43,430 nucleotides of DNA from Candidatus Eiseniibacteriota bacterium (lineage in GTDB: Bacteria; Arandabacterota; Arandabacteria; Arandabacterales; Arandabacteraceae). Within the stretch, counting starts at the first letter, position 1. Each line of letters opens with the position of its first letter. Where the stretch lies: positions 1 through 43,430 of the forward strand of contig JBDRNT010000062.1 of the NCBI GenBank assembly GCA_043810925.1, given 5' to 3'. Below, piece by piece: positions 1-43,430 of this stretch. Made by a program: the position numbers and the translations under genes. Under the pieces are notes generated by a model. It was not told the DNA's origin. It made no database searches and saw nothing but the letters and a program-made list of their open reading frames with translations.

Positions 1-2952
1 TTCTCGCTTACCGGCTCCGCCACGTCACTGGGAGAGCTCTGCGAGTGGGATGGCGGAGGCGTCCGGACATCACACCAGGAGTTCGGCGGGCGTGTCACCC
101 AGATGGACAGCCCCGGCGGGACTCACTACCACTCAACGCACGTAGCCGGCACCTTGATTGGGGCCGGTGTGGTCAGCTCGGCCAAGGGTATGTCCTACCA
201 GGGAACTCTGGCAGCTTATGAATGGACCAATGACGATTCCGAGATGGCATCGGCGGCTGCGGCCGGAATGAACGTGTCGAACCACTCGTATGGTTACGGC
301 ACCGGCTGGTCCTACAGCTCTTCCTCGGGTGACTGGTACTGGTACGGTGATGTCAATATCAGCGCTGTCGAAGATTATGGGTTCGGCTTCTACAGCGTGG
401 AAGCCGAGGCCTGGGACCAGATAGCCTATGACGCCCCGTACTATACGATATGCAAGTCCGCGGGCAATGACCGCAATGACTACCCCGGCGCAGGCGCGGG
501 CCACTATTACTGGGATGATGGTTCCGGTTGGACGTGGAGTACTGCCACGCGCGATCCCGACGGCGGGACCGATGGATATGATTGCATATCCTGGAATGGT
601 ACCGCCAAGAACATCCTCTCGGTAGGTGCGGTTAACGACATCCCGGGCGGATGGACACAGCCATCGGATGTTGTCATGAGCTCCTTCAGCGGCTGGGGGC
701 CGACCGATGATGGCCGGATAAAGCCCGATCTCTGTGCAAACGGCATATCGTTGTACTCATCCATGGATGGAAACGATACAGACTATTATAGCTTGAGCGG
801 CACCTCGATGAGTAGTCCCAACCTTGCGGGCTCTCTCAACCTCCTTATCAGGCATTTTGAGGCCACGCACGTAGGGGCAACCCCCCTCGCCTCCACGATG
901 AAGGCGGTACTGATTCAAACGGCCGATGAGGCAGGACCCGATCCAGGCCCCGACTATATGTTTGGCTGGGGCCTTATGAATACGCTTGGGGCAGCAGAGC
1001 TGATTCAGGACGATTCCACTACACCGGGCTATATCCACGAGGAGAGCCTGGCAAATGGAGCGACTGACGAGTACTACATCGCGAGCGACGGACTTGAGCC
1101 GATCCGGGTATCCCTGGCCTGGACCGACCCGCCGGGTACTCCCCCGTCGCCGTCACTCAATCCGACGACCTCGAACTTGGTGAATGATCTCGACCTGCGC
1201 ATCGAGCGGGTGGCGACTTCTACCGTGTATGAGCCCTATGTGCTGAATCCTTCGAGCCCCTCAAGCGCAGCCACTACCGGTGACAACTATAGAGACAATT
1301 CTGAGCAGGTCTATATAGAGTCGCCTGCTTCCGGACAGTACCTGGTGAGCGTAACTCACAAGGGGACACTCTTAAGCAACCAGGACTATTCACTCGTTTT
1401 GTCATTGCTGCCGGGAACAACGGATACGGAAGATCCGGTTGTGACAGTCAATCAGCCCAATGGGGGCGAGAACTGGGCCGTGGACAGCTTCTTCGACATC
1501 ATGTGGACCGCGACGGACAATATCGGTGTGACCTCGATTGACATCCTCCTCTCCTCAGATGGCGGGGCTACCTATCCGCATACCATAGCCATGGGTGAGG
1601 CCAATGACGGTATCTTCAACTGGCCGGTGGACGGGGCACCCACGACTCAGGCACGGGTCAAAGTGATCGCCCATGATGCGGCGGCCAATGTCGGCGCGGA
1701 TGAGAGCGATGCCGACTTTGAGATAGCCGACGGTGAGGCTCCACTGGTAACCGTGATCCAGCCCAATGGGGGCGAGAACTGGGCCGTGGACAGCTTCTTC
1801 GACATCATGTGGACCGCGACGGACAATATCGGCGTCACCTCGATCGATATTCTGCTCTCTTCGGACGGCGGGGCCACCTTCCCCACCACGATAGCCACGG
1901 GTGAGGCCAATGACGGTATCTTCAACTGGCTGGTGGACGTGGCACCCACGACTCAGGCACGGGTCAAGGTGATTGCCCATGACGCGGCGGCCAATGTCGG
2001 TGAGGACATAAGTGACGCCGACTTCACCATTTATGATGGCGAAGGTCCTCTGGTTACGGTGATCCAGCCCAATGGGGGCGAGAACTGGGCCGTGGACAGC
2101 TTCTTCGACATCATGTGGACCGCGACGGACAATATCGGTGTCACCTCAATCGATATCCTCCTCTCCTCAGATGGCGGGGCTACCTATCCGCATACCATAG
2201 CCATGGGTGAGGCCAATGACGGTATCTTCAACTGGCTGGTGGACGGGGCATCCACGACTCAGGCACGGGTCAAAGTGATCGCCCATGATGCGGCGGCCAA
2301 TGTCGGCGAGGATGATAGCGATGCTGACTTTGAGATAACCGACGGTGAGGCTCCACTGGTAACCGTGATCCAGCCCAATGGGGGCGAGGTCTGGGACATC
2401 GACAGCTTCTTCGACATCATGTGGACCGCGACGGACAATATCGGTGTGACCTCGATTGACATCCTGCTCTCCTCAGATGGCGGAGCTACTTATCCGTATA
2501 CGATTGCCACAGGTGAGGCCAATGACGGCACATACCCATGGCACATAACCCAGAGCGCCACGACAACCGCACGCATCAAGGTTGTGGCGTACGATGCCGG
2601 GGCAAACAGCGGTGAAGACATGAGCGATGCCGACTTCGAGCTCTATGATCCGGCATCGGGTGTTGATATCACCGGGGATGTCCCCCTGAGCGCTGTGATC
2701 ACAGGAAACTCACCGAACCCGTTTGCCGAGACCACTGAGATCAGGTTCGGTATCCCTGTCGATGGCCACGCGAGGCTCGCAGTGTATGATGTGAGCGGAC
2801 GCGAGGTCGACCTTCTCCTGGACCGGGTCCTCCCTGCCGGGTATCACTCGGTCAACTGGCGAAACTCTGACAAGCTGAGTATGGGCCTGTACTTCGTCAA
2901 ACTCCGGACAGGCGCGGAGGAAGTAACGCACAAGGCAGTGCTTTCGAGATAG
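1..2952 (+). CDS. S8 (subtilisin-like) serine protease with four ~102-aa repeats and a FlgD/T9SS-like C-terminal domain; 5' end outside window
   Basis: Frame is open from base 1 (FSLTGSATSLGELCEWDGGGVR...). Triad motifs WDGG, HSTHVAGT and GTSMSSP, oxyanion region SAGND, GPTDDGRIKPD, and C-terminal NSPNPF...YDVSGR...GLYFVKL. Confidence 0.93.
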   Translation, partial: FSLTGSATSLGELCEWDGGGVRTSHQEFGGRVTQMDSPGGTHYHSTHVAGTLIGAGVVSSAKGMSYQGTLAAYEWTNDDSEMASAAAAGMNVSNHSYGYGTGWSYSSSSGDWYWYGDVNISAVEDYGFGFYSVEAEAWDQIAYDAPYYTICKSAGNDRNDYPGAGAGHYYWDDGSGWTWSTATRDPDGGTDGYDCISWNGTAKNILSVGAVNDIPGGWTQPSDVVMSSFSGWGPTDDGRIKPDLCANGISLYSSMDGNDTDYYSLSGTSMSSPNLAGSLNLLIRHFEATHVGATPLASTMKAVLIQTADEAGPDPGPDYMFGWGLMNTLGAAELIQDDSTTPGYIHEESLANGATDEYYIASDGLEPIRVSLAWTDPPGTPPSPSLNPTTSNLVNDLDLRIERVATSTVYEPYVLNPSSPSSAATTGDNYRDNSEQVYIESPASGQYLVSVTHKGTLLSNQDYSLVLSLLPGTTDTEDPVVTVNQPNGGENWAVDSFFDIMWTATDNIGVTSIDILLSSDGGATYPHTIAMGEANDGIFNWPVDGAPTTQARVKVIAHDAAANVGADESDADFEIADGEAPLVTVIQPNGGENWAVDSFFDIMWTATDNIGVTSIDILLSSDGGATFPTTIATGEANDGIFNWLVDVAPTTQARVKVIAHDAAANVGEDISDADFTIYDGEGPLVTVIQPNGGENWAVDSFFDIMWTATDNIGVTSIDILLSSDGGATYPHTIAMGEANDGIFNWLVDGASTTQARVKVIAHDAAANVGEDDSDADFEITDGEAPLVTVIQPNGGEVWDIDSFFDIMWTATDNIGVTSIDILLSSDGGATYPYTIATGEANDGTYPWHITQSATTTARIKVVAYDAGANSGEDMSDADFELYDPASGVDITGDVPLSAVITGNSPNPFAETTEIRFGIPVDGHARLAVYDVSGREVDLLLDRVLPAGYHSVNWRNSDKLSMGLYFVKLRTGAEEVTHKAVLSR
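1432..2655 (+). repeat. Four intragenic tandem repeats, period 306 nt (102 aa; PxVTVxQPNGGE...SDADF)
   Basis: CAGCCCAATGGGGGCGAG recurs at 1453, 1759, 2065 and 2371. Outer boundaries are approximate. Confidence 0.95.
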
Positions 2953-2968
2953 AACTTAGCTCAGATTG

Positions 2969-3009
2969 AGGCAGGCACCGATTGCCACTGAATCGGTGCC
3001 TGCCTTCTT
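2969..3009 (+). terminator. Probable intrinsic terminator
   Basis: Perfect 15-bp stem AGGCAGGCACCGATT/AATCGGTGCCTGCCT with 7-nt loop, 16 nt after the S8 stop; short TTCTT tail. Confidence 0.8.
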
Positions 3010-3143
3010 GTCAGACATAGATCCTGCGACGGCCTCCGCTCTTGTGAAGAACTCGCGTAGTCTTGCCATGACGGCCGATTGACCCTCCCCACAAAGGCTA
3101 ATGGCTTGCCCACCAGGGCCGATAACAAAGAAGGAGTCTAAAT

Positions 3144-6100
3144 GTGGAGGTTAGGGTTCGTACTATGCGTACCGGGTCAATGCTCATTGCCATAGCTGTG
3201 TCCATTTGCGTGCCGACGCTTGCGTCCGGAATTCCTACCGGGACTGCGCTGTGGCGGTCGGGAAGCTCAACCGTCCCGCTGGAGAATCCATGGAACGGTT
3301 CATCCTTCGGTACATCAGATAGCACCGTTGCTGTTGGCGCATTTCGCATCATGGCGGGAGCAGAGGCACCCACCAGGGATGAAAAGACACTGATTGGTAT
3401 CAATTCCGATGGGGACGTGGCCATGATGATATGGAACGGCACCATCTGGACGGCCCCACCCTTCAGCCCCATGGCCTCGGTGAGCGAATCTTTCTGGTGG
3501 GGCTGCGATGTCGCCTATATGCATCAGAGCGGAGATGCGGTGGTGGTCTGGAATAATGGGTCCAGCGGCACCGACTGCATTTCATACCGCACAGGGAATA
3601 GTCTCGCGTGGTCGGCCGAGGATACCATCACGGTTCCTCTCGCGGGCGAGCCTCAGCACATGCACCTCGCAGCCAGTCCCACTTCGGATGAGATGGTGCT
3701 CGTTGTAAGCAACGAATCCAGCCAGGACTACGCGATTGTGTGGGATGGCTCGACGTGGGGAAACGCCGAGGTACTGGACAATTCGGGTGCGGGTGATAAC
3801 AGAACCGATATCTGTGTGGCCTACCAACAAATGAACGGGCATGCGATGGTTGTTTTCGGACGCGGCCTGCCGGCGATCTACTACAGCGTCTGGAACGGCT
3901 CCGTCTGGAGCAGCGCGACCAATCTGGCCAAACCTTTTGACGCCAGCGGCAATGCCCGCTGGACTACACTTGCGGCGGATCCCAGAAGCGACCGGATCGC
4001 GCTCGGTGTGCTCACCCCGAACCAGGACGTCTGGCTCTGCGTCTGGGATGACTCCACCTGGGGGACTCCGCAGACTGCCACCAACAGCGCCACGGGGACA
4101 GGGTACCCGGGCGTGGCCGTAGCCTTCGAGGGCTTATCCGGTGAAGGTGTGGCCGTATACGGCGAGGGTTCCCAGGTTCAATACCGTACCTGGAGCGAGG
4201 GCGCGGGCTGGTCCGGTGATCTTCTGGCAGCGGTCCTCGGGGGATCTCCCAACTCGATGACGCTGGATGCTGTTCCGGGCTCAGATCGCCTCATGCTGTC
4301 CGTCCAGGATGGTAACAGCGACCTCAATTACGTTCACTGGGATGGCGGAATATGGGGCGCACCCGATGAGCTTGAGGTCAATACCGGTGAGGTCAAGAAC
4401 CAGCCATTCCTTTTTCTTTGGGACATAGACATAACCGACGGAACCAGCTACTACGTAAGCCCATCAGGCGATGATGACAATGATGGCCTCACGCCCGGTA
4501 CGGCCTGGATATCACTGGACAGGGGCGACCAGCTAGCGGTCCTCGCGCCGGGAGATACGGTCAATGTCCTGCCGGGTACTTATCATCCCGGCAGACGCAG
4601 CTGGCTGACAAGTTCGGGTAACGCCGCATCGCCTGTCACCTACCGCAAGCTGGGTGAAGGCGCCGCGGTATTCGAAATGAATTGGATTGCAGAATCGGTC
4701 CTCCTTGTAGACGGCGATCATGTCGTGATCGACGGCCTTGAAACCACCGAATCGGGACACCATGGAATGTATATTCGCGGGGACTCTTGTGTCGTCACGA
4801 ACTGCTATGTCCACACAAATGCCTGGGATGGAGTCAACGTAGAGGGCGACGGGAACACGATCTACCGGAACGCCATAGCCAACTGTGGCTGGGGCGGCAT
4901 ATACAATAAGTCCAGTGGGGATAAGAACCTCTTTTTTAACAACACCGTACACTCCTGCACTATGGAAGGCCTATACATGGCGCCTGGTGTTTCAGAGGCG
5001 CGTATTCTTAACAATATAGTAACATCCAATGACTTTGGAATAGTCGGCGAGGCCGGGAACGTCTGCGGCTATAACGATGTTTGGAACAATGCCTCCGGCA
5101 ACTACGGAGGGGGAGTCTCGGACTCAGCCGGCGGCATATCCGGTGACCCTCTCTATGCTGATCCGGCCGCAGACGATTTCGGACTTCTCCCCGGTTCTCC
5201 GGCAATAAACACCGGGCTTGACCTCGGATACCCTTACAAGGGTCCTGCGCCTGATATGGGTGCTCTGGAGTCGACCTATTCGCGAAGCTATTATGCAAGT
5301 CCATCAGGCGATGATGACAATGATGGTCTCAGCGAAGCGGCTCCCTGGCTGTCAATCCACAACGGCGACGTGAAGGGAATCCTGGTCCCAGGTGACACCG
5401 TCAATGTACTTCCGGGGATTTACACGCCCACGACATCGATATACCTGACAACTGATGGAACGGGCGCGGAACCCTTGACCTACCGCAAGTACGGTAGCAG
5501 CAGTGCAGTGATCGACTTTGGCGGCGGATCCAAAGTCGCCATGATTGTTGAAGGGGATCATGTCAGGCTCGACAGCATTGAGATCACGAATACCACCGAG
5601 CAGGGTGTCCATGTCAAAGCAGATTCGTGCACGGTACGTGGCATGTATGTCCACGATATCGGCAAGGAGGGGTTTAGGGTCGAGGGTCACTACAACGTGT
5701 TTCTCAGAAACATCGTTGCTTTCTCGTTGGAGGAAGGTTTCAAGAACGAAGGATCCGGAGAGTACAACGCTTACTACAACAACACGGTGTACTCAAACGG
5801 CAAGATCGGCTTCGACATGAAAGACAACACATCCCGAGTCTTCAACAGCATTGTGGCCCTGAATGAGAAGGGTATCAATGGGGATGGCTCAAATGTCTGC
5901 GGCTTCAACAATGTATGGGGCAACGCCAGCGGGAATTACACCGGTGGCGTGGCGGACTCGGCAGGCGGAATCTCGGTCGAACCCGGTCTTATTGACCCGG
6001 TATCAGGTGACTTCGGACTGGCCAATGGGTCGCTGGAGATCGATGCCGGCCTGGACCTGGGTTACCCATATAAGGGCGCCGCTCCGGATATGGGTGCAGT

Positions 6101-9100
6101 TGAGTGGGACTCTCCCGATTCCATAGCCTATATCGAAGTCTCTCCCCAGACTGTTTCGGTTGATGAAGGGACGTCCCGGCAGTTCAATGCATACGGGTAT
6201 GGCGTGGACTCATTGTTTGTTGAGGATCTCACTGATTCGGTAACCTGGAGCATGGATGATCCATCGGGTTCAGTGACCTCAGGAGGGCTCTATACGGCAG
6301 GGCACGATCTGTCTCCTCCCGACTACTATGTGACGGCCACATATGCCGCCATGAGTGATTCGGGAGCCGTGACGGTGGTGACCGATGGCACACTGAGTTA
6401 TGTGCTCGTGGAGCTCGAAGACGGCACTCCATTCCCGGATACCACACTCACCACGGACAATGATACCACCCTCCTCTACTGTCGAGGGTATGACTCCGGT
6501 GACAACCCGATAGGCGATGAGTCGGTTGACTGGGACGTATTGGGAGAGGACTCGATCGGCACTGTGTCTCCCGCTGTGGGTACTTCCACCACGCTTACCC
6601 TCTCGCGACCGGGGACAGGTCAGATAGAGGCGGTATCATCGCCTGCCATAAAGGACACGAGCGGGGTTATCACCTGCATGGCCGGTGGGCCTGCGGAGCT
6701 GGTGGTCTCACCCGATAGCAGCACGGTCTCGGCTGACAGTACACTTCAGTTTGCCTCGGTCTCCTATGATGCGGATGGTAATGAGACATCTCCACAGCTG
6801 ACTGTCACCTGGGAGGTCATAGGAGGCATAGGGTCTATAGATGGGACTGGCCTGTTTACGGCAACGACGGCAGGTACAGGTGATGTAGCCGCTGCCGGCT
6901 CAGGTCTGGCCGATACCACAGGCATGGTTGAGGTCTTGCCTGGGGAAGTGGACAGCCTCACCATCACACCGAATGTGGCCGCGATTTCGGCTGACTCAAC
7001 CCAGCAGTTTGTCGCCTGGGGATTCGACGGTGATGGAAATGCTGTGGGCCCGCTGGGAGTACTTACCTGGGAGGTCCTCGGCGACATAGGCACAATAGAC
7101 ACTACCGGCCTGTTTACAGCGGTAAATGCAGGTACCGGTTTCATGAAGGTGTGCAGCGACCTTGGTCCGTGCGCCGAAACAGATACCATAACCGTCGTCC
7201 CGGGCGCGGTCTTAAGTATCGACGTGTTGCCATCATCGCAGGTGGTAGTTGAAGGCACATCATACCAGTTCACTGCCCTCGCATACGATTCCGATTCAAA
7301 CCTTGTTCTGGATGCCACCGAGCAGGCAGCCTGGAATACTACTGATCCTCTTGGCTCGGTCACTGCCTCGGGCTTGTACACTGCTGGGGAGTATCCCTCA
7401 CCCCCGCTTTACCATGTCTGGGCCCAGCTCAGTGTTCCACTGGGAAGCCTGAGCTACGTCCGTGATTCTAGCGAGGTCACAGTGATAACGGACGGGGCGC
7501 TCGAGTACGTGCGGATCGAACACTCAGACGGCAGCGAGTTTGGCGATATGTCCCTCACGACCGACATCGATACTACAAAACTCTTTTGTCGTGGCTACGA
7601 TTCCTCGGAGGGCCTGATTGGGGATATTGCCGTCGACTGGTACTTGATCGGCGAGGACTCAATCGGAAGCGTTTCGGCAGGCCCATCAGCTTACACGACC
7701 CTCCTTCTGACGAAGGCGGGGACCGGACGGGTGACCGCAGTCTATAACGACGACCTGGTCGATACTACAGGCCTGATCACCTGTGCTGTAGGCGCACCCG
7801 CGTATCTGATCATAGAACCTGACACCGCCACGCTTGCAGCCGGTACCTCCCTCCAGTTTTCAACCAGGACTCTTGACGCGGATGGAAACCCCAGCAGTCT
7901 TATAACGGTGGACGCCTGGGACGTGATTGGAGGAATAGGCAGCATTTCGAATGGCGGCCTATTCCACGCAACGGTTGCCGGGATCGGGCAAGTCGCGTGT
8001 TCGGGTGAGGGGCTTGAAGACACGACCGGCCCCATTGCAATTCTTCCTGGTCCGCTTGCCCGGATGGAGGTCTCCCCCGATTCGACAGAGGTGACCCTCG
8101 GCTCCCGTACGGGTTTCGAGTCTCTCGGGTTTGACTCGTACAGTAACCCCGCCAATGTGGGAACCCTGACCTGGTCAGTAGTCGGCGGCATAGGAACTAT
8201 AGACGAATCCGGTATCTTCACCGCCACCGGCGTAGGATCAGGGCGGATCGCGGCCGCGAGCAATATCGGCGGCGTAACAGATACCAGCAGCCTGGTCATC
8301 GTCAATCCGAGCAATCTTGACATGATCGTGGTTGCGCCGGATACCGCCATGGTGGGAATAAGTGACGGCCTGCAGTTCAGCGCGCGCGGATTCGACGCCG
8401 ACTTTGATCCTATAGATTTCGGCCTGCTCACCTGGGAAGTGCTCGGCGGAATCGGCACGATCGATACATCGGGAATGTTCACTGCGACCAACGCCGGGAT
8501 CGGTAGAGTCGCAGCCACAAGCAATATCGATGGAATAGCTGACACGACTAAGATGATAGTTGTAGAAGTCCCCAGTGTAACCGGACTGCCCATCGGTAAT
8601 ATGCATGTCCACGCGGGTCAGCTGGGTGTGCCTATCCTCGCGTTCAGGATCTCAAACCCATTTGACAGCAAGGAGACCATACAGGCCGTAACCATCCGCG
8701 ACGCTTCAGCAGGCTCTGGGAACTCAGCTCAAATCCGATCGAATATGGACACTCTGGCCCTGTATGTCGATTCGGACGAGAGCGGTGGACTGAGCCCTTC
8801 GGACGTTCTCCTTGCAGGCTCGGAGATTCTGTCAGATGATATCGAACTCTCATTCTCTCCTGTAACAATAGGCCCCGGGGTCGATCGGACCTTTATAGCC
8901 ACAGCAAATATCACAAGATACCCCAGGGATGGCGATTCGCTGGATATGTACCTGTCGCCCGCAGCCGATATCGAAACAGGTAGCGGGAGAATCGTGGCAG
9001 GTCCCGAGACCATCAACTCCCTGGGCTACTGCATACTTGATGGCCTGACGGCTGCACAGGTCGGACTGGTACCGACAGGAACGAGTACGATAGCCCCGCT

Positions 9101-12100
9101 GGAGGGCACAGCCCATGTCTTGACCATCGAGATCCCGAGAAATGGCTACAGTGATGATGTCCTGGAGATTCTCTCGGTCCTCAATGCCGGGACCGCTGAC
9201 ACGGTGGACATCGATTCCCTCTACCTCTATATGGATACCGGAAACAGATCATGGGACGGGCCTGACAACGAGTCCAAGATCGGGAATCTGTCCTTCACCG
9301 GCGACCACTGGGAGATCAGCGGGCTCTCGGTTGCTCTGAACGAGCAGACCCAGATGTTCTTCCTGGGAGCCAGACTCGGCGCGGATGCCCAGACAGGCAG
9401 AAGCCTTTCCTTCGGCATCCCCTTGCATGGAATCGAGATGGGCTCGAGTAATGATGGTCCGATCGATGAGCCGGTCGGACCCGTCGAGACAATCACTATC
9501 GCTGCCCCGGAAATGATATCTGTGAGAGTGCTGCCCATCGCCGGACGCGAACTCATTCACGGCGAGGGAACCGGGCCCCTTGTGGGCATAGAGTTCGCCA
9601 ATGGATATCCGGTGCCTGTCGGGATCGATAGCATCACGTTCGTTCTTGAGGCTCAAGATCCGGATGGTGCGCCTCAGGATGTACTTGACGCCCAGTTGGG
9701 TTCCGTGGAGCTCTGGTTGAACCGCGACCCGTACATTTCTGTGCGGGGCCCCGCAGACAGCTTGATAGGTTCTGCGGACCTCACGGATGGCGCAGCTTTG
9801 CTCAGGGTCGGAAGCCTTCTCCTCCCCGCGGGGTGTGTCAAAGAGGTGTTCATCGAGAGCAGCCTGGACCCGGTAAACAGCAAGAATGGAAACATCATAA
9901 ACTTCTCAGTGATCTCCGAGAACAGTATCCACTTTGCCTTACCGGCGCAGGTAACCGGGGGATTCCCCCTGATCAATGCCGAGGACTTCAGTATCAACAT
10001 CTTCCAGGCCGCCAGCGTTGCCCTGCACCCCGTGGCGAGCACCAGGCTATTCGGCAATCAGCCTGACCAGCTCGTGCTTGACTTTGGGCTGCCTCGAAAC
10101 GGATATGACGACGATGTTCTTGAGTCCCTCAGGATTCAGAACACGGGTAGCACTGCAGGCCTCGATGCTCTTTCCGGCGCAAGGCTCTGGGCTGACCCCA
10201 ACGATAATGGCTTGTCGGGTGACGAGACCCTGCTTGGCGATTTCGAATACGACGAGGGTACCTGGCTGATAGACGGGCTCTCCTATCCCCTGACGGATTC
10301 GGGCAATCGCTTTCTGGTCACCGTGGATGTGGAATCTGAAGGGTTCGAAGGCGGTACGGTAAGATTCGAGATTCCAGTCCAGGGGATCCAGTATCATTCC
10401 GGTACAGACGGCCCGGACGACAGGCCTGTCGGCAACCCTGTGGGCCACCTCCTGTTCCCCGCCAACCGTATCACGGTGATCCCGATCCCGCAGGACGCCA
10501 CCGTAACGGAGCCGGGAGCGACATCTATAGAGGTTCTCACATTCGCACTCTACAACGGCTATATGGACCGGGCACATGTGCTCGAGACGGTAAGGCTCTC
10601 AAACCGAACCAGATCTGTTTCGACAGACGAGTTTGCAGACTATGAGCTGGGTCAGGTTTCCTTCCACTATGATCAGGATGGGAACCGGGAGTTCCACCAG
10701 GACTCGCTCCTGGCAACAGGCTATTTCAGTGATAGCGAACTCAGTCTCAGCGGGCTGAACATTGTGCTGGCCGCCGAATCGCTTGCCTATTTCTTTGTCA
10801 CGGCAGATCTGCCACTGGACATAATCGACTCGGACACGCTGGACATTACAATACAGGAGACCTCGGATTTCACCTTCGCCGAGACTGTCAACATCAACGG
10901 CAATCTCCCTGTGTCCAGGGGTGGTGAGCTTGTGGTTGACGGTTCGGTATTGAGGCAGTACGAGGTCCTGGACGTGGCCCTTCGGACCTTATCCCCCGGG
11001 GATCAATCAATACCGGTTCTCGCCTTTCGCCCTGCCGTTAACGGTGACAGGATTGACACCCTGTTTGCGTTGACCGTCACAAATGCCGCAGATGCTGAAG
11101 GCAATGATATCGAGTCTCTGTGGCTCTACCTTGATGACAACGGTGATGACACATGGCAGCCGGTCGATCAGCTTCTGGGGCAGGCCGAGTATGACGGAAG
11201 CGAGTGGAAGTTCAACGCTTTGAACCTGGAAGTTGAAGGCAGCCCGGCAGCTCTTTTCCTTGTCGCGGACATTGCAGATCAGGCCACTCCGAACAGGGTC
11301 CTTCAGGCCGTCATCCCGACCGGTGGTTGTGAATATGGATCCGATAACGACGGGCCCAGGGACGCCGCCATCACAGCTGCACAAGCGTTTATCATTTCAA
11401 GTTCAGGCTTCAGGGTAACATACCACACGCCCAGGTCGGCTTATTCTGTCGGGCAGGGGGTTCCAATCGAAGTAAGCGTAACGAACCTCATGCCTGTCGG
11501 CTTGAACGACGTCTCATGCGGAATCGTTCTGCGTGGTCAGCCGTCGATATTACGTTTAGACGGCTCGTTTGTCGGTCCATCCGAGATCGAATCGGGCGAA
11601 ACGGCTGTATTCTCCGCGGATTACACTGCCATAGAGCCAGGTGAGATCTTCTGGGAAGTCCAGGCTTTCTCTCCGGCTCTTCAGGAGTCCTCTGCCGTGG
11701 TTCGAACCGAGCCGGTGACTATACAGAGCGCCCCGGCAAGCGTGGATATCGATCTTATAAGCTCCATTCCCACTTCGGTGACAAAGGGACAGTCACGTGT
11801 GTTCCCAATGAGTATCAAGTGCCGCCATTCAGATGGATCACCACTGGCTGCGCCCATGAGGTTGGACAGTCTGCGCCTGAGGGTCCTTGATGAAAACGGA
11901 GACCCCCAGGATGCCGACCAGGTCTTCTCGCGCATGGTGCTGGCCACAGGATACACAAACCTGGCTATTCTCGACCAGTTGCCCCCGGATGCTGATGTGG
12001 TTCTTGCATTCGACCAGCCCGCAATCTTATCTCCCGGCACGGAGCAGATCCTGTCGCTCAGGGTGGATATAGACAGTGCCGCCACTGTGGATTACTACGC

Positions 12101-14042
12101 GCTGGGATTGGAGGACGAGGACGCAGCCAGGTTTGTGGACATCAATTCAGGATTACCGGTTCCTGTTGCCGGGACAGGTAATTTCCCGCTCAGGACGGCC
12201 ACTTGCAGGATCAACAATCCCTCGCAGAACCTCGCGGTGTCGTACCTTCCGACCCTGGGCGAGTTCTCCAATTACGGACAACCAGATGTGGATGTCATGA
12301 GCATCATACTCAGGCATCCAGGCAGGCAGGATGACTCACAGATTCAGTTCACGGGGATCTCGTTCCAGTTCTTCGACGATGAATACCGCAGGATACCGGT
12401 CACCGAGATATTCGACGAGATAAGATTGACGAGACAGCAGTCGGTGATCGGGGATCTCAATGACGTCGACTACGGCGACACCTCATTCACGGTCTGGCTG
12501 AGTGCCCCACCTGTCTTGAGCCCGGGTGAGGTCGATACCGTGAAACTCGCTGTCTCATTAAAAGCGGAATCCCCGCACTCCAGCTTCGGCGTTCTGGTGA
12601 AGGACAGTACACTCTTTGTCTTGCGTGATCTGAGCTCCGGCGCCCTGGTGAACGCGATCAGCGACACGTGGCTGCCGACGACGAGCGCCACTTTCCCGAT
12701 GAGGTCGGGTTTCAGCCGGCTCAAGTATCAGGCACTCGAACCTGAGGTTTGTGTTGTCTCGCCATTGCCACAGTCCGTCATCGCAGGCAGTGACTCCGTC
12801 GTTATTCTGGATGTGAACGTCTCGAATCCCGCTGGTTACAGCAATTCAGACGTCTGGCTTGGCAGCGTTCGACTGAGCGTGACCGATTCCATGGGCGTGC
12901 CGGTCGATCCGCACGCTCTCTTCGATCGAATAGGCGTAAGGCTCACCGATGGGCAGGTGACTTATGAATCCTCAATAGGCATGGAAGCCGGGTTTACGGT
13001 GTTCCACGCGGGCCCAGCAGGCGTGTCGATTGGTCCGGGTGAGTCAGCGTCGGTCGCCCTGATTGCAGACATCGAGCCGGATACGCCCTACGATCATATC
13101 AAGCTATGGATGTTTGCAGAAAACGGGCTTGAACTCCTGGACGCTACCGACCGGAACAGGAAGCTCGGGCTTGCCGAACCGGCCAGCTGCGCCGGGACTT
13201 TCCCGTTCGCCACAGGTGCTATCCACATCTACCTCCCTGCGGGCTCTCCCAGGGTGAAAGCGCAGAAGTTGCCCGCCCAGATCGGATTCCCCGGGCAGTC
13301 GGGTCTGACGGCACTCTTAGGCGAGCTTGTTTACAGCAGTGTGGGACCCGAGGCCGATCTGATCCTTAAGGGCTGGCGTGGGAAGACTCTGAAGCGGACC
13401 GCGAGCGGCCTGGTCCCTGTTCCCGCCCGAGAAGTCTTCAGTGCGGTACATCTGCTTCTCAACGACGAGGTGGTGGCCGTCGACACGGTACTCACCGGCG
13501 ATGGGATCCTGCTGGAACCTCAGGATGAGTACCTCATCTCCAGAGGCGAGGTCAAGACGATAAGATTAACTTGTGATATCACACCCAAAGCGCGCGCGGG
13601 GAACTTCGTGATCGGTTTCGATGACTCCTCGTTCGCGGAATTCATGGACCGCAGTCTGCTCACAACCATACACCCTGTGTTGGTGGGGGATGACTATCCG
13701 CTGCTCACGGCCGACGTCTCAATCACGGGGGCCAGCCTCGTCAATTCGTTCACCAACTGGCCGAATCCCTTCAACCCGAACTACGAAACGACGACGATAG
13801 GATACGTGCTGAAGGAGCAGGCGGATGTCGATATCGAGATATTCACACTGATGGGAGACCTGGTGAAGAGGGTGGCGATCGGGGCCCACAGGCCTGCCGG
13901 ATCGAATGATCGGGAATCATGGAACGGCACCAACGATCGCGGCAGCACTGTGATCCCCGGCACGTATATATGCCGGGTCACGGTAAGATACGTCTCCGGC
14001 GGAACTGAGGAGGCGAGGCGAATGATGGCGGTAGTGCGATGA
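3144..14042 (+). CDS. Giant secreted/surface protein: Trp-rich N-terminal domain, two right-handed beta-helix modules, nine Ig-like repeats (most Big_2/intimin-type), acidic repeat domains, FlgD/T9SS-like CTD
   Basis: 3632-aa ORF with signal-peptide-like N-terminus, YYxSPSGDDDNDG...GxAPDMGA twice, repeated TWxVxGGIGxIDxxGxFTA, and C-terminal FTNWPNPFNP...WNGTNDRG...GTY. Start uncertain (GTG 3144 or ATG 3165). Confidence 0.85.
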   Translation: MEVRVRTMRTGSMLIAIAVSICVPTLASGIPTGTALWRSGSSTVPLENPWNGSSFGTSDSTVAVGAFRIMAGAEAPTRDEKTLIGINSDGDVAMMIWNGTIWTAPPFSPMASVSESFWWGCDVAYMHQSGDAVVVWNNGSSGTDCISYRTGNSLAWSAEDTITVPLAGEPQHMHLAASPTSDEMVLVVSNESSQDYAIVWDGSTWGNAEVLDNSGAGDNRTDICVAYQQMNGHAMVVFGRGLPAIYYSVWNGSVWSSATNLAKPFDASGNARWTTLAADPRSDRIALGVLTPNQDVWLCVWDDSTWGTPQTATNSATGTGYPGVAVAFEGLSGEGVAVYGEGSQVQYRTWSEGAGWSGDLLAAVLGGSPNSMTLDAVPGSDRLMLSVQDGNSDLNYVHWDGGIWGAPDELEVNTGEVKNQPFLFLWDIDITDGTSYYVSPSGDDDNDGLTPGTAWISLDRGDQLAVLAPGDTVNVLPGTYHPGRRSWLTSSGNAASPVTYRKLGEGAAVFEMNWIAESVLLVDGDHVVIDGLETTESGHHGMYIRGDSCVVTNCYVHTNAWDGVNVEGDGNTIYRNAIANCGWGGIYNKSSGDKNLFFNNTVHSCTMEGLYMAPGVSEARILNNIVTSNDFGIVGEAGNVCGYNDVWNNASGNYGGGVSDSAGGISGDPLYADPAADDFGLLPGSPAINTGLDLGYPYKGPAPDMGALESTYSRSYYASPSGDDDNDGLSEAAPWLSIHNGDVKGILVPGDTVNVLPGIYTPTTSIYLTTDGTGAEPLTYRKYGSSSAVIDFGGGSKVAMIVEGDHVRLDSIEITNTTEQGVHVKADSCTVRGMYVHDIGKEGFRVEGHYNVFLRNIVAFSLEEGFKNEGSGEYNAYYNNTVYSNGKIGFDMKDNTSRVFNSIVALNEKGINGDGSNVCGFNNVWGNASGNYTGGVADSAGGISVEPGLIDPVSGDFGLANGSLEIDAGLDLGYPYKGAAPDMGAVEWDSPDSIAYIEVSPQTVSVDEGTSRQFNAYGYGVDSLFVEDLTDSVTWSMDDPSGSVTSGGLYTAGHDLSPPDYYVTATYAAMSDSGAVTVVTDGTLSYVLVELEDGTPFPDTTLTTDNDTTLLYCRGYDSGDNPIGDESVDWDVLGEDSIGTVSPAVGTSTTLTLSRPGTGQIEAVSSPAIKDTSGVITCMAGGPAELVVSPDSSTVSADSTLQFASVSYDADGNETSPQLTVTWEVIGGIGSIDGTGLFTATTAGTGDVAAAGSGLADTTGMVEVLPGEVDSLTITPNVAAISADSTQQFVAWGFDGDGNAVGPLGVLTWEVLGDIGTIDTTGLFTAVNAGTGFMKVCSDLGPCAETDTITVVPGAVLSIDVLPSSQVVVEGTSYQFTALAYDSDSNLVLDATEQAAWNTTDPLGSVTASGLYTAGEYPSPPLYHVWAQLSVPLGSLSYVRDSSEVTVITDGALEYVRIEHSDGSEFGDMSLTTDIDTTKLFCRGYDSSEGLIGDIAVDWYLIGEDSIGSVSAGPSAYTTLLLTKAGTGRVTAVYNDDLVDTTGLITCAVGAPAYLIIEPDTATLAAGTSLQFSTRTLDADGNPSSLITVDAWDVIGGIGSISNGGLFHATVAGIGQVACSGEGLEDTTGPIAILPGPLARMEVSPDSTEVTLGSRTGFESLGFDSYSNPANVGTLTWSVVGGIGTIDESGIFTATGVGSGRIAAASNIGGVTDTSSLVIVNPSNLDMIVVAPDTAMVGISDGLQFSARGFDADFDPIDFGLLTWEVLGGIGTIDTSGMFTATNAGIGRVAATSNIDGIADTTKMIVVEVPSVTGLPIGNMHVHAGQLGVPILAFRISNPFDSKETIQAVTIRDASAGSGNSAQIRSNMDTLALYVDSDESGGLSPSDVLLAGSEILSDDIELSFSPVTIGPGVDRTFIATANITRYPRDGDSLDMYLSPAADIETGSGRIVAGPETINSLGYCILDGLTAAQVGLVPTGTSTIAPLEGTAHVLTIEIPRNGYSDDVLEILSVLNAGTADTVDIDSLYLYMDTGNRSWDGPDNESKIGNLSFTGDHWEISGLSVALNEQTQMFFLGARLGADAQTGRSLSFGIPLHGIEMGSSNDGPIDEPVGPVETITIAAPEMISVRVLPIAGRELIHGEGTGPLVGIEFANGYPVPVGIDSITFVLEAQDPDGAPQDVLDAQLGSVELWLNRDPYISVRGPADSLIGSADLTDGAALLRVGSLLLPAGCVKEVFIESSLDPVNSKNGNIINFSVISENSIHFALPAQVTGGFPLINAEDFSINIFQAASVALHPVASTRLFGNQPDQLVLDFGLPRNGYDDDVLESLRIQNTGSTAGLDALSGARLWADPNDNGLSGDETLLGDFEYDEGTWLIDGLSYPLTDSGNRFLVTVDVESEGFEGGTVRFEIPVQGIQYHSGTDGPDDRPVGNPVGHLLFPANRITVIPIPQDATVTEPGATSIEVLTFALYNGYMDRAHVLETVRLSNRTRSVSTDEFADYELGQVSFHYDQDGNREFHQDSLLATGYFSDSELSLSGLNIVLAAESLAYFFVTADLPLDIIDSDTLDITIQETSDFTFAETVNINGNLPVSRGGELVVDGSVLRQYEVLDVALRTLSPGDQSIPVLAFRPAVNGDRIDTLFALTVTNAADAEGNDIESLWLYLDDNGDDTWQPVDQLLGQAEYDGSEWKFNALNLEVEGSPAALFLVADIADQATPNRVLQAVIPTGGCEYGSDNDGPRDAAITAAQAFIISSSGFRVTYHTPRSAYSVGQGVPIEVSVTNLMPVGLNDVSCGIVLRGQPSILRLDGSFVGPSEIESGETAVFSADYTAIEPGEIFWEVQAFSPALQESSAVVRTEPVTIQSAPASVDIDLISSIPTSVTKGQSRVFPMSIKCRHSDGSPLAAPMRLDSLRLRVLDENGDPQDADQVFSRMVLATGYTNLAILDQLPPDADVVLAFDQPAILSPGTEQILSLRVDIDSAATVDYYALGLEDEDAARFVDINSGLPVPVAGTGNFPLRTATCRINNPSQNLAVSYLPTLGEFSNYGQPDVDVMSIILRHPGRQDDSQIQFTGISFQFFDDEYRRIPVTEIFDEIRLTRQQSVIGDLNDVDYGDTSFTVWLSAPPVLSPGEVDTVKLAVSLKAESPHSSFGVLVKDSTLFVLRDLSSGALVNAISDTWLPTTSATFPMRSGFSRLKYQALEPEVCVVSPLPQSVIAGSDSVVILDVNVSNPAGYSNSDVWLGSVRLSVTDSMGVPVDPHALFDRIGVRLTDGQVTYESSIGMEAGFTVFHAGPAGVSIGPGESASVALIADIEPDTPYDHIKLWMFAENGLELLDATDRNRKLGLAEPASCAGTFPFATGAIHIYLPAGSPRVKAQKLPAQIGFPGQSGLTALLGELVYSSVGPEADLILKGWRGKTLKRTASGLVPVPAREVFSAVHLLLNDEVVAVDTVLTGDGILLEPQDEYLISRGEVKTIRLTCDITPKARAGNFVIGFDDSSFAEFMDRSLLTTIHPVLVGDDYPLLTADVSITGASLVNSFTNWPNPFNPNYETTTIGYVLKEQADVDIEIFTLMGDLVKRVAIGAHRPAGSNDRESWNGTNDRGSTVIPGTYICRVTVRYVSGGTEEARRMMAVVR

Positions 14043-16051
14043 CAAAGCCTCTGTTGATAGCTCTATGCATGACCCTGTCGGCCAGCCTGCCCTCCATTGC
14101 GGGTGATGCTGGAACTGAGTCTCCGTTCAGTTTTGGGGCAGGCGCCAGAGAGCTCGGCCTCGGAGGGTCCGTGATCAGCAGACCAGACCCGGCAACAGCG
14201 GTGTACTGGAACCCTTCGGCGCTGGCCGGACTCGAGCGCACGGCCTTCGAAGCCTTTCACAGCCGCCTCTATGCGTCAGGGTCCGTCTATCAGTATCTCG
14301 GGGGTTCGATGCCGACAATGGACATGGGGACTTTCGGGTTCGGGCTTTTCCGGCTGGGAACTGACGCAATAGAGAGACGAGATGAGAATAACCTGCTTCT
14401 CGGGCTCATAGAGGACAACCGCATTGCCATGTACTTCGGCTACGGCCGAACAGTATCAAGCTATGATCTGGGCATGGCTCTTTCATTCGAGCATCACTCG
14501 CTCGGTGACCTCAGCGCGACGTCCTCGCCGGGCCTGAACCTCTCAATACGGCGACAGTTCCAGATGCCGCAACTGCGCCTGCCGGAACTGTCCGTCAGTC
14601 TCTGTGGAAGAAACATAGTCAGACCTCATATCACGCTTTCAGGCGAAGCCGTTGACCTGCCTCCGTCGTTCGATATCGCTTTCTCGGCAGGGTTTGTTCC
14701 CATTCCGGAGTGGAATCACAACCTCACTCTCTCGACGGGCATCTCCAAGGTGGACATCCTGGATCCGAGGTTCCTGGTGGGTCTTGAATACGATGTTGAG
14801 GAATTCCTTCACATCCGCGGGGCTCTCAGGGATGGAGACCCTTCATTTGGAGCAGGCCTGAGCTACAGGCTCTTCAGCTTTGACTACGCCTATCTGGATC
14901 GAGATCTCGGTGGGATGCATATGTTCAGCGTCAGTGCCGGACTGGGCATGGCCATGAGCGAGAAGAGAGAGACTCGTGACATTCGGCGCGAGACCGAGTT
15001 TAACCAGCTGATCAACAAGGGGCTTGCCGACAGGAACCTCAAGATGGTTGCCGACATGCTAAACAGGGGCGAGAAGCTGATGGAGCAGGGCTCACTGTCT
15101 GAGGCCAGGACCACATTTGACAGGGCATTGTTCCTGGCGTCGGGAGGTGGCATGGACACTACGGATATGTATGACACGGCCCTGGGGACAAGTCTGCGCC
15201 TTGACGGGGAGATCCGAAAACGGGCCTTCGAGGCGCACATGGATTCCGCATGGGCAAAACTGAGTTCCGGGGATTACCTGGCCGCGAGATTCTTCGCAGT
15301 CCAGGCCGCAGGACAGATGCCCCACTCCACCACAGCCAGCGATCTTCTGGACCAGATAGACCTTAAGATGGCGGAGAGTGAAACAAACTACCTCCTCATC
15401 GAACGTCGGATTCAATTGGCGGACTCACTCACAAGCTATGGGAGATACGATGAGGCCCTGGCCGCAGCCAGAACGCTCAGAGGAGTATCGGATGATGCCC
15501 GCATCGCCAATTTGATTAAGAAGGCCGAATTCGGGATCTGGAGAGGCGTGGCGGAAGCAGCCTTCGCAGAGACTGAATACCGCTCGGCATACGCCGCGGT
15601 CGACTCCGCCCTCAGCCGTCTCCCGGATCATCCGTGGGGCGCGGCAATGAACGATCGGATTTCGCAAGAGACAAAACGCTCAAGAGTTACCGTCACCCAG
15701 GCGGAAGCGCAAACATCGCGAGCTCTGAGTGACGAGTTGCTCAAGGAGGTAGACCTTGCATACAAGAGTGGGCAGAAACTCTTCAGGCAAGGAAGTCTGT
15801 GGGATGCCGTTTCCAGCTGGGAACGCGTGGAAACTCTTGCACCGGGGTACAAATCGGTGCGCGAGTATCTGGTGGATGCCTACAAGTTTCTGGGGGTAGA
15901 GCTTTACACCCAGAACCGACTGGAAGAAGCAGTAGATGTCTGGAAGAAGGCGGAGAAGCTGAGCCCGGATAGTAGTGAGATCTCGGGATACATCAGAAGG
16001 ACCGAAGGGGAAATGTCAAGAATGCAGGAGATCTCTTATGAGTTCAAGTAA
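14039..16051 (+). CDS. PorV/PorQ-like (UPF0164-type) outer-membrane beta-barrel fused to a C-terminal TPR region
   Basis: Signal peptide; GAGARELGLGG...AVYWNPSAL motif; barrel end FDYAY...HMFSV; helical TPR-like tail; ATGA overlap with the upstream gene. Confidence 0.8.
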   Translation: MTKPLLIALCMTLSASLPSIAGDAGTESPFSFGAGARELGLGGSVISRPDPATAVYWNPSALAGLERTAFEAFHSRLYASGSVYQYLGGSMPTMDMGTFGFGLFRLGTDAIERRDENNLLLGLIEDNRIAMYFGYGRTVSSYDLGMALSFEHHSLGDLSATSSPGLNLSIRRQFQMPQLRLPELSVSLCGRNIVRPHITLSGEAVDLPPSFDIAFSAGFVPIPEWNHNLTLSTGISKVDILDPRFLVGLEYDVEEFLHIRGALRDGDPSFGAGLSYRLFSFDYAYLDRDLGGMHMFSVSAGLGMAMSEKRETRDIRRETEFNQLINKGLADRNLKMVADMLNRGEKLMEQGSLSEARTTFDRALFLASGGGMDTTDMYDTALGTSLRLDGEIRKRAFEAHMDSAWAKLSSGDYLAARFFAVQAAGQMPHSTTASDLLDQIDLKMAESETNYLLIERRIQLADSLTSYGRYDEALAAARTLRGVSDDARIANLIKKAEFGIWRGVAEAAFAETEYRSAYAAVDSALSRLPDHPWGAAMNDRISQETKRSRVTVTQAEAQTSRALSDELLKEVDLAYKSGQKLFRQGSLWDAVSSWERVETLAPGYKSVREYLVDAYKFLGVELYTQNRLEEAVDVWKKAEKLSPDSSEISGYIRRTEGEMSRMQEISYEFK

Positions 16052-17636
16052 GCAGGGTCTATTGGCAAGCGATTGGCCGGACCCTTCGAGCTTCAAACAG
16101 TCAATACGACTGCAGTTTACGGTTTACGTATGCGGGATGATACTGGTCCTGATGCTCGTGACCGGATACGTGATCTCGGACCGGTATGTCAAGACAGTGA
16201 CCTGGAACATGGTGGATAAGATTCTGGTCCAGGCACGGTCGTATTCGGTGCCCGCAGGTAAGATGATCATACTGGGCAATGAGCCCGATGTCCTGATGCT
16301 CAATAATGTCTGCAAGCGGATAGCCTCGGATAACCCCGACGTCTACTGGGCCGGCATAACCGGGACAGACGATGTCTTCCTGGCACACACCGACATAAGG
16401 CAGGTGGTCGCGTCCAAGAAGATGGGACACATAAATGCCACCGGATTTCACGACATGCTTAGGCCCGGAGAGGGCTTCAGTGTCGATGGCGATGCAGTGT
16501 TTACATCCGTCCCCATAACAGAGAATGAGGTACACCTCGGCCGGTTGGTGGTGGCTGCCTCCGCACGCCCGATAAGCGAGGCGAGACGAAGCTCGATACT
16601 GACCGTCGCATCGATAACGGCCGTGATGGTGATTGCGGGTATACCAGGAACAGTCTTCGTGCTCCGGCGCAAACTCCGGCCCATCAGTACGATCACCAAC
16701 CATCTCAAAAACATCGACTTCGAGAATATCTCTCTCGATATACCTTTCAGGAGCAAGAACGAATTCGGTTTCCTGGCAGAGACCCTTCGCGCGATGGGTT
16801 CGAAGCTGCAAATCGCGCACAGAGAGCTCATTGAAAAGGACAGAATGACCCGGGAACTCGAGATTGCCAGAGAGATCCAGGCGAGCATTCTCCCGAAAGG
16901 CTATCCTCACGGTCCGCGGTTTGACCTGGCTGGGGCCTATAGCAGCGCCAGGGAAGTCGGTGGAGACTACTATGACTTCATCGACATAGACTCGGACCAT
17001 CTTGGTATCCTGATAGCGGACGTCTCCGGCAAGTCGCTCCCGGGCATGCTCGTAATGCTGCTCACCCGCGATATCGTACGGCGGCTCGCCATATCGGCTA
17101 CCGAACCGGCTGAACTCCTTGCGGCTGTAAATGCCGAACTTTTCGCCGAGATCAAGAGGAACATGTTCGTGACAATGTTCTTTGGCATCCTCGACACGCG
17201 CTGTGGATGTTTCCGGTTCGCCTCGGCCGGGCATAACCCGCTGGTATTCGTAAGTGCTGAGAGAAGCGAGACGGAGCTCATCAAGACCAAGGGTTACCCT
17301 CTGGGAATGGTCGGTGGCGACTCGTACAGGACGAGAATCGAGAGCCGGGAGATCATGCTCTCCCAGGATGACTGGCTCATCCTCTACACGGACGGCATCA
17401 ATGAGGCGCAGAATGTTCGCGGTGAGGAGTTTGGAACATCTCGTTTTGTAGAGATCATCAACGCTCATAAGAGACTGGCAGCAGGACCTTTCATAGATGG
17501 TGTGGTGCGGGAGCACGCAGCTTTCGTGGGTGAGAATGAGCAGTTTGATGACATCACTCTGATAGCCGTCAAGTGGACAGCCAGGTGTGCCGATGAAGAA
17601 TCAGCGAGACTAAAGGAGACAGCCGATGCCACCTAA
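16038..17636 (+). CDS. Membrane-bound HAMP + SpoIIE/PP2C (RsbU-like) phosphatase
   Basis: Two TM segments, HAMP (NEFGFLA), ELEIAREIQ, VGGDYYDF, IADVSGK, ASAGH, LYTDG, DDIT. Start placed at ATG 16038 after CAGGAG, overlapping the upstream stop. Confidence 0.93.
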   Translation: MSSSKQGLLASDWPDPSSFKQSIRLQFTVYVCGMILVLMLVTGYVISDRYVKTVTWNMVDKILVQARSYSVPAGKMIILGNEPDVLMLNNVCKRIASDNPDVYWAGITGTDDVFLAHTDIRQVVASKKMGHINATGFHDMLRPGEGFSVDGDAVFTSVPITENEVHLGRLVVAASARPISEARRSSILTVASITAVMVIAGIPGTVFVLRRKLRPISTITNHLKNIDFENISLDIPFRSKNEFGFLAETLRAMGSKLQIAHRELIEKDRMTRELEIAREIQASILPKGYPHGPRFDLAGAYSSAREVGGDYYDFIDIDSDHLGILIADVSGKSLPGMLVMLLTRDIVRRLAISATEPAELLAAVNAELFAEIKRNMFVTMFFGILDTRCGCFRFASAGHNPLVFVSAERSETELIKTKGYPLGMVGGDSYRTRIESREIMLSQDDWLILYTDGINEAQNVRGEEFGTSRFVEIINAHKRLAAGPFIDGVVREHAAFVGENEQFDDITLIAVKWTARCADEESARLKETADAT

Positions 17637-18402
17637 AACGCAGATAGGCCGCAATATATTCATTCCGGCTGACTGTGACCAGATTGCCCTCGAGGGCTTC
17701 CTTGAAGAGCTAAGAACCCGACTGAAGGATGATCGGTCGGAGATCTCTGTTGACTGCTCCCTTCTGGAACACACCAGTTCGAGCCATATCATTGCGCTCT
17801 GGCAGGCTCTGACCAGATGCGAAGAAGCCGGGGTGCGCATGAGGTTATCATCGGTAGGATATGGACTCGAGCGTGTGCTTGAAGTCCTGGACCTCTACGA
17901 TCTCTTCGTGGTTGACCAGAAGAACCGCGAGCCTGAACCTACCAGTCAACACGCTGGCTTTGGGCCCACCCCACCTGGTGCCTTCAGCATGGAGTTCGAA
18001 GCCAGTATGGATGGGGTCGCGGATGCTCTTCTCGGATTCCATGAGTTCTTGAAGAAGATTGACGTGACAGAAGTTTGTGCATTCGACCTTGAGACCGTGT
18101 TCTACGAGGTAGCAACAAACATCTGCCGTCACGGGGGTCTTGAGCAGGGTAGCATCATATCATTCGCCGCCAGCTTGCTCGACCGTCATCTATGCCTGCG
18201 TTTCACTGACGCCGGGGCTCCCTTTGATCCTACAGGGAGTGTATCGGACTTCAACCCTCGCGAAGTCATCAGGAAGAAGCAGAGACACGGACTTGGCTTG
18301 ACTATGATTAGACGTTTGGTGGATTCGCTTTCATATGAGTGGATTGATGATGGATTGAATGTCGTTACTCTTCAAAAGCAGCTGACACTACAGCGGAGGT
18401 AA
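17626..18402 (+). CDS. STAS domain fused to an RsbW-like HATPase (anti-anti-sigma/anti-sigma kinase fusion)
   Basis: N-terminal VDCSLLEHTSSSHI...VLEVLDLYDLF (STAS); C-terminal EVATNICRH, DAGAPFDP, GLGLTMIRRLVD. Confidence 0.85.
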   Translation: MPPKTQIGRNIFIPADCDQIALEGFLEELRTRLKDDRSEISVDCSLLEHTSSSHIIALWQALTRCEEAGVRMRLSSVGYGLERVLEVLDLYDLFVVDQKNREPEPTSQHAGFGPTPPGAFSMEFEASMDGVADALLGFHEFLKKIDVTEVCAFDLETVFYEVATNICRHGGLEQGSIISFAASLLDRHLCLRFTDAGAPFDPTGSVSDFNPREVIRKKQRHGLGLTMIRRLVDSLSYEWIDDGLNVVTLQKQLTLQRR

Positions 18403-18406
18403 CATT

Positions 18407-18754
18407 GTGTTCGATCATAAGCGACTCGGCGAGAGTCTGGTCATGATACCGGTGGGTGATGTTCTCGATAACAGCAATGCCCACGAAATGACAGAGGCAA
18501 TCGACGCAGTGCAGGCCGCCGGTAACAAGTTTGTCGTCCTGGATATGAGCGGACTCTGTTTCATCTCTTCTGCGGGCGTCGGTTCGATTCTCGGAGCGAT
18601 CGGAACTTCCCGGGAGATGGGGGGAGACATAGTGCTGTGCAATGTCCCTGAGAAGATTAGCCACATACTTGAGGTCCTCGACCTGTCCGAATATATCACG
18701 ATTACTCCAGACTTGAGTGCCGCTACTGACCTGTGCAAGATAGAGGTCAAATAA
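18407..18754 (+). CDS. STAS anti-sigma-factor antagonist (RsbV/SpoIIAA-like)
   Basis: GDVLD...VLDMSGLCFISSAGVG motif with phosphoacceptor Ser; GGAGG RBS before GTG. Confidence 0.9.
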   Translation: MFDHKRLGESLVMIPVGDVLDNSNAHEMTEAIDAVQAAGNKFVVLDMSGLCFISSAGVGSILGAIGTSREMGGDIVLCNVPEKISHILEVLDLSEYITITPDLSAATDLCKIEVK

Positions 18755-20421
18755 TGTCCAACGGTACGGGCACAAGGGCGTCGACGAGGCAGGCGGACAT
18801 GCCGGCATGCATGCCTGTGGAAAAGCAGGTCCTTGCTCTGGACGCACTTTCCAAGCTCACCCGGGAGTTCTGCGATAGACCTGATTTTGAGCGTCTGATG
18901 GACGTTCTGATGATGACCCTCTGTGGCCAGTTTTCAGTCGCCGATTCGTTTGCGCTCCTTACGCCACCGCGCTCGCACGGTGTGACTCGGACTCTCTTTG
19001 CTACAGGCAGGTTCAAACGTGATGCTGTGCTGGCATCGGTGCAGTTGACCTCAGGCGATTGGCCCAACACTTTGTCAAGCACGCGGGTCCACAGAATTGA
19101 TGAGTGCCCCTCGTACGCTGACTCCGGAGACTTGATTCCTCGCATGGCCGGTGCCGGCGCGACCCTGTTATGCCAGCTTAAACACAATAACAAGTTTTTC
19201 GGCATAATCGGCTTGAGCGACCGGGTTACCGGCACACCCTATACCCCTCAGGAGATTGAGCTCCTCGACACCATCATCAGCACCATAACTCCGCTGGTCG
19301 CTAACTCATACCTCTTCTGGGACATTGCAAACCTCAATGCATGGTACCTGGACATACTTAATAGTGTGAAACACGGTGTTTTCGTTTTCGACTCCGATTT
19401 CCACTTGAAAAAGGTGAACTCCTCAGGCCTGGACATTCTCCGGACGTTTAGCTCTGATGAGATCGGACCAGCGGATTTTGAGGATGCCCCGATGGCAGAC
19501 GTGTTCCCGGACACAGCCTTCGAGGGTTGGGCAGAACAGTTCACCACTGCGAGCGCCTGCAAGCAGGCGGCGACGATAGGCAACATCGTGGCCAGAGGTA
19601 AAGATGATGAGCGTATTTACAGTGTCAGTATCACGTCAAGCGTGGAGAGAGCCGAAATAGGGGCCGCCTTGATTATTACTCTGGATGATGTGACGAAACA
19701 GAGAAAGAGTGAACAGAGACTGTTCGATCTTCAGAAGCTTGCTGACAAAGGACTGATGGCCGCCTCGATCGCCCATGAGCTCAACAACTTTCTTGCACTG
19801 ATCCTCGGTGGCATCGAGATCATCGGGTTCGCGATTACAGGCAACAGGATGGAGAAGGCTCACGAGTCAATAGCGAAGTTGAAGGAGAATGTCGCCAAAA
19901 TGGAACGCTTCACTAATGGTCTAATGGACCTGTCCAGGCCCAAGTCAGTCAAGAAACTCTCCAGCCTGACGCCTGTCATTGGAGATGTTCTATCCTTCTT
20001 GTCGGTACAGAAGAGGTTCAAGAACGTGACGATCACTCCAGTTCTCGAACCTACGTTGCCCGACCTCGAGTTAGATAAAGACCAGATGGCTCAGCTTCTT
20101 ATGAATCTCCTGAACAATGCCGCTGATGCAATCAAAGAGAGCGGGTGCAACCGCGGAAAAATAACCATAAGGACCGGATATGATGACCAGTGCGCCTGGT
20201 TGTCTGTCTCCGATAGCGGTGCTGGAATCAAGGAGGAGGTAAAGGAGAGGCTGTTCGCATCCCGTATTACCACGAAGGAGACTGGCCACGGTCATGGTCT
20301 TATGACATGCGCCAAGATCGTCGAGGACCACGACGGCAGCATTACAGTGGATTCAGTGCTCGGCAAAGGTACCGCTTTCAAGATCCAATTTCCTCTCCCC
20401 CCACATAGATCATCCTCATAG
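18754..20421 (+). CDS. Cytoplasmic sensor histidine kinase (GAF-like, PAS-like, HisKA, HATPase)
   Basis: H box IAHELNN, N box NLLNNAADA, DSGAG, GHGHGL, GKGT; no TM segments; TAATG coupling gives start 18754. Confidence 0.9.
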   Translation: MSNGTGTRASTRQADMPACMPVEKQVLALDALSKLTREFCDRPDFERLMDVLMMTLCGQFSVADSFALLTPPRSHGVTRTLFATGRFKRDAVLASVQLTSGDWPNTLSSTRVHRIDECPSYADSGDLIPRMAGAGATLLCQLKHNNKFFGIIGLSDRVTGTPYTPQEIELLDTIISTITPLVANSYLFWDIANLNAWYLDILNSVKHGVFVFDSDFHLKKVNSSGLDILRTFSSDEIGPADFEDAPMADVFPDTAFEGWAEQFTTASACKQAATIGNIVARGKDDERIYSVSITSSVERAEIGAALIITLDDVTKQRKSEQRLFDLQKLADKGLMAASIAHELNNFLALILGGIEIIGFAITGNRMEKAHESIAKLKENVAKMERFTNGLMDLSRPKSVKKLSSLTPVIGDVLSFLSVQKRFKNVTITPVLEPTLPDLELDKDQMAQLLMNLLNNAADAIKESGCNRGKITIRTGYDDQCAWLSVSDSGAGIKEEVKERLFASRITTKETGHGHGLMTCAKIVEDHDGSITVDSVLGKGTAFKIQFPLPPHRSSS

Positions 20422-20527
20422 ACACGATTGCTCAGCCCCGGCCAACCTGACTTCACCCATCAACGACATAGCAGCCTGGCCGGAACTGTTGAGGATTGGC
20501 TTGCCCCCTATGAGTCCGGCGCTGACA

Positions 20528-20556
20528 TTGACAGTACCCAACAACCCTGCTAGAAT
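20528..20556 (+). promoter_or_regulatory. Sigma70-type promoter
   Basis: TTGACA-17 nt-TAGAAT, 30 nt upstream of the TTG start with its GGGAGG RBS. Confidence 0.75.
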
Positions 20557-20585
20557 CGTCCAGTGAGGCTGACCGGGAGGAACGC

Positions 20586-21851
20586 TTGTCTCATTCTTCC
20601 ACGGCAAGAAGAGCATTGTGCGCGATTGCGGCGATCTTGCTGTTTGTATCACTCGAGCCGACCGCTGAGGCTGAGCCCACCTTGGGTGACTCGGCACGTG
20701 TTCAACGATGGATCACGGATCTCGAGTTCTTCGCAAAGGAGCTGCCGGAACGGCACGTTAATCTCTTTTTCACTCTTCCTGAGGACGAGTTCCGAGAGAG
20801 AATCGATGTTCTCAAGGCAGAGATTCCCAGACTCCAGGACTACGAGATCCTGGTCTCGCTCATGAGGATTCTGGCGGCGATCGGTGACTCCCACACCGGG
20901 CTGAACGTTGACAATACCGGGGCTTTCCACAGGCTGCCGGTCTCGCTGAACTGGTTCAGCGACGGGCTATACGTGGTTCGCACAACTCCGGACTATCGGG
21001 ACTTACTTGGCAAGCGCCTGGTTGGCATTGAAGGCAATCACGTCGATGAGGTGAGCCAGACGGTCAGTGAGGTCGTCGTTTTCGACAATTCGAGCCAGAT
21101 GAAACTCCGCGTTCCCGGAAGCATGGTAACTCCGGAGGTTCTCCTCGCTCTGGGTCTCGCGGCCAGCCGAGACTCCATACTTATTGATGTGGAAGGAGTG
21201 GGCGAGGTCTGGCTTAAGCCCCTTGAAGTAAAGGCGGACATGGAGTGGATCACTCTTCGCGATGAATTGGATTGCGCTTTGCCGCTCTACCTTCAGCATG
21301 CAGATTCGATCTACTGGTACCGATACCTCGCGGATTCGAAAACTGTGTATGTTCAATATCGTGCCTGCATCCAGATGGACGGCAGGCCGTTCAGCGCGTT
21401 CGCCGGGGAACTTCTTGACTTCATCGCCACCCACGAAGTCGCCAAACTCGCGATCGACTTGAGACTCAATGGAGGCGGTAGCTCTGCGATCGCGCGTCCT
21501 CTGATCGAGGGGCTCAGGGAAATGAAGAAGGTCAATCAAGAAGGCAGGCTCTTTGTGATCATCGGCCGCAGGACTTACTCGTCGGCGATGCTGAACTCGC
21601 TCGACTTCCGCGATAAGACACACGCGCTCTTCGTTGGTGAGGAAACCGGTGGTAAACCCAACCACTTCGGAGAAGTGGGATTCTTCATGCTTCAGGGAAC
21701 CTCAGCCATCGTTACGTTTTCTAAGAAGCACTTCATTCGCTCCTCGATCGATGCGCCATCGCTGAAGCCGGACATTGATGCTGGCATGTCAATCTCGGAT
21801 TATAAGTCCTGCAGAGACCCCGCACTGGAAGCGGTGTTAGGCTACGAGTAG
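20586..21851 (+). CDS. Secreted S41-family peptidase-like protein
   Basis: Signal peptide; DSHT, PDZ-like segment, IDLRLNGGG, TYSSA, GEETGG, LKPD. Confidence 0.82.
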   Translation: MSHSSTARRALCAIAAILLFVSLEPTAEAEPTLGDSARVQRWITDLEFFAKELPERHVNLFFTLPEDEFRERIDVLKAEIPRLQDYEILVSLMRILAAIGDSHTGLNVDNTGAFHRLPVSLNWFSDGLYVVRTTPDYRDLLGKRLVGIEGNHVDEVSQTVSEVVVFDNSSQMKLRVPGSMVTPEVLLALGLAASRDSILIDVEGVGEVWLKPLEVKADMEWITLRDELDCALPLYLQHADSIYWYRYLADSKTVYVQYRACIQMDGRPFSAFAGELLDFIATHEVAKLAIDLRLNGGGSSAIARPLIEGLREMKKVNQEGRLFVIIGRRTYSSAMLNSLDFRDKTHALFVGEETGGKPNHFGEVGFFMLQGTSAIVTFSKKHFIRSSIDAPSLKPDIDAGMSISDYKSCRDPALEAVLGYE

Positions 21852-22002
21852 TCACTGTCGGAGCGCAGGCGCGCCCCTCGATTCAGTCGGCCTTCCCCAT
21901 CGATTATCGCTACCTTCAGTGGATTATTACTCCGTCCTTAATGACGTACTCAATGCCTGGCACGTGGGCCGGATATCGAATGGCTTGATATCGAATGGCC
22001 GG

Positions 22003-24366
22003 CTAGGGTCCGACATATGGTCTTGATTGTCGATACAGATCGACACGGGTACCAATATCTGCGGCCAGATCGTGAGCGGCCAGCGCCAGGGCCAGCTCCA
22101 CCGCGGCCTGTGCTTCAGCCAAGGCCTTCGGATAATCTCCGCTGGCCGCGTAGGCCGCCGCCAGAGTGTCCAGGATCTCAGGCGCCTTGCGCCCCGTGAG
22201 CTCTGCAGCACGCTCGGCAAGACGGACCGCTTCTTCAGGCTGCCGGATGCCCCCATCGGGAACCGTCGCGAGCAGCCACGCAATCGTATTGAGGGCGAGC
22301 GGATCATCGGGTCTCTCCTCAAGAACGAATCTCAGGTTCTCAAGTGCCTCGGCATAGTCCCCGGTTGCGGCAAGCGCCATACCGATGCTGTAATGCACCT
22401 CGACGGAGTTTGGGATGCTCAGCATTGCCTGGCGGTAATGCTCGATGGCCTCCTCCGGCCTGCCTTTCCCCTGTAGCGAGATACCCAGGTTGTAGTGTGC
22501 AGAAGCATGCTGTGGATCATTGGCCAGGGCCTGACGGAAGTGTTCAATAGCCTCGTCGACTCTCCCCTGCCTGCCCCGCACAACACCCAGGTCGCACCAT
22601 CCCTGGGCGTCGCCGGGCTCCAGGATCAGCCCCTCGCGATAGCTGCCGGCGGCCTCTTCGAGCTTGCCCTGCGATGAGAGCACGGAACCCAGATTGAAGT
22701 AGACCGCCGAGAGCTCGGGCTTCAGATTCAGAGCCCGTCGATAGTGGGAAACCGCCTCAGTCAATCTGCCTGAAGCGGAAAGGGCGTTCCCGAAATTGGA
22801 ATGCACTTCCGCGAGATCAGGATCGATTTCGAGTGCCCGCTCATAGTGTTTAAGTGCTTCCGCGCGCTGATTCGTCGATTCAAGCACCAGAGCCAGATTG
22901 GCATATGCTTTAGCATTCCCAGGGTCCAGCCGAAGTGCTTCCTGAAGAGAGATCACCGCCTCATCCGTTCTGCCCAGCATTCCCAGCGCGTCGCCAAGGT
23001 TAACATGTGCCCCGACATGGTCCGGCTTGAGTTCCAGAGCCTGATTGAACTGCTCAACAGCTTCATCCGGACGGTCATCCTCCAGCAGCGCTAACCCGAG
23101 GTGGATACGTGCAATCCATGCTTCCGGGTTCCTCTGGATAGTGTCCTGCCACAAAGTATATTGGCTGGCAAAAACACCTGCCCTCTGCCAGGTCAGAGTC
23201 GCCAGGAGAGCAAGAGCAATACAGGCGACAGCCGTCGCCATCCACTTTCGAGCCACGGAGCGGCGCCCAAGCACGGTTACGGCGCCCACGACCAGGGCTA
23301 TCGGCCCGATCAGTCCAGCATACTGGAGATGGTCCGAGACAAGCGAGAGACGATAGAAGGACATGTTGAAGAAACCCAGCACCGGCAGCAGCATCACCAC
23401 GAAATAGGCCGTCGCAACCAGCAAGGGGCGACCCCAGGATGAGCGGCACCGCAGGGCTAAACCGATTACTGCTACCAGTCCCAGCAGCGGTAACCACGCA
23501 ACGGGCTGCCGCGGGTCCACATCCCACAGAGGATAGATCATGGACAGGCGAACCGGGAGCAGAGCCTTGTACAGGTAGAACCAGACGCACCACCCTGAAC
23601 CTGCGAGTCGTGACAGAAACCCCCCGGAACGGACCACCACTTGCCCGATCGCAGCATGGTATTGGTAGTAGACCGTTACCAGACCGAGCGCGAGTGACAT
23701 CACAAAAAACGGGATGCTGCGCCTGATATCGACCTTTGAGATACGTCCCCTGCGCCACCAGGCAAGCACCAGCATGGCCGCTGGCATCATGACAACAGAT
23801 GTCTTGGAAAGCAGCGCGAGCAAGAATGCCACGAGCGCCAGGACGTATGAAGAGCGCTTTCTGCTATCTTCGAATCTAAGGAAAGCCAGCACCGAAACCG
23901 CGTAGAACAGCATCGACAGCGTGTTCTTCCTCTCGGCGATCCATGCCACCGAGGCCACGGTTACAGGATGGACCGCGAAGACTGCTGCGGCCAAATATGC
24001 GCCCGGCACTCTCAGCCGCAGCAGTATCCGCCAGATAGCCAGGGCGGACAATGCGTGCAGGATCACATTGATCACATGATAACCCGCCGCATTCAGACCC
24101 CACAACCTCCACTCCACCCACAATGTGGTCGAAGTCAGGGGGAAGTAGTCCATCGGCTTGACTGTAAACCAGAAGTCACGCAAGCCTTGCGTTGAGCGGA
24201 TCATCTGATTGTCGGTGAGCAGCAGGTCGTCGTCCCAGATGAAGCCCGCATTCATTGCCGGGATGTAAACGACCGCCGCCAGAGCCACCAGGCCGAGCGA
24301 TGCCATTACCAGACGCAGGAGCCCGCGCCGGTCCGGTCCACCTTCATCCTGTCTCTTCCGAGTCAT
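22003..24366 (-). CDS. Multi-pass membrane protein with C-terminal TPR array (TMTC/GT-C-like)
   Basis: FIWDD acidic loop, YHVINVILH, FAVHP..VxSVAWIAERK, ALLSK, SDHLQY, then about nine TPRs. Confidence 0.88.
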   Translation of the reverse strand: MTRKRQDEGGPDRRGLLRLVMASLGLVALAAVVYIPAMNAGFIWDDDLLLTDNQMIRSTQGLRDFWFTVKPMDYFPLTSTTLWVEWRLWGLNAAGYHVINVILHALSALAIWRILLRLRVPGAYLAAAVFAVHPVTVASVAWIAERKNTLSMLFYAVSVLAFLRFEDSRKRSSYVLALVAFLLALLSKTSVVMMPAAMLVLAWWRRGRISKVDIRRSIPFFVMSLALGLVTVYYQYHAAIGQVVVRSGGFLSRLAGSGWCVWFYLYKALLPVRLSMIYPLWDVDPRQPVAWLPLLGLVAVIGLALRCRSSWGRPLLVATAYFVVMLLPVLGFFNMSFYRLSLVSDHLQYAGLIGPIALVVGAVTVLGRRSVARKWMATAVACIALALLATLTWQRAGVFASQYTLWQDTIQRNPEAWIARIHLGLALLEDDRPDEAVEQFNQALELKPDHVGAHVNLGDALGMLGRTDEAVISLQEALRLDPGNAKAYANLALVLESTNQRAEALKHYERALEIDPDLAEVHSNFGNALSASGRLTEAVSHYRRALNLKPELSAVYFNLGSVLSSQGKLEEAAGSYREGLILEPGDAQGWCDLGVVRGRQGRVDEAIEHFRQALANDPQHASAHYNLGISLQGKGRPEEAIEHYRQAMLSIPNSVEVHYSIGMALAATGDYAEALENLRFVLEERPDDPLALNTIAWLLATVPDGGIRQPEEAVRLAERAAELTGRKAPEILDTLAAAYAASGDYPKALAEAQAAVELALALAAHDLAADIGTRVDLYRQSRPYVGP

Positions 24367-24663
24367 ACTTGCGGTCCCATCCTCTCGAGATCTACGCTTC
24401 CCGCATAAGCTAACCTTATATCATCCATCCAGACAGTGATACCATCCCCGAGTGCTGTTCTGCAAGAGCATGTTCTCAGGCGTCGGACAACTACGGGAGT
24501 GGTGGTACCATCATTGGGTAGGGCTGCCATGGAGCAAGGCTGGGCCCGGGTATAATACGCCGCGTTCGGATGTGGCTTCTTCCGTCCCTTCGACTCCCAT
24601 GGGAATTGACTATCGCTGACGTGCTGGCTCATCTTCTGATATCATTGTTCGTGGAGGTGCAGA

Positions 24664-25449
24664 GTGGCGAGGCGAATGCGCAGGTTCTTCATCCCGGTAT
24701 CGGTGACCGCGCTTTCGGTAATCGGGACCCTGGGGGCGTTTGAGCTCGGCATACGTTTATTCAGCCCTCAGACTCACTTCAGTGTTGCGGTGAATGTCTG
24801 GGACAGGCGGCTGGGGCCGAAGCAGGTACCCGAGTGCAAGGGGCGGTTAAAAACTCAAGAATTCGACATAAGTATAGTGATAAACTCCAAAGGCCTTCGC
24901 GATCGTGAGTGTGCCTACTCCAAGCCGGACAGTACCAGGGGCGTACTGTGTCTTGGGGATTCATTCACCTTCGATTCACCTTCGGGTACGGTGTCGAATG
25001 TGAGGAGACATACGCAAAGGTACTTGAGAATCTGCCTTGACTATGGAAGAGCCAATGGAATGCGTTGGCAGGTCGTAAACGCCGGTGTCAACGGCACAGG
25101 TACCGCGCACCAACTCGCATACCTGGAAACTGAGGGCCTTAAGTATAATCCCGACATAGTCACGGTCTGCATCTGCGGAGTGAATGACTTCTCCGACAAC
25201 AGCATGTATGGATTGTACACTCTTGAGGATGGAGGACTTGTAAGACACGAGGCCCGCCTGTCCGGTCCCATCAGACTCCGACAAATCATGCAGTATCTGC
25301 CCGGGTACAGGACCATCTTCGGCAGATCTCATCTCATTACCTTCATCAAACACCGGATCGCCAGACATGCCTATGCCAGACATGCCTCCAAGTCTAAGGA
25401 TCAGGCTGCCTATTCTACGCAGTCAAGGATCCCAGCCCTGCCAATGTGA
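24664..25449 (+). pseudogene. SGNH/GDSL hydrolase, internally frameshifted and C-terminally truncated
   Basis: INSKGLRD, LGDSFTF, VNAGV and GVND blocks present; 11-bp duplication plus a compensating base; no DxxH block before the stop. Confidence 0.72.
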
Positions 25450-25958
25450 GGCTGTCAGATCGTAGGGATTTGGTTTTCATGAGTTAGGGCGAGGTGGGAG
25501 TTTCCGGGGTGTTCTGAGCGAATAGTCAGGGGCTGGAGTCGGGATGAGACATCCAGGCTGGGGTGTCGGATCTCGGGAATACCTGGTGGGTGCCTGAAGG
25601 CGGCGGAGCCGGTTAACTGGGAGCCATATACAGGCAGACTCATGATGCCCAGATTCACCAAGCGCATGTCCAGGAAGGCCTGACATACCCAGGCTTCAGT
25701 GCGGTGGGGTACAAGTGGCCCGGGATGAGGCGGGGCAAGCCGGCGGTGGGCTAAATCACGGCATCTCATGACGCAATCGCCAGCCCTTGACATAATGGTT
25801 GGATCTTCGGATAGTCTGCACGAGGTCCTATATTGCAGGGTATATGTTCGCATTCTCAGACAAACGCCGGTGAGAAAATGATCGGGCATTGGGATGCTGT
25901 ACCCAGAGGCGAACGGTTGTCGGGGGAGGAACCGGACTAATCTCGAAGGAGGTCGCCA

Positions 25959-26735
25959 ATGAAGTCACGCGTGAATGGACTGTCCGTGGGCGCGGCCGCA
26001 GCTCTGATGGTCGCGTTTGCAATGGCGGCGACAGTGCTGACCCCGGATGACGCTCACTCCAATCTGGTCACCAACGGGGATTTCGCGGGTGGATGGCACT
26101 ATGATGCCACCGGCGTGCCGCCCCCCGATACGATTCCGAACTCCTGGTATAAGTTGGAGACCCTCATGCACAGCGGGCCTGATGATTCTCACATTGGTCC
26201 TGCGGCAGATGGCGCCAGCCTCTATTGGGACAGGTGGATGAGTGATTCGCACGGGGACTGGACATGCGTGAAACAGGATCTCGCGATTGACATCACACAG
26301 AATCCATGTCTGGAGCTTTCGATCGACATTATGATCTTCTACCACAACCTTCCCGGGAGCGGCTACACTATAGAGGAATGGGAATTCCCGGCGAATGTTG
26401 AGGTTTACTTCGTAGACACTGGCGGGCGCGATAGGTTCTGGCACTTCGGTTGGTACGAGCATATCGACCATCAGCCACCTAACGGCTATATTCTTCCGGA
26501 CAGCTCAGGAATCGTTTATTCCAAGCAAGTCCCCTGTTGGGTTTGGTGCTATGAGACTTTCGACCTGGTGGCTCAACTCAGGACGCTGGCGGAACCTGCC
26601 GTCATAACCGGCATCATGGTCGGTGGCTCCGGTTGGGATTTCTCCGGCAAGGCCGATAACGTCCGGATCGAACCTTCGGGGCCTTCGGCTACCAGTCAGA
26701 CGGCCTGGGGATCGATCAAGGCTCTATACAGGTAA
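25959..26735 (+). CDS. Secreted hypothetical protein (possible carbohydrate-binding-like fold) with C-terminal WGSIKALYR motif
   Basis: AAGGAGG RBS, signal peptide, NLVTNGDF...DNVRI, tail SQTAWGSIKALYR. Confidence 0.8.
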   Translation: MKSRVNGLSVGAAAALMVAFAMAATVLTPDDAHSNLVTNGDFAGGWHYDATGVPPPDTIPNSWYKLETLMHSGPDDSHIGPAADGASLYWDRWMSDSHGDWTCVKQDLAIDITQNPCLELSIDIMIFYHNLPGSGYTIEEWEFPANVEVYFVDTGGRDRFWHFGWYEHIDHQPPNGYILPDSSGIVYSKQVPCWVWCYETFDLVAQLRTLAEPAVITGIMVGGSGWDFSGKADNVRIEPSGPSATSQTAWGSIKALYR

Positions 26736-26899
26736 TCAGGGAAGAGCACCATCGGGCGGTAGCTGGCTGCCTGCCTGTTGACGATTTCCTGATGGGTGCT
26801 AAGATGCGGGGACACCAATTGATGCCTCCATCGTGAGAGCAGCAGCATGGCCGAAGAGCATAAGCAGCATCCGGCTTCACCTGGGACTATCAGAAGCAG

Positions 26900-26992
26900 T
26901 GGCTCCCCGGACAAGTGTCTCAGAGCGTGGTCTTGTGGGATAGTGTGGCAGCTGCAACAAAACGGATTGCCAAGGGGCACGTGAGGCTGTCG
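26900..26992 (+). repeat. Dispersed att-like element, copy 1 (long form)
   Basis: TGGCTCCCCGGACAAGTGTCTCAGAGCGTGGTCTTGTGGGAT...GTGAGGCTGTCG; 71/93 identical to copy 6 without gaps. Confidence 0.92.
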
Positions 26993-27265
26993 GCCGCACC
27001 TTGTTCAAATGGACTCAACACCGATCGCACGAGCCAAACGATTGCCCTCGCGGCATGCTACCCTATCCTCGCATTGGCGAGTTCCTGACCAAGACCTGTT
27101 CGCCGGCCCGCCTAATCGGAAACTGCACAAAAGGTCAAGAGATTGTGCGCATCAGAGACCTTTGGCGGAGTCTCTGAGGTTGAGCCTGGTTCCCCCGGCC
27201 ACACCTCTGGAGGATATGCATGCTCAGCTACCTGTCATTTGCCTGTACAGGGATGATTTTACTCA

Positions 27266-27727
27266 TCACCTCGCCGGAGAATCTTCGAGGATAATCTCTA
27301 GTTCCCGGCTCCTCTTCAGCCAGGCTTCAGGCTCCGCAGAGAATTGCCCTTTGCTTGTAGCGCAACAGAAATATACCCTCTTCCCTGCATAGTCTGTATA
27401 AATGCTCCTGTTGACCGGCTTACCGGACATTATGTCTCTGGTTTGTCGTTGAGGTGTCTGGGGCGCCACCTTCTTTGTTGCAGGTCTCTCGACCTCCTGA
27501 GCAGGCATCTCCTGGGCTTTTGGCGCGACTTTCCCCACCTCTTGAATAGGTTTCTCCTCTGCCTTTACTGTGACTTCCGCCGCCTCTTGAATCGGTTTCT
27601 TCTCTTCCTGTACTGCGACTTCCGCCGACTCTTGGCTGGGCCTCTCCTCCCTGGCACAAGAGACAACCATGAGTGGTGCTGCCATAAGTGATAGCAGCAA
27701 GATGATTGAGAGTAGTCTGCACATCAT
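27266..27727 (-). CDS. Lipoprotein-like protein with low-complexity linker and C-terminal YHS domain
   Basis: AGGAGG RBS, signal ending VVSC, DIMSGKPVN...YAGKRVYFCC. Confidence 0.8.
   Translation of the reverse strand: MMCRLLSIILLLSLMAAPLMVVSCAREERPSQESAEVAVQEEKKPIQEAAEVTVKAEEKPIQEVGKVAPKAQEMPAQEVERPATKKVAPQTPQRQTRDIMSGKPVNRSIYTDYAGKRVYFCCATSKGQFSAEPEAWLKRSRELEIILEDSPAR
27492..27635 (-). repeat. Three 45-nt (15-aa) tandem repeats in the YHS protein linker
   Basis: GACTT anchors at 27527, 27572 and 27617; AEVAVQEEKKPIQEA/AEVTVKAEEKPIQEV/GKVAPKAQEMPAQEV. Confidence 0.85.
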
Positions 27728-27773
27728 ACGCCTCCTGTTAGAGTAGAATCAGGCAATACTCCTCCACCTGTTC

Positions 27774-28208
27774 TCATTTGCTAAGGTTCAACACATAAAG
27801 GCTGGCAATGCCCAGAGGCAAACCAATCGCTTTGGGCAATGACATTCCCTCCTCGAAGAAAGTGACCCCCACTGCTGACATCGTCAACACCCCACCGACC
27901 AGAACAAGGGGCCCAGCCACAGACAAGCTGCCCCCCAACCTGAAAATAGCGAAGTACAGGACTGTCCCTATTCCCATACAGACACCCGCGATAACTGAAA
28001 ACAGAAGCCCAGCCTTACTGAGATTGAGCAGATTCGTTCCACCAAAGCCCGAGATCGCGATATACCCCAAGATCAGGAACGCAGGCGTGAATTCCAACAC
28101 CAACCCGCCAAACTGGTCAGAGATCTTGCCGGAAGCGAGCTTTGTGAACACATTATGAAGTCCATATAGTACAGCCGCGATAAACGTCGCAATTCTCCAG
28201 GATTCCAT
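27774..28208 (-). CDS. Small EamA/DMT-family transporter
   Basis: About five hydrophobic helices, FFEEGMS..KAIG; start moved to MESWR after GAAGGAAG. Confidence 0.8.
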   Translation of the reverse strand: MESWRIATFIAAVLYGLHNVFTKLASGKISDQFGGLVLEFTPAFLILGYIAISGFGGTNLLNLSKAGLLFSVIAGVCMGIGTVLYFAIFRLGGSLSVAGPLVLVGGVLTMSAVGVTFFEEGMSLPKAIGLPLGIASLYVLNLSK

Positions 28209-28355
28209 AAGAACTTCCTTCAACCCGGTGCATCGACAGATTCTCCCATGATCCACACGGAATGGTTTTCAGCGATTGCGTTGGATGATGTCACAGTTCG
28301 AACCCCGCAATGGGGCAGTCTGTGCGAACTGCGAACATTCGTCTGCAGAAACCGA

Positions 28356-28760
28356 TTATGCCGGCAGAGGAGGGCCTCGTATTGAAAAGGAAGCGATATG
28401 CCAGCTAATCTTGGGTAGACTGAGACCGTCAAACACTTCCCCCGGACACTTCACCGGCGCAGACGGTGCTGAGAAGGAGGAGATGAGAGCTATAGGCAGA
28501 GATCTGAAGACCGAAGGTTTCGCATGATAATGAAGATATGTCCAGTCTCCCTCAAAATGGTTGTACTCCTCACCATGATGATCGGTCTCAACCGGCTCAG
28601 TGTTATAATGTCTGACGGGATGGGAGCTAAGTGTCAGCTGGGTACGCTGGCTCTCTTCAGCAAGATGAACATGGATATAGGGGTACATCTGGCCAACAAG
28701 AACATGAATGACCAGTAAGAACGCGATTGAGTTTCTGAGATGTTTATCCATATCAGACAC
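28356..28760 (-). CDS. His-rich small protein with N-terminal hydrophobic segment and C-terminal RGPP (DUF2946/CzcI-like)
   Basis: GGGAGGG RBS 7 nt before GTG 28760 (alternative ATG 28751); HVH, HHGEEYNH, HYH; ends SIRGPPLPA. Confidence 0.65.
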   Translation of the reverse strand: MSDMDKHLRNSIAFLLVIHVLVGQMYPYIHVHLAEESQRTQLTLSSHPVRHYNTEPVETDHHGEEYNHFEGDWTYLHYHAKPSVFRSLPIALISSFSAPSAPVKCPGEVFDGLSLPKISWHIASFSIRGPPLPA

Positions 28761-28965
28761 TACTCGACCCTCCCGTGTTTCATTGAACCATAAATCCGTA
28801 TTTCGGTTCCACAGATATTCCATATGCCCGTGCGGAGAAGGGTTCAGGTGTCCACCACGTCTTCTAAGGGTTTCTCCCTGCCAAACACTGCGTACAGTCT
28901 CCGGCGTGATGTGGAGTGCGAGACCGATACCGGGTGGCACTGTCAGCAAGAATTCTCAAGAGAGA

Positions 28966-29007
28966 TGGCTCCCCTGAGAAATGTCTGAGGGTGCGGTTCT
29001 GTGGGAT
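28966..29007 (+). repeat. Dispersed att-like element, copy 2 (degenerate)
   Basis: TGGCTCCCCTGAGAAATGTCTGAGGGTGCGGTTCTGTGGGAT; ungapped match to the 42-nt core. Confidence 0.85.
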
Positions 29008-29104
29008 GTTATAGCGGTTGCGGCAAACACGTGGTTATGATCAGAAGACGGGACGCCTCGGCAGCCTATCCACCTCGAGGCCGACTGTCACATCAAGTCT
29101 GAGT

Positions 29105-29479
29105 TCATTCATCGTCCGAAGAGACAACTTCGAAAAACATCACAGGGCCGGCTTCGGTCATTATTGGGTCCTCAATCGCGGAGATGATCTGTTCCGGGCT
29201 GGTCTTATCAGGTTGATACCATATGTCAACCTGCCTTCTTCCTGCATACACCGTGATACTGACAAGCCCGGCCAGTGACCCGATGTGTTCACGAAGGGAT
29301 TCAGCGGTTCCATAGCAGTGGATGCCCTGCACGGTGAAAGTGGTGTGGGCCACTTTTCCTTCGACGCTCTCAGCATATCTGAAGGTCAGCGTCGGTATTC
29401 TCACCGCACGCGCACCAAGTATCCCCGCAAAGGTGAGTACGATAATCACTGCCGGGATTATCCAGACCTTTCTTGTCAA
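29105..29479 (-). CDS. Membrane-anchored HMA-like domain protein
   Basis: N-terminal TM, FTVQGIHCYGT, YQPDKTSPEQIISAIE; AGGAGAGG RBS. Confidence 0.75.
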   Translation of the reverse strand: MTRKVWIIPAVIIVLTFAGILGARAVRIPTLTFRYAESVEGKVAHTTFTVQGIHCYGTAESLREHIGSLAGLVSITVYAGRRQVDIWYQPDKTSPEQIISAIEDPIMTEAGPVMFFEVVSSDDE

Positions 29480-29491
29480 TTCCCTCTCCTG

Positions 29492-30274
29492 CTATATCCC
29501 AATGTCCAATGCCCCTTTCCGGGAACATGTAGCGACGCAGTCCAGGCAACTAGTACAGTCGGACCTGGCAACCTTCGCCAGAGTTGATACAGGGATGCGT
29601 TGAAGGCACCCTGCGTCACAGGCACCACAACCATTACAGCGCGCATCATTACGTGTTACCTTCAGTAATCCTATCCTTGACAGTGGGGTCATCACTGCGC
29701 CAAGCGGACAAAGGTATCGACACCAAGCCATCTCAAATAGGAATGTCGCTGCCAGGACACCGCCTAAAATACTCAGACTCACCACGGGAATCAACCCGTG
29801 CCCCCTACCACCGGTGAATAATATATAGAAAGGATCATACCCCCTGAAGATCAGTTCAGAGGTCCAGAAAGTGAAAACCAGGATCAAGCCAAGGACTACG
29901 TATCTCAGATTCACCAGTATTCTATCTATGATGTCGGGCACTCTCAGAGTGTCTCGTCCCATGACCCTTTTTCGCACCCAAACCAGAGACTCGAAGATTG
30001 TTCCCAGCGGGCAGACCCAGCTACAGAAGCCTTTCTTCATGACGATGACTCCCACCAAGACCGCCAGAGCGATGCTCACGTTCATCTCATTGAGAGCACA
30101 GATGAACTGCTGTCTACTCAGAAGGCCATAGATGGAAACCACACCGCCCATAGGGCAATAGTACTCAACCGTCTTAGCACTGGTACCTGCAAGCCCGCGT
30201 ATCAGAAGGGATATGGCGCCCCCGAGGAAGAAGAGCTGGAATAACCGTCTTGTGACTCTTATCTTAGCCATCAC
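29492..30274 (-). CDS. Membrane 4Fe-4S binding protein (NapH/YccM/MauN-like)
   Basis: YCPMG, FCSWVCPLG, WCRYLCPLG, CNGCGACDAGC, CTSCLDCVATC. Confidence 0.9.
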   Translation of the reverse strand: MMAKIRVTRRLFQLFFLGGAISLLIRGLAGTSAKTVEYYCPMGGVVSIYGLLSRQQFICALNEMNVSIALAVLVGVIVMKKGFCSWVCPLGTIFESLVWVRKRVMGRDTLRVPDIIDRILVNLRYVVLGLILVFTFWTSELIFRGYDPFYILFTGGRGHGLIPVVSLSILGGVLAATFLFEMAWCRYLCPLGAVMTPLSRIGLLKVTRNDARCNGCGACDAGCLQRIPVSTLAKVARSDCTSCLDCVATCSRKGALDIGI

Positions 30275-30609
30275 TCATAAGATATGCGACACCAGACGGC
30301 CAGTCCATCGAAAAGTGTTTGCCGTCCACAGAACCCGGACGCGGAAGGTGTATCATCTACGTCGTACCTGGCGGCCACGGGAGACCAGCCTCACCTCAGC
30401 GCTTTGGCCACCGGACAGGCTGTTCCCCCAAAGCCGAGTCTATATCCTTCTTGTACACTCCGTGCTCCACCTGTGCTTCGATCGTCAACCAGCCCCTGCG
30501 GTGGAACTGATACGGCCTTTCCATCACGATGCGATACTCGGGCACGCTTATGTCAAAATAGCCCTATGCGGACGATTACTCGACATAGGGTCACTATCCG
30601 AGGCTGGGA

Positions 30610-30677
30610 CACGCTTTCAGACATTTGAATGCCAATGGCTCCCCGGGCAAGTGTCTGAAAGCGTGGTTCTGTGGGAT
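30610..30677 (+). repeat. Dispersed att-like element, copy 3, with complete inverted left arm (attP-like)
   Basis: CACGCTTTCAGACATTTG (30610-30627) and CAAGTGTCTGAAAGCGTG (30648-30665) are 17/18 inverted, symmetric about GG 30637-30638. Confidence 0.92.
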
Positions 30678-30932
30678 ACAAACGCCTTCTGCTGGTCGTC
30701 AGGCCGGAAGTGGCTCGACCCACGTGATACTGCAACCCTATCGCCAGGACGATAGGGTTGCCGCTCTGAGCTCGCGATTGTCGGGATTTGAGGGGCAAAT
30801 GCGGAACCCCGGGATGTTCTCATGGGTCTAAGAGAAGAGACCGATACACTTGTATATAGATGTGTACGATCGAGGCTGGGTTTGGTATTCTCTTGTAGGA
30901 ACGCTCGGCGGGCGAAAGGGACGGCGATAGAC

Positions 30933-31391
30933 ATGAGATCTGGGCTTCACAGGTTTGTCAGAATACCGGATGCCTGCGTATGGCTCTGGGTTCTCGCTCT
31001 TGTGGCCCAGGCATCGGCCGTGGCCCCTGTGTTGTGTATGAAGATGGATGGTCAGGTCGAGGTGGAAGCCACCTGCACTTGCCATCGCGGCCCCGCTTCA
31101 CATGGGTTTCCCTCTTTATCATCTTCGAGTTCAGTCTTAGATACGAACCTCAACGATCGGTGCGGCGGATGTTTCGACCTCCAATCCCCGATTGGTGCGG
31201 GAGTACCCGTAGGTGTCGACCAGGGCTCATTGCCAGGCATCAAGTCACTGAGGTCGGGAGCATTTGCGGCCTCACCGACTACTCCCACAGATGTAGCGGT
31301 GGGTATCCAGCATGGGGTGCCTGCTTCACGCCGATCACCTCCTGACAAGACTTCACTAGTCTCTCTCCGAACGACTGTCCTCCTTTGTTGA
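30933..31391 (+). CDS. Cys-containing small protein preceding the efflux operon (CzcI-like position)
   Basis: Hydrophobic N-terminus, VLC...DGQVEVE, CTCH, CGGC, C-terminal LRTTVLLC. Start chosen at ATG 30933. Confidence 0.6.
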   Translation: MRSGLHRFVRIPDACVWLWVLALVAQASAVAPVLCMKMDGQVEVEATCTCHRGPASHGFPSLSSSSSVLDTNLNDRCGGCFDLQSPIGAGVPVGVDQGSLPGIKSLRSGAFAASPTTPTDVAVGIQHGVPASRRSPPDKTSLVSLRTTVLLC

Positions 31392-31512
31392 TGCTCTCCT
31401 GAGCAGTCATCTGCACGCCTATCTACGCGAGCAACTTCAATTGACATGGCATGGGAGGATGAACATTGGTCAAAGACAAGTCAGCGATGGGGTCACTCCG
31501 GAGGTTTTCTTG

Positions 31513-32901
31513 ATGCGTCTGAAATATCTTATCCTGTTCGTTCTAGCCCCGGCAGTTGCGCTGAGTGGCTGCACCACACCTCATGTGAATGCGAGCCGGT
31601 CCGAGGCACGCCCTCTTGGAAGTGACTTCGAGACATTCCAGGCACCTGAAGAGCCATCTGAGGTATCGGTGCCGGCAGGGCCGGAAGGCCCCACCGATGA
31701 AGAGCCCACCGGTATCATCGACATGCGCCAGGCTCTGGCCCAGGCACTGATAAATAGCCCTGAGCTCGCGGCCTTTTCCTGGGAGGTCAGGGCCAGCGAG
31801 GCCGCCGCAGTCCAGGCCGGGCTCTTTCCAAACCCTGAGATTGGCGTTGAAATGGAGAATTTCGGCGGCTCCGGGGAATTCGAGGGCTTTGATGGAAGCG
31901 AGACCACATTCCGGCTCAGTCAGCTAATCGAACTGGGAGGGAAGCGTTCGGGCCGGGCGCGAGTCGCTGCATTGGATCTGAATCTCGCCGGGTGGGATTA
32001 CGAAAGCAAGCGCCTGGAGGTTGTCAGCGAAGCGACCAAGGCCTTTGTGGATGTTCTTGCTGCGCAGGAGAGGCTGGCACTCACTGAAGAACTGGAAGAC
32101 CTGGCCGATGAGGTTTTCAATGTCGTACGAGAGCGGGTCCGGCATGGAAAAGTCTCTCCCGTGGAGGAGGCGAGAGCCGGAGTTGTCCTGGCTTCCAGTC
32201 GAATAGAGACGGAGAAAGCTGGGCGCGAACTCGAGGCATCGCGGAAGCGGCTGGCAGCAATCTGGGGCAGTTCGTCGCCCGCCTTTGAGAGCGTCAGCGG
32301 AGAGCTTGAAGTCATCGAATCCATCCCTCCTGCCGGAACGGTTGCCCGCCACGTGTCACGGAACCCGGATATTGTCCGCTGGGCCGCCGAGATGGAGCAA
32401 CGCGAAGCCGCCTTAGACTTGGAGAAGGCAAGGAGGATCCCTGACCTCACGTTGAGTGGAGGTGTCAAGCACTTCAGGGAGATGGATATCAACGCCTTCG
32501 TGGTGGATCTGTCTATTCCCCTCCCCCTCTTCGATCGGAATCAGGGAGGAACCCGAGAGGCAAGATACAGACTGGCCAAAGCCAGCGAGGAACGCAGAGC
32601 TTCTGAAGTGCGGGTTCGTACCGCGCTTGCGGAAACACATCTGTCACTCTCCGCTGCCTATGCGCAGGCGGTGGCCCTGAGAGACGATGTGCTCCCGGGA
32701 GCCACGACCGCTTTCGAGGCAGCAAGCGAGGGCTATCGCCTTGGGAAATTCAACTACCTGGACGTTCTGGATGCCCAAAGGACCCTGTTCAAAGCCCGCG
32801 AGCAGTACATCGAGACGCTGGCGGCCTACCACAAAGCATCTGTCGATGTTGAGAGATTGATCGGGGAGCGCCTTGATGCCGTTAAGAACACCCCCGAATA
32901 G
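31513..32901 (+). CDS. czcC: TolC/CzcC-family outer-membrane efflux lipoprotein
   Basis: GGAGG RBS, lipobox LSGC, QAGLFPNP, IELGGKR, PLPLFDRNQG, LDVLDAQRTL. Confidence 0.9.
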   Translation: MRLKYLILFVLAPAVALSGCTTPHVNASRSEARPLGSDFETFQAPEEPSEVSVPAGPEGPTDEEPTGIIDMRQALAQALINSPELAAFSWEVRASEAAAVQAGLFPNPEIGVEMENFGGSGEFEGFDGSETTFRLSQLIELGGKRSGRARVAALDLNLAGWDYESKRLEVVSEATKAFVDVLAAQERLALTEELEDLADEVFNVVRERVRHGKVSPVEEARAGVVLASSRIETEKAGRELEASRKRLAAIWGSSSPAFESVSGELEVIESIPPAGTVARHVSRNPDIVRWAAEMEQREAALDLEKARRIPDLTLSGGVKHFREMDINAFVVDLSIPLPLFDRNQGGTREARYRLAKASEERRASEVRVRTALAETHLSLSAAYAQAVALRDDVLPGATTAFEAASEGYRLGKFNYLDVLDAQRTLFKAREQYIETLAAYHKASVDVERLIGERLDAVKNTPE

Positions 32902-32917
32902 AATCTCAGGAGGCATT

Positions 32918-34525
32918 ATGAGGAGTATGAAGCAAATGATTCCCGTCGCCGTGATATTAGTTGCCATAGCGGTCGTTCTTGTGGTGGTCAAGGGCAAAGA
33001 ATCACCGAGTCCCGGAGACATCCACATGACGAGCTCGCAGCCTGTGACCGGCCCGCGACCCGCAGCGGCCCAAGGGCAAGAGCTCTGTGCCAGACATCAG
33101 CTCCCGGTCGCGGAGTGTTTCTCCTGTGATCCCACCTTGAGAGAGCCGGGCCGGCTGTGGTGCAAGGAACATGATCGTTATGAAGACCGATGTTTCATCT
33201 GCCATCCGGACTTAGTGGATACGGGACGCCTGTGGTGCGAGGAGCACCGCCTCTACGAAGATGAGTGCTTCTTCTGTCATCCGGAACTTCGCGAGGAGGA
33301 AACAGGCTCCGCGGAAGGCGACGCTTGCTGTCCCGGAGACGCCGAAGCAAGGACTTCCCCACCCGGTGAACTCCTATGCGTCGAGCACGACGTCTGGGAA
33401 AGTGAGTGCGGGATCTGTCATCCGGAGTTGATCGCCAATCTTGAGCCCGGCCAGGGCCTGAAGATACGTCTGGCGTCCCCGGAATCGGCCGCGAAAGCCG
33501 GGGTCGAGACATCGGTGGGCGCCAAAGGCAGCTCCCTTGGGGGACTGGTGGTCTTGAGCCGCCTGTCATACGACCAGAACCGGCTTGCCCGCATCACCCC
33601 TCTCGCGGCCGGGGTCGTTCGGAACGTGTATGCGGATGTGGGGGATTCGGTCTCAAGGGGACAGGTGCTTGTCGAGATTGACTCTCCGGATATCGCCCGG
33701 GCAAAGAGTGACTACTTGAACTCACTTGCGGACGAAGCCTTGAAGGAACTCGTCTTCAACCGGGAAAGGGATTTACTCGCAAAGAACATCACCTCCCAAC
33801 AGGAGTACGAGGAAGCTTCAGCAGAGTACCAGATGGCCACGAACGCCACGAAGACCAGGTGGCAGCAGCTCCTGAACTATGGATTGACCGAGAGATACGT
33901 TCAGGAAGTGGCGGAGACGAGCTCAAGCTCCTCTCGCCTTCCCATACTGGCGCCGTTCTCCGGAACGCTTGTTGAGAGAGATGCCGTCATTGGCGAGGCC
34001 GTAGAGGTCGGTGACATGTTGTTCACCCTTGCCGATCTGTCGTCGATGTGGCTGGAGCTCTCGATCCCAGAGGACAGGTTGTCTTCAGTAGAAGTAGGTG
34101 ATCCCGTTGAAGCGACTTTCGATGCTCTCCCCGGAATGAGCGTGAGCGGCCAAGTGATCTGGCTGGCCTCAAGCATTGATGAGCAGAGCCGGATGATCAA
34201 GGCCCGCGCGATCATACAGAACCGGGGTTCGTCGCTAAAGCACGGGATGTTCGGACAAGTACGGATCTTACCGAAACGGAATCTCAGCGGACTCCGTGTT
34301 CCGGGCCAGGCCCTTCATCATATCGATGGAATCCCTGTCGTTTTCGTTAAGCTCGAGGATGATCTTTACGAGATTCGGAGGGTTGCCCTGGGAGGTAACA
34401 CAGGAGGTAGTGTCGAGATTCTGGAGGGGATTCTCCCGCAAGAAGAAGTTGTCGTGGCCCACAGCTTCACGATGAAATCAGAATTTCTCAAGTCCCGCCT
34501 CGGCGCGGGATGTGTACATGAATAA
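32918..34525 (+). CDS. czcB: CzcB-like RND periplasmic adaptor with N-terminal Cys/His repeats
   Basis: AGGAGG RBS, TM anchor, APFSGTLVER, ADLSSMW, LKHGMF; lies between TolC and RND genes. Confidence 0.88.
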   Translation: MRSMKQMIPVAVILVAIAVVLVVVKGKESPSPGDIHMTSSQPVTGPRPAAAQGQELCARHQLPVAECFSCDPTLREPGRLWCKEHDRYEDRCFICHPDLVDTGRLWCEEHRLYEDECFFCHPELREEETGSAEGDACCPGDAEARTSPPGELLCVEHDVWESECGICHPELIANLEPGQGLKIRLASPESAAKAGVETSVGAKGSSLGGLVVLSRLSYDQNRLARITPLAAGVVRNVYADVGDSVSRGQVLVEIDSPDIARAKSDYLNSLADEALKELVFNRERDLLAKNITSQQEYEEASAEYQMATNATKTRWQQLLNYGLTERYVQEVAETSSSSSRLPILAPFSGTLVERDAVIGEAVEVGDMLFTLADLSSMWLELSIPEDRLSSVEVGDPVEATFDALPGMSVSGQVIWLASSIDEQSRMIKARAIIQNRGSSLKHGMFGQVRILPKRNLSGLRVPGQALHHIDGIPVVFVKLEDDLYEIRRVALGGNTGGSVEILEGILPQEEVVVAHSFTMKSEFLKSRLGAGCVHE

Positions 34526-34543
34526 CCGCCGGAGGGCACCCTT

Positions 34544-37500
34544 ATGCTAGGCAGGATCATCGAGACGTCGCTGAAGAACCGGCTGGTTGTGGTTCTTGTC
34601 ATCGCCGTGAGCGTTGGGCTGGGCATCCGGGCCATGACGCGCACTCCCGTGGATGCCTTTCCTGACACCACACCGGTACAGGTGCAGATCAATACCACCG
34701 CGCCGGCCCTGAGCCCGGCGGAAATCGAACAGCAGATCACGCTCCCGGTAGAACTCTCGATCGCCGGTCTGCCGGGTCTCACCAATGTTCGCTCAATCTC
34801 GAAGTTCGGCTTCTCACAAGTCGTCGCTACGTTTGACGACCAGACCCACGTATACGATGCCCGCCAGTTCATTCTCGAGCGGCTCGGGAGCGTCAACCTC
34901 CCGGAAGGCATAGGGCGCCCCCAGCTCGGACCCATGTCAACAGGCCTGGGAGAGGTCTTTCACTATATTGTCCGCTCTACCAATCCTGACCGTTCCCTTG
35001 ACGAGCTCCGGACTCTTCATGACTGGGTCGTTAAGCCGGAGCTGCGCAAGGTGGCGGGGGTGGCAGAAGTCAATTCGTGGGGTGGTTTCGAGCGGCAGTA
35101 CCACGTAATCACGGCACCCCGGGCTCTCATCAGCTACCATCTCACCCTGGACAGTGTTTTTGAGGCCCTTGAGAAGAACAATCAGAATGTCGGAGGCGGA
35201 CAGGTCGTAACCTCCGGTCAGACCCTGCTGGTTCACGGCGTGGGTCGCGTCACCACCATCGAAGAGATCGAGAACATAGTCATCAAGGCGCACGAAGGCG
35301 CCCCTGTCCGCATAAGGGATGTAGCAGAAGTCGCACTGGGACACGAGATCCGCCGCGGCGCAGTTACGGCTCACGGACAAGGAGAGGCCGTGTTGGGGCT
35401 CGGTTTCATGTTGATGGGAGAGAACAGCAAGGAGGTTACCGAGGAACTAAAAGCGCGGCTGGAATCGGTCCGGAAATCCCTGCCCGACGATGTCGTCCTG
35501 GAAACTGTTTACGATCGTACGGAGCTGGTGCAATCGGTTATCGGCACGGTTAAGCACAATCTGATCGCCGGAGCCGCACTGGTAGTTGTCGTGCTGTTTC
35601 TGTTCCTGGGGAATCTCCGGGCAGGTCTGATAGTCGCCCTGGCAATCCCCCTCGCCTTGATCTATGCATTCCTGGGCATGTACGCGCTTGCCATCGCCGC
35701 GAGTCTCTTGAGTCTTGGCGCGATGGACTTCGGTATCATCGTCGATGGCTCCGTGGTAATGACAGACAACAACATGCGGAGATTAGTCGACGAGCAGAAG
35801 CGCCTGGGAAGGGCTCTCAATAAGGCCGAGCGGCTCAGGATCATCCTCGCTTCGAGCAAGGAAGTCGTGCGCCCCATCGTATTCGGCATGGCCATCATCC
35901 TGATCGTGTTCTTTCCAATCCTCACCCTGGAAGGCATCGAGGGGAAGATGTTCAAACCTATGGCCTGGACCTTCATCTTCGCCATGGTCGGAGCAGCAGC
36001 GGTAGCCGTGACTCTATCTCCCATCCTGTCCTACTACTTCCTCCCTCGAAGACTCAAGGAGAAGGAAGGCTTTGTCGAGAGGTTGCTGAAGAGAGGTTAC
36101 TCCTTCCTCATCTCCAGGGTGCTTGGCAGGAAACGAATGCTTTTCAGTTCGGTCCTGATCCTACTTGCGCTGACGGCTCTCGTAGGCTCCAGACTCGGGG
36201 GCGAATTCATTCCCAAGCTCCGCGAGGGAGCGATCGTCATCAATACCATACGTCTTTCAGGAGTCTCAATCGATGAGTCGGTCGACTACAACAGTCGAAT
36301 TGAGGCCCTCCTGCTGGAGAGCTTTCCAGATGAGATCAAGTACATCTGGAGCCGGATCGGGACAGCCGAAGTGGCAACAGATCCCATGGGCATAGAGCTG
36401 ACCGACTTCTTTATCACGCTTCATCCCAGGGACAGGTGGACGCGTGCGGGAACCCAGGCCGAACTGGTCAAACGGATGGAGGAACTGGTCGATGACTTGC
36501 CCGGGCTTAACATGATATTCACACAGCCCATAGAAATGCGCCTGAATGAGATGGTCTCCGGCATTCGCTCGGATGTCGGCGTCAAGATTTTCGGGGATGA
36601 CTTCGACACCCTGGTTGGTCTGAGCGATCAGATTCAGGGAATACTCCTGGCCATCGAGGGTGCCTCAGACGTGGCCGGGGAGCAGATTACAGGACAACCA
36701 ACATTACAGATTATGGTGAACCAGGATCAGCTCGCCCGGCATGGCATCCCGGCACGCAATGTGCTCGACCTGATCGAGAGCGTGGGCGGGCGTCGCGTAG
36801 GTGACATTTTCGAGGGTCAGAGGCGCTTTCCCCTCGTGGTGAGGCTCCCTGACGAGCAGCGCACAGATGTAGGAATCCTGGCCAATACGTTGATTCCCAC
36901 CGAAGTTGGTCCGCTCTTGCCACTACGCCGGCTAGCTGAGGTGAGGGAAACCGAAGGACCATCGACCATCAGCCGCGAGTGGGGCCGTCGCCTGATCAAA
37001 GTGCAGTGCAATGTCAGAGACCGGGATGTTGCATCGTTTGTGAAAGAAGCACGGTCCCGCATTGATAATGAAGTGACATTGCCCGAAGGGTACGTGCTCG
37101 AATGGGGAGGTCAGTTCGAACATCTGGAACGCTCTAAAATGAGATTCTCGATCGTTGTGCCCATCACGTTGGCACTCATCTTCCTCGTGCTGTACTTCAG
37201 CCTCAAAAGCCTGAGTGATGTGCTCATCATTTATACTGGCATTCCCTTCGCAGCCATAGGAGGCGTGTTGGCTCTCTGGGGTCGGGGGATGCCCTTTAGC
37301 GTGAGCGCGGCAATTGGATTCATCGCTCTCAGCGGCGTTGCTGTTCTGGATGGACAGGTGCTGGTTTCTACCATCCGGACTTTGCGGAGTCAGGGCCTTC
37401 CATTGGTTGAGGCCGTGATAGGAGCGGCAAAGCAGCGGCTCCGGCCCGTCCTGGCAACATCAGTCACTGACGCGGCCGGGTTTATCCCCATGGCCATTTC

Positions 37501-37663
37501 GACCGGGGTTGGAGCGGAGGTGCAGCGCCCCCTCGCCACAGTGGTCATCGGGGGTATCACTACCTGCACTCTTCTGACGCTGTTCGTGCTTCCGGCACTG
37601 TATCTTGCTCTAGGTAGGTGGATGGAGAAGAGAGCCCGCTTGTATTCTGACCCGACCGCCTAG
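34544..37663 (+). CDS. czcA: CusA/CzcA-family heavy-metal efflux RND permease
   Basis: DAFPD, STGLGE, SLGAMDFGIIVDG, EGKMFKPMA, FTQPIEMR, RLRPVL, GAEVQRPLATVVIGG. Confidence 0.95.
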   Translation: MLGRIIETSLKNRLVVVLVIAVSVGLGIRAMTRTPVDAFPDTTPVQVQINTTAPALSPAEIEQQITLPVELSIAGLPGLTNVRSISKFGFSQVVATFDDQTHVYDARQFILERLGSVNLPEGIGRPQLGPMSTGLGEVFHYIVRSTNPDRSLDELRTLHDWVVKPELRKVAGVAEVNSWGGFERQYHVITAPRALISYHLTLDSVFEALEKNNQNVGGGQVVTSGQTLLVHGVGRVTTIEEIENIVIKAHEGAPVRIRDVAEVALGHEIRRGAVTAHGQGEAVLGLGFMLMGENSKEVTEELKARLESVRKSLPDDVVLETVYDRTELVQSVIGTVKHNLIAGAALVVVVLFLFLGNLRAGLIVALAIPLALIYAFLGMYALAIAASLLSLGAMDFGIIVDGSVVMTDNNMRRLVDEQKRLGRALNKAERLRIILASSKEVVRPIVFGMAIILIVFFPILTLEGIEGKMFKPMAWTFIFAMVGAAAVAVTLSPILSYYFLPRRLKEKEGFVERLLKRGYSFLISRVLGRKRMLFSSVLILLALTALVGSRLGGEFIPKLREGAIVINTIRLSGVSIDESVDYNSRIEALLLESFPDEIKYIWSRIGTAEVATDPMGIELTDFFITLHPRDRWTRAGTQAELVKRMEELVDDLPGLNMIFTQPIEMRLNEMVSGIRSDVGVKIFGDDFDTLVGLSDQIQGILLAIEGASDVAGEQITGQPTLQIMVNQDQLARHGIPARNVLDLIESVGGRRVGDIFEGQRRFPLVVRLPDEQRTDVGILANTLIPTEVGPLLPLRRLAEVRETEGPSTISREWGRRLIKVQCNVRDRDVASFVKEARSRIDNEVTLPEGYVLEWGGQFEHLERSKMRFSIVVPITLALIFLVLYFSLKSLSDVLIIYTGIPFAAIGGVLALWGRGMPFSVSAAIGFIALSGVAVLDGQVLVSTIRTLRSQGLPLVEAVIGAAKQRLRPVLATSVTDAAGFIPMAISTGVGAEVQRPLATVVIGGITTCTLLTLFVLPALYLALGRWMEKRARLYSDPTA

Positions 37664-37709
37664 AATAGGGCCACTCCTGGAGGCAGACCTACGCCTCTGG
37701 GCACTTGAG

Positions 37710-37751
37710 CGGCTCCCCGGATGAATGTCTGAGAGCGCGACTCTGTGGGAT
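37710..37751 (+). repeat. Dispersed att-like element, copy 4
   Basis: CGGCTCCCCGGATGAATGTCTGAGAGCGCGACTCTGTGGGAT, between the convergent czcA and BNR genes. Confidence 0.88.
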
Positions 37752-37808
37752 GCACTGGCCCTTGGGACTTGGTGCAGATCGTGGCAAGAGACCGTTGGAC
37801 GCAGACTG

Positions 37809-40385
37809 CTACTTCGTGATCACGATACTTCGGGACTTCTGTTCCCCGCCCGCCTGGAGGGTGACAAAGTAGACTCCGCCAGTCAAATCGCTGGCAGACC
37901 ACCAGGTCGTGCGAATGACTCCATCGCCGCTGGGAAGATCGCCGACATGACTGACAAGCCTCCCGCGCACGTCATAGACATCTAGGCTGACAGGCCCGGG
38001 ATGCCTCGATGCAAAGCGCAATAGGGTGCGGTCCCGAACAGGGTTCGGGTAGGGAGGGTCCAGCATGAGGTGAATCGCGGAACCACCCGCCACTTCCACG
38101 TCCACTCCGCTCAGCGGCGGAATGTCGATCTCCCAGGCACCGCGCCCATGAGTACCGGCAACGAGCTTCCTGGCGCTCCTGCGAATTTCCAGATCCAGAA
38201 CGACGGCATTCGGCAGTCCCACTTCGTGGGGTACCCAGTTCATCCCGCCGTTGGTGCTCGACCACACTCCCACGTCGGTGCCGATATACCACACTATCGG
38301 ATCGAGAGGATCAACAATCATCGTATTGACGGGCTGCGATCGAAGGTCTCCAGTCACATCCACCCAGCTGGCGCCCATGTCCGTGGTCATGGCGATGTGC
38401 GCTCGTCCCGCGGCGTATCCCGAGAAGGTCACAAACGCGGTATTCACATCGGTCGGATGAGCATGGATCTTGGTCTCGGCACCCGCGTAGAATCCGTATG
38501 GACCCGCATTCTGCCAGGTTTCAGCATCGTCCGTAGTAAACGTCACACCCTCTGAGTTCACCGTCCACACCACATCACCATTCACCGGGCTTATGGATAT
38601 CCAGGTGGCAGTTTGCGCGCCAACCAATCCCCAGCTGCTGCCTCCATTCGTGGTCCGGAAAATCCCATCGCTGGTGGATGTGAAGAGACGCGACGGCTGA
38701 TTCTGGTCCTCGTCCACCGGGGCAATCCAGGAACCACTGCCGGTAATCCCGTTCATAATGGTGAACCAGCTGGCCCCCCCGTTGACACTCTTAACATGAT
38801 TCCCGAACTGCCATTCGCCGTAGATCCGGTCCGCATTGTTGGGGTCCACGCTGCACACCATCCCGTCGGCGAGAAGTGTCGATACGGCCCACGTGTCAGG
38901 ATCCACCCGCCCGGGAATCCCGTTGTCCTGGGTCCCCCCCATCATGAAGGCGGGGTCCGATTGGGCGACGCAAATATCGTAGAACTGATAGGTGACCAGG
39001 CCTTCGCGCCGGGAGGACCAGGTCGCGCCGTCATCGGTGGACCTCCAAACGCCGCCGTCGGTGCAGACCCACACATTGCTGGTGGACCCGGGTTCATAGG
39101 CAATGGCATGATGATCCCAGTGCACATCAGTTTCGTTTCCCAGAATGAAGCCCTCGCCCGTCTTTGAGAAATTGACTCCACCGTCGGTTGAGCGATACAG
39201 ACTCACCCCGCCTGCGATCACCGTGTTGATATCATTCGGGTCCGCGGCCAGCGTGAGGTTGTACCAGCCTTGAGAGTTCACCATATTGAGTGTAGTGTTC
39301 TGCGGGACCCAGGTTTCGCCATTGTCGTCGCTACGGTAGACGCCCAGGGACTGTGAGTTCTGCGAGCTTGTGTAGTTCGCGTAGATCACACTCGGGTCGG
39401 CGGCTGAGACAGCGATCTTTGTCTTCCCAACCTCGTCACCCGGAGGCTGACCGGTTCCGGCCTTGTACCACGTAAGGCCGTCGTCTGTAGAAACCTTGAC
39501 ATTGTTATTGCCCAGGCCGAATCCCTTGGCCGCGTATACGCGGCTCGGATCTCCCGGTTTCCACTTCACATCGTACCACCGGCCGGTGGACTGTTCCTCG
39601 GTCCATGTCTCTCCATCGTCCGTCGATCGAAAGAGACCCTCGCGTGTCCCGGCCAGGATCGTTCCGGTGTATGGATTCGCCTCAATCACATTGGTTCCGC
39701 TTCCAGCGCTTACCGGGTAAGATAGGCCGGTGGTGCTCCAGGTCTCACCTCCATCGACCGACTTAAGAATACCCACGCCGAAGAGACCGGGGTAGGCGCC
39801 GGTTCCCTCGCCCGTGCCAATGAGAACGACATCCGGGTCCCAGGGAAGAACGCATATTGCGCCTACTGCAAGTGTCGGCAGCTCATCCGTGGTGGTCCTC
39901 CACGTGTCGCCGCCGTCGTCTGACTTCCATAACCCGCCACTGGCCGCTCCCACATATACGATGTCCGGATTCGTGGGGTGGAAATCGATCGAGATGATGC
40001 GGCCGGACATATTCACCGGCCCGATGGCGAACCAGCTTGCCAGGGGAGCTCTGCCGAGATCCGCTTCACGCTCCATGCGAGCCTGCCAGGCCTCCCAGCG
40101 GGCGCCGAAATCAGGGAGCTTGTCGTCCGTCATCCTCGGTTCCAGAAGCCACTTGACCCGGTTGTAGGGTTTCCAGCCGCTTCCCCTCTGTTCTTTGAGC
40201 TCAGGATATTCTTCGTAGAAGCGGGCCATCTCATTGAGCCAGACGAGTCCCGGATCATCGGCCACGTGATCTTCGGACGCGAATGCGCTCAAGGGTTGCA
40301 TGCCGATCACCCCGATGGAAATGCTCAGGACAGCAAGAAGGCAAACGTTTCGGAGTGTTCTCCGCAAACCGGCGATCATGGTCAT
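37809..40385 (-). CDS. Secreted BNR/Asp-box (VPS10/GH74-like) beta-propeller protein with FlgD/T9SS-like CTD
   Basis: Many SxDGGxTW Asp boxes, SGRI, GGTQDNG, AGTHGRG, tail PYPNP...YDVRGR...GVYFV. Start ATG 40385 after GAGGAG. Confidence 0.88.
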   Translation of the reverse strand: MTMIAGLRRTLRNVCLLAVLSISIGVIGMQPLSAFASEDHVADDPGLVWLNEMARFYEEYPELKEQRGSGWKPYNRVKWLLEPRMTDDKLPDFGARWEAWQARMEREADLGRAPLASWFAIGPVNMSGRIISIDFHPTNPDIVYVGAASGGLWKSDDGGDTWRTTTDELPTLAVGAICVLPWDPDVVLIGTGEGTGAYPGLFGVGILKSVDGGETWSTTGLSYPVSAGSGTNVIEANPYTGTILAGTREGLFRSTDDGETWTEEQSTGRWYDVKWKPGDPSRVYAAKGFGLGNNNVKVSTDDGLTWYKAGTGQPPGDEVGKTKIAVSAADPSVIYANYTSSQNSQSLGVYRSDDNGETWVPQNTTLNMVNSQGWYNLTLAADPNDINTVIAGGVSLYRSTDGGVNFSKTGEGFILGNETDVHWDHHAIAYEPGSTSNVWVCTDGGVWRSTDDGATWSSRREGLVTYQFYDICVAQSDPAFMMGGTQDNGIPGRVDPDTWAVSTLLADGMVCSVDPNNADRIYGEWQFGNHVKSVNGGASWFTIMNGITGSGSWIAPVDEDQNQPSRLFTSTSDGIFRTTNGGSSWGLVGAQTATWISISPVNGDVVWTVNSEGVTFTTDDAETWQNAGPYGFYAGAETKIHAHPTDVNTAFVTFSGYAAGRAHIAMTTDMGASWVDVTGDLRSQPVNTMIVDPLDPIVWYIGTDVGVWSSTNGGMNWVPHEVGLPNAVVLDLEIRRSARKLVAGTHGRGAWEIDIPPLSGVDVEVAGGSAIHLMLDPPYPNPVRDRTLLRFASRHPGPVSLDVYDVRGRLVSHVGDLPSGDGVIRTTWWSASDLTGGVYFVTLQAGGEQKSRSIVITK

Positions 40386-40406
40386 TATGATAGGCTCCTC
40401 GTTCAC

Positions 40407-40435
40407 ATTATACCACCACGCCCGGCTCATGTAAA
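40407..40435 (-). promoter_or_regulatory. Sigma70-type promoter of the BNR gene
   Basis: Minus strand TTTACA-17 nt-TATAAT with extended -10 TG. Confidence 0.75.
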
Positions 40436-40464
40436 CGCTCACCCGATAAGCAGATTGGTGAGGT

Positions 40465-40536
40465 CGGCTCCCCGGGCAAATGTCTGAAAGTGTCCTCTTG
40501 CTAGATGCTGTGGCACTCTTTGCACGAGGGATTGCA
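40465..40536 (+). repeat. Dispersed att-like element, copy 5
   Basis: CGGCTCCCCGGGCAAATGTCTGAAAGTGTCCTCTTGCTAGATGCTGTGGCA...GGGATTGCA aligns ungapped with copies 1 and 6. Confidence 0.88.
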
Positions 40537-40722
40537 TGATCACCTAACCCCTCGCCCCGAGCCGATACCGGACTCCGCGTAAGGGTACCGCTAGCGGCGA
40601 GAGCCTGCCGGCTCATATCATAGCACCCCACGATGATTCTCCTTGTTTCTGGAGCCTGACCAACTCGGGCGACCTAAGCAATCAAGTGATTCTCAAAGGG
40701 AATATGAAACCTTTCCTCCCCG

Positions 40723-40761
40723 TTATACGTATTGTATAATAGATTACACATATAGTGTAAT
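40723..40761. promoter_or_regulatory. Two tandem palindromic operators, probably for the adjacent TetR
   Basis: TTATAC-N5-GTATAA (40723-40739) and ATTACAC-N5-GTGTAAT (40743-40761); the first overlaps TATAAT at 40735. Confidence 0.75.
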
Positions 40762-40780
40762 GCAGATAGGAGGAGTCGAT

Positions 40781-41413
40781 ATGTCACGCAGAGAACTCGA
40801 GCGAGAGGCGCGCAGGCAGGCGATCATCGATGCCGCCCGGCGTCTATTCTTCGACAAAGGATTCGAGGAGACGACTATGGAGGATATCGCGGGGGAAGCC
40901 GATTACACCCGCAGAACCCTTTACGAATACTTCAGAAGCAGGGAAGAGATCTGCCTGCTGGTTGTCCTCGAAGGGTTAGATCTTCGTCAAGGTATTCAAC
41001 AGGAGGCCATGAGGGCCGCGAGCATTGGCCTTGAGAAGGTGAGACGCTGGGGCGAAGCCTTCTGGGAATTCGCGAAACGCTACCCCGCCTACCTGCACAT
41101 CCAGGCATACTGGGACTACAGGGGGATCGACCGGAATCGCATCGATACGGAGGTCTTCCAGCGTTTCGAGACGGCCAACGAACGTATCATCGAATCGCTA
41201 CGCGAAGCCTTCCGGCAAGGCATCGATGACGGGAGTATCCGCGGGGAGGAGTCCACCGACATGCTGATAAGCCACTACGCCTATACATTACGCACCGTGA
41301 TGAACAAGGCCCTGTTCCCAGCATACTCGTTTGCAAGTTTCGATTCCGAGGCATATGTGGCCGGATTTCTCGGTCTATTCATTCGGGCCATCGGCATAGG
41401 GAGGTCATCATGA
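40781..41413 (+). CDS. TetR/AcrR-family regulator
   Basis: AGGAGG RBS; AARRLFFDKGFEETTMEDIAGEADYTRRTLYEYF HTH. Confidence 0.93.
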   Translation: MSRRELEREARRQAIIDAARRLFFDKGFEETTMEDIAGEADYTRRTLYEYFRSREEICLLVVLEGLDLRQGIQQEAMRAASIGLEKVRRWGEAFWEFAKRYPAYLHIQAYWDYRGIDRNRIDTEVFQRFETANERIIESLREAFRQGIDDGSIRGEESTDMLISHYAYTLRTVMNKALFPAYSFASFDSEAYVAGFLGLFIRAIGIGRSS

Positions 41414-42345
41414 AAGTAGCCAGTACAGATCTTTTCAACGCGGCTCAAGTGGCCACGCGGTGGGGGCGGTGGCTGGATTTCCCGCTCCTGCGTATCCCGG
41501 TAGCCTTTCTATTTCTCGCGCCGGTAGTCGCCGGGCACAACCTGCTGATGATATTCGTAGTGGAGAAGTTGGCCCAGCCCTGGTTCGCCATATGCAGGGA
41601 TTGCCTATTTGTTGTGGAACCCATGGTGTTCATACTTCTCTATAGATGGTATGTGAGAAGGATCGAGAAACGGCGGCCTCTTGAAGTCTCCTTTGATGGG
41701 GCTGCAGGCGAGTTCGGCGCTGGCGCGTTGATGTCGCTCGGCATTGTGGGTATTGCCGTGCTTGCGTTGGTTGCGGCCGGGTCCTATCGGATAGAATCGC
41801 TCAACAATCCATGGACCATCGTTCACGCCTTCGCCGTCTTCACTTCGGGAGCATTGATACAGGTTTTGATCTTCCGGTTGATCCTGTTCCGGCTCTGCGA
41901 GGAGCTTCTTGGCACGTGGATCTCGGTGGCGGTCATCGCGCTGATTTTCGCCTCCGCACATATGGCAAATCCCAATGCATCGGCGATCTCGTTCGCTGCG
42001 CTAGCAGGCTCGGATATCCTACTCTTCGCCGGTTTCGTCCTGACCCGCAGGCTGTGGCTCGTGTGGGGAATCCACGCGGGGTGGAATTTCTTCCAAGACG
42101 GCTTGTTCGGCATGCCCAACTCGGGAGTGACGGAGTTGCCCAGCTGGATAGTGCCTGAGATTGGCGGACCTGCGTGGCTCTCCGGGGGTACGTTCGGGAT
42201 AGAGGCATCGGTGGGAGGCATCGCACTCCCGCTTATGACCGGTATCATGCTGTTCGTCATCGCAGCAAAAAGAAATCAGATCGTGCTGCCGCGCTGGATT
42301 CGCAATAGGCTCGCCCAGGCTCAAGGCATGTACTCACATAGATGA
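41410..42345 (+). CDS. CPBP (Abi/CAAX) intramembrane protease-family protein with degenerate first motif
   Basis: FASAH, HAGWN, GGTFGIEAS; ATGA overlap with tetR. Confidence 0.85.
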   Translation: MKVASTDLFNAAQVATRWGRWLDFPLLRIPVAFLFLAPVVAGHNLLMIFVVEKLAQPWFAICRDCLFVVEPMVFILLYRWYVRRIEKRRPLEVSFDGAAGEFGAGALMSLGIVGIAVLALVAAGSYRIESLNNPWTIVHAFAVFTSGALIQVLIFRLILFRLCEELLGTWISVAVIALIFASAHMANPNASAISFAALAGSDILLFAGFVLTRRLWLVWGIHAGWNFFQDGLFGMPNSGVTELPSWIVPEIGGPAWLSGGTFGIEASVGGIALPLMTGIMLFVIAAKRNQIVLPRWIRNRLAQAQGMYSHR

Positions 42346-42412
42346 ACATGGGATACAGACCTCGAGCAGGCAGACAAGAAGGTGAACGGTGCAATACCCC
42401 CAGGAAGTGGTG

Positions 42413-42505
42413 TGGCTCCCCGGACAAATGTCTGAAAGCGTGGTTTTGTGGGATAGGGTAGCGCTTGTGGCTAAACGGGTTGCGAGAGGACAGGTAAGGC
42501 TATCT
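42413..42505 (+). repeat. Dispersed att-like element, copy 6 (long form)
   Basis: TGGCTCCCCGGACAAATGTCTGAAAGCGTGGTTTTGTGGGAT...GTAAGGCTATCT. Confidence 0.92.
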
Positions 42506-42741
42506 CCCCCCCCCAAAAAACGATCTTCGCAAACTCTTGATGAGCGAAAAGTGTGTCAAGATCCCGAGTTCTTGGAGAGTCGTAAGAGGCCGACAGGCAT
42601 GACTGCCGGGGCCCACCGCGTCCCCTACTCTGCCAACCTTTTATGAGCACTAATGTAGTACCAAGTAAATGTATATAGCGGTTTTGATATAGTATTTATT
42701 CAATAGTCGGGCTTTTTCTTGTTTTGTCTGAGTCAATTCTC

Positions 42742-42771
42742 TTGACATAGCCACTGTGATCGTAGTAGCAT
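42742..42771 (+). promoter_or_regulatory. Possible sigma70-type promoter
   Basis: TTGACA-18 nt-TAGCAT, preceded by an AT-rich tract. Confidence 0.5.
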
Positions 42772-42902
42772 CACCAATTGCCATGGTCTCAATAAGGCGG
42801 GCATGGTGCCATTGAGACTTACAAATACCTTCTTTGGAGCCCAGGCCTCAGCGAGGGCAGGGGTTTCCTCAACCACAAGACCTGATTGAAAGGGGGCGTC
42901 GT

Positions 42903-43430
42903 ATGTCTAAGCGGTTGGGTATGACCTGCTTTTCGGTCTGTCTGGTGTACGTTGTGGTTTCGTTCGTTTCATCGGAAGCGCTTGAGAGGAGCTATGTTGA
43001 GGATTTCACGACACAGCAATACTGTGACACCCTGAACACAACTGCGTGGTGGGATACGGTTGGCGCTGAACTGAAGTTATACTCATTTCAACCTTCCCTT
43101 GTCGTCCACCTCGATACTCCAGGCAGCGCCCACTGGGCGGTGCTCGCCGGGGATTACGCATATGTGGCCGATTACACCGAAGGTTTTCTGGTGGTCGACG
43201 TCAGCGATCCTATGAATCCGACTGCCGTGGCGAGCGTCGATACTCCAGGTGCGGCCCACTACGTTGCTCTTGCGGGCGACTATGCCTACGTCGCTGATGC
43301 CACCGGAGGTCTTCGCGTGATCGATGTTAGCGATCCGACGAATCCGATCGAGGTGGCAAGCCTCGGCACTTCAGGATCAGCAGTGGCTGTGACTCTCGCC
43401 GGAGACTATGCCTATGTCGCTGCTCAATCC
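42903..43430 (+). CDS. Secreted LVIVD-repeat protein, 3' end outside window (absent from the ORF track)
   Basis: Hand translation MSKRLGMTCFSVCLVYVVV...DTPGSAHWAVLAGDYAYVADYTEGFLVVDVSDPMNP, repeated; open to the end of the window. Confidence 0.9.
   Translation, partial: MSKRLGMTCFSVCLVYVVVSFVSSEALERSYVEDFTTQQYCDTLNTTAWWDTVGAELKLYSFQPSLVVHLDTPGSAHWAVLAGDYAYVADYTEGFLVVDVSDPMNPTAVASVDTPGAAHYVALAGDYAYVADATGGLRVIDVSDPTNPIEVASLGTSGSAVAVTLAGDYAYVAAQS

Follow-up and report, generated by a model that had tools for sequence, protein, structure and literature searches.

In integrons, long chromosomal arrays of interchangeable gene cassettes are separated by directly oriented recombination sites (attC) that are highly similar within an array, and cassettes are common to several taxa. 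Toxin-antitoxin cassettes are typical of sedentary integrons. An integrase with an extra domain, IntI, lies beside the array; attC sites carry R''/R' boxes, are recognised in the form of imperfect hairpins and conserve structure above sequence; crossover takes place at the 3' edge of the site; and the cassettes are mostly single promoterless ORFs read from Pc. Tandem islands at tRNA and tmRNA genes, whose 3' ends supply the repeat, also place direct repeats of one att core between independently acquired modules, which are much larger and carry a tyrosine integrase. In a third system, pdif sites alternate in orientation, and a dif-like site is 28 bp long with two arms and a 6-bp spacer. The pdif modules of Acinetobacter are described as accessory-gene modules bounded by short recombination sites and moved by host Xer (PMC12907356). 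REP/BIME elements and MITEs, finally, are short, conserved and strictly intergenic repeats at which assemblies break, and REPs and attC alike are reported as targets of IS1111/IS110 elements (PMC11187229).

The locus we describe here resembles each of these systems in part. It lies in a 43,430-nucleotide stretch (the window) of contig JBDRNT010000062.1 from a Candidatus Eiseniibacteriota MAG (GCA_043810925.1), labelled G000 in our comparisons. A first-pass annotation had claimed six copies of one element on the same strand, starting at 26900, 28966, 30636, 37710, 40465 and 42413; we found all six at these loci on the + strand, with cores that begin one base later (26901..26941, 28967..29007, 30637..30677, 37711..37751, 40466..40506 and 42414..42454). 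Every copy lies between long ORFs, as claimed, and copy 5 overlaps solely the upstream extension of ORF 37809-40631, whose true start probably lies before 40465. The 41-nt core common to all six copies runs from GGCTCCCCGG to TGTGGGAT and has the consensus GGCTCCCCGGACAAATGTCTGAAAGCGTGGTTYTGTGGGAT; it is asymmetric and conserved in sequence, and GGCTCCCCGG is an invariant decamer. A 27-nt degenerate pattern with at most three mismatches matched five of the six copies, against 0.00 expected from 100 shuffles, and the sixth (28967) was recovered by a repeat search and nhmmer (E 1.6e-16). The claimed length of 42-93 bp was right in spirit: in the real layout, most copies add a looser extension of ~60 nt to the 41-nt core. 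Across 102 nt, copies 1 and 6 agree at 75%, and copy 3 is without the extension, which is 57 nt long in its counterpart in G011. A conserved left module of ~75 nt, absent from the first-pass annotation, directly precedes copies 3 and 4.

The first site of the array in the contig (nhmmer E 1.7e-18, degenerate pattern; extension to ~27000) is followed by cassette A (26942..28966), with three minus-strand ORFs: one YHS-like (27266-27727; 25.0 bits, below the Pfam cut-off of 30.3 bits) and two without a family (27774-28256 and 28356-28949). Site 2 leads into cassette B (29008..30559), whose two minus-strand genes have Pfam/NCBIfam matches and encode an HMA/CopZ-like protein (29105-29479) and a NapH/MauN-like 4Fe-4S membrane protein (29492-30274). 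At its 3' end lies a left module (30560..30636, + strand, E 5e-16), an inverted partial copy of core and extension, in which nhmmer reports a minus-strand match at 30627-30606, before site 3 (nhmmer, degenerate pattern). Cassette C (30678..37649, + strand) begins with an unknown ORF (30822-31391), followed by a czcCBA-like efflux system of an OEP (31441-32901), a CusB/HlyD-type fusion protein (32873-34525) and an RND pump (34544-37663); a second left module (37650..37710, + strand, E 1.4e-10) forms its 3' end, and G011 and G001 have no such module after czcA. Beyond site 4 (nhmmer, degenerate pattern), cassette D (37752..40465, minus strand) carries ORF 37809-40631, a BNR/sortilin-type secreted protein with a C-terminal Por_Secre_tail domain. 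Site 5, degenerate in its right third (nhmmer E 1.5e-16, degenerate pattern), precedes cassette E (40507..42413, + strand), which encodes a TetR regulator (40643-41413) and a CPBP/Rce1-like intramembrane protease (41410-42345). Site 6 (nhmmer E 2.4e-19, degenerate pattern; extension to ~42513) opens cassette F (42455..43430, + strand), which is cut at the contig end and holds an LVIVD-repeat protein from 42834. Most module contents named earlier are broadly borne out by Pfam and NCBIfam (YHS, HMA with 4Fe-4S, OEP/HlyD/ACR_tran, BNR with a T9SS tail, TetR with Rce1-like CPBP, LVIVD), and two, "RGPP" and "EamA", were not found.

A profile search of the rest of the genome, proposed in the same annotation, showed that the core extends well beyond the window, with 34 copies on 19 contigs of G000 (nhmmer, E<1e-3). 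Across 18 Eisenbacteria genomes, we counted 105 sites scoring at least 30 in eight, belonging to genera g1, g3 and g7 plus one of three g9 genomes; since all genomes compared are fragmented MAGs, these per-genome counts and absences are soft. Of 31 sites in G000, 26 are no more than 5 kb from a contig end, and a single site, 471 nt from an end, is found on the 23 contigs of at least 50 kb (1.71 Mb). An exact 23-nt pattern occurs in only five assemblies among ~185,000 species genomes, and the viral contigs, plasmids and phages that we searched gave no match to the core. In environmental contigs, the core occurs in many contexts: a large number of contigs from estuary and sediment metagenomes align solely to 42413-42456, with both flanks unlike, and one sediment-metagenome contig matches 29034-30626 at ~95% identity and ends there, representing a single cassette alone.

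The sites are co-oriented in all 26 multi-copy contigs (76 sites); the claim of a directly oriented family describes real, conserved sites in co-oriented arrays. They are clustered rather than scattered genome-wide in random orientation, always intergenic, and 106 to 9656 nt apart (median ~2.3 kb), and the cassettes between them hold one to four genes in either orientation. Gene strand relative to the site is random on both sides (left neighbours, 48 opposite and 45 same; right neighbours, 54 opposite and 41 same), and site orientation is independent of both GC skew (positive in 7 of 16 contigs) and flanking gene strand (9 of 16 contigs). The cargo, which is presumably self-expressed, includes metal-handling modules, T9SS-type secreted proteins and a HEPN/MNT pair.

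We compared site pairs with one common flanking cassette, leaving out two pairs that are self-overlaps of sites 106 nt apart. The left flank is common to 17 pairs and the right flank to 12, and in none of the 29 is the second flank also common; a 9.3-kb control block of the core genome, 86% identical in G001, is collinear there. Left-shared pairs lose homology at +37 to +47, and right-shared pairs at -10 to +7. Homology breaks lie inside the core, and modules assort independently between genomes and genera; the copies do track variable-gene boundaries, and module order is not identical in relatives. One boundary lies off the core: czc homology with G011 runs only to the stop codon of czcA and does not reach the left module. 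A functional RNA or regulatory DNA (promoter, terminator or insulator) whose boundary position is incidental would fit a core that is strictly intergenic and strongly conserved. We consider this reading scarcely credible, given that the core has no Rfam family match and no consensus structure or covariation, that its orientation is unrelated to flanking genes, that it is confined to variable arrays instead of occurring genome-wide, and that synteny breaks coincide with it in 29 of 29 informative pairs.

Individual cassettes also cross genus boundaries. From 30678 to 37647, cassette C is 93-94% identical to G011, which belongs to another genus (g7), and 81% identical to same-genus G001. With the czc cassette 93% identical to genus g7 over 5678 nt against an inter-genus baseline of 65-72%, the comparison indicates a recent transfer of the czcCBA module alone between genera. 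A cassette on contig C63 is likewise 88% identical to G007. Cassette D matches G001:C160 at 81% identity, and is there part of a larger cassette of two genes with a site on either side. Together, the site family, its co-orientation and clustering, the independent assortment of modules, the breaks within the core and the passage of cassettes between genera constitute a cassette-array architecture. The earlier proposal of serial site-specific integration or cassette accretion stands as to cassette arrays with module assortment, and the site specificity we infer.

The position of the crossover bears on what drives these exchanges. Core positions 0-9 average 0.07 mismatches in 14 left-shared pairs versus 0.85 in all pairs (none of 5000 resamples was as low), and positions 28-40 average 2.08 in 12 right-shared pairs versus 3.17 in all pairs (150 of 5000 resamples as low). 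Positions 10-27 track neither flank (4.64 and 5.42 mismatches versus 4.14 in all pairs), exactly as expected from a crossover gradient in homologous recombination. The main rival to a site-specific system, which we regard as possible yet distinctly less probable, is such recombination at a conserved intergenic repeat with a REP-like role and no dedicated enzyme. RecA-type swaps between cores would act within a genome, a cassette being deleted as a circle and reinserted, or on foreign DNA taken up with a core at each end, and the repeat would persist as cassettes with well-matched cores spread. Variable crossovers account for the linkage gradient (left block with left flank, right block with right flank, middle with neither), direct orientation is preserved automatically, and our searches found no recombinase. 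Perfect runs shorter than ~27 nt are a poor substrate for homologous recombination, given its minimal pairing lengths, and core differences of ~8/41 on average leave perfect runs that are mostly below this length. These differences are about equal within a genome and between genera, so cores show no genome-specific homogenisation. Homologous recombination should also tolerate inverted copies, of which the 26 multi-copy contigs have none, and it leaves the invariant decamer, the two-family position-specific conservation and the inverted left module unexplained.

That left module is found upstream of 19 of the 105 sites. As an inverted partial copy of the core, it makes those sites large imperfect palindromes, and its presence at only 19 sites makes the "full" site the minority form. 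The element had been described as not a REP-type hairpin; a self-folding hairpin is indeed absent, yet the palindromic form at these 19 sites qualifies that description. RNAalifold assigned 0 pairs to the core sites, with no structural covariation, and candidate helices score no better than shuffles; in core sites, sequence is conserved and structure is not. Unlike REP/BIME elements and MITEs, the core is not self-complementary, not dispersed and never inverted, and it coincides with cassette boundaries; the Y1 genes that resemble RAYTs, the partners of REPs, do not co-occur with it.

Inverted ends could also mean that the cassettes are non-autonomous transposons, bounded by the inverted repeats TGTCTGAAAGCGTG… in the core and …CACGCTTTCAGACA in the left module and inserted head to tail at a GGCTCCCCGG-containing target by a transposase encoded elsewhere. 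The ~45 nt of inverted terminal homology between left module and core plus extension at 19 of 105 sites, the decamer-containing spacer between the repeats, and the breaks within the core all suit this model. We nonetheless judge it unlikely: the second end is missing at 86 of 105 sites, the alignments show no evident target-site duplication, HUH families and the core do not co-occur, and the czc module of G011 is a transferred unit without a left module. Array contigs also carry no transposase, except for an unrelated IS110 element in G000. This element specifically targets the decamer, occupying four core sites at the same junction, immediately left of CTCCCCGG; with this single insertion sequence and its DEDD transposase (PF01548, 85-112 bits on C26, C44 and C88), it has the defining features of the IS110/IS1111 family. 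As IS1111/IS110 elements are known at both REPs and attC (PMC11187229), insertion in the core does not discriminate between the two.

Like integrons, the arrays have directly oriented sites that are highly similar within an array, long chromosomal runs of interchangeable cassettes common to several taxa, a toxin-antitoxin-type cassette (HEPN/MNT) and a site parasitised by an IS110/IS1111-family element. An ordinary chromosomal integron, with attC diverged beyond recognition and intI missing from the assembly, would draw on that cassette and on the integrases of the family: true IntI proteins occur in five genomes (G002, G006, G007, G008 and G011; TIGR02249 403-471 bits versus a cut-off of 265), and G000 has an IntI C-terminal remnant on contig C112, its best TIGR02249 score being 111.9 bits. 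We consider this reading very improbable. An R''/R' pair (RYYYAAC…GTTRRRY) at the attC spacing of 50-140 nt occurs on either strand in 0 of 95 sites, which agrees with the initial view that these are not attC; assignment as a CALIN (an integrase-free cluster of at least two attC sites) was rejected on the same count, and CRISPR is excluded as that view held. There is no conserved fold, and we recognised no attI or Pc. The mapped crossover lies mid-site instead of at the 3' edge, and the cassettes are larger, often multi-gene and randomly oriented. Finally, the presence of IntI shows no correlation with that of the core across 18 genomes: G002, G006 and G008 have IntI without core, G000, G001, G003, G009 and G013 have core with no IntI found, no core adjoins any of the five intI genes fetched, and no IntI is associated with core arrays.

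Our search for another enzyme near further copies found no tyrosine or serine recombinase on 61 array contigs, and none is encoded in the window, as first claimed. Across the genomes searched, neither IntI, Y1 and Y2 HUH transposases, the IS110 transposase, a RIT-type recombinase nor a third Xer-like recombinase co-occurs with the core. The three Xer-like genes of G000 are also present in genomes without the core; its three Y1_Tnp genes lie on core-free contigs, and Y1_Tnp was not found in G007 (14 sites) and is present in core-free G005 and G008. A T-arm-like motif abuts the decamer at 4 of 105 sites, one with a weak tRNA-Sec-like score (19.9 bits versus an Rfam gathering score of 47). ARAGORN detected no intact tRNA at these sites, and the motif differs from the ends of the tmRNA and 41 tRNAs that the genome encodes. 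The arrays further differ from tRNA/tmRNA islands in that most of the core repeat lies outside the tRNA-like part and the modules are small and integrase-free. As in pdif modules (PMC12907356), discrete modules lie between short conserved sites and the recombinase would be encoded elsewhere. The sites differ from pdif in being all direct, 41 nt long and, by inspection, free of an 11-6-11 dif-like palindrome. A trans-acting, housekeeping-type enzyme of the pdif kind would account for recombinase-free arrays.

Taken with the comparisons above, these data give roughly even odds to our preferred reading, an IntI-independent, site-specific cassette system whose recombinase is encoded elsewhere and acts in trans. 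We infer protein-mediated, site-specific chemistry with a circular intermediate; the fragmented MAGs compared revealed no circular cassette, empty site or precise insertion/deletion pair. Under such a system, the end of the window would be one arm of a gene-cassette array specific to the lineage, in which recombination inside the core may add, remove or exchange cassettes as whole units. The decamer GGCTCCCCGG would remain with the upstream cassette, and the TGTGGGAT end and extension with the downstream one. A sequence-specific recombinase other than an integron integrase would catalyse the exchange, and its full substrate may be the large imperfect palindrome of left module, decamer-containing spacer and core. 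The outcome would resemble that of an integron or of tandem att-site accretion: a chromosomal reserve of accessory genes that are interchangeable and also move between genera.

All six copies of the att-like element reported in the first-pass annotation are present in the window, all on the + strand and, as it had also proposed, between long ORFs. Anchored on GGCTCCCC, they start at 26901, 28967, 30637, 37711, 40466 and 42414. A 27-nt degenerate pattern with at most 3 mismatches matched five of the six (expected 0.00 from 100 shuffles), and repeat search and nhmmer recovered the sixth. The conserved part is a 41-nt core with the consensus GGCTCCCCGGACAAATGTCTGAAAGCGTGGTTYTGTGGGAT, whose invariant first ten positions we call the decamer. 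Most copies continue into a looser extension of ~60 nt, which copy 3 lacks, and copies 3 and 4 are preceded by a ~75-nt conserved left module containing an inverted copy of part of the core.

The gene modules that these sites delimit are cassettes A-F. Cassette A encodes a YHS-like protein (under cut-off) and two ORFs of no assigned family; B, an HMA/CopZ-like protein and a NapH-like 4Fe-4S protein; C, the czc efflux module, an ORF without assigned family plus an OEP, a CusB-type fusion protein and an RND pump; D, a BNR/sortilin protein with a T9SS C-terminal domain; E, a TetR regulator and a CPBP protease; and F, an LVIVD-repeat protein. Most of the array cargo consists of large proteins bearing a FlgD_ig or Por_Secre_tail domain at the C terminus; a HEPN/MNT pair is also present. 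A 50-nt repeat occurs three times (33161-33426) in the N-terminal part of the CusB/HlyD-type fusion protein and encodes Cys/His-rich motifs ending …C..CHP, which are probably metal-binding. Directly 3' of the site 6 extension, a C run is followed by an A run (42497-42520).

Elsewhere in the window, a 5'-open ORF (1-2952) contains four tandem 306-nt repeats (1429-2646, 76-94% alike), and a 3632-aa ORF (3144-14042) has internal repeats spaced 840 nt and ~260 nt; both probably encode giant surface proteins. The genes at 20586-26735, just left of site 1, occur patchily among relatives: an S41-like peptidase was matched only in G013 (77%), a TPR/PMT_2 protein only in G007 (75%) and a GDSL lipase only in G003 (82%). 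This stretch might represent an earlier array whose sites have disappeared. The genes immediately left of site 1 (25455-25889 and 25959-26735) matched no family.

A profile of the six copies, searched against the rest of the source MAG (G000; 3.85 Mb, 185 contigs, of which C62 is the entire window), found 34 copies at E<1e-3 on 19 contigs, all outside long ORFs or at their margins. Genome-wide scatter, which the first-pass annotation had named as evidence against an array, was not seen: the copies cluster strongly and are associated with assembly breaks. Of the 31 sites that a stricter profile finds, 26 are within 5 kb of a contig end, and the 23 contigs of at least 50 kb (1.71 Mb, 45% of the assembly) hold one site only, 471 nt from an end. 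Array borders thus fall on large contigs (C62, C96, C26 and C100 on one side; C94, C48 and C103 on the other), and array interiors on small ones. The core repeat is what breaks up these MAGs, so that assembly systematically under-represents their most variable genes. An FMN riboswitch (116 bits; L001:12051-12169, G000:C96:42050-42168, - strand) lies ~100 nt left of the first site of the C96 array, marking that array border as core genome.

Among relatives, the core was found in 9 of 41 genomes around G000, G000 included, and in 8 of 18 phylum genomes (again counting G000), which belong to genera g1, g3 and g7 plus one of three genomes of g9, from a second family. An exact 23-nt pattern matched only five assemblies among ~185,000 species genomes, two of them titled Candidatus Eisenbacteria, and searches of viral contigs, plasmids and phages for the core gave no match. 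The array contigs of the 8 genomes hold 105 sites with a score of at least 30, spaced 106-9656 nt start to start (median ~2.3 kb). Sites are co-oriented within every contig that has at least two (26/26 contigs, 76 sites), while flanking genes are randomly oriented relative to the site (left, 48 opposite and 45 same; right, 54 and 41). A replication-strand cause of this co-orientation was ruled out, since site orientation is independent of GC skew (positive in 7 of 16 contigs) and of the majority gene strand of the flank (9 of 16); polarity is thus a property of the array, not of the replichore. Mean core distance is equal within genomes and between genera (~8/41, ungapped), compared with coding DNA that is 65-72% identical between genera. 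The core is constrained in sequence.

Two unusual site forms were noted. A conserved 106-nt "empty" mini-cassette, in which a core whose middle block is of an alternative type (…GCTGCCATCCC…) leads through a variant extension into a second core, is found at G000:C100:34609-34716, C26:16203-16309, G001:C160:34563-34669 and G013:C196:2015-2121, often preceding a wHTH-nucleotidyltransferase and HEPN gene pair. In one G001 site (L023:1157-1256; G001:C160:39157-39256), the last 23 nt of the core are tandemly duplicated internally.

To test, as the first-pass annotation had suggested, whether synteny breaks at the element, we compared flanks with the site masked. Homologous left flanks were found for 19 site pairs, homologous right flanks for 14 and both for two; the latter two are self-overlaps of sites 106 nt apart and were excluded, leaving 17 left-shared and 12 right-shared pairs and none sharing both flanks. 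A control block of core genome on C161 is collinear with its counterpart in the same-genus genome G001 for 9.3 kb (86% identity). HSPs running through the core end at +37 to +47 in left-shared pairs and at -10 to +7 in right-shared ones. In alignment, a cassette common to G000 and G007 has a core at both ends in both genomes and unrelated DNA beyond, and a G000/G001 pair likewise shows homology stopping in the core.

Cassettes also move between genera. The czc cassette (30678-37647) is 93-94% identical to its counterpart in G011, of genus g7, versus 81% to that of G001, and a cassette on C63 is 88% identical to one in G007, where the inter-genus baseline is 65-72%. In both cases the identity far exceeds that between the host genomes: this is horizontal transfer at the level of the cassette. 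One boundary falls off-site: czc homology with G011 and G001 runs only as far as the stop codon of czcA and does not reach the left module of copy 4, and a metagenome contig stops at the same codon. Many estuary and sediment metagenome contigs align only to 42413-42456, with unlike DNA on both sides, and one contig of 1626 nt consists of cassette B alone (29034-30626, ~95% identity). These contigs agree with cassette shuffling. Six sequencing runs contain at most 0.13 of the sampled words, and window parts without contig cover are not evidence of absence; the sole joint, 30626 to 42412 in run X1, has a shorter side of only 21 letters and could reflect which of two cores the alignment favoured. 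The G001 BNR cassette holds two genes, and a search between them for a degenerate site found none.

To locate exchange within the core, we counted mismatches in three blocks of it, for pairs sharing a flank and for all pairs (5000 resamples), leaving out three IS-borne and two self-overlap pairs. Across all pairs, mean mismatches were 0.85 at positions 0-9, 4.14 at 10-27 and 3.17 at 28-40. Left-shared pairs (14) were near-identical at positions 0-9 (0.07; 0/5000 resamples as low) and at background elsewhere (4.64 and 3.64), and right-shared pairs (12) were closer at positions 28-40 (2.08; 150/5000 as low) and not elsewhere (0.58 and 5.42). The decamer therefore goes with the cassette upstream of it, and the TGTGGGAT end, together with the extension, with the downstream one, which places exchange between the decamer and the TGTGGGAT end; the middle block is linked to neither flank. 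This pattern fits a mid-site crossover region and, equally, variable crossover points. Variable points are what homologous recombination at a conserved repeat would give, an explanation we consider the less likely one overall. A sequence-specific recombinase that acts in trans, whether dedicated or co-opted, has in our view an even chance, and transposon, cryptic-integron and regulatory readings jointly take up the remainder.

In architecture, the arrays bear out the first-pass description as integron-like: co-oriented, sequence-constrained sites bound mobile cassettes that assort independently and move horizontally. Every molecular test for membership among integrons failed. R''/R' boxes at attC spacing were found in 0 of 95 sites on either strand, upholding the earlier judgment that the element is not attC. 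RNAalifold predicted 0 pairs on 55 aligned sites, pairing and covariation in three hand-picked helices were no better than in shuffles, and a stem seen by eye in the extension failed in a common register. Beside cores with the alternative middle block, the adjacent left module keeps its canonical sequence, indicating that core and left module are not co-evolving. Rfam holds no family for the element, its only matches being the unrelated C96 riboswitch and a sub-threshold tRNA-Sec-like match in G007. The extension resembles the sigma-54 promoter consensus, and this candidate was rejected because the spacing is one off and downstream gene orientation is random. The array works like an integron but is not filed as one.

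The first-pass annotation placed the recombinase outside the window, and indeed no tyrosine recombinase was found on any core-bearing G000 contig. Using six tyrosine and three serine recombinases of G000, the G007 IntI and an IS110 transposase as tblastn and blastp queries, we obtained a single match, the IS itself, across the 816,568 nt of the 61 array contigs. True IntI is encoded in G002, G006, G007, G008 and G011 (403-471 bits; cut-off 265), with no core near these intI genes; G002, G006 and G008 have IntI and no core, and G000, G001, G003, G009 and G013 have the core with no IntI found. Across the 17-18 genomes searched, which are MAGs of 57-99% completeness in which absences are soft and a plasmid-borne or unbinned enzyme would be invisible, core occurrence was tracked neither by IntI nor by Y1_Tnp, Y2_Tnp/IS91, a RIT-type recombinase or a third IntI-like Xer paralogue. 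That paralogue is conserved across the order (67-96% identity); upstream of it on C161, synteny with G001 is broken, yet no repeat array is present.

Several other recombinase loci were noted. On G000 C112, a 55-codon remnant of an IntI C-terminal end (1917-2048; TIGR02249 positions 272-315) is followed by a 302-aa tyrosine recombinase (2360-3268) and the start of an IS91-type transposase, and the locus looks like a decayed classical integron. Several tyrosine-recombinase genes, three of them consecutive on the minus strand, lie within 4.5 kb on G000 C32 (14-3986), with relatives on C24 and C57; this cluster resembles a recombinase-in-trio element. G011:C212:3666-4154 encodes an IS91-family (Y2) transposase, and a core is found ~3.5 kb upstream of this gene on the same contig. 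A small serine-recombinase pseudogene ~6 kb from the C48 site was judged incidental.

An IS110-family element (DEDD transposase, PF01548, 85-112 bits) is inserted at the same point in four G000 sites, immediately left of CTCCCCGG. Copies lie at C26:~15040-16205, C44:1-1222, C88:5434-6065 and C47:1-129, and also at C154:32401-32532; they are 86-96% alike, and the one on C26 carries a stop codon and has lost 168 nt. The element was not found in the other 17 genomes; it therefore parasitises the site and does not drive it. Both attC sites and REPs are known targets of IS1111/IS110 elements (PMC11187229).

A motif resembling a tRNA T-arm (…CAGGTTCRARTCCTG…) lies directly against the decamer at 4 of 105 sites, spread over four genomes: L001:12230-12264 (G000:C96), L074 near 8222 (G007:C11), L072 near 483 (G011:C21) and L022 near 10686 (G001:C160). 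The motif hints at descent of the decamer from a tRNA-type att core. tRNA prediction at these sites found none, and the G007 copy scored 19.9 bits against Rfam tRNA-Sec (gathering score 47). An origin from a tRNA or tmRNA of G000 itself seems unlikely, as none of its tRNAs ends in the decamer and the tmRNA 3' end differs.

To our knowledge, integrons are the only well-described system that keeps interchangeable gene cassettes in ordered arrays. The open-access literature yielded nothing on integrons or relevant mobile elements in Eisenbacteria, and the papers found there on integron-like cassettes treat classical integrons only. We tentatively propose, at a little under even likelihood, that Eisenbacteria possess an undescribed integron-like gene-capture system built from no integron parts, with a 41-nt site, an invariant GGCTCCCCGG crossover region, optional inverted arms and a recombinase acting in trans, which might be of a housekeeping type or carried by an unbinned element. 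Such a system would store self-expressed multi-gene cassettes and exchange them within and between genera, mainly T9SS-type secreted proteins and metal-resistance operons. If this is true, a poorly known phylum holds a second, unrelated solution, and cassette arrays have arisen more than once. A new recombination site would be gained and, once the enzyme is identified, a new recombinase that might serve as a tool. The system would further explain how these bacteria of sediments and estuaries exchange metal-efflux operons and surface and secreted proteins between genera.

Follow-up and report, generated by a model that had tools for sequence, protein, structure and literature searches.

A two-armed serine-integrase-type site in a probable tandem array of tRNA-Asn islands from a Candidatus Eiseniibacteriota bacterium

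Introduction

Why does one copy of a repeat carry a complete dyad while its neighbours keep a single arm, and which enzyme would leave such a pattern? The question is raised by a stretch of 43,430 nt from a Candidatus Eiseniibacteriota bacterium (assembly GCA_043810925.1, contig JBDRNT010000062.1, forward strand), called the window throughout. The original prediction, made from the sequence alone, took the dyad in copy 3 of the repeat for a serine-integrase att site and the other copies for hybrid sites. This core inference was supported by the computational analysis described here, which further tied the site to a large serine recombinase (LSR) gene and to the 3′ end of tRNA-Asn.

Results

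Six direct copies of one block are separated by cargo genes

A block of about 100 nt beginning with the right arm of the dyad was found in 6 copies in the window and 28 in the genome. All window copies are direct and on the + strand, with starts at 26901, 28967, 30637, 37711, 40466 and 42414. The copies, which were located by repeat search and alignment, and the DNA between them are listed below.

26901..27000, + strand: copy 1, one-armed; an unrelated left flank, then the P′ block
27009..30274, no strand given: cargo between copies 1 and 3; small ORFs, among them those for YHS-domain, HMA-domain and 4Fe-4S proteins
28967..29036, + strand: copy 2, one-armed, with a diverged block (CCCCTGAG)
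30637..30706, + strand: copy 3 of the repeat block (P′ arm and conserved extension)
30822..37663, + strand: cargo between copies 3 and 4; a 189-aa ORF and a czcCBA-like RND efflux operon (OEP, HlyD, ACR_tran)
37666..37710, + strand: decayed left part before copy 4, a putative relic of an LSR 3′ end, directly after the czcA-like stop
37711..37780, + strand: copy 4 of the repeat block
37809..40631, − strand: cargo between copies 4 and 5; a protein with BNR/sortilin repeats and a T9SS C-terminal sorting domain
40466..40535, + strand: copy 5, one-armed, diverging after the arm
40643..42345, + strand: cargo between copies 5 and 6; genes for a TetR regulator and for a CAAX-protease-like protein
42414..42513, + strand: copy 6, one-armed, with 1 mismatch to the 41-nt consensus

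The ORFs scanned beside the copies are cargo and not integrase genes. The invariant columns of the six-copy alignment start at a GG, preceded by T in copies 1, 2, 3 and 6 and by C in copies 4 and 5, exactly as predicted, and the same boundary holds across 64 distinct copies from five genomes. Forty-seven of these 64 lack the left arm and have unrelated left flanks that end precisely at T/GG; 37 of them have T and 9 have C before the GG, and further left there is almost no information. Within every multi-copy contig the 28 copies of the genome keep one orientation, and they lie mostly on short contigs or at contig ends. The left part of copy 4 (TAGGGCCACT...) aligned with the left extension of C101:16427 and C88:2498, at about 60% identity counted by eye. 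Judged by their sequence, copies 1, 2, 5 and 6 are read as one-armed hybrids and copy 4 as a decayed two-armed hybrid; the proposal that the other copies keep one arm thus stood for four of them and not for copy 4.

Left of the array, only about 14250-20150 of the window matched the same-genus genome, at about 65-67% identity, and the match beyond consisted of scattered short pieces and repeat copies. The 258-aa ORF left of copy 1 had no syntenic match in the relatives. Public sequencing runs shared at most 0.14 of the window's words. Environmental contigs matched 42414-42454, the 41-nt core, with loose ends on both sides, and unrelated sequence began before 42412-42414. Four environmental runs yielded no contig linking two att copies and no circle junction, with 27-30 kb and 40-42 kb of the window mostly uncovered. 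No Rfam family scored above threshold in the window, and no GTTRRRY core of the integron attC type was seen by eye in the repeat block.

Copy 3 contains a real dyad with an enlarged left spacer

30610..30627, + strand: left arm of the dyad (P half-site), coding ..T-R-F-Q-T-F.. of the LSR remnant (repeat and dyad analysis)
30628..30635, + strand: left spacer (comparison among two-armed sites)
30636..30646, + strand: identity block TGGCTCCCCGG, common to the element site and the reverse-complemented tRNA-Asn 3′ end
30648..30665, + strand: right arm of the dyad (P′ half-site), conserved in 6/6 window copies

The dyad is composed of CACGCTTTCAGACATTTG (30610-30627), aatgccaatGGctccccggg (30628-30647) and CAAGTGTCTGAAAGCGTG (30648-30665), its arms being 18 nt each and complementary at 17/18 positions. 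Inverted repeats of this class (18-nt arms, at most 1 mismatch, loop of 3-30 nt) occurred once in the window, against a mean of 0 and a maximum of 0 in 100 dinucleotide-preserving shuffles. Folded as single-stranded DNA, the dyad reached −19.2 kcal/mol (z = −3.85). The left arm is the exact reverse complement of the copy 6 arm at 42425-42442 (18 nt, 100%). Both the complete dyad of 56 bp and the match of its left arm to copy 6, as originally described, were thereby confirmed.

The span of 56 bp differs from the 50 bp of most other two-armed sites, and both fall within the imperfect dyads of about 40-55 bp, or close to it, that characterize LSR att sites. Counted from where the 15-nt arm core ends, the spacer before the GG is 11 nt long in copy 3, with 6 extra bases; an 11-nt spacer was found in three sites (window 30611, G000:C66:4211 and G007:C110) and a 5-nt spacer in all other listed sites, and a MAFFT alignment opened a 6-column gap in the other sequences opposite the extra bases. 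The geometric axis of copy 3 therefore falls on the GG, between G30637 and G30638, because the left spacer is 11 instead of 5 nt long. In the usual sites the axis lies between T and C, 3 nt right of the GG, which in copy 3 would be T30640/C30641. The predicted axis on the GG accordingly holds for copy 3 and does not extend to the usual site.

The arm pairs co-vary across four lineages with the dyad preserved, namely CAGACATT/AATGTCTG in the window type, ACACCAAT/ATTGGTAT in L152, ACACCAAC/GTGGTATC in L178 and CCACCAG/CTGGTGCC in L123.

Coding sequence of a decayed LSR gene ends with the left arm

30486..30677, + strand: remnant of the LSR C-terminal coding region, read through the dyad in the frame of the ORF 30213..30755

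Residues 92-155 of this ORF matched P0002 by BLASTP (34/64 identical residues, E 2e-16), and window positions 30483-30680 matched an LSR fragment on contig C63. The left arm is the last coding stretch of the decayed LSR gene. The frame continues into the repeat block as W-L-P-G-Q-M-S-E-S-V-V-L-W-D, and left-extended copies read ..YGRPPEIGPLSEGDSRFQTLE. The copy 3 left arm was found ahead of TGGCTCCCC in 13 of the 64 distinct copies and at three tRNA-Asn junctions. The arm thus occurs with other copies as well as with recombinase genes.

The 158-aa C63 fragment matched 24 longer proteins. Full-length relatives from metagenomes (537-594 aa, 42-80% identity over the aligned part) carry PF00239, PF07508 and PF13408, the Resolvase, Recombinase and Zn ribbon set, and their genes directly abut the same site. 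The associated enzyme belongs to the LSRs and not to the IS607-type transposases. A118, TP901-1 and other integrases are its nearest solved structures. The window retains only about 64 alignable C-terminal LSR residues; no full-length LSR of the clade was found in its genome or in 12 relatives, and the LSR matches in these 13 family genomes are fragments with an open frame of at most 201 aa, many containing stops. Of the predicted intact attP or circle-junction-like site, both arms and the P-P′ arrangement stand, and the intactness is doubtful.

The C-termini of the relatives are of two kinds, ending either ..WLPGQDSNLQPSG by read-through into the tRNA or ..WLPGQMSESVALWD../..RIARGQ.. in the repeat block. 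Related elements have 135-151 nt in common after the core before they diverge, a length that fits a tail-coding block. Beyond codon 14 of the tail, where codon-position entropy was 1.75/1.70/1.81, support for coding is weak.

Intact relatives occur in Omnitrophota, Dehalococcoidia, Planctomycetota, Elusimicrobiota and other groups, and many relatives come from Dehalococcoidia genomes. Genes for a DnaG-like primase and a DnaB/AAA_25 helicase, together with an ECF-sigma-like gene, are present in the intact relatives examined. In 35 loci, a search of the 10 kb upstream did not find the far end (X-P′) of intact elements, apart from the dyads of L121 and L123. Judged by ORF sizes, no small second serine recombinase lay beside the LSR in five loci, and the ORFs listed for L100, L111, L116 and L103 included no same-strand ORF of about 200 aa directly upstream of it.

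The same element is joined to the repeat block and to tRNA-Asn

The core TGGCTCCCCGG is the reverse complement of the tRNA-Asn 3′ end, comprising CCA, discriminator and acceptor stem. LSR loci were surveyed in 125 rows (L100-L224), 98 of them with a complete LSR reading frame. Among these 98 complete genes, which belong to other phyla, 44 end inside an opposite-strand tRNA-Asn(gtt), 3 in tRNA-Arg, 2 in tRNA-Gln and 1 in tRNA-Asp. A tRNA-Asn body preceded by the left arm and TGGCTCCCCGG was also present in G011:C322, G011:C6 and G007:C72. The reciprocal hybrid, that is, the left arm beside a GG elsewhere, was therefore found at these three junctions as well as in the 44 of 98 complete LSR genes.

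One element was seen in both states. Over the 5 kb upstream, L147 and L153 are 100% identical, and their identity to L150 and L152 is 99.7-99.8%. On the downstream side, L147 and L150 continue into tRNA-Asn in two different contexts, whereas L152 and L153 run into a P′ block; the L152/L153 integrase is a long form of 582 aa, and that of L147 is a tRNA-terminated form of 546 aa; the divergence between the two pairs begins directly after TGGCTCCCCGG, or in L150 after TGGCTCCCC. The arrays of the same-genus genome G001 have tRNA-Asn or a 3′ fragment of it at their end (C48, C148). No tRNA-Asn was found among the 41 tRNAs of the window's assembly, and a search of the genome for the core with a T-arm was also empty, so that the anchor of the array is deduced from the relatives.

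All four site types expected from exchange of half-sites (attP, attB, attL and attR) were recovered: P-P′ sites (copy 3, L152/L153), P-tRNA sites (L147, L150, G011:C322, G011:C6, G007:C72), X-P′ sites (47 copies) and tRNA-Asn without the P arm (G001:C148).

Crossover is bracketed to nine nucleotides

The crossover was bracketed to the 9 nt TGGCTCCCC (30636-30644), the first 9 nt of TGGCTCCCCGG. The left boundary of conservation lies at T/GG, and the GG proposed originally as the point of exchange is inside the bracket. Entropy drops between C and T of GGC/TCCCC; this step and the usual axis both point to TC. No junction reads were found in the environmental runs. Strand exchange would occur at a central dinucleotide, the best candidate being the TC of GGCTCC.

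Discussion

A probable array of islands at tRNA-Asn

We consider it very probable that the window is part of a tandem array of integrated islands made by an LSR whose target is the tRNA-Asn(GTT) 3′ end. This reading builds on the site anatomy, the links to the LSR and to tRNA-Asn, the two junction states and the arrays that end at tRNA-Asn in relatives, all of which were observed. The attP-type site (P-core-P′) would be an imperfect dyad of about 50 bp within the last codons of the LSR gene itself, where the left arm would code ..SRFQTLE, the core TGGCTCCCCGG WLPG, and the right arm with some 60-100 further bases a C-terminal tail of 35-45 aa. Integration would replace the right half by the tRNA, the LSR then ending ..WLPGQDSNLQPSG, and at the island's far end would leave the P′ block preceded by a foreign left flank. 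Copy 3 (30610-30665) would be the right end of one island, with LSR relic and P arm, against the P′ block of the next; by its sequence it is a P-P′ arrangement, resembling attP in the manner of a tandem junction. The array would have grown by accretion, and the tail would be translated.

Copy 3, with 6 extra left-half bases and an integrase gene cut to a 64-aa relic, is probably a fossil today, as the other window sites probably are. The same extra bases weigh against the island reading, as they would misplace one half-site, and so do the P-P′ junctions of L152, L156 and L157, which lead into three different downstream sequences. A simple course of integration followed by deletion of the integrase also fails to explain a boundary as sharp as that at T/GG in 47 of 64 copies, and classical LSRs are described as leaving attL/attR-like sites unused unless a directionality factor is present. 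The searches that found no full-length LSR of the clade in the 13 family genomes, no tRNA-Asn in the assembly and no contig linking two copies in the four environmental runs count in the same direction, as does the weak codon support for the tail.

Alternative explanations

We regard as rather improbable a rival in which the one-armed P′ sites are live substrates and the array is an integron- or SCC-like platform for cassette capture, with an LSR acting in trans on integrase-less modules and copy 3 as the junction behind the last integrase-bearing module. It supposes an LSR with relaxed requirements for the left half. The 47 unrelated left flanks ending at an identical base would suit such a platform, as would a homologous upstream module whose downstream neighbours differ between G000:C103 and G001:C160. 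In the target, the natural left half is the DNA downstream of tRNA-Asn; this DNA varies between hosts (L147 and L150), so that the enzyme must tolerate varied left halves, and 15 Dehalococcoides ssrA islands without integration module have been discussed as cis-mobilizable (PMC3146451). Against this stand the four environmental runs without junction contigs or circles, the 13 family genomes without a resident LSR of the clade, and the many copies that are degenerate, with stops and diverged arms. Moreover, canonical LSRs are described as recombining attP with attB only. Given comparably slim chances is the broader proposal of an LSR clade that spans phyla, with the tRNA-Asn 3′ end as attB and attP in its own last codons, in which the long-tail form (circle or tandem junction) and the tRNA-terminated form would be a topological switch and live one-armed P′ sites would make an integron-comparable cassette platform.

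Spread of a REP/REPIN or IS200/IS605-derived palindrome by a Y1 (RAYT/TnpA) transposase, the dyad being a REP doublet, appears very unlikely. The copies are indeed dispersed, mostly intergenic and uniform in orientation within contigs, a subset forms a hairpin-capable doublet, and the genome has three Y1_Tnp genes; yet these lie on C14, C115 and C15, contigs without any repeat copy, so that the expected association with RAYT is lacking, and copy orientation does not track contig GC skew, as a replication-linked orientation of the IS200/IS605 kind would. The left arm lies within the LSR reading frame, which the block continues, and the copies are clustered in arrays ending at tRNA-Asn rather than scattered. 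The continued LSR frame argues equally against a structured RNA or transcription signal (terminator, leader or promoter) for neighbouring genes with the dyad as RNA hairpin, to which we give as little credence: it would account for the intergenic place, a hairpin stronger than in shuffles and a −35/−10-like spacing (TGTCTG-17 nt-GATAGT, read by eye), but Rfam gave no match, the second arm is limited to 13 of 64 copies, the genes beside the block occur in both orientations with respect to it and no T-run follows the hairpin. Readings as minus-strand coding, promoter, terminator or REP were dropped once the plus-strand frame and the LSR link appeared. Least probable of all is a repeat kept or spread as target or part of an abutting IS110-family element, with the dyad as IS110 donor or target structure. 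Four copies (C26, C44, C47:129 and C88:5434) are joined to an IS110-family left end and transposase gene, between CT and CTCCCCGG, but only these 4 of 28 are occupied, the IS takes the place of the left flank without including the block, and the LSR and tRNA-Asn links account for both arms without it.

Comparison with known systems

The tRNA-Asn island array is of an already known type, met here in a bacterial group that has been little studied, and its closest known counterpart by description is the Dehalococcoides ssrA islands with DsiB. According to McMurdie et al. (2011, PMC3146451), DsiB is a serine-family integrase of about 540 aa, and the 3′ end of its gene always overlaps the att site; its stop codon thus lies in the neighbouring island or RNA gene, and the authors suggest that the gene is possibly complete only on the circle or beside another island. 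Both systems, by that account, have an integrase of about 540 aa with its 3′ end over the att site and its stop beyond, a target at the 3′ end of a tRNA-like gene, and tandem islands bounded by direct repeats, many without an integration module; here the overlap was found in the LSR gene and the tandem arrangement in window copies 1-6 and, at tRNA-Asn, in G001. They differ in the target, tRNA-Asn here and tmRNA there, and in the point of insertion, at the acceptor/CCA end here and in the T-loop there. Neither an ssrA target nor the module of six genes that includes DsiA, a small serine recombinase, ParB and Mom was found here, and the relatives examined instead carry primase, sigma-like and helicase genes. 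The change of the DsiB C-terminus on integration was noted in 2011 (PMC3146451), and no later follow-up was found in the literature searched. Among the papers listed in that search, none tied a serine recombinase to tRNA-Asn.

Other systems share single features. ICE and IME accretion and CIMEs give tandem arrays with repeated att sites, as here (Guedon et al., PMC5704250); the cases described there, including tRNA-Asn IMEs, use tyrosine integrases, unlike the array discussed here. A P-arm/B-arm hybrid is not expected to serve as attB for serine integrases, in which the present case also differs from ICE and IME accretion. SCC/SCCmec elements, moved by Ccr LSRs, resemble it in that a cassette enters the 3′ end of a conserved gene and arrays include integrase-less pseudo-elements between direct site repeats (PMC3146451). 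The target and the placement of the att site set the two apart, tRNA-Asn and the inside of the recombinase gene being used here. In SCC the target is the protein gene rlmH/orfX, the enzymes are a CcrA/CcrB pair or CcrC, and the att site lies outside the recombinase gene.

Phage serine integrases exchange strands at a central non-palindromic dinucleotide. With Bxb1, phiC31 and A118, the array has in common the Resolvase, Recombinase and zinc ribbon domains, imperfect dyads of 40-50 bp and one-armed attL/attR hybrids; it is unlike them in an attP within the last codons of the integrase, in its numerous one-armed sites and in a target that appears, from the sequences compared, to be a tRNA gene conserved across phyla. 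SSV1-type archaeal virus integrases are tyrosine recombinases with attP inside the gene and a tRNA target, and integration splits the gene. An attP in the integrase gene, a tRNA target and a gene product altered by integration are common to both, but the enzyme here is a serine recombinase and only the last 35-45 codons are exchanged, whereas the SSV1 gene is cut in the middle. IS607 TnpA, a small serine transposase with an N-terminal DNA-binding (MerR-like) domain, likewise uses serine chemistry and crosses over at a short core, but an LSR of about 540 aa with Recombinase and zinc-ribbon domains is of another type, and GG is here no more than a candidate for the crossover.

Meaning of the array

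Serine integrases are workhorses of large-DNA insertion, and an LSR clade with a tRNA end as natural attB might serve as a starting point for broad-host integration tools, since that end is conserved across many phyla and intact relatives occur in several of them. The site in the window itself is most likely a fossil. L147/L150 and L152/L153 offer a matched natural junction pair for the change of the integrase C-terminus on integration. For this genome and its relatives, the repeat family would be explained as the scars and junctions that serine-integrase islands have left where they pile up at tRNA-Asn; the islands carry metal-efflux, secreted-protein and regulator genes.

Dyad and repeat copies in the window

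The 56-bp dyad at 30610-30665 (copy 3) reads as the original prediction gave it, with 18-nt arms complementary at 17 of 18 positions; its left arm is indeed the exact reverse complement of the copy 6 arm, located at 42425-42442. A search for comparable inverted repeats (arms of 18 nt, one mismatch or none, loop of 3-30 nt) gave one in the window versus none in 100 dinucleotide-preserving shuffles, and the folding energy of the dyad as single-stranded DNA was -19.2 kcal/mol (z = -3.85). The six direct copies are all on the + strand:

26901, + strand, copy 1, foreign left flank
28967, + strand, copy 2, foreign left flank
30637, + strand, copy 3, two-armed dyad
37711, + strand, copy 4
40466, + strand, copy 5, foreign left flank
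42414, + strand, copy 6, foreign left flank

The invariant columns of their alignment begin at GG and continue rightward, and the base before GG is T four times and C twice, as had been claimed.

Distribution of the repeat family

The 41-nt consensus occurs 28 times (at most nine mismatches) in the genome of the window (3.85 Mb, 185 contigs). Every multi-copy contig carries its copies in one orientation, which did not track GC skew. Long contigs have their copies at the ends, and the rest are on short contigs, suggesting a small number of arrays at which the assembly broke. The core pattern (at most one mismatch) was present in 8 of 18 genomes of the phylum examined, all of one family, with up to 24 clustered and co-oriented copies per genome; a reversed-pattern control gave no match in the phylum genomes.

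In estuary metagenome runs X1, X3 and X5, the bin at 42414-42454 with the 41-nt core reached a summed contig depth of 15-29, and its flanking DNA a depth of at most about 5.5 with many different sequences on either side. The marine-sediment run X2 had no cover over 42414-42454. The site family appears common in the estuary communities of these three runs.

The left arm and the repeat block read as the end of an integrase

Translated on the + strand, the block reads W-L-P-G-Q-M-S-E-S-V-V-L-W-D followed by a looser ..KRIARGQ.. stretch, and in left-armed copies the frame runs upstream as ..LHKAILGPD.LKIGLYGRPPEIGPLSEGDSRFQTLE. The longest left-extended piece (158 aa, contig C63) matched 24 longer proteins of a metagenome protein collection. 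Its full-length relatives (537-594 aa) contain Resolvase, Recombinase and zinc-ribbon domains, by which they are classed as large serine recombinases (LSRs); among solved structures, TP901-1, A118 and other serine integrases are closest to them. The IS607-family comparison of the original prediction was dropped, this enzyme being of the wrong type. Residues 92-155 of the window ORF (nt 30486-30677) align to one full-length LSR with 34 of 64 identities (E = 2e-16), which makes the left arm of the dyad the final coding stretch of a decayed integrase gene. No full-length gene of this LSR clade was found in 13 family genomes.

The full-length LSRs have two kinds of C-terminus. One, ..WLPGQDSNLQPSG, is what a tRNA 3' end (CCA, discriminator, acceptor stem, T-arm) gives when its reverse complement is translated; the other, ..WLPGQMSESVALWD.. 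or ..WLPGLPSQSAILWD..RIARGQ.., is the repeat block.

tRNA-Asn genes at the integrase ends

The tRNA at LSR ends was identified by ARAGORN as tRNA-Asn(GTT). Among 125 integrase-relative loci surveyed (45 from genome collections of many phyla, 80 from metagenomes), 98 had a complete reading frame and 27 did not. Forty-four of the 98 complete genes terminate within a tRNA-Asn gene of the opposite strand, three at tRNA-Arg, two at tRNA-Gln and one at tRNA-Asp, and 48 end without an ARAGORN-called tRNA. Inspection of these 48 by eye revealed tRNA-like fragments, and attP-type dyads in L152, L153, L156, L157 and L178; two of three matches labelled 'dyad' by the script (L106, L170) were discounted, as they are located at an unrelated TGGC. 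The endings in tRNA-Arg(GCG), tRNA-Gln(TTG) or tRNA-Asp(GTC) instead of tRNA-Asn, seen in a few relatives (e.g. L108, L109), indicate that the target has shifted within the clade. On one Dehalococcoidia contig, two related integrase genes (L121, L123) of opposite orientation lie no more than about 10 kb apart, and both end in an attP-type dyad of their own, not in a tRNA.

In genome G001, of the same genus, the block arrays terminate at a tRNA-Asn, whole or reduced to a 3' fragment:

Contig C48: copies at 15328, 18571 and 20597, then tRNA end at 23939
Contig C148: copies at 26755, 24873 and 24547, then intact tRNA-Asn at 21999

The reciprocal hybrid, a left arm beside GG elsewhere, had been proposed as a search and was found: left arm, core and tRNA are joined in two contigs of one relative (G011:C322, G011:C6) and one of another (G007:C72). 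The window's own assembly lacks tRNA-Asn (41 tRNAs called, none Asn).

The identity block is partly duplicated in tandem at L091 (about 8795-8830, G001:C148), L028 (G003:C371) and L097 (3603-3658, G011:C6), with a few bases between TGGCTCCCCGGACAA and a following GGCTCCCCGG...; in G011:C6, two tRNA 3' fragments lie in tandem. These duplications are possible scars of repeated recombination. At L020 (G007:C11), a forward tRNA T-arm-like sequence unlike every other left flank directly precedes the copy at 8183-8217 (..ACAGGTTCGAATCCTGTCC|GGCTCCCC).

Pfam-scanned ORFs beside tRNA ends or arrays (10) and in the window are cargo, comprising secreted repeat proteins, an AbiE pair, kinase/TPR genes and efflux genes. 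Four tandem 306-nt repeats (1429-2646) lie within a 983-aa open-ended ORF, behind which comes an ORF of 3632 aa (3144-14042), itself with internal repeats; both are giant repeat proteins unrelated to the att-site finding. At 33161-33426, an HlyD/CusB-like membrane-fusion gene contains three copies of a 50-nt repeat (family D7), each read, with no domain match, as encoding a possibly metal-binding Cys/His-rich motif (C..H......C..CHP).

One element occurs in two junction states

Loci L147, L150, L152 and L153 are the same element on four metagenome contigs: in the 5 kb before the site, identity is 100% between L147 and L153, and L150 and L152 reach 99.7-99.8% identity to these two. Downstream of L147 and L150 lie tRNA-Asn genes of two different hosts, alike over just 78 nt; downstream of L152 and L153 lies a block homologous to the window repeat. 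The states diverge immediately past TGGCTCCCCGG, and L150 already past TGGCTCCCC because its host tRNA has A next. With the tRNA downstream the reading frame runs to 546 aa, with the repeat block to 582 aa. L156 and L157 (about 89% identical upstream) have just 135-151 nt past the core in common with L152 and then differ, a length that fits a 35-45-codon tail.

Position of the crossover

The one-armed sites without similarity left of T/GG, and the environmental contigs, loose before 42412-42414, set the left limit of the crossover; the host base past TGGCTCCCC in the L150 junction sets the right limit. This brackets the crossover to 9 nt (window 30636-30644). Across 62 distinct copies, the column entropy was 1.04, 0.40, 0.61 and 0.72 for T-G-G-C, and 0.00, 0.21, 0.32, 0.00 and 0.12 for the following T-C-C-C-C.

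In all listed left-armed sites but three, a 5-nt spacer separates the 15-nt arm core from GG; the three exceptions have 11 nt: tgaatgccaat (window copy 3, 30628-30636), ggaatggtgat (G000:C66:4211) and ggaatggcgat (L041:2930, G007:C110). The 5-nt-spacer dyad is 50 bp with its axis between T and C of GGC-T|C-CCC, likewise T|C in the L152 and L123 lineages; the six additional bases of copy 3 shift the axis onto GG. Arms vary among lineages, the two arms of each site changing in concert, a pattern that fits a protein-binding dyad. From the entropy step and the dyad axis, TC (30640-30641) is the best guess for the exchanged dinucleotide. The GG originally proposed lies within the bracket and is a possible choice, but the entropy step and the usual axis favour TC. 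The 6-nt longer spacer, common to three two-armed sites of two genera, resembles the product of a short duplication at the ..AT-GG junction, and may be either a site variant passed on by descent or a footprint left by recombination.

Other origins of the repeat

A REP/RAYT origin was rejected, as the three Y1 transposase genes are all on copy-free contigs and the copies are clustered. An RNA element or terminator was rejected as well: the Rfam scan of the window gave no match to the repeat, just 13 of 64 distinct copies have the second arm, and no T-run follows the hairpin. An IS110-family element (PF01548; DEDD_Tnp_IS110), whose left end has ~110 nt of untranslated sequence, has its junction at CT|CTCCCCGG, which places the insertion inside the integrase identity block, at or beside the proposed crossover. 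The joined copies in the window's genome are:

C26:16203 (L025)
C44:1222 (L035)
C47:129 (L039)
C88:5434 (L056)

The second IS110 end was not seen, all four copies being at contig breaks. As a secondary insertion joined in just 4 of 28 copies, it was rejected as the cause of the site.

Proposed mechanism and status of the window sites

The comparisons show that the site on the element is a dyad across the integrase gene end and the site on the chromosome the tRNA-Asn 3' end, that the two have TGGCTCCCCGG in common, and that both hybrid types exist. Dimers of serine integrases bind each site, cut at the central dinucleotide and swap halves. By analogy with serine integrases generally, LSR dimers would bind both sites, cut at the central dinucleotide and exchange halves; integration would replace the 35-45-codon tail with 8 tRNA-encoded residues after WLPGQ and deposit the tail block at the opposite island end. 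Accretion would enlarge the arrays, a process reported for ICE/IME tandems (PMC5704250) and Dehalococcoides ssrA islands (PMC3146451).

Copy 3 would be a junction of an island with ~64 integrase residues and the P arm (the dyad left arm) and the next island's P' block (right arm and conserved extension); copy 4 would be a similar, more decayed junction. The LSR remnant, the tRNA junctions and both hybrid types support copy 3 as a serine-integrase attP-like site and most others as one-armed hybrids, as predicted. 'Intact' is a questionable label for copy 3, which is probably a fossil. Its mis-spaced left half, the gene stump and the lack of a full-length clade gene in the family genomes make it probable that the window sites are relics.

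The one-armed sites fit less evenly. Left similarity is absent beyond T/GG in 47 of 64 distinct copies, unrelated flanks stopping at the identical base, and random integrase deletion would not explain this. Classical serine integrases are not known to recombine hybrid sites again. The LSR could be largely indifferent to the left half of its target, whose natural left half varies by host. Recombination of one-armed sites among themselves, compatible with a homologous module beside different neighbours in two genomes, is unlikely, since no contig joining copies was found in four environmental runs. Three one-armed sites (G000:C47:2186, L092:8593, L094:7395) have a left flank of ~125 nt in common (..GATTTCACTATCAGCCCGAACAATAAGACGAAGT) with the integrase 3'-end motif CACTATCAG and no arm, which may be a second, arm-less relic type.

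Relation to known systems

The closest described system, compared by layout, is the Dehalococcoides ssrA-specific islands. In the published account (PMC3146451), these are tandem, bounded by RNA-gene-end repeats and often without an integration module; their 540-aa serine recombinase DsiB has a 3' end always overlapping attL, and its gene is perhaps complete, according to the authors, only on the circle or beside another island. DsiB islands target the tmRNA T-loop, whereas the target here is the tRNA-Asn acceptor end; the accessory genes here are primase, sigma-like and helicase genes, and no DsiA-like partner was seen. SCC composite islands and classical phage att sites resemble it less closely. 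In the IME review, the elements at tRNA-Asn are tyrosine-type (PMC5704250). No relevant link between a serine recombinase and tRNA-Asn turned up among the papers screened. Judged from the surveyed loci, the integrase clade behind the window site is widespread, and its two naturally occurring junction states offer a way to test the tail-swap idea.

Follow-up and report, generated by a model that had tools for sequence, protein, structure and literature searches.

What kind of sequence is a short intergenic repeat whose copies diverge from one another as though they were protein-coding? The question is raised by the window, that is, the whole stretch of 43,430 nt analysed here (contig JBDRNT010000062.1 of assembly GCA_043810925.1). 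Six copies of the repeat start in it at positions 26900, 28966, 30636, 37710, 40465 and 42413, all of them on the + strand and all intergenic. An earlier note on this DNA had compared the first and the last of these copies by hand, and its count is exact: copies 1 and 6 differ at 22 of 93 nt, without indels, with 5, 3 and 14 differences at the first, second and third codon positions, respectively, and the translations given for them are exact as well. The reading RLPGQMSESVLLLDAVALFARGIA holds for copy 5, with a stop directly after it, and the early TGA codons reported for copies 2 and 4 are present.

Copies of the repeat in the window and in the genome

The features of the window that concern the repeat are listed below. 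The core is an 11-nt block, to the left of which lies the P arm and to the right of which lie the P′ arm and the tail.

26900..26995, + strand, copy 1: core TGGCTCCCCGG, P′ half-site and open 32-codon tail; the P arm upstream is barely recognisable
28966..29061, + strand, copy 2: core and decayed tail, with TGA at codon 4 and another stop further on
30486..30635, + strand, recombinase remnant before copy 3: last ~50 codons (P arm)
30636..30678, + strand, copy 3: core and first 14 codons only
30679..37647, + strand, efflux cassette: unknown ORF, OEP outer-membrane factor, HlyD/CusB-like adaptor and AcrB-family pump
37635..37709, + strand, remnant of a recombinase C-terminus (P arm) before copy 4: decayed, ~25 codons, found by tblastn at 37635–37763
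37710..37805, + strand, copy 4: core starting with CGG, TGA at codon 5, tail decayed
40465..40560, + strand, copy 5: core and tail open for 24 codons
42413..42508, + strand, copy 6: core, P′ half-site and open 32-codon tail

As was found by an nhmmer search with a profile built from the six window copies (E <= 1e-3), the genome assembly to which the window belongs (G000; 3.85 Mb, 92% complete) contains 34 copies across 19 contigs, a count that puts the repeat far above chance. Many of the G000 copies lie on short contigs or close to contig ends. All copies on a given multi-copy contig share the same strand (9/9 contigs), and the distance between neighbouring copies is typically 0.3–4 kb, with a maximum of ~7 kb in the window. 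Stops or frameshifts interrupt 10 of 32 G000 tails.

The tail was also detected in at least seven of the 30 relatives searched, six of which belong to the same family and one to the same order. The genome G001, which belongs to the same genus, has ~23 tail places, and 43 further copies are situated in 14 stretches of relatives, being co-oriented within each stretch.

Copy 5 is located between divergent genes encoding a BNR/T9SS protein (− strand) and a TetR regulator (+ strand). Copy 6 is found inside a mechanical 85-aa ORF (42389–42646) between the genes of a CPBP protease and an LVIVD-repeat protein. The 180-aa ORF around copy 3 (30213–30755), which is arginine-rich and of low complexity, was rejected as spurious, because the homology with other copies upstream stops ~150 nt before the core.

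Anatomy of the site

In the alignment of the 34 copies, the onset of conservation is sharp and coincides with GGCTCCCC, at the core. A near-invariant block of 42 nt is followed by ~55 nt that are weakly conserved as DNA, yet the peptide they encode is conserved. The consensus of the tail over the copies is WLPGQMSESVVLWDxVxLxxKRIARGxxRLSL, and the length of the tail beyond the RLS motif is variable. A minority of copies, including window copies 3 and 4, reach ~100–150 nt further upstream, and in these longer copies the frame reads ...LYGRPPEIGPLSEGDSRFQTLE ahead of the W.

The 11-nt core is the antisense of the acceptor end of tRNA-Asn plus CCA. The attP palindrome, which is ~50 bp long and imperfect, consists of two 20-nt inverted arms flanking a 10-nt spacer, TGGCTCCCCG. 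The complementarity of the arms is 17/20 in the best site and at least 12/20 in 10 of the 45 scored sites; arms of the same site pair at a mean of 14.6/20 and arms of different sites at 13.7/20, a difference too small to rely on. In copy 3, the 18-nt arm at 30610–30627 is an exact inverted repeat of the P′ arm.

The repeat is composed of the core, the right-hand (P′) half of attP and ~30 codons that provide a CcrB-like large serine recombinase (LSR) with an alternative C-terminal tail. In most copies the P arm is absent or decayed, whereas the core and the P′ block are nearly invariant, and a single P-only copy was found (contig C108). Neutral decay of whole junctions does not predict such an asymmetry. 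Gene conversion, use of the site by a recombinase supplied in trans and repeated site-specific deletions are possible sources of it. As for copy 3, a complete tail precedes the same efflux block in the relative G011, so the distal part of its tail was lost by deletion.

Association with a large serine recombinase

The earlier note placed the site in the 3′ end of a gene, probably that of the recombinase, and this is borne out by contig C63 of G000, where a single open frame of 166 aa (2529–3026, − strand) comprises an LSR coiled-coil/C-terminal region running directly into the repeat; the frame of the repeat extends there 125 codons upstream into LSR C-terminal-like sequence. This fragment matches 27 longer proteins (292–2000 aa) with 42–80% identity over 56–85% of the query, and PF07508 and/or PF13408 are present in 24 of the 27. 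Full-length homologues have a length of 537–570 aa (~545), contain PF00239, PF07508 and PF13408, and are 64–80% identical to the C63 fragment. Among the 11 matches whose sequences were examined, the full-length ones end with ...LYGRPPE.GPLS...QTFDWLPGQDSNLQPSG, ...WLPGQDSNLQPSG or similar. The N-truncated LSRs P0002, P0003 and P0005 carry the window-type tail at the C-terminus instead, as do the recombinases of the metagenome loci L047, L048, L051 and L085 (4 of 54 loci). The match of the peptide to LSR C-termini that had been predicted from the window is found in all of these sequences, the C63 fragment included.

The homologous loci L041–L089 and the proteins P0004–P0028 show an LSR with Resolvase, Recombinase and zinc-ribbon domains beside the site. 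In the window, the LSR next to the site is represented by stubs only (30486–30635 and 37635–37709); tblastn matched positions 30486–30680 to the C63 recombinase fragment with 45% identity. In the G000 assembly, the 166-aa fragment and shorter stubs of this LSR family were found but no full-length member, and a search of 12 same-family genomes likewise yielded no full-length member, only stubs from ~residue 390 on. Other LSR-like ORFs of G000 (on C172, C181, C138 and C168; 583–638 codons) were rejected as carriers of the tail, which is found at none of their ends. They belong to other subfamilies, and two of them extend past contig ends.

On C63, just upstream of the truncated recombinase fragment, there is an ORF (2775–3671, + strand) resembling by eye an rve-type (IS481/IS3-like) integrase, and this ORF may have interrupted the fragment. 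In some proteins, for example P0059, P0080 and P0113, the tail follows a C-terminus that gives the impression of a different recombinase family. An NCBIfam search with six tail-bearing fragments assigned them to no family.

The best NCBIfam match of the L047 recombinase is CcrB, with 157 bits against an equivalog cut-off of 900 for NF047343; the enzyme is a relative of CcrB, not a CcrB equivalog. Beside the L047 LSR, no further serine recombinase was observed. The integration module of L047 includes a DnaG-type primase and a sigma-factor-like gene. AlphaFold2 modelling of the L047 recombinase with its tail, based on a 45-row alignment, gave a mean pLDDT of 74.6 for the body and values of 25–51 for the tail; the model predicts no confident fold for the tail and is uninformative about it either way.

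The tRNA-Asn target and the exchange of the recombinase C-terminus

Read in antisense, the 3′ end of a tRNA gives the ending WLPGQDSNLQPSG, which occupies 13 codons. In three of the four Dehalococcoidia loci, the last ~38 nt of the LSR gene overlap a tRNA-Asn(GTT) that ARAGORN predicted on the other strand, and an overlap of this kind occurs in 19 of the 54 metagenome loci. Of the other metagenome loci, two show an overlap with a tRNA-Gln, several have degenerate tRNA-like peptides at their end and eight leave the contig. With DNA profiles, no tail was detected in the Dehalococcoidia loci (L036–L039). In the metagenome loci L057/L058 and L091–L093, members of the LSR family end in or beside tRNA-Gln, which indicates that the recombinase family has changed its tRNA targets.

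The earlier note had also supposed that integration exchanges the C-terminus of the recombinase, possibly as a switch. The two forms were indeed found in nearly identical elements. Positions 1–7493 of L047, the tail form, align with 1548–9053 of L043, the tRNA-Asn form, over 7,506 nt at 99.8% identity, which stops at position 7493 of L047, the last base of the core TGGCTCCCCGG; beyond this base the sequences are unrelated. This means that the same element exists with two recombinase C-termini, joined at the 11-nt core. The DNA of L047 beyond the tail belongs to a second element and is ~81% identical to the sequence upstream of the element in the related loci L046 and L048. The tail form of L047 is, therefore, the inner junction of a tandem pair and not a circle. 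L047 and L051 are homologous as far as the stop codon that closes the tail-extended ORF, and unrelated after it. A search for the far-end junction of an integrated element gave one candidate, L088:35–95, at the left end of the element, with a decayed tail and a core that is not recognisable; this candidate does not settle the crossover point.

In G000, ARAGORN found no tRNA-Asn and no tRNA-Tyr among 41 tRNAs, so the link to tRNA-Asn for this genome rests on its relatives. Repeats and tRNAs are commonly missing from assemblies, and the tRNA-Asn gene of G000 may lie in an unassembled repeat-rich region. In contig C148 of G001, the 4.9 kb upstream of tRNA-Asn contain three co-oriented tails, whose side and orientation are as predicted, and LSR C-terminal stubs adjoin tRNA-Asn in contigs C322 of G011 and C48 of G002. 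In contigs C94, C48 and C103 of G000, the tail is followed by 26–77 kb containing neither a further copy nor tRNA-Asn; thus, not every copy belongs to one array beside tRNA-Asn.

Cassettes between the copies

The blocks between the copies in the window encode a YHS-domain protein and unknown ORFs, an HMA-domain protein together with a 4Fe-4S protein, the OEP/HlyD/AcrB efflux system, a secreted BNR protein carrying a T9SS sorting tail, a TetR regulator along with a CPBP protease, and an LVIVD-repeat protein. The efflux block (30678–37647) shares 93% identity with a contig of G011, a family member from a different genus, and 81% with G001. The syntenic core DNA upstream in the window is only 64–68% identical to the same genomes, and the synteny of the window with G001, G007 and G011 stops at ~20.4 kb. 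The left end of the shared efflux stretch is the core. Judging by these identities, the efflux block points to a recent transfer between genera. The blocks between copies behave as transferable units.

Several other features of the window were observed in passing. In the N-terminal part of the HlyD/CusB-like ORF (32873–34525) there are three direct repeats of 50 nt (33161–33426), each of which encodes a Cys-/His-rich motif, possibly a repeated metal-binding site. Four tandem repeats of 306 nt, 76–94% identical, lie at 1429–2646 inside an ORF ending at 2952, and an ORF of 3,632 codons (3144–14042) has several internal repeats with spacings of 840 nt and ~260 nt; both ORFs look like genes of large repetitive surface proteins. 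The named homologues of a core histidine kinase of the window are 43–47% identical to it and are labelled Zixibacteria, which hints weakly at a Zixibacteria-like host lineage.

An IS110-family insertion sequence (DEDD_Tnp_IS110 and Transposase_20 domains) is present in G000 in at least 4–5 copies, which are 86–92% identical; its ORF encodes 393 aa (L018:3–1181, − strand). The copies lie outside the window:

C26, ~15157–16245: IS110-family copy
C44, 1–1263: IS110-family copy
C47, 1–171: IS110-family copy
C88, 5394–5971: IS110-family copy
C154, 32392–32531: IS110-family copy

In four copies, the element ends against the repeat at one and the same nucleotide within the 10-nt att spacer, and it takes the place of the upstream TGG and P arm. 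Transposase gene and recombinase frame are on opposite strands. By the position of these ends, the element seems to use the repeat as a specific target. IS110-family elements insert into REP and attC sites.

Possible selection on the tail

Estimated by the Nei-Gojobori method, pS and pN between copy 1 (26900–26992) and copy 6 (42413–42505) are 0.51 and 0.14, respectively. A larger sample consisted of 70 distinct copies from G000, G001, G003, G007, G009, G011 and G013 and from two metagenome loci. For codons 1–14 of the 70 copies, pN/pS is 0.37 in the recombinase frame versus 0.58–1.30 in the other five frames. Heterozygosity in these codons is 0.22/0.13/0.23 by codon position, i.e., third positions are conserved too, which fits a DNA site. 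For codons 15–31, a subset of 31 of the 70 copies that align without indels was used, picked by nucleotide identity. In this subset, pN/pS is 0.65 versus 0.75–1.07 in the other frames, heterozygosity is 0.43/0.37/0.57, and a stop occurs in the recombinase frame of two of the 31 copies versus 3 to 24 of 31 in the other frames. When codons 15–31 of all 70 copies are taken, pN/pS is 0.89 versus 0.91–1.00 and the frame preference is almost gone. The codon bias claimed from the pair of copies thus persists in the larger alignment, insofar as the recombinase frame has the lowest pN/pS, but it is weaker than in the pair. The coding signal is real but modest, and pS is near saturation. Between the intact genes of L047 and L051, the 49-codon tail has 8 synonymous and 9 non-synonymous differences, giving a pN/pS of 0.35, against 0.067 in the body.

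A profile built from 14 tails matched 143 representative proteins (E <= 1e-3) in a library of 1.84 billion proteins. As many as 130 of them are shorter than 150 aa, and 14 have a recombinase stub motif upstream, as judged with a simple pattern. No full-length recombinase was among the 143 matches, and this may be because the 50%-identity clusters are represented by members with the tRNA form of the gene.

Proposed origin of the copies

It is very probable that the copies are junctions resulting from integration of an element that encodes a CcrB-like LSR and targets the 3′ end of tRNA-Asn. The attP of this element is inside the 3′ end of the LSR gene, so placed that the last codons of the recombinase body, on the left of the core, serve as the P arm, and the P′ arm and the tail are on the right. 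When the element is circular, or when it lies upstream of another element, the ~20–40 codons to the right of the core would complete the LSR frame. The target is the tRNA-Asn gene and not another copy of the recombinase gene.

The order of events can be proposed from the geometry of the site. Integration would set the body of the LSR gene against tRNA-Asn, the LSR then ending in 13 tRNA-antisense codons, and would shift the core, the P′ arm and the tail to the far end of the element. The next integration would generate inner junctions, in which the recombinase of one element reads into the tail of its neighbour. Copies of the core and tail with unrelated DNA upstream, such as copy 6, may be far-end junctions, or else inner junctions that have lost the recombinase. 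The recombinase genes once joined to the window copies would have been lost or reduced to stubs, and the copies would now bound cassettes lacking an LSR. Since none of them is joined to a live gene, the window copies are relics. Their protein-like divergence probably dates from the time when each tail served a working LSR in distinct element lineages.

Alternative explanations

That the tail has no function is a credible reading, which we place somewhat below an even chance. In this case, the LSR frame simply continues to the first stop past attP, and the conservation comes from the P′ half-site or a longer DNA binding site, together with gene conversion. A trivial run-on of this kind is what McMurdie et al. 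offered first for dsiB, according to the accessible part of their paper (PMC3146451). Conservation of codons 1–14 even at third positions (0.22/0.13/0.23) agrees with it, as do the pLDDT of 25–51, the variable length beyond RLS and the fact that the LSR body is already of the usual family length. However, the conserved stretch measures ~95 nt in G000 and 147 nt to the stop in L047/L051, against 25 bp for a half-site; in the distal codons third positions vary most, the LSR frame has the lowest pN/pS and stops are limited to 2 of 31 copies; and the homology of L047 and L051 ends at the stop codon. No antisense gene covers the tail of L047, where the convergent ORF ends at 7629. Very improbable is an independent small protein gene starting at the conserved ATG/GTG six codons into the repeat. 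ATG or GTG is present there in all six window copies, gene callers predict short ORFs, and 130 of the 143 library matches are shorter than 150 aa, but in every sequence that has an LSR the frame continues that of the LSR, the upstream codons WLPG are better conserved, the ATG belongs to a palindromic arm, and there is a variant with CTG CCA and no start codon (C101_16476 and C100_34609). A structured RNA, a REP-/MITE-like element or an integron attC is scarcely credible: the repeat is intergenic and dispersed, some copies contain an inverted repeat of 16–18 bp, and an IS110-family element inserts into it, but most copies hold one arm of the inverted repeat only. Candidates of this kind were rejected. 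No known structured RNA was found by Rfam over the whole window, and the six copies fold no better than shuffled sequences (z-scores from +0.16 to +1.87). The hallmarks of attC are the R″ and R′ boxes, RYYYAAC and GTTRRRY; no GTTRRRY/RYYYAAC boxes were seen by eye, only the right half of the site is conserved, and there is no integron integrase among the window ORFs. As for a tRNA fragment, the match is limited to the first 11 nt, ARAGORN found no tRNA at the copies, and no tRNA of G000 ends in the core.

Another explanation keeps the same identity of the repeat and takes another view of its parts, regarding them as a live, integron-like cassette platform operated by a serine recombinase; it is rather unlikely, in our opinion. 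Units composed of core, tail and cargo and lacking an LSR would be excised, captured and shuffled by an LSR acting in trans from a rare autonomous element, or they would be exchanged by homologous recombination between the near-identical 42-nt blocks. Dozens of co-oriented copies per genome (34 in G000, ~23 places in G001 and 43 more in relatives) speak for it, and so does the lack of a full-length LSR of the family in 12 same-family genomes. The efflux cassette is 93% identical across genera against 64–68% for core DNA, and the shared stretch begins at the core. The core and P′ block are also far better kept than the P arm, as if they were in use or gene-converted. On the other hand, most P arms are too decayed for a complete attP, only 10 of 45 sites reaching 12/20, and about one third of the G000 tails have stops or frameshifts (10/32). 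No circular form and no donor LSR were seen in the material, though MAG binning may have lost autonomous elements. Moreover, published islands of similar type are read as products of accretion followed by decay, as far as the accessible text of the study goes (PMC3146451).

We are doubtful of a joint reading in which a tail encoded across its own attP senses topology and, at the same time, a serine-recombinase cassette platform operates at tRNA-Asn. The last 30–50 residues of the recombinase would then be encoded across its own attP, the full-length enzyme would be made only from a circle or from an element upstream of another one, and the enzyme adjoining the tRNA would carry the 13-residue tRNA-antisense end. 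This would amount to a built-in topology sensor that biases integration over excision or alters the stability of the enzyme, and the core and tail sites would trade multi-gene cassettes between genera without resident recombinase genes. Preference is given to the copies being integration junctions of a tRNA-Asn-targeting LSR element, and it is this reading that is compared with known systems below.

Comparison with known systems

The closest published case is that of the ssrA islands of Dehalococcoides with their recombinase DsiB (McMurdie et al. 2011, PMC3146451), as judged from the accessible part of the paper. According to that part, dsiB always overlaps attL, so that the gene terminates within ssrA or within the adjacent island (PMC3146451). 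In the same text, the authors suggest that dsiB is perhaps fully functional only on the circular element, and they read islands without the module as cis-mobilisable elements gained by accretion (PMC3146451). As far as can be judged from it, the system described here is similar in having a CcrB-like recombinase of ~540 residues and a small stable-RNA gene as its target, in the tandem, co-oriented direct repeats with many units lacking an integration module, and in a recombinase ORF that reads across attL. The target differs, being tRNA-Asn here and ssrA in Dehalococcoides, and so does the host lineage; more distant members of the present LSR family are found at tRNA-Asn in Dehalococcoidia. The read-through part is conserved, ~30 codons long and codon-periodic here, whereas it is divergent in length and sequence in DsiB, according to the accessible text (PMC3146451). 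The far-end repeat consists of ~95 nt of P′ arm and tail here, in contrast to the 20-bp copy of the target described for the ssrA islands, and the module contains a DnaG-type primase and a sigma-like gene (L047) instead of the DsiA, RecF, ParB and Mom mentioned in the accessible text. What sets the present system apart from the ssrA islands is above all the conserved read-through tail, along with the target, the host lineage and the content of the module.

In SCC elements (CcrAB/CcrC), the site is in the 3′ end of the target gene rlmH, and two recombinases cooperate. Like SCC, the present system has a recombinase of the CcrB-like family, tandem cassettes often without a recombinase and direct repeats of the att site. 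The site belongs to the recombinase gene here, while in SCC it belongs to the target gene rlmH, and the adaptive cargo is metal efflux and other functions here versus resistance and defence in SCC. Composite arrays of staphylococcal SCC and pseudo-SCC elements are presented in the accessible part of a published report (PMC11470126). Among the tycheposons, 910 of 937 use tyrosine recombinases, and in Prochlorococcus tRNA islands newcomers push older elements inward, leaving fragmented integrases and att remnants, as stated in the accessible part of the source (10.1101/2020.12.28.424599). On this evidence, tycheposons resemble the elements considered here in being integrative elements at tRNA genes with cargo and primase/replication modules; the remnants are partial tRNAs in tycheposons and pieces of the recombinase gene here.

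In mycobacteriophage BPs, which employs a tyrosine recombinase, attP is said to lie inside the repressor gene, and integration reportedly removes a degradation tag. The integrases of SSV1 and pTN3, in which the att site is within the gene, are tyrosine recombinases as well. As in these systems, attP here is in a coding sequence and the C-termini of the free and integrated forms differ; nothing comparable to the tag removal of BPs was seen for the present tail. Integrons also have co-oriented cassette arrays, a repeated recombination site and cassettes common to several genera. Unlike integrons, the present arrays have no IntI and no attC architecture; their cassettes contain several genes and have orientations of their own, and just half of the site is kept. 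In the literature searched, no paper on the present tRNA-Asn element or its tail was found.

Significance

LSRs are genome-engineering tools, and the direction of their reaction is normally set by a separate factor; for this reason, a tail that depends on the element's state would be of bench interest. The tail is the clearest sequence-level case so far of selection on the read-through end of a CcrB-like recombinase, which, in the accessible part of the 2011 study, was raised only as a possibility for Dehalococcoides. The present analysis explains a repeat that breaks assemblies and yields orphan short ORFs (143 representative clusters), and it maps a tRNA-Asn-linked cassette system that moves metal-efflux and other adaptive genes across genera of an uncultured lineage.
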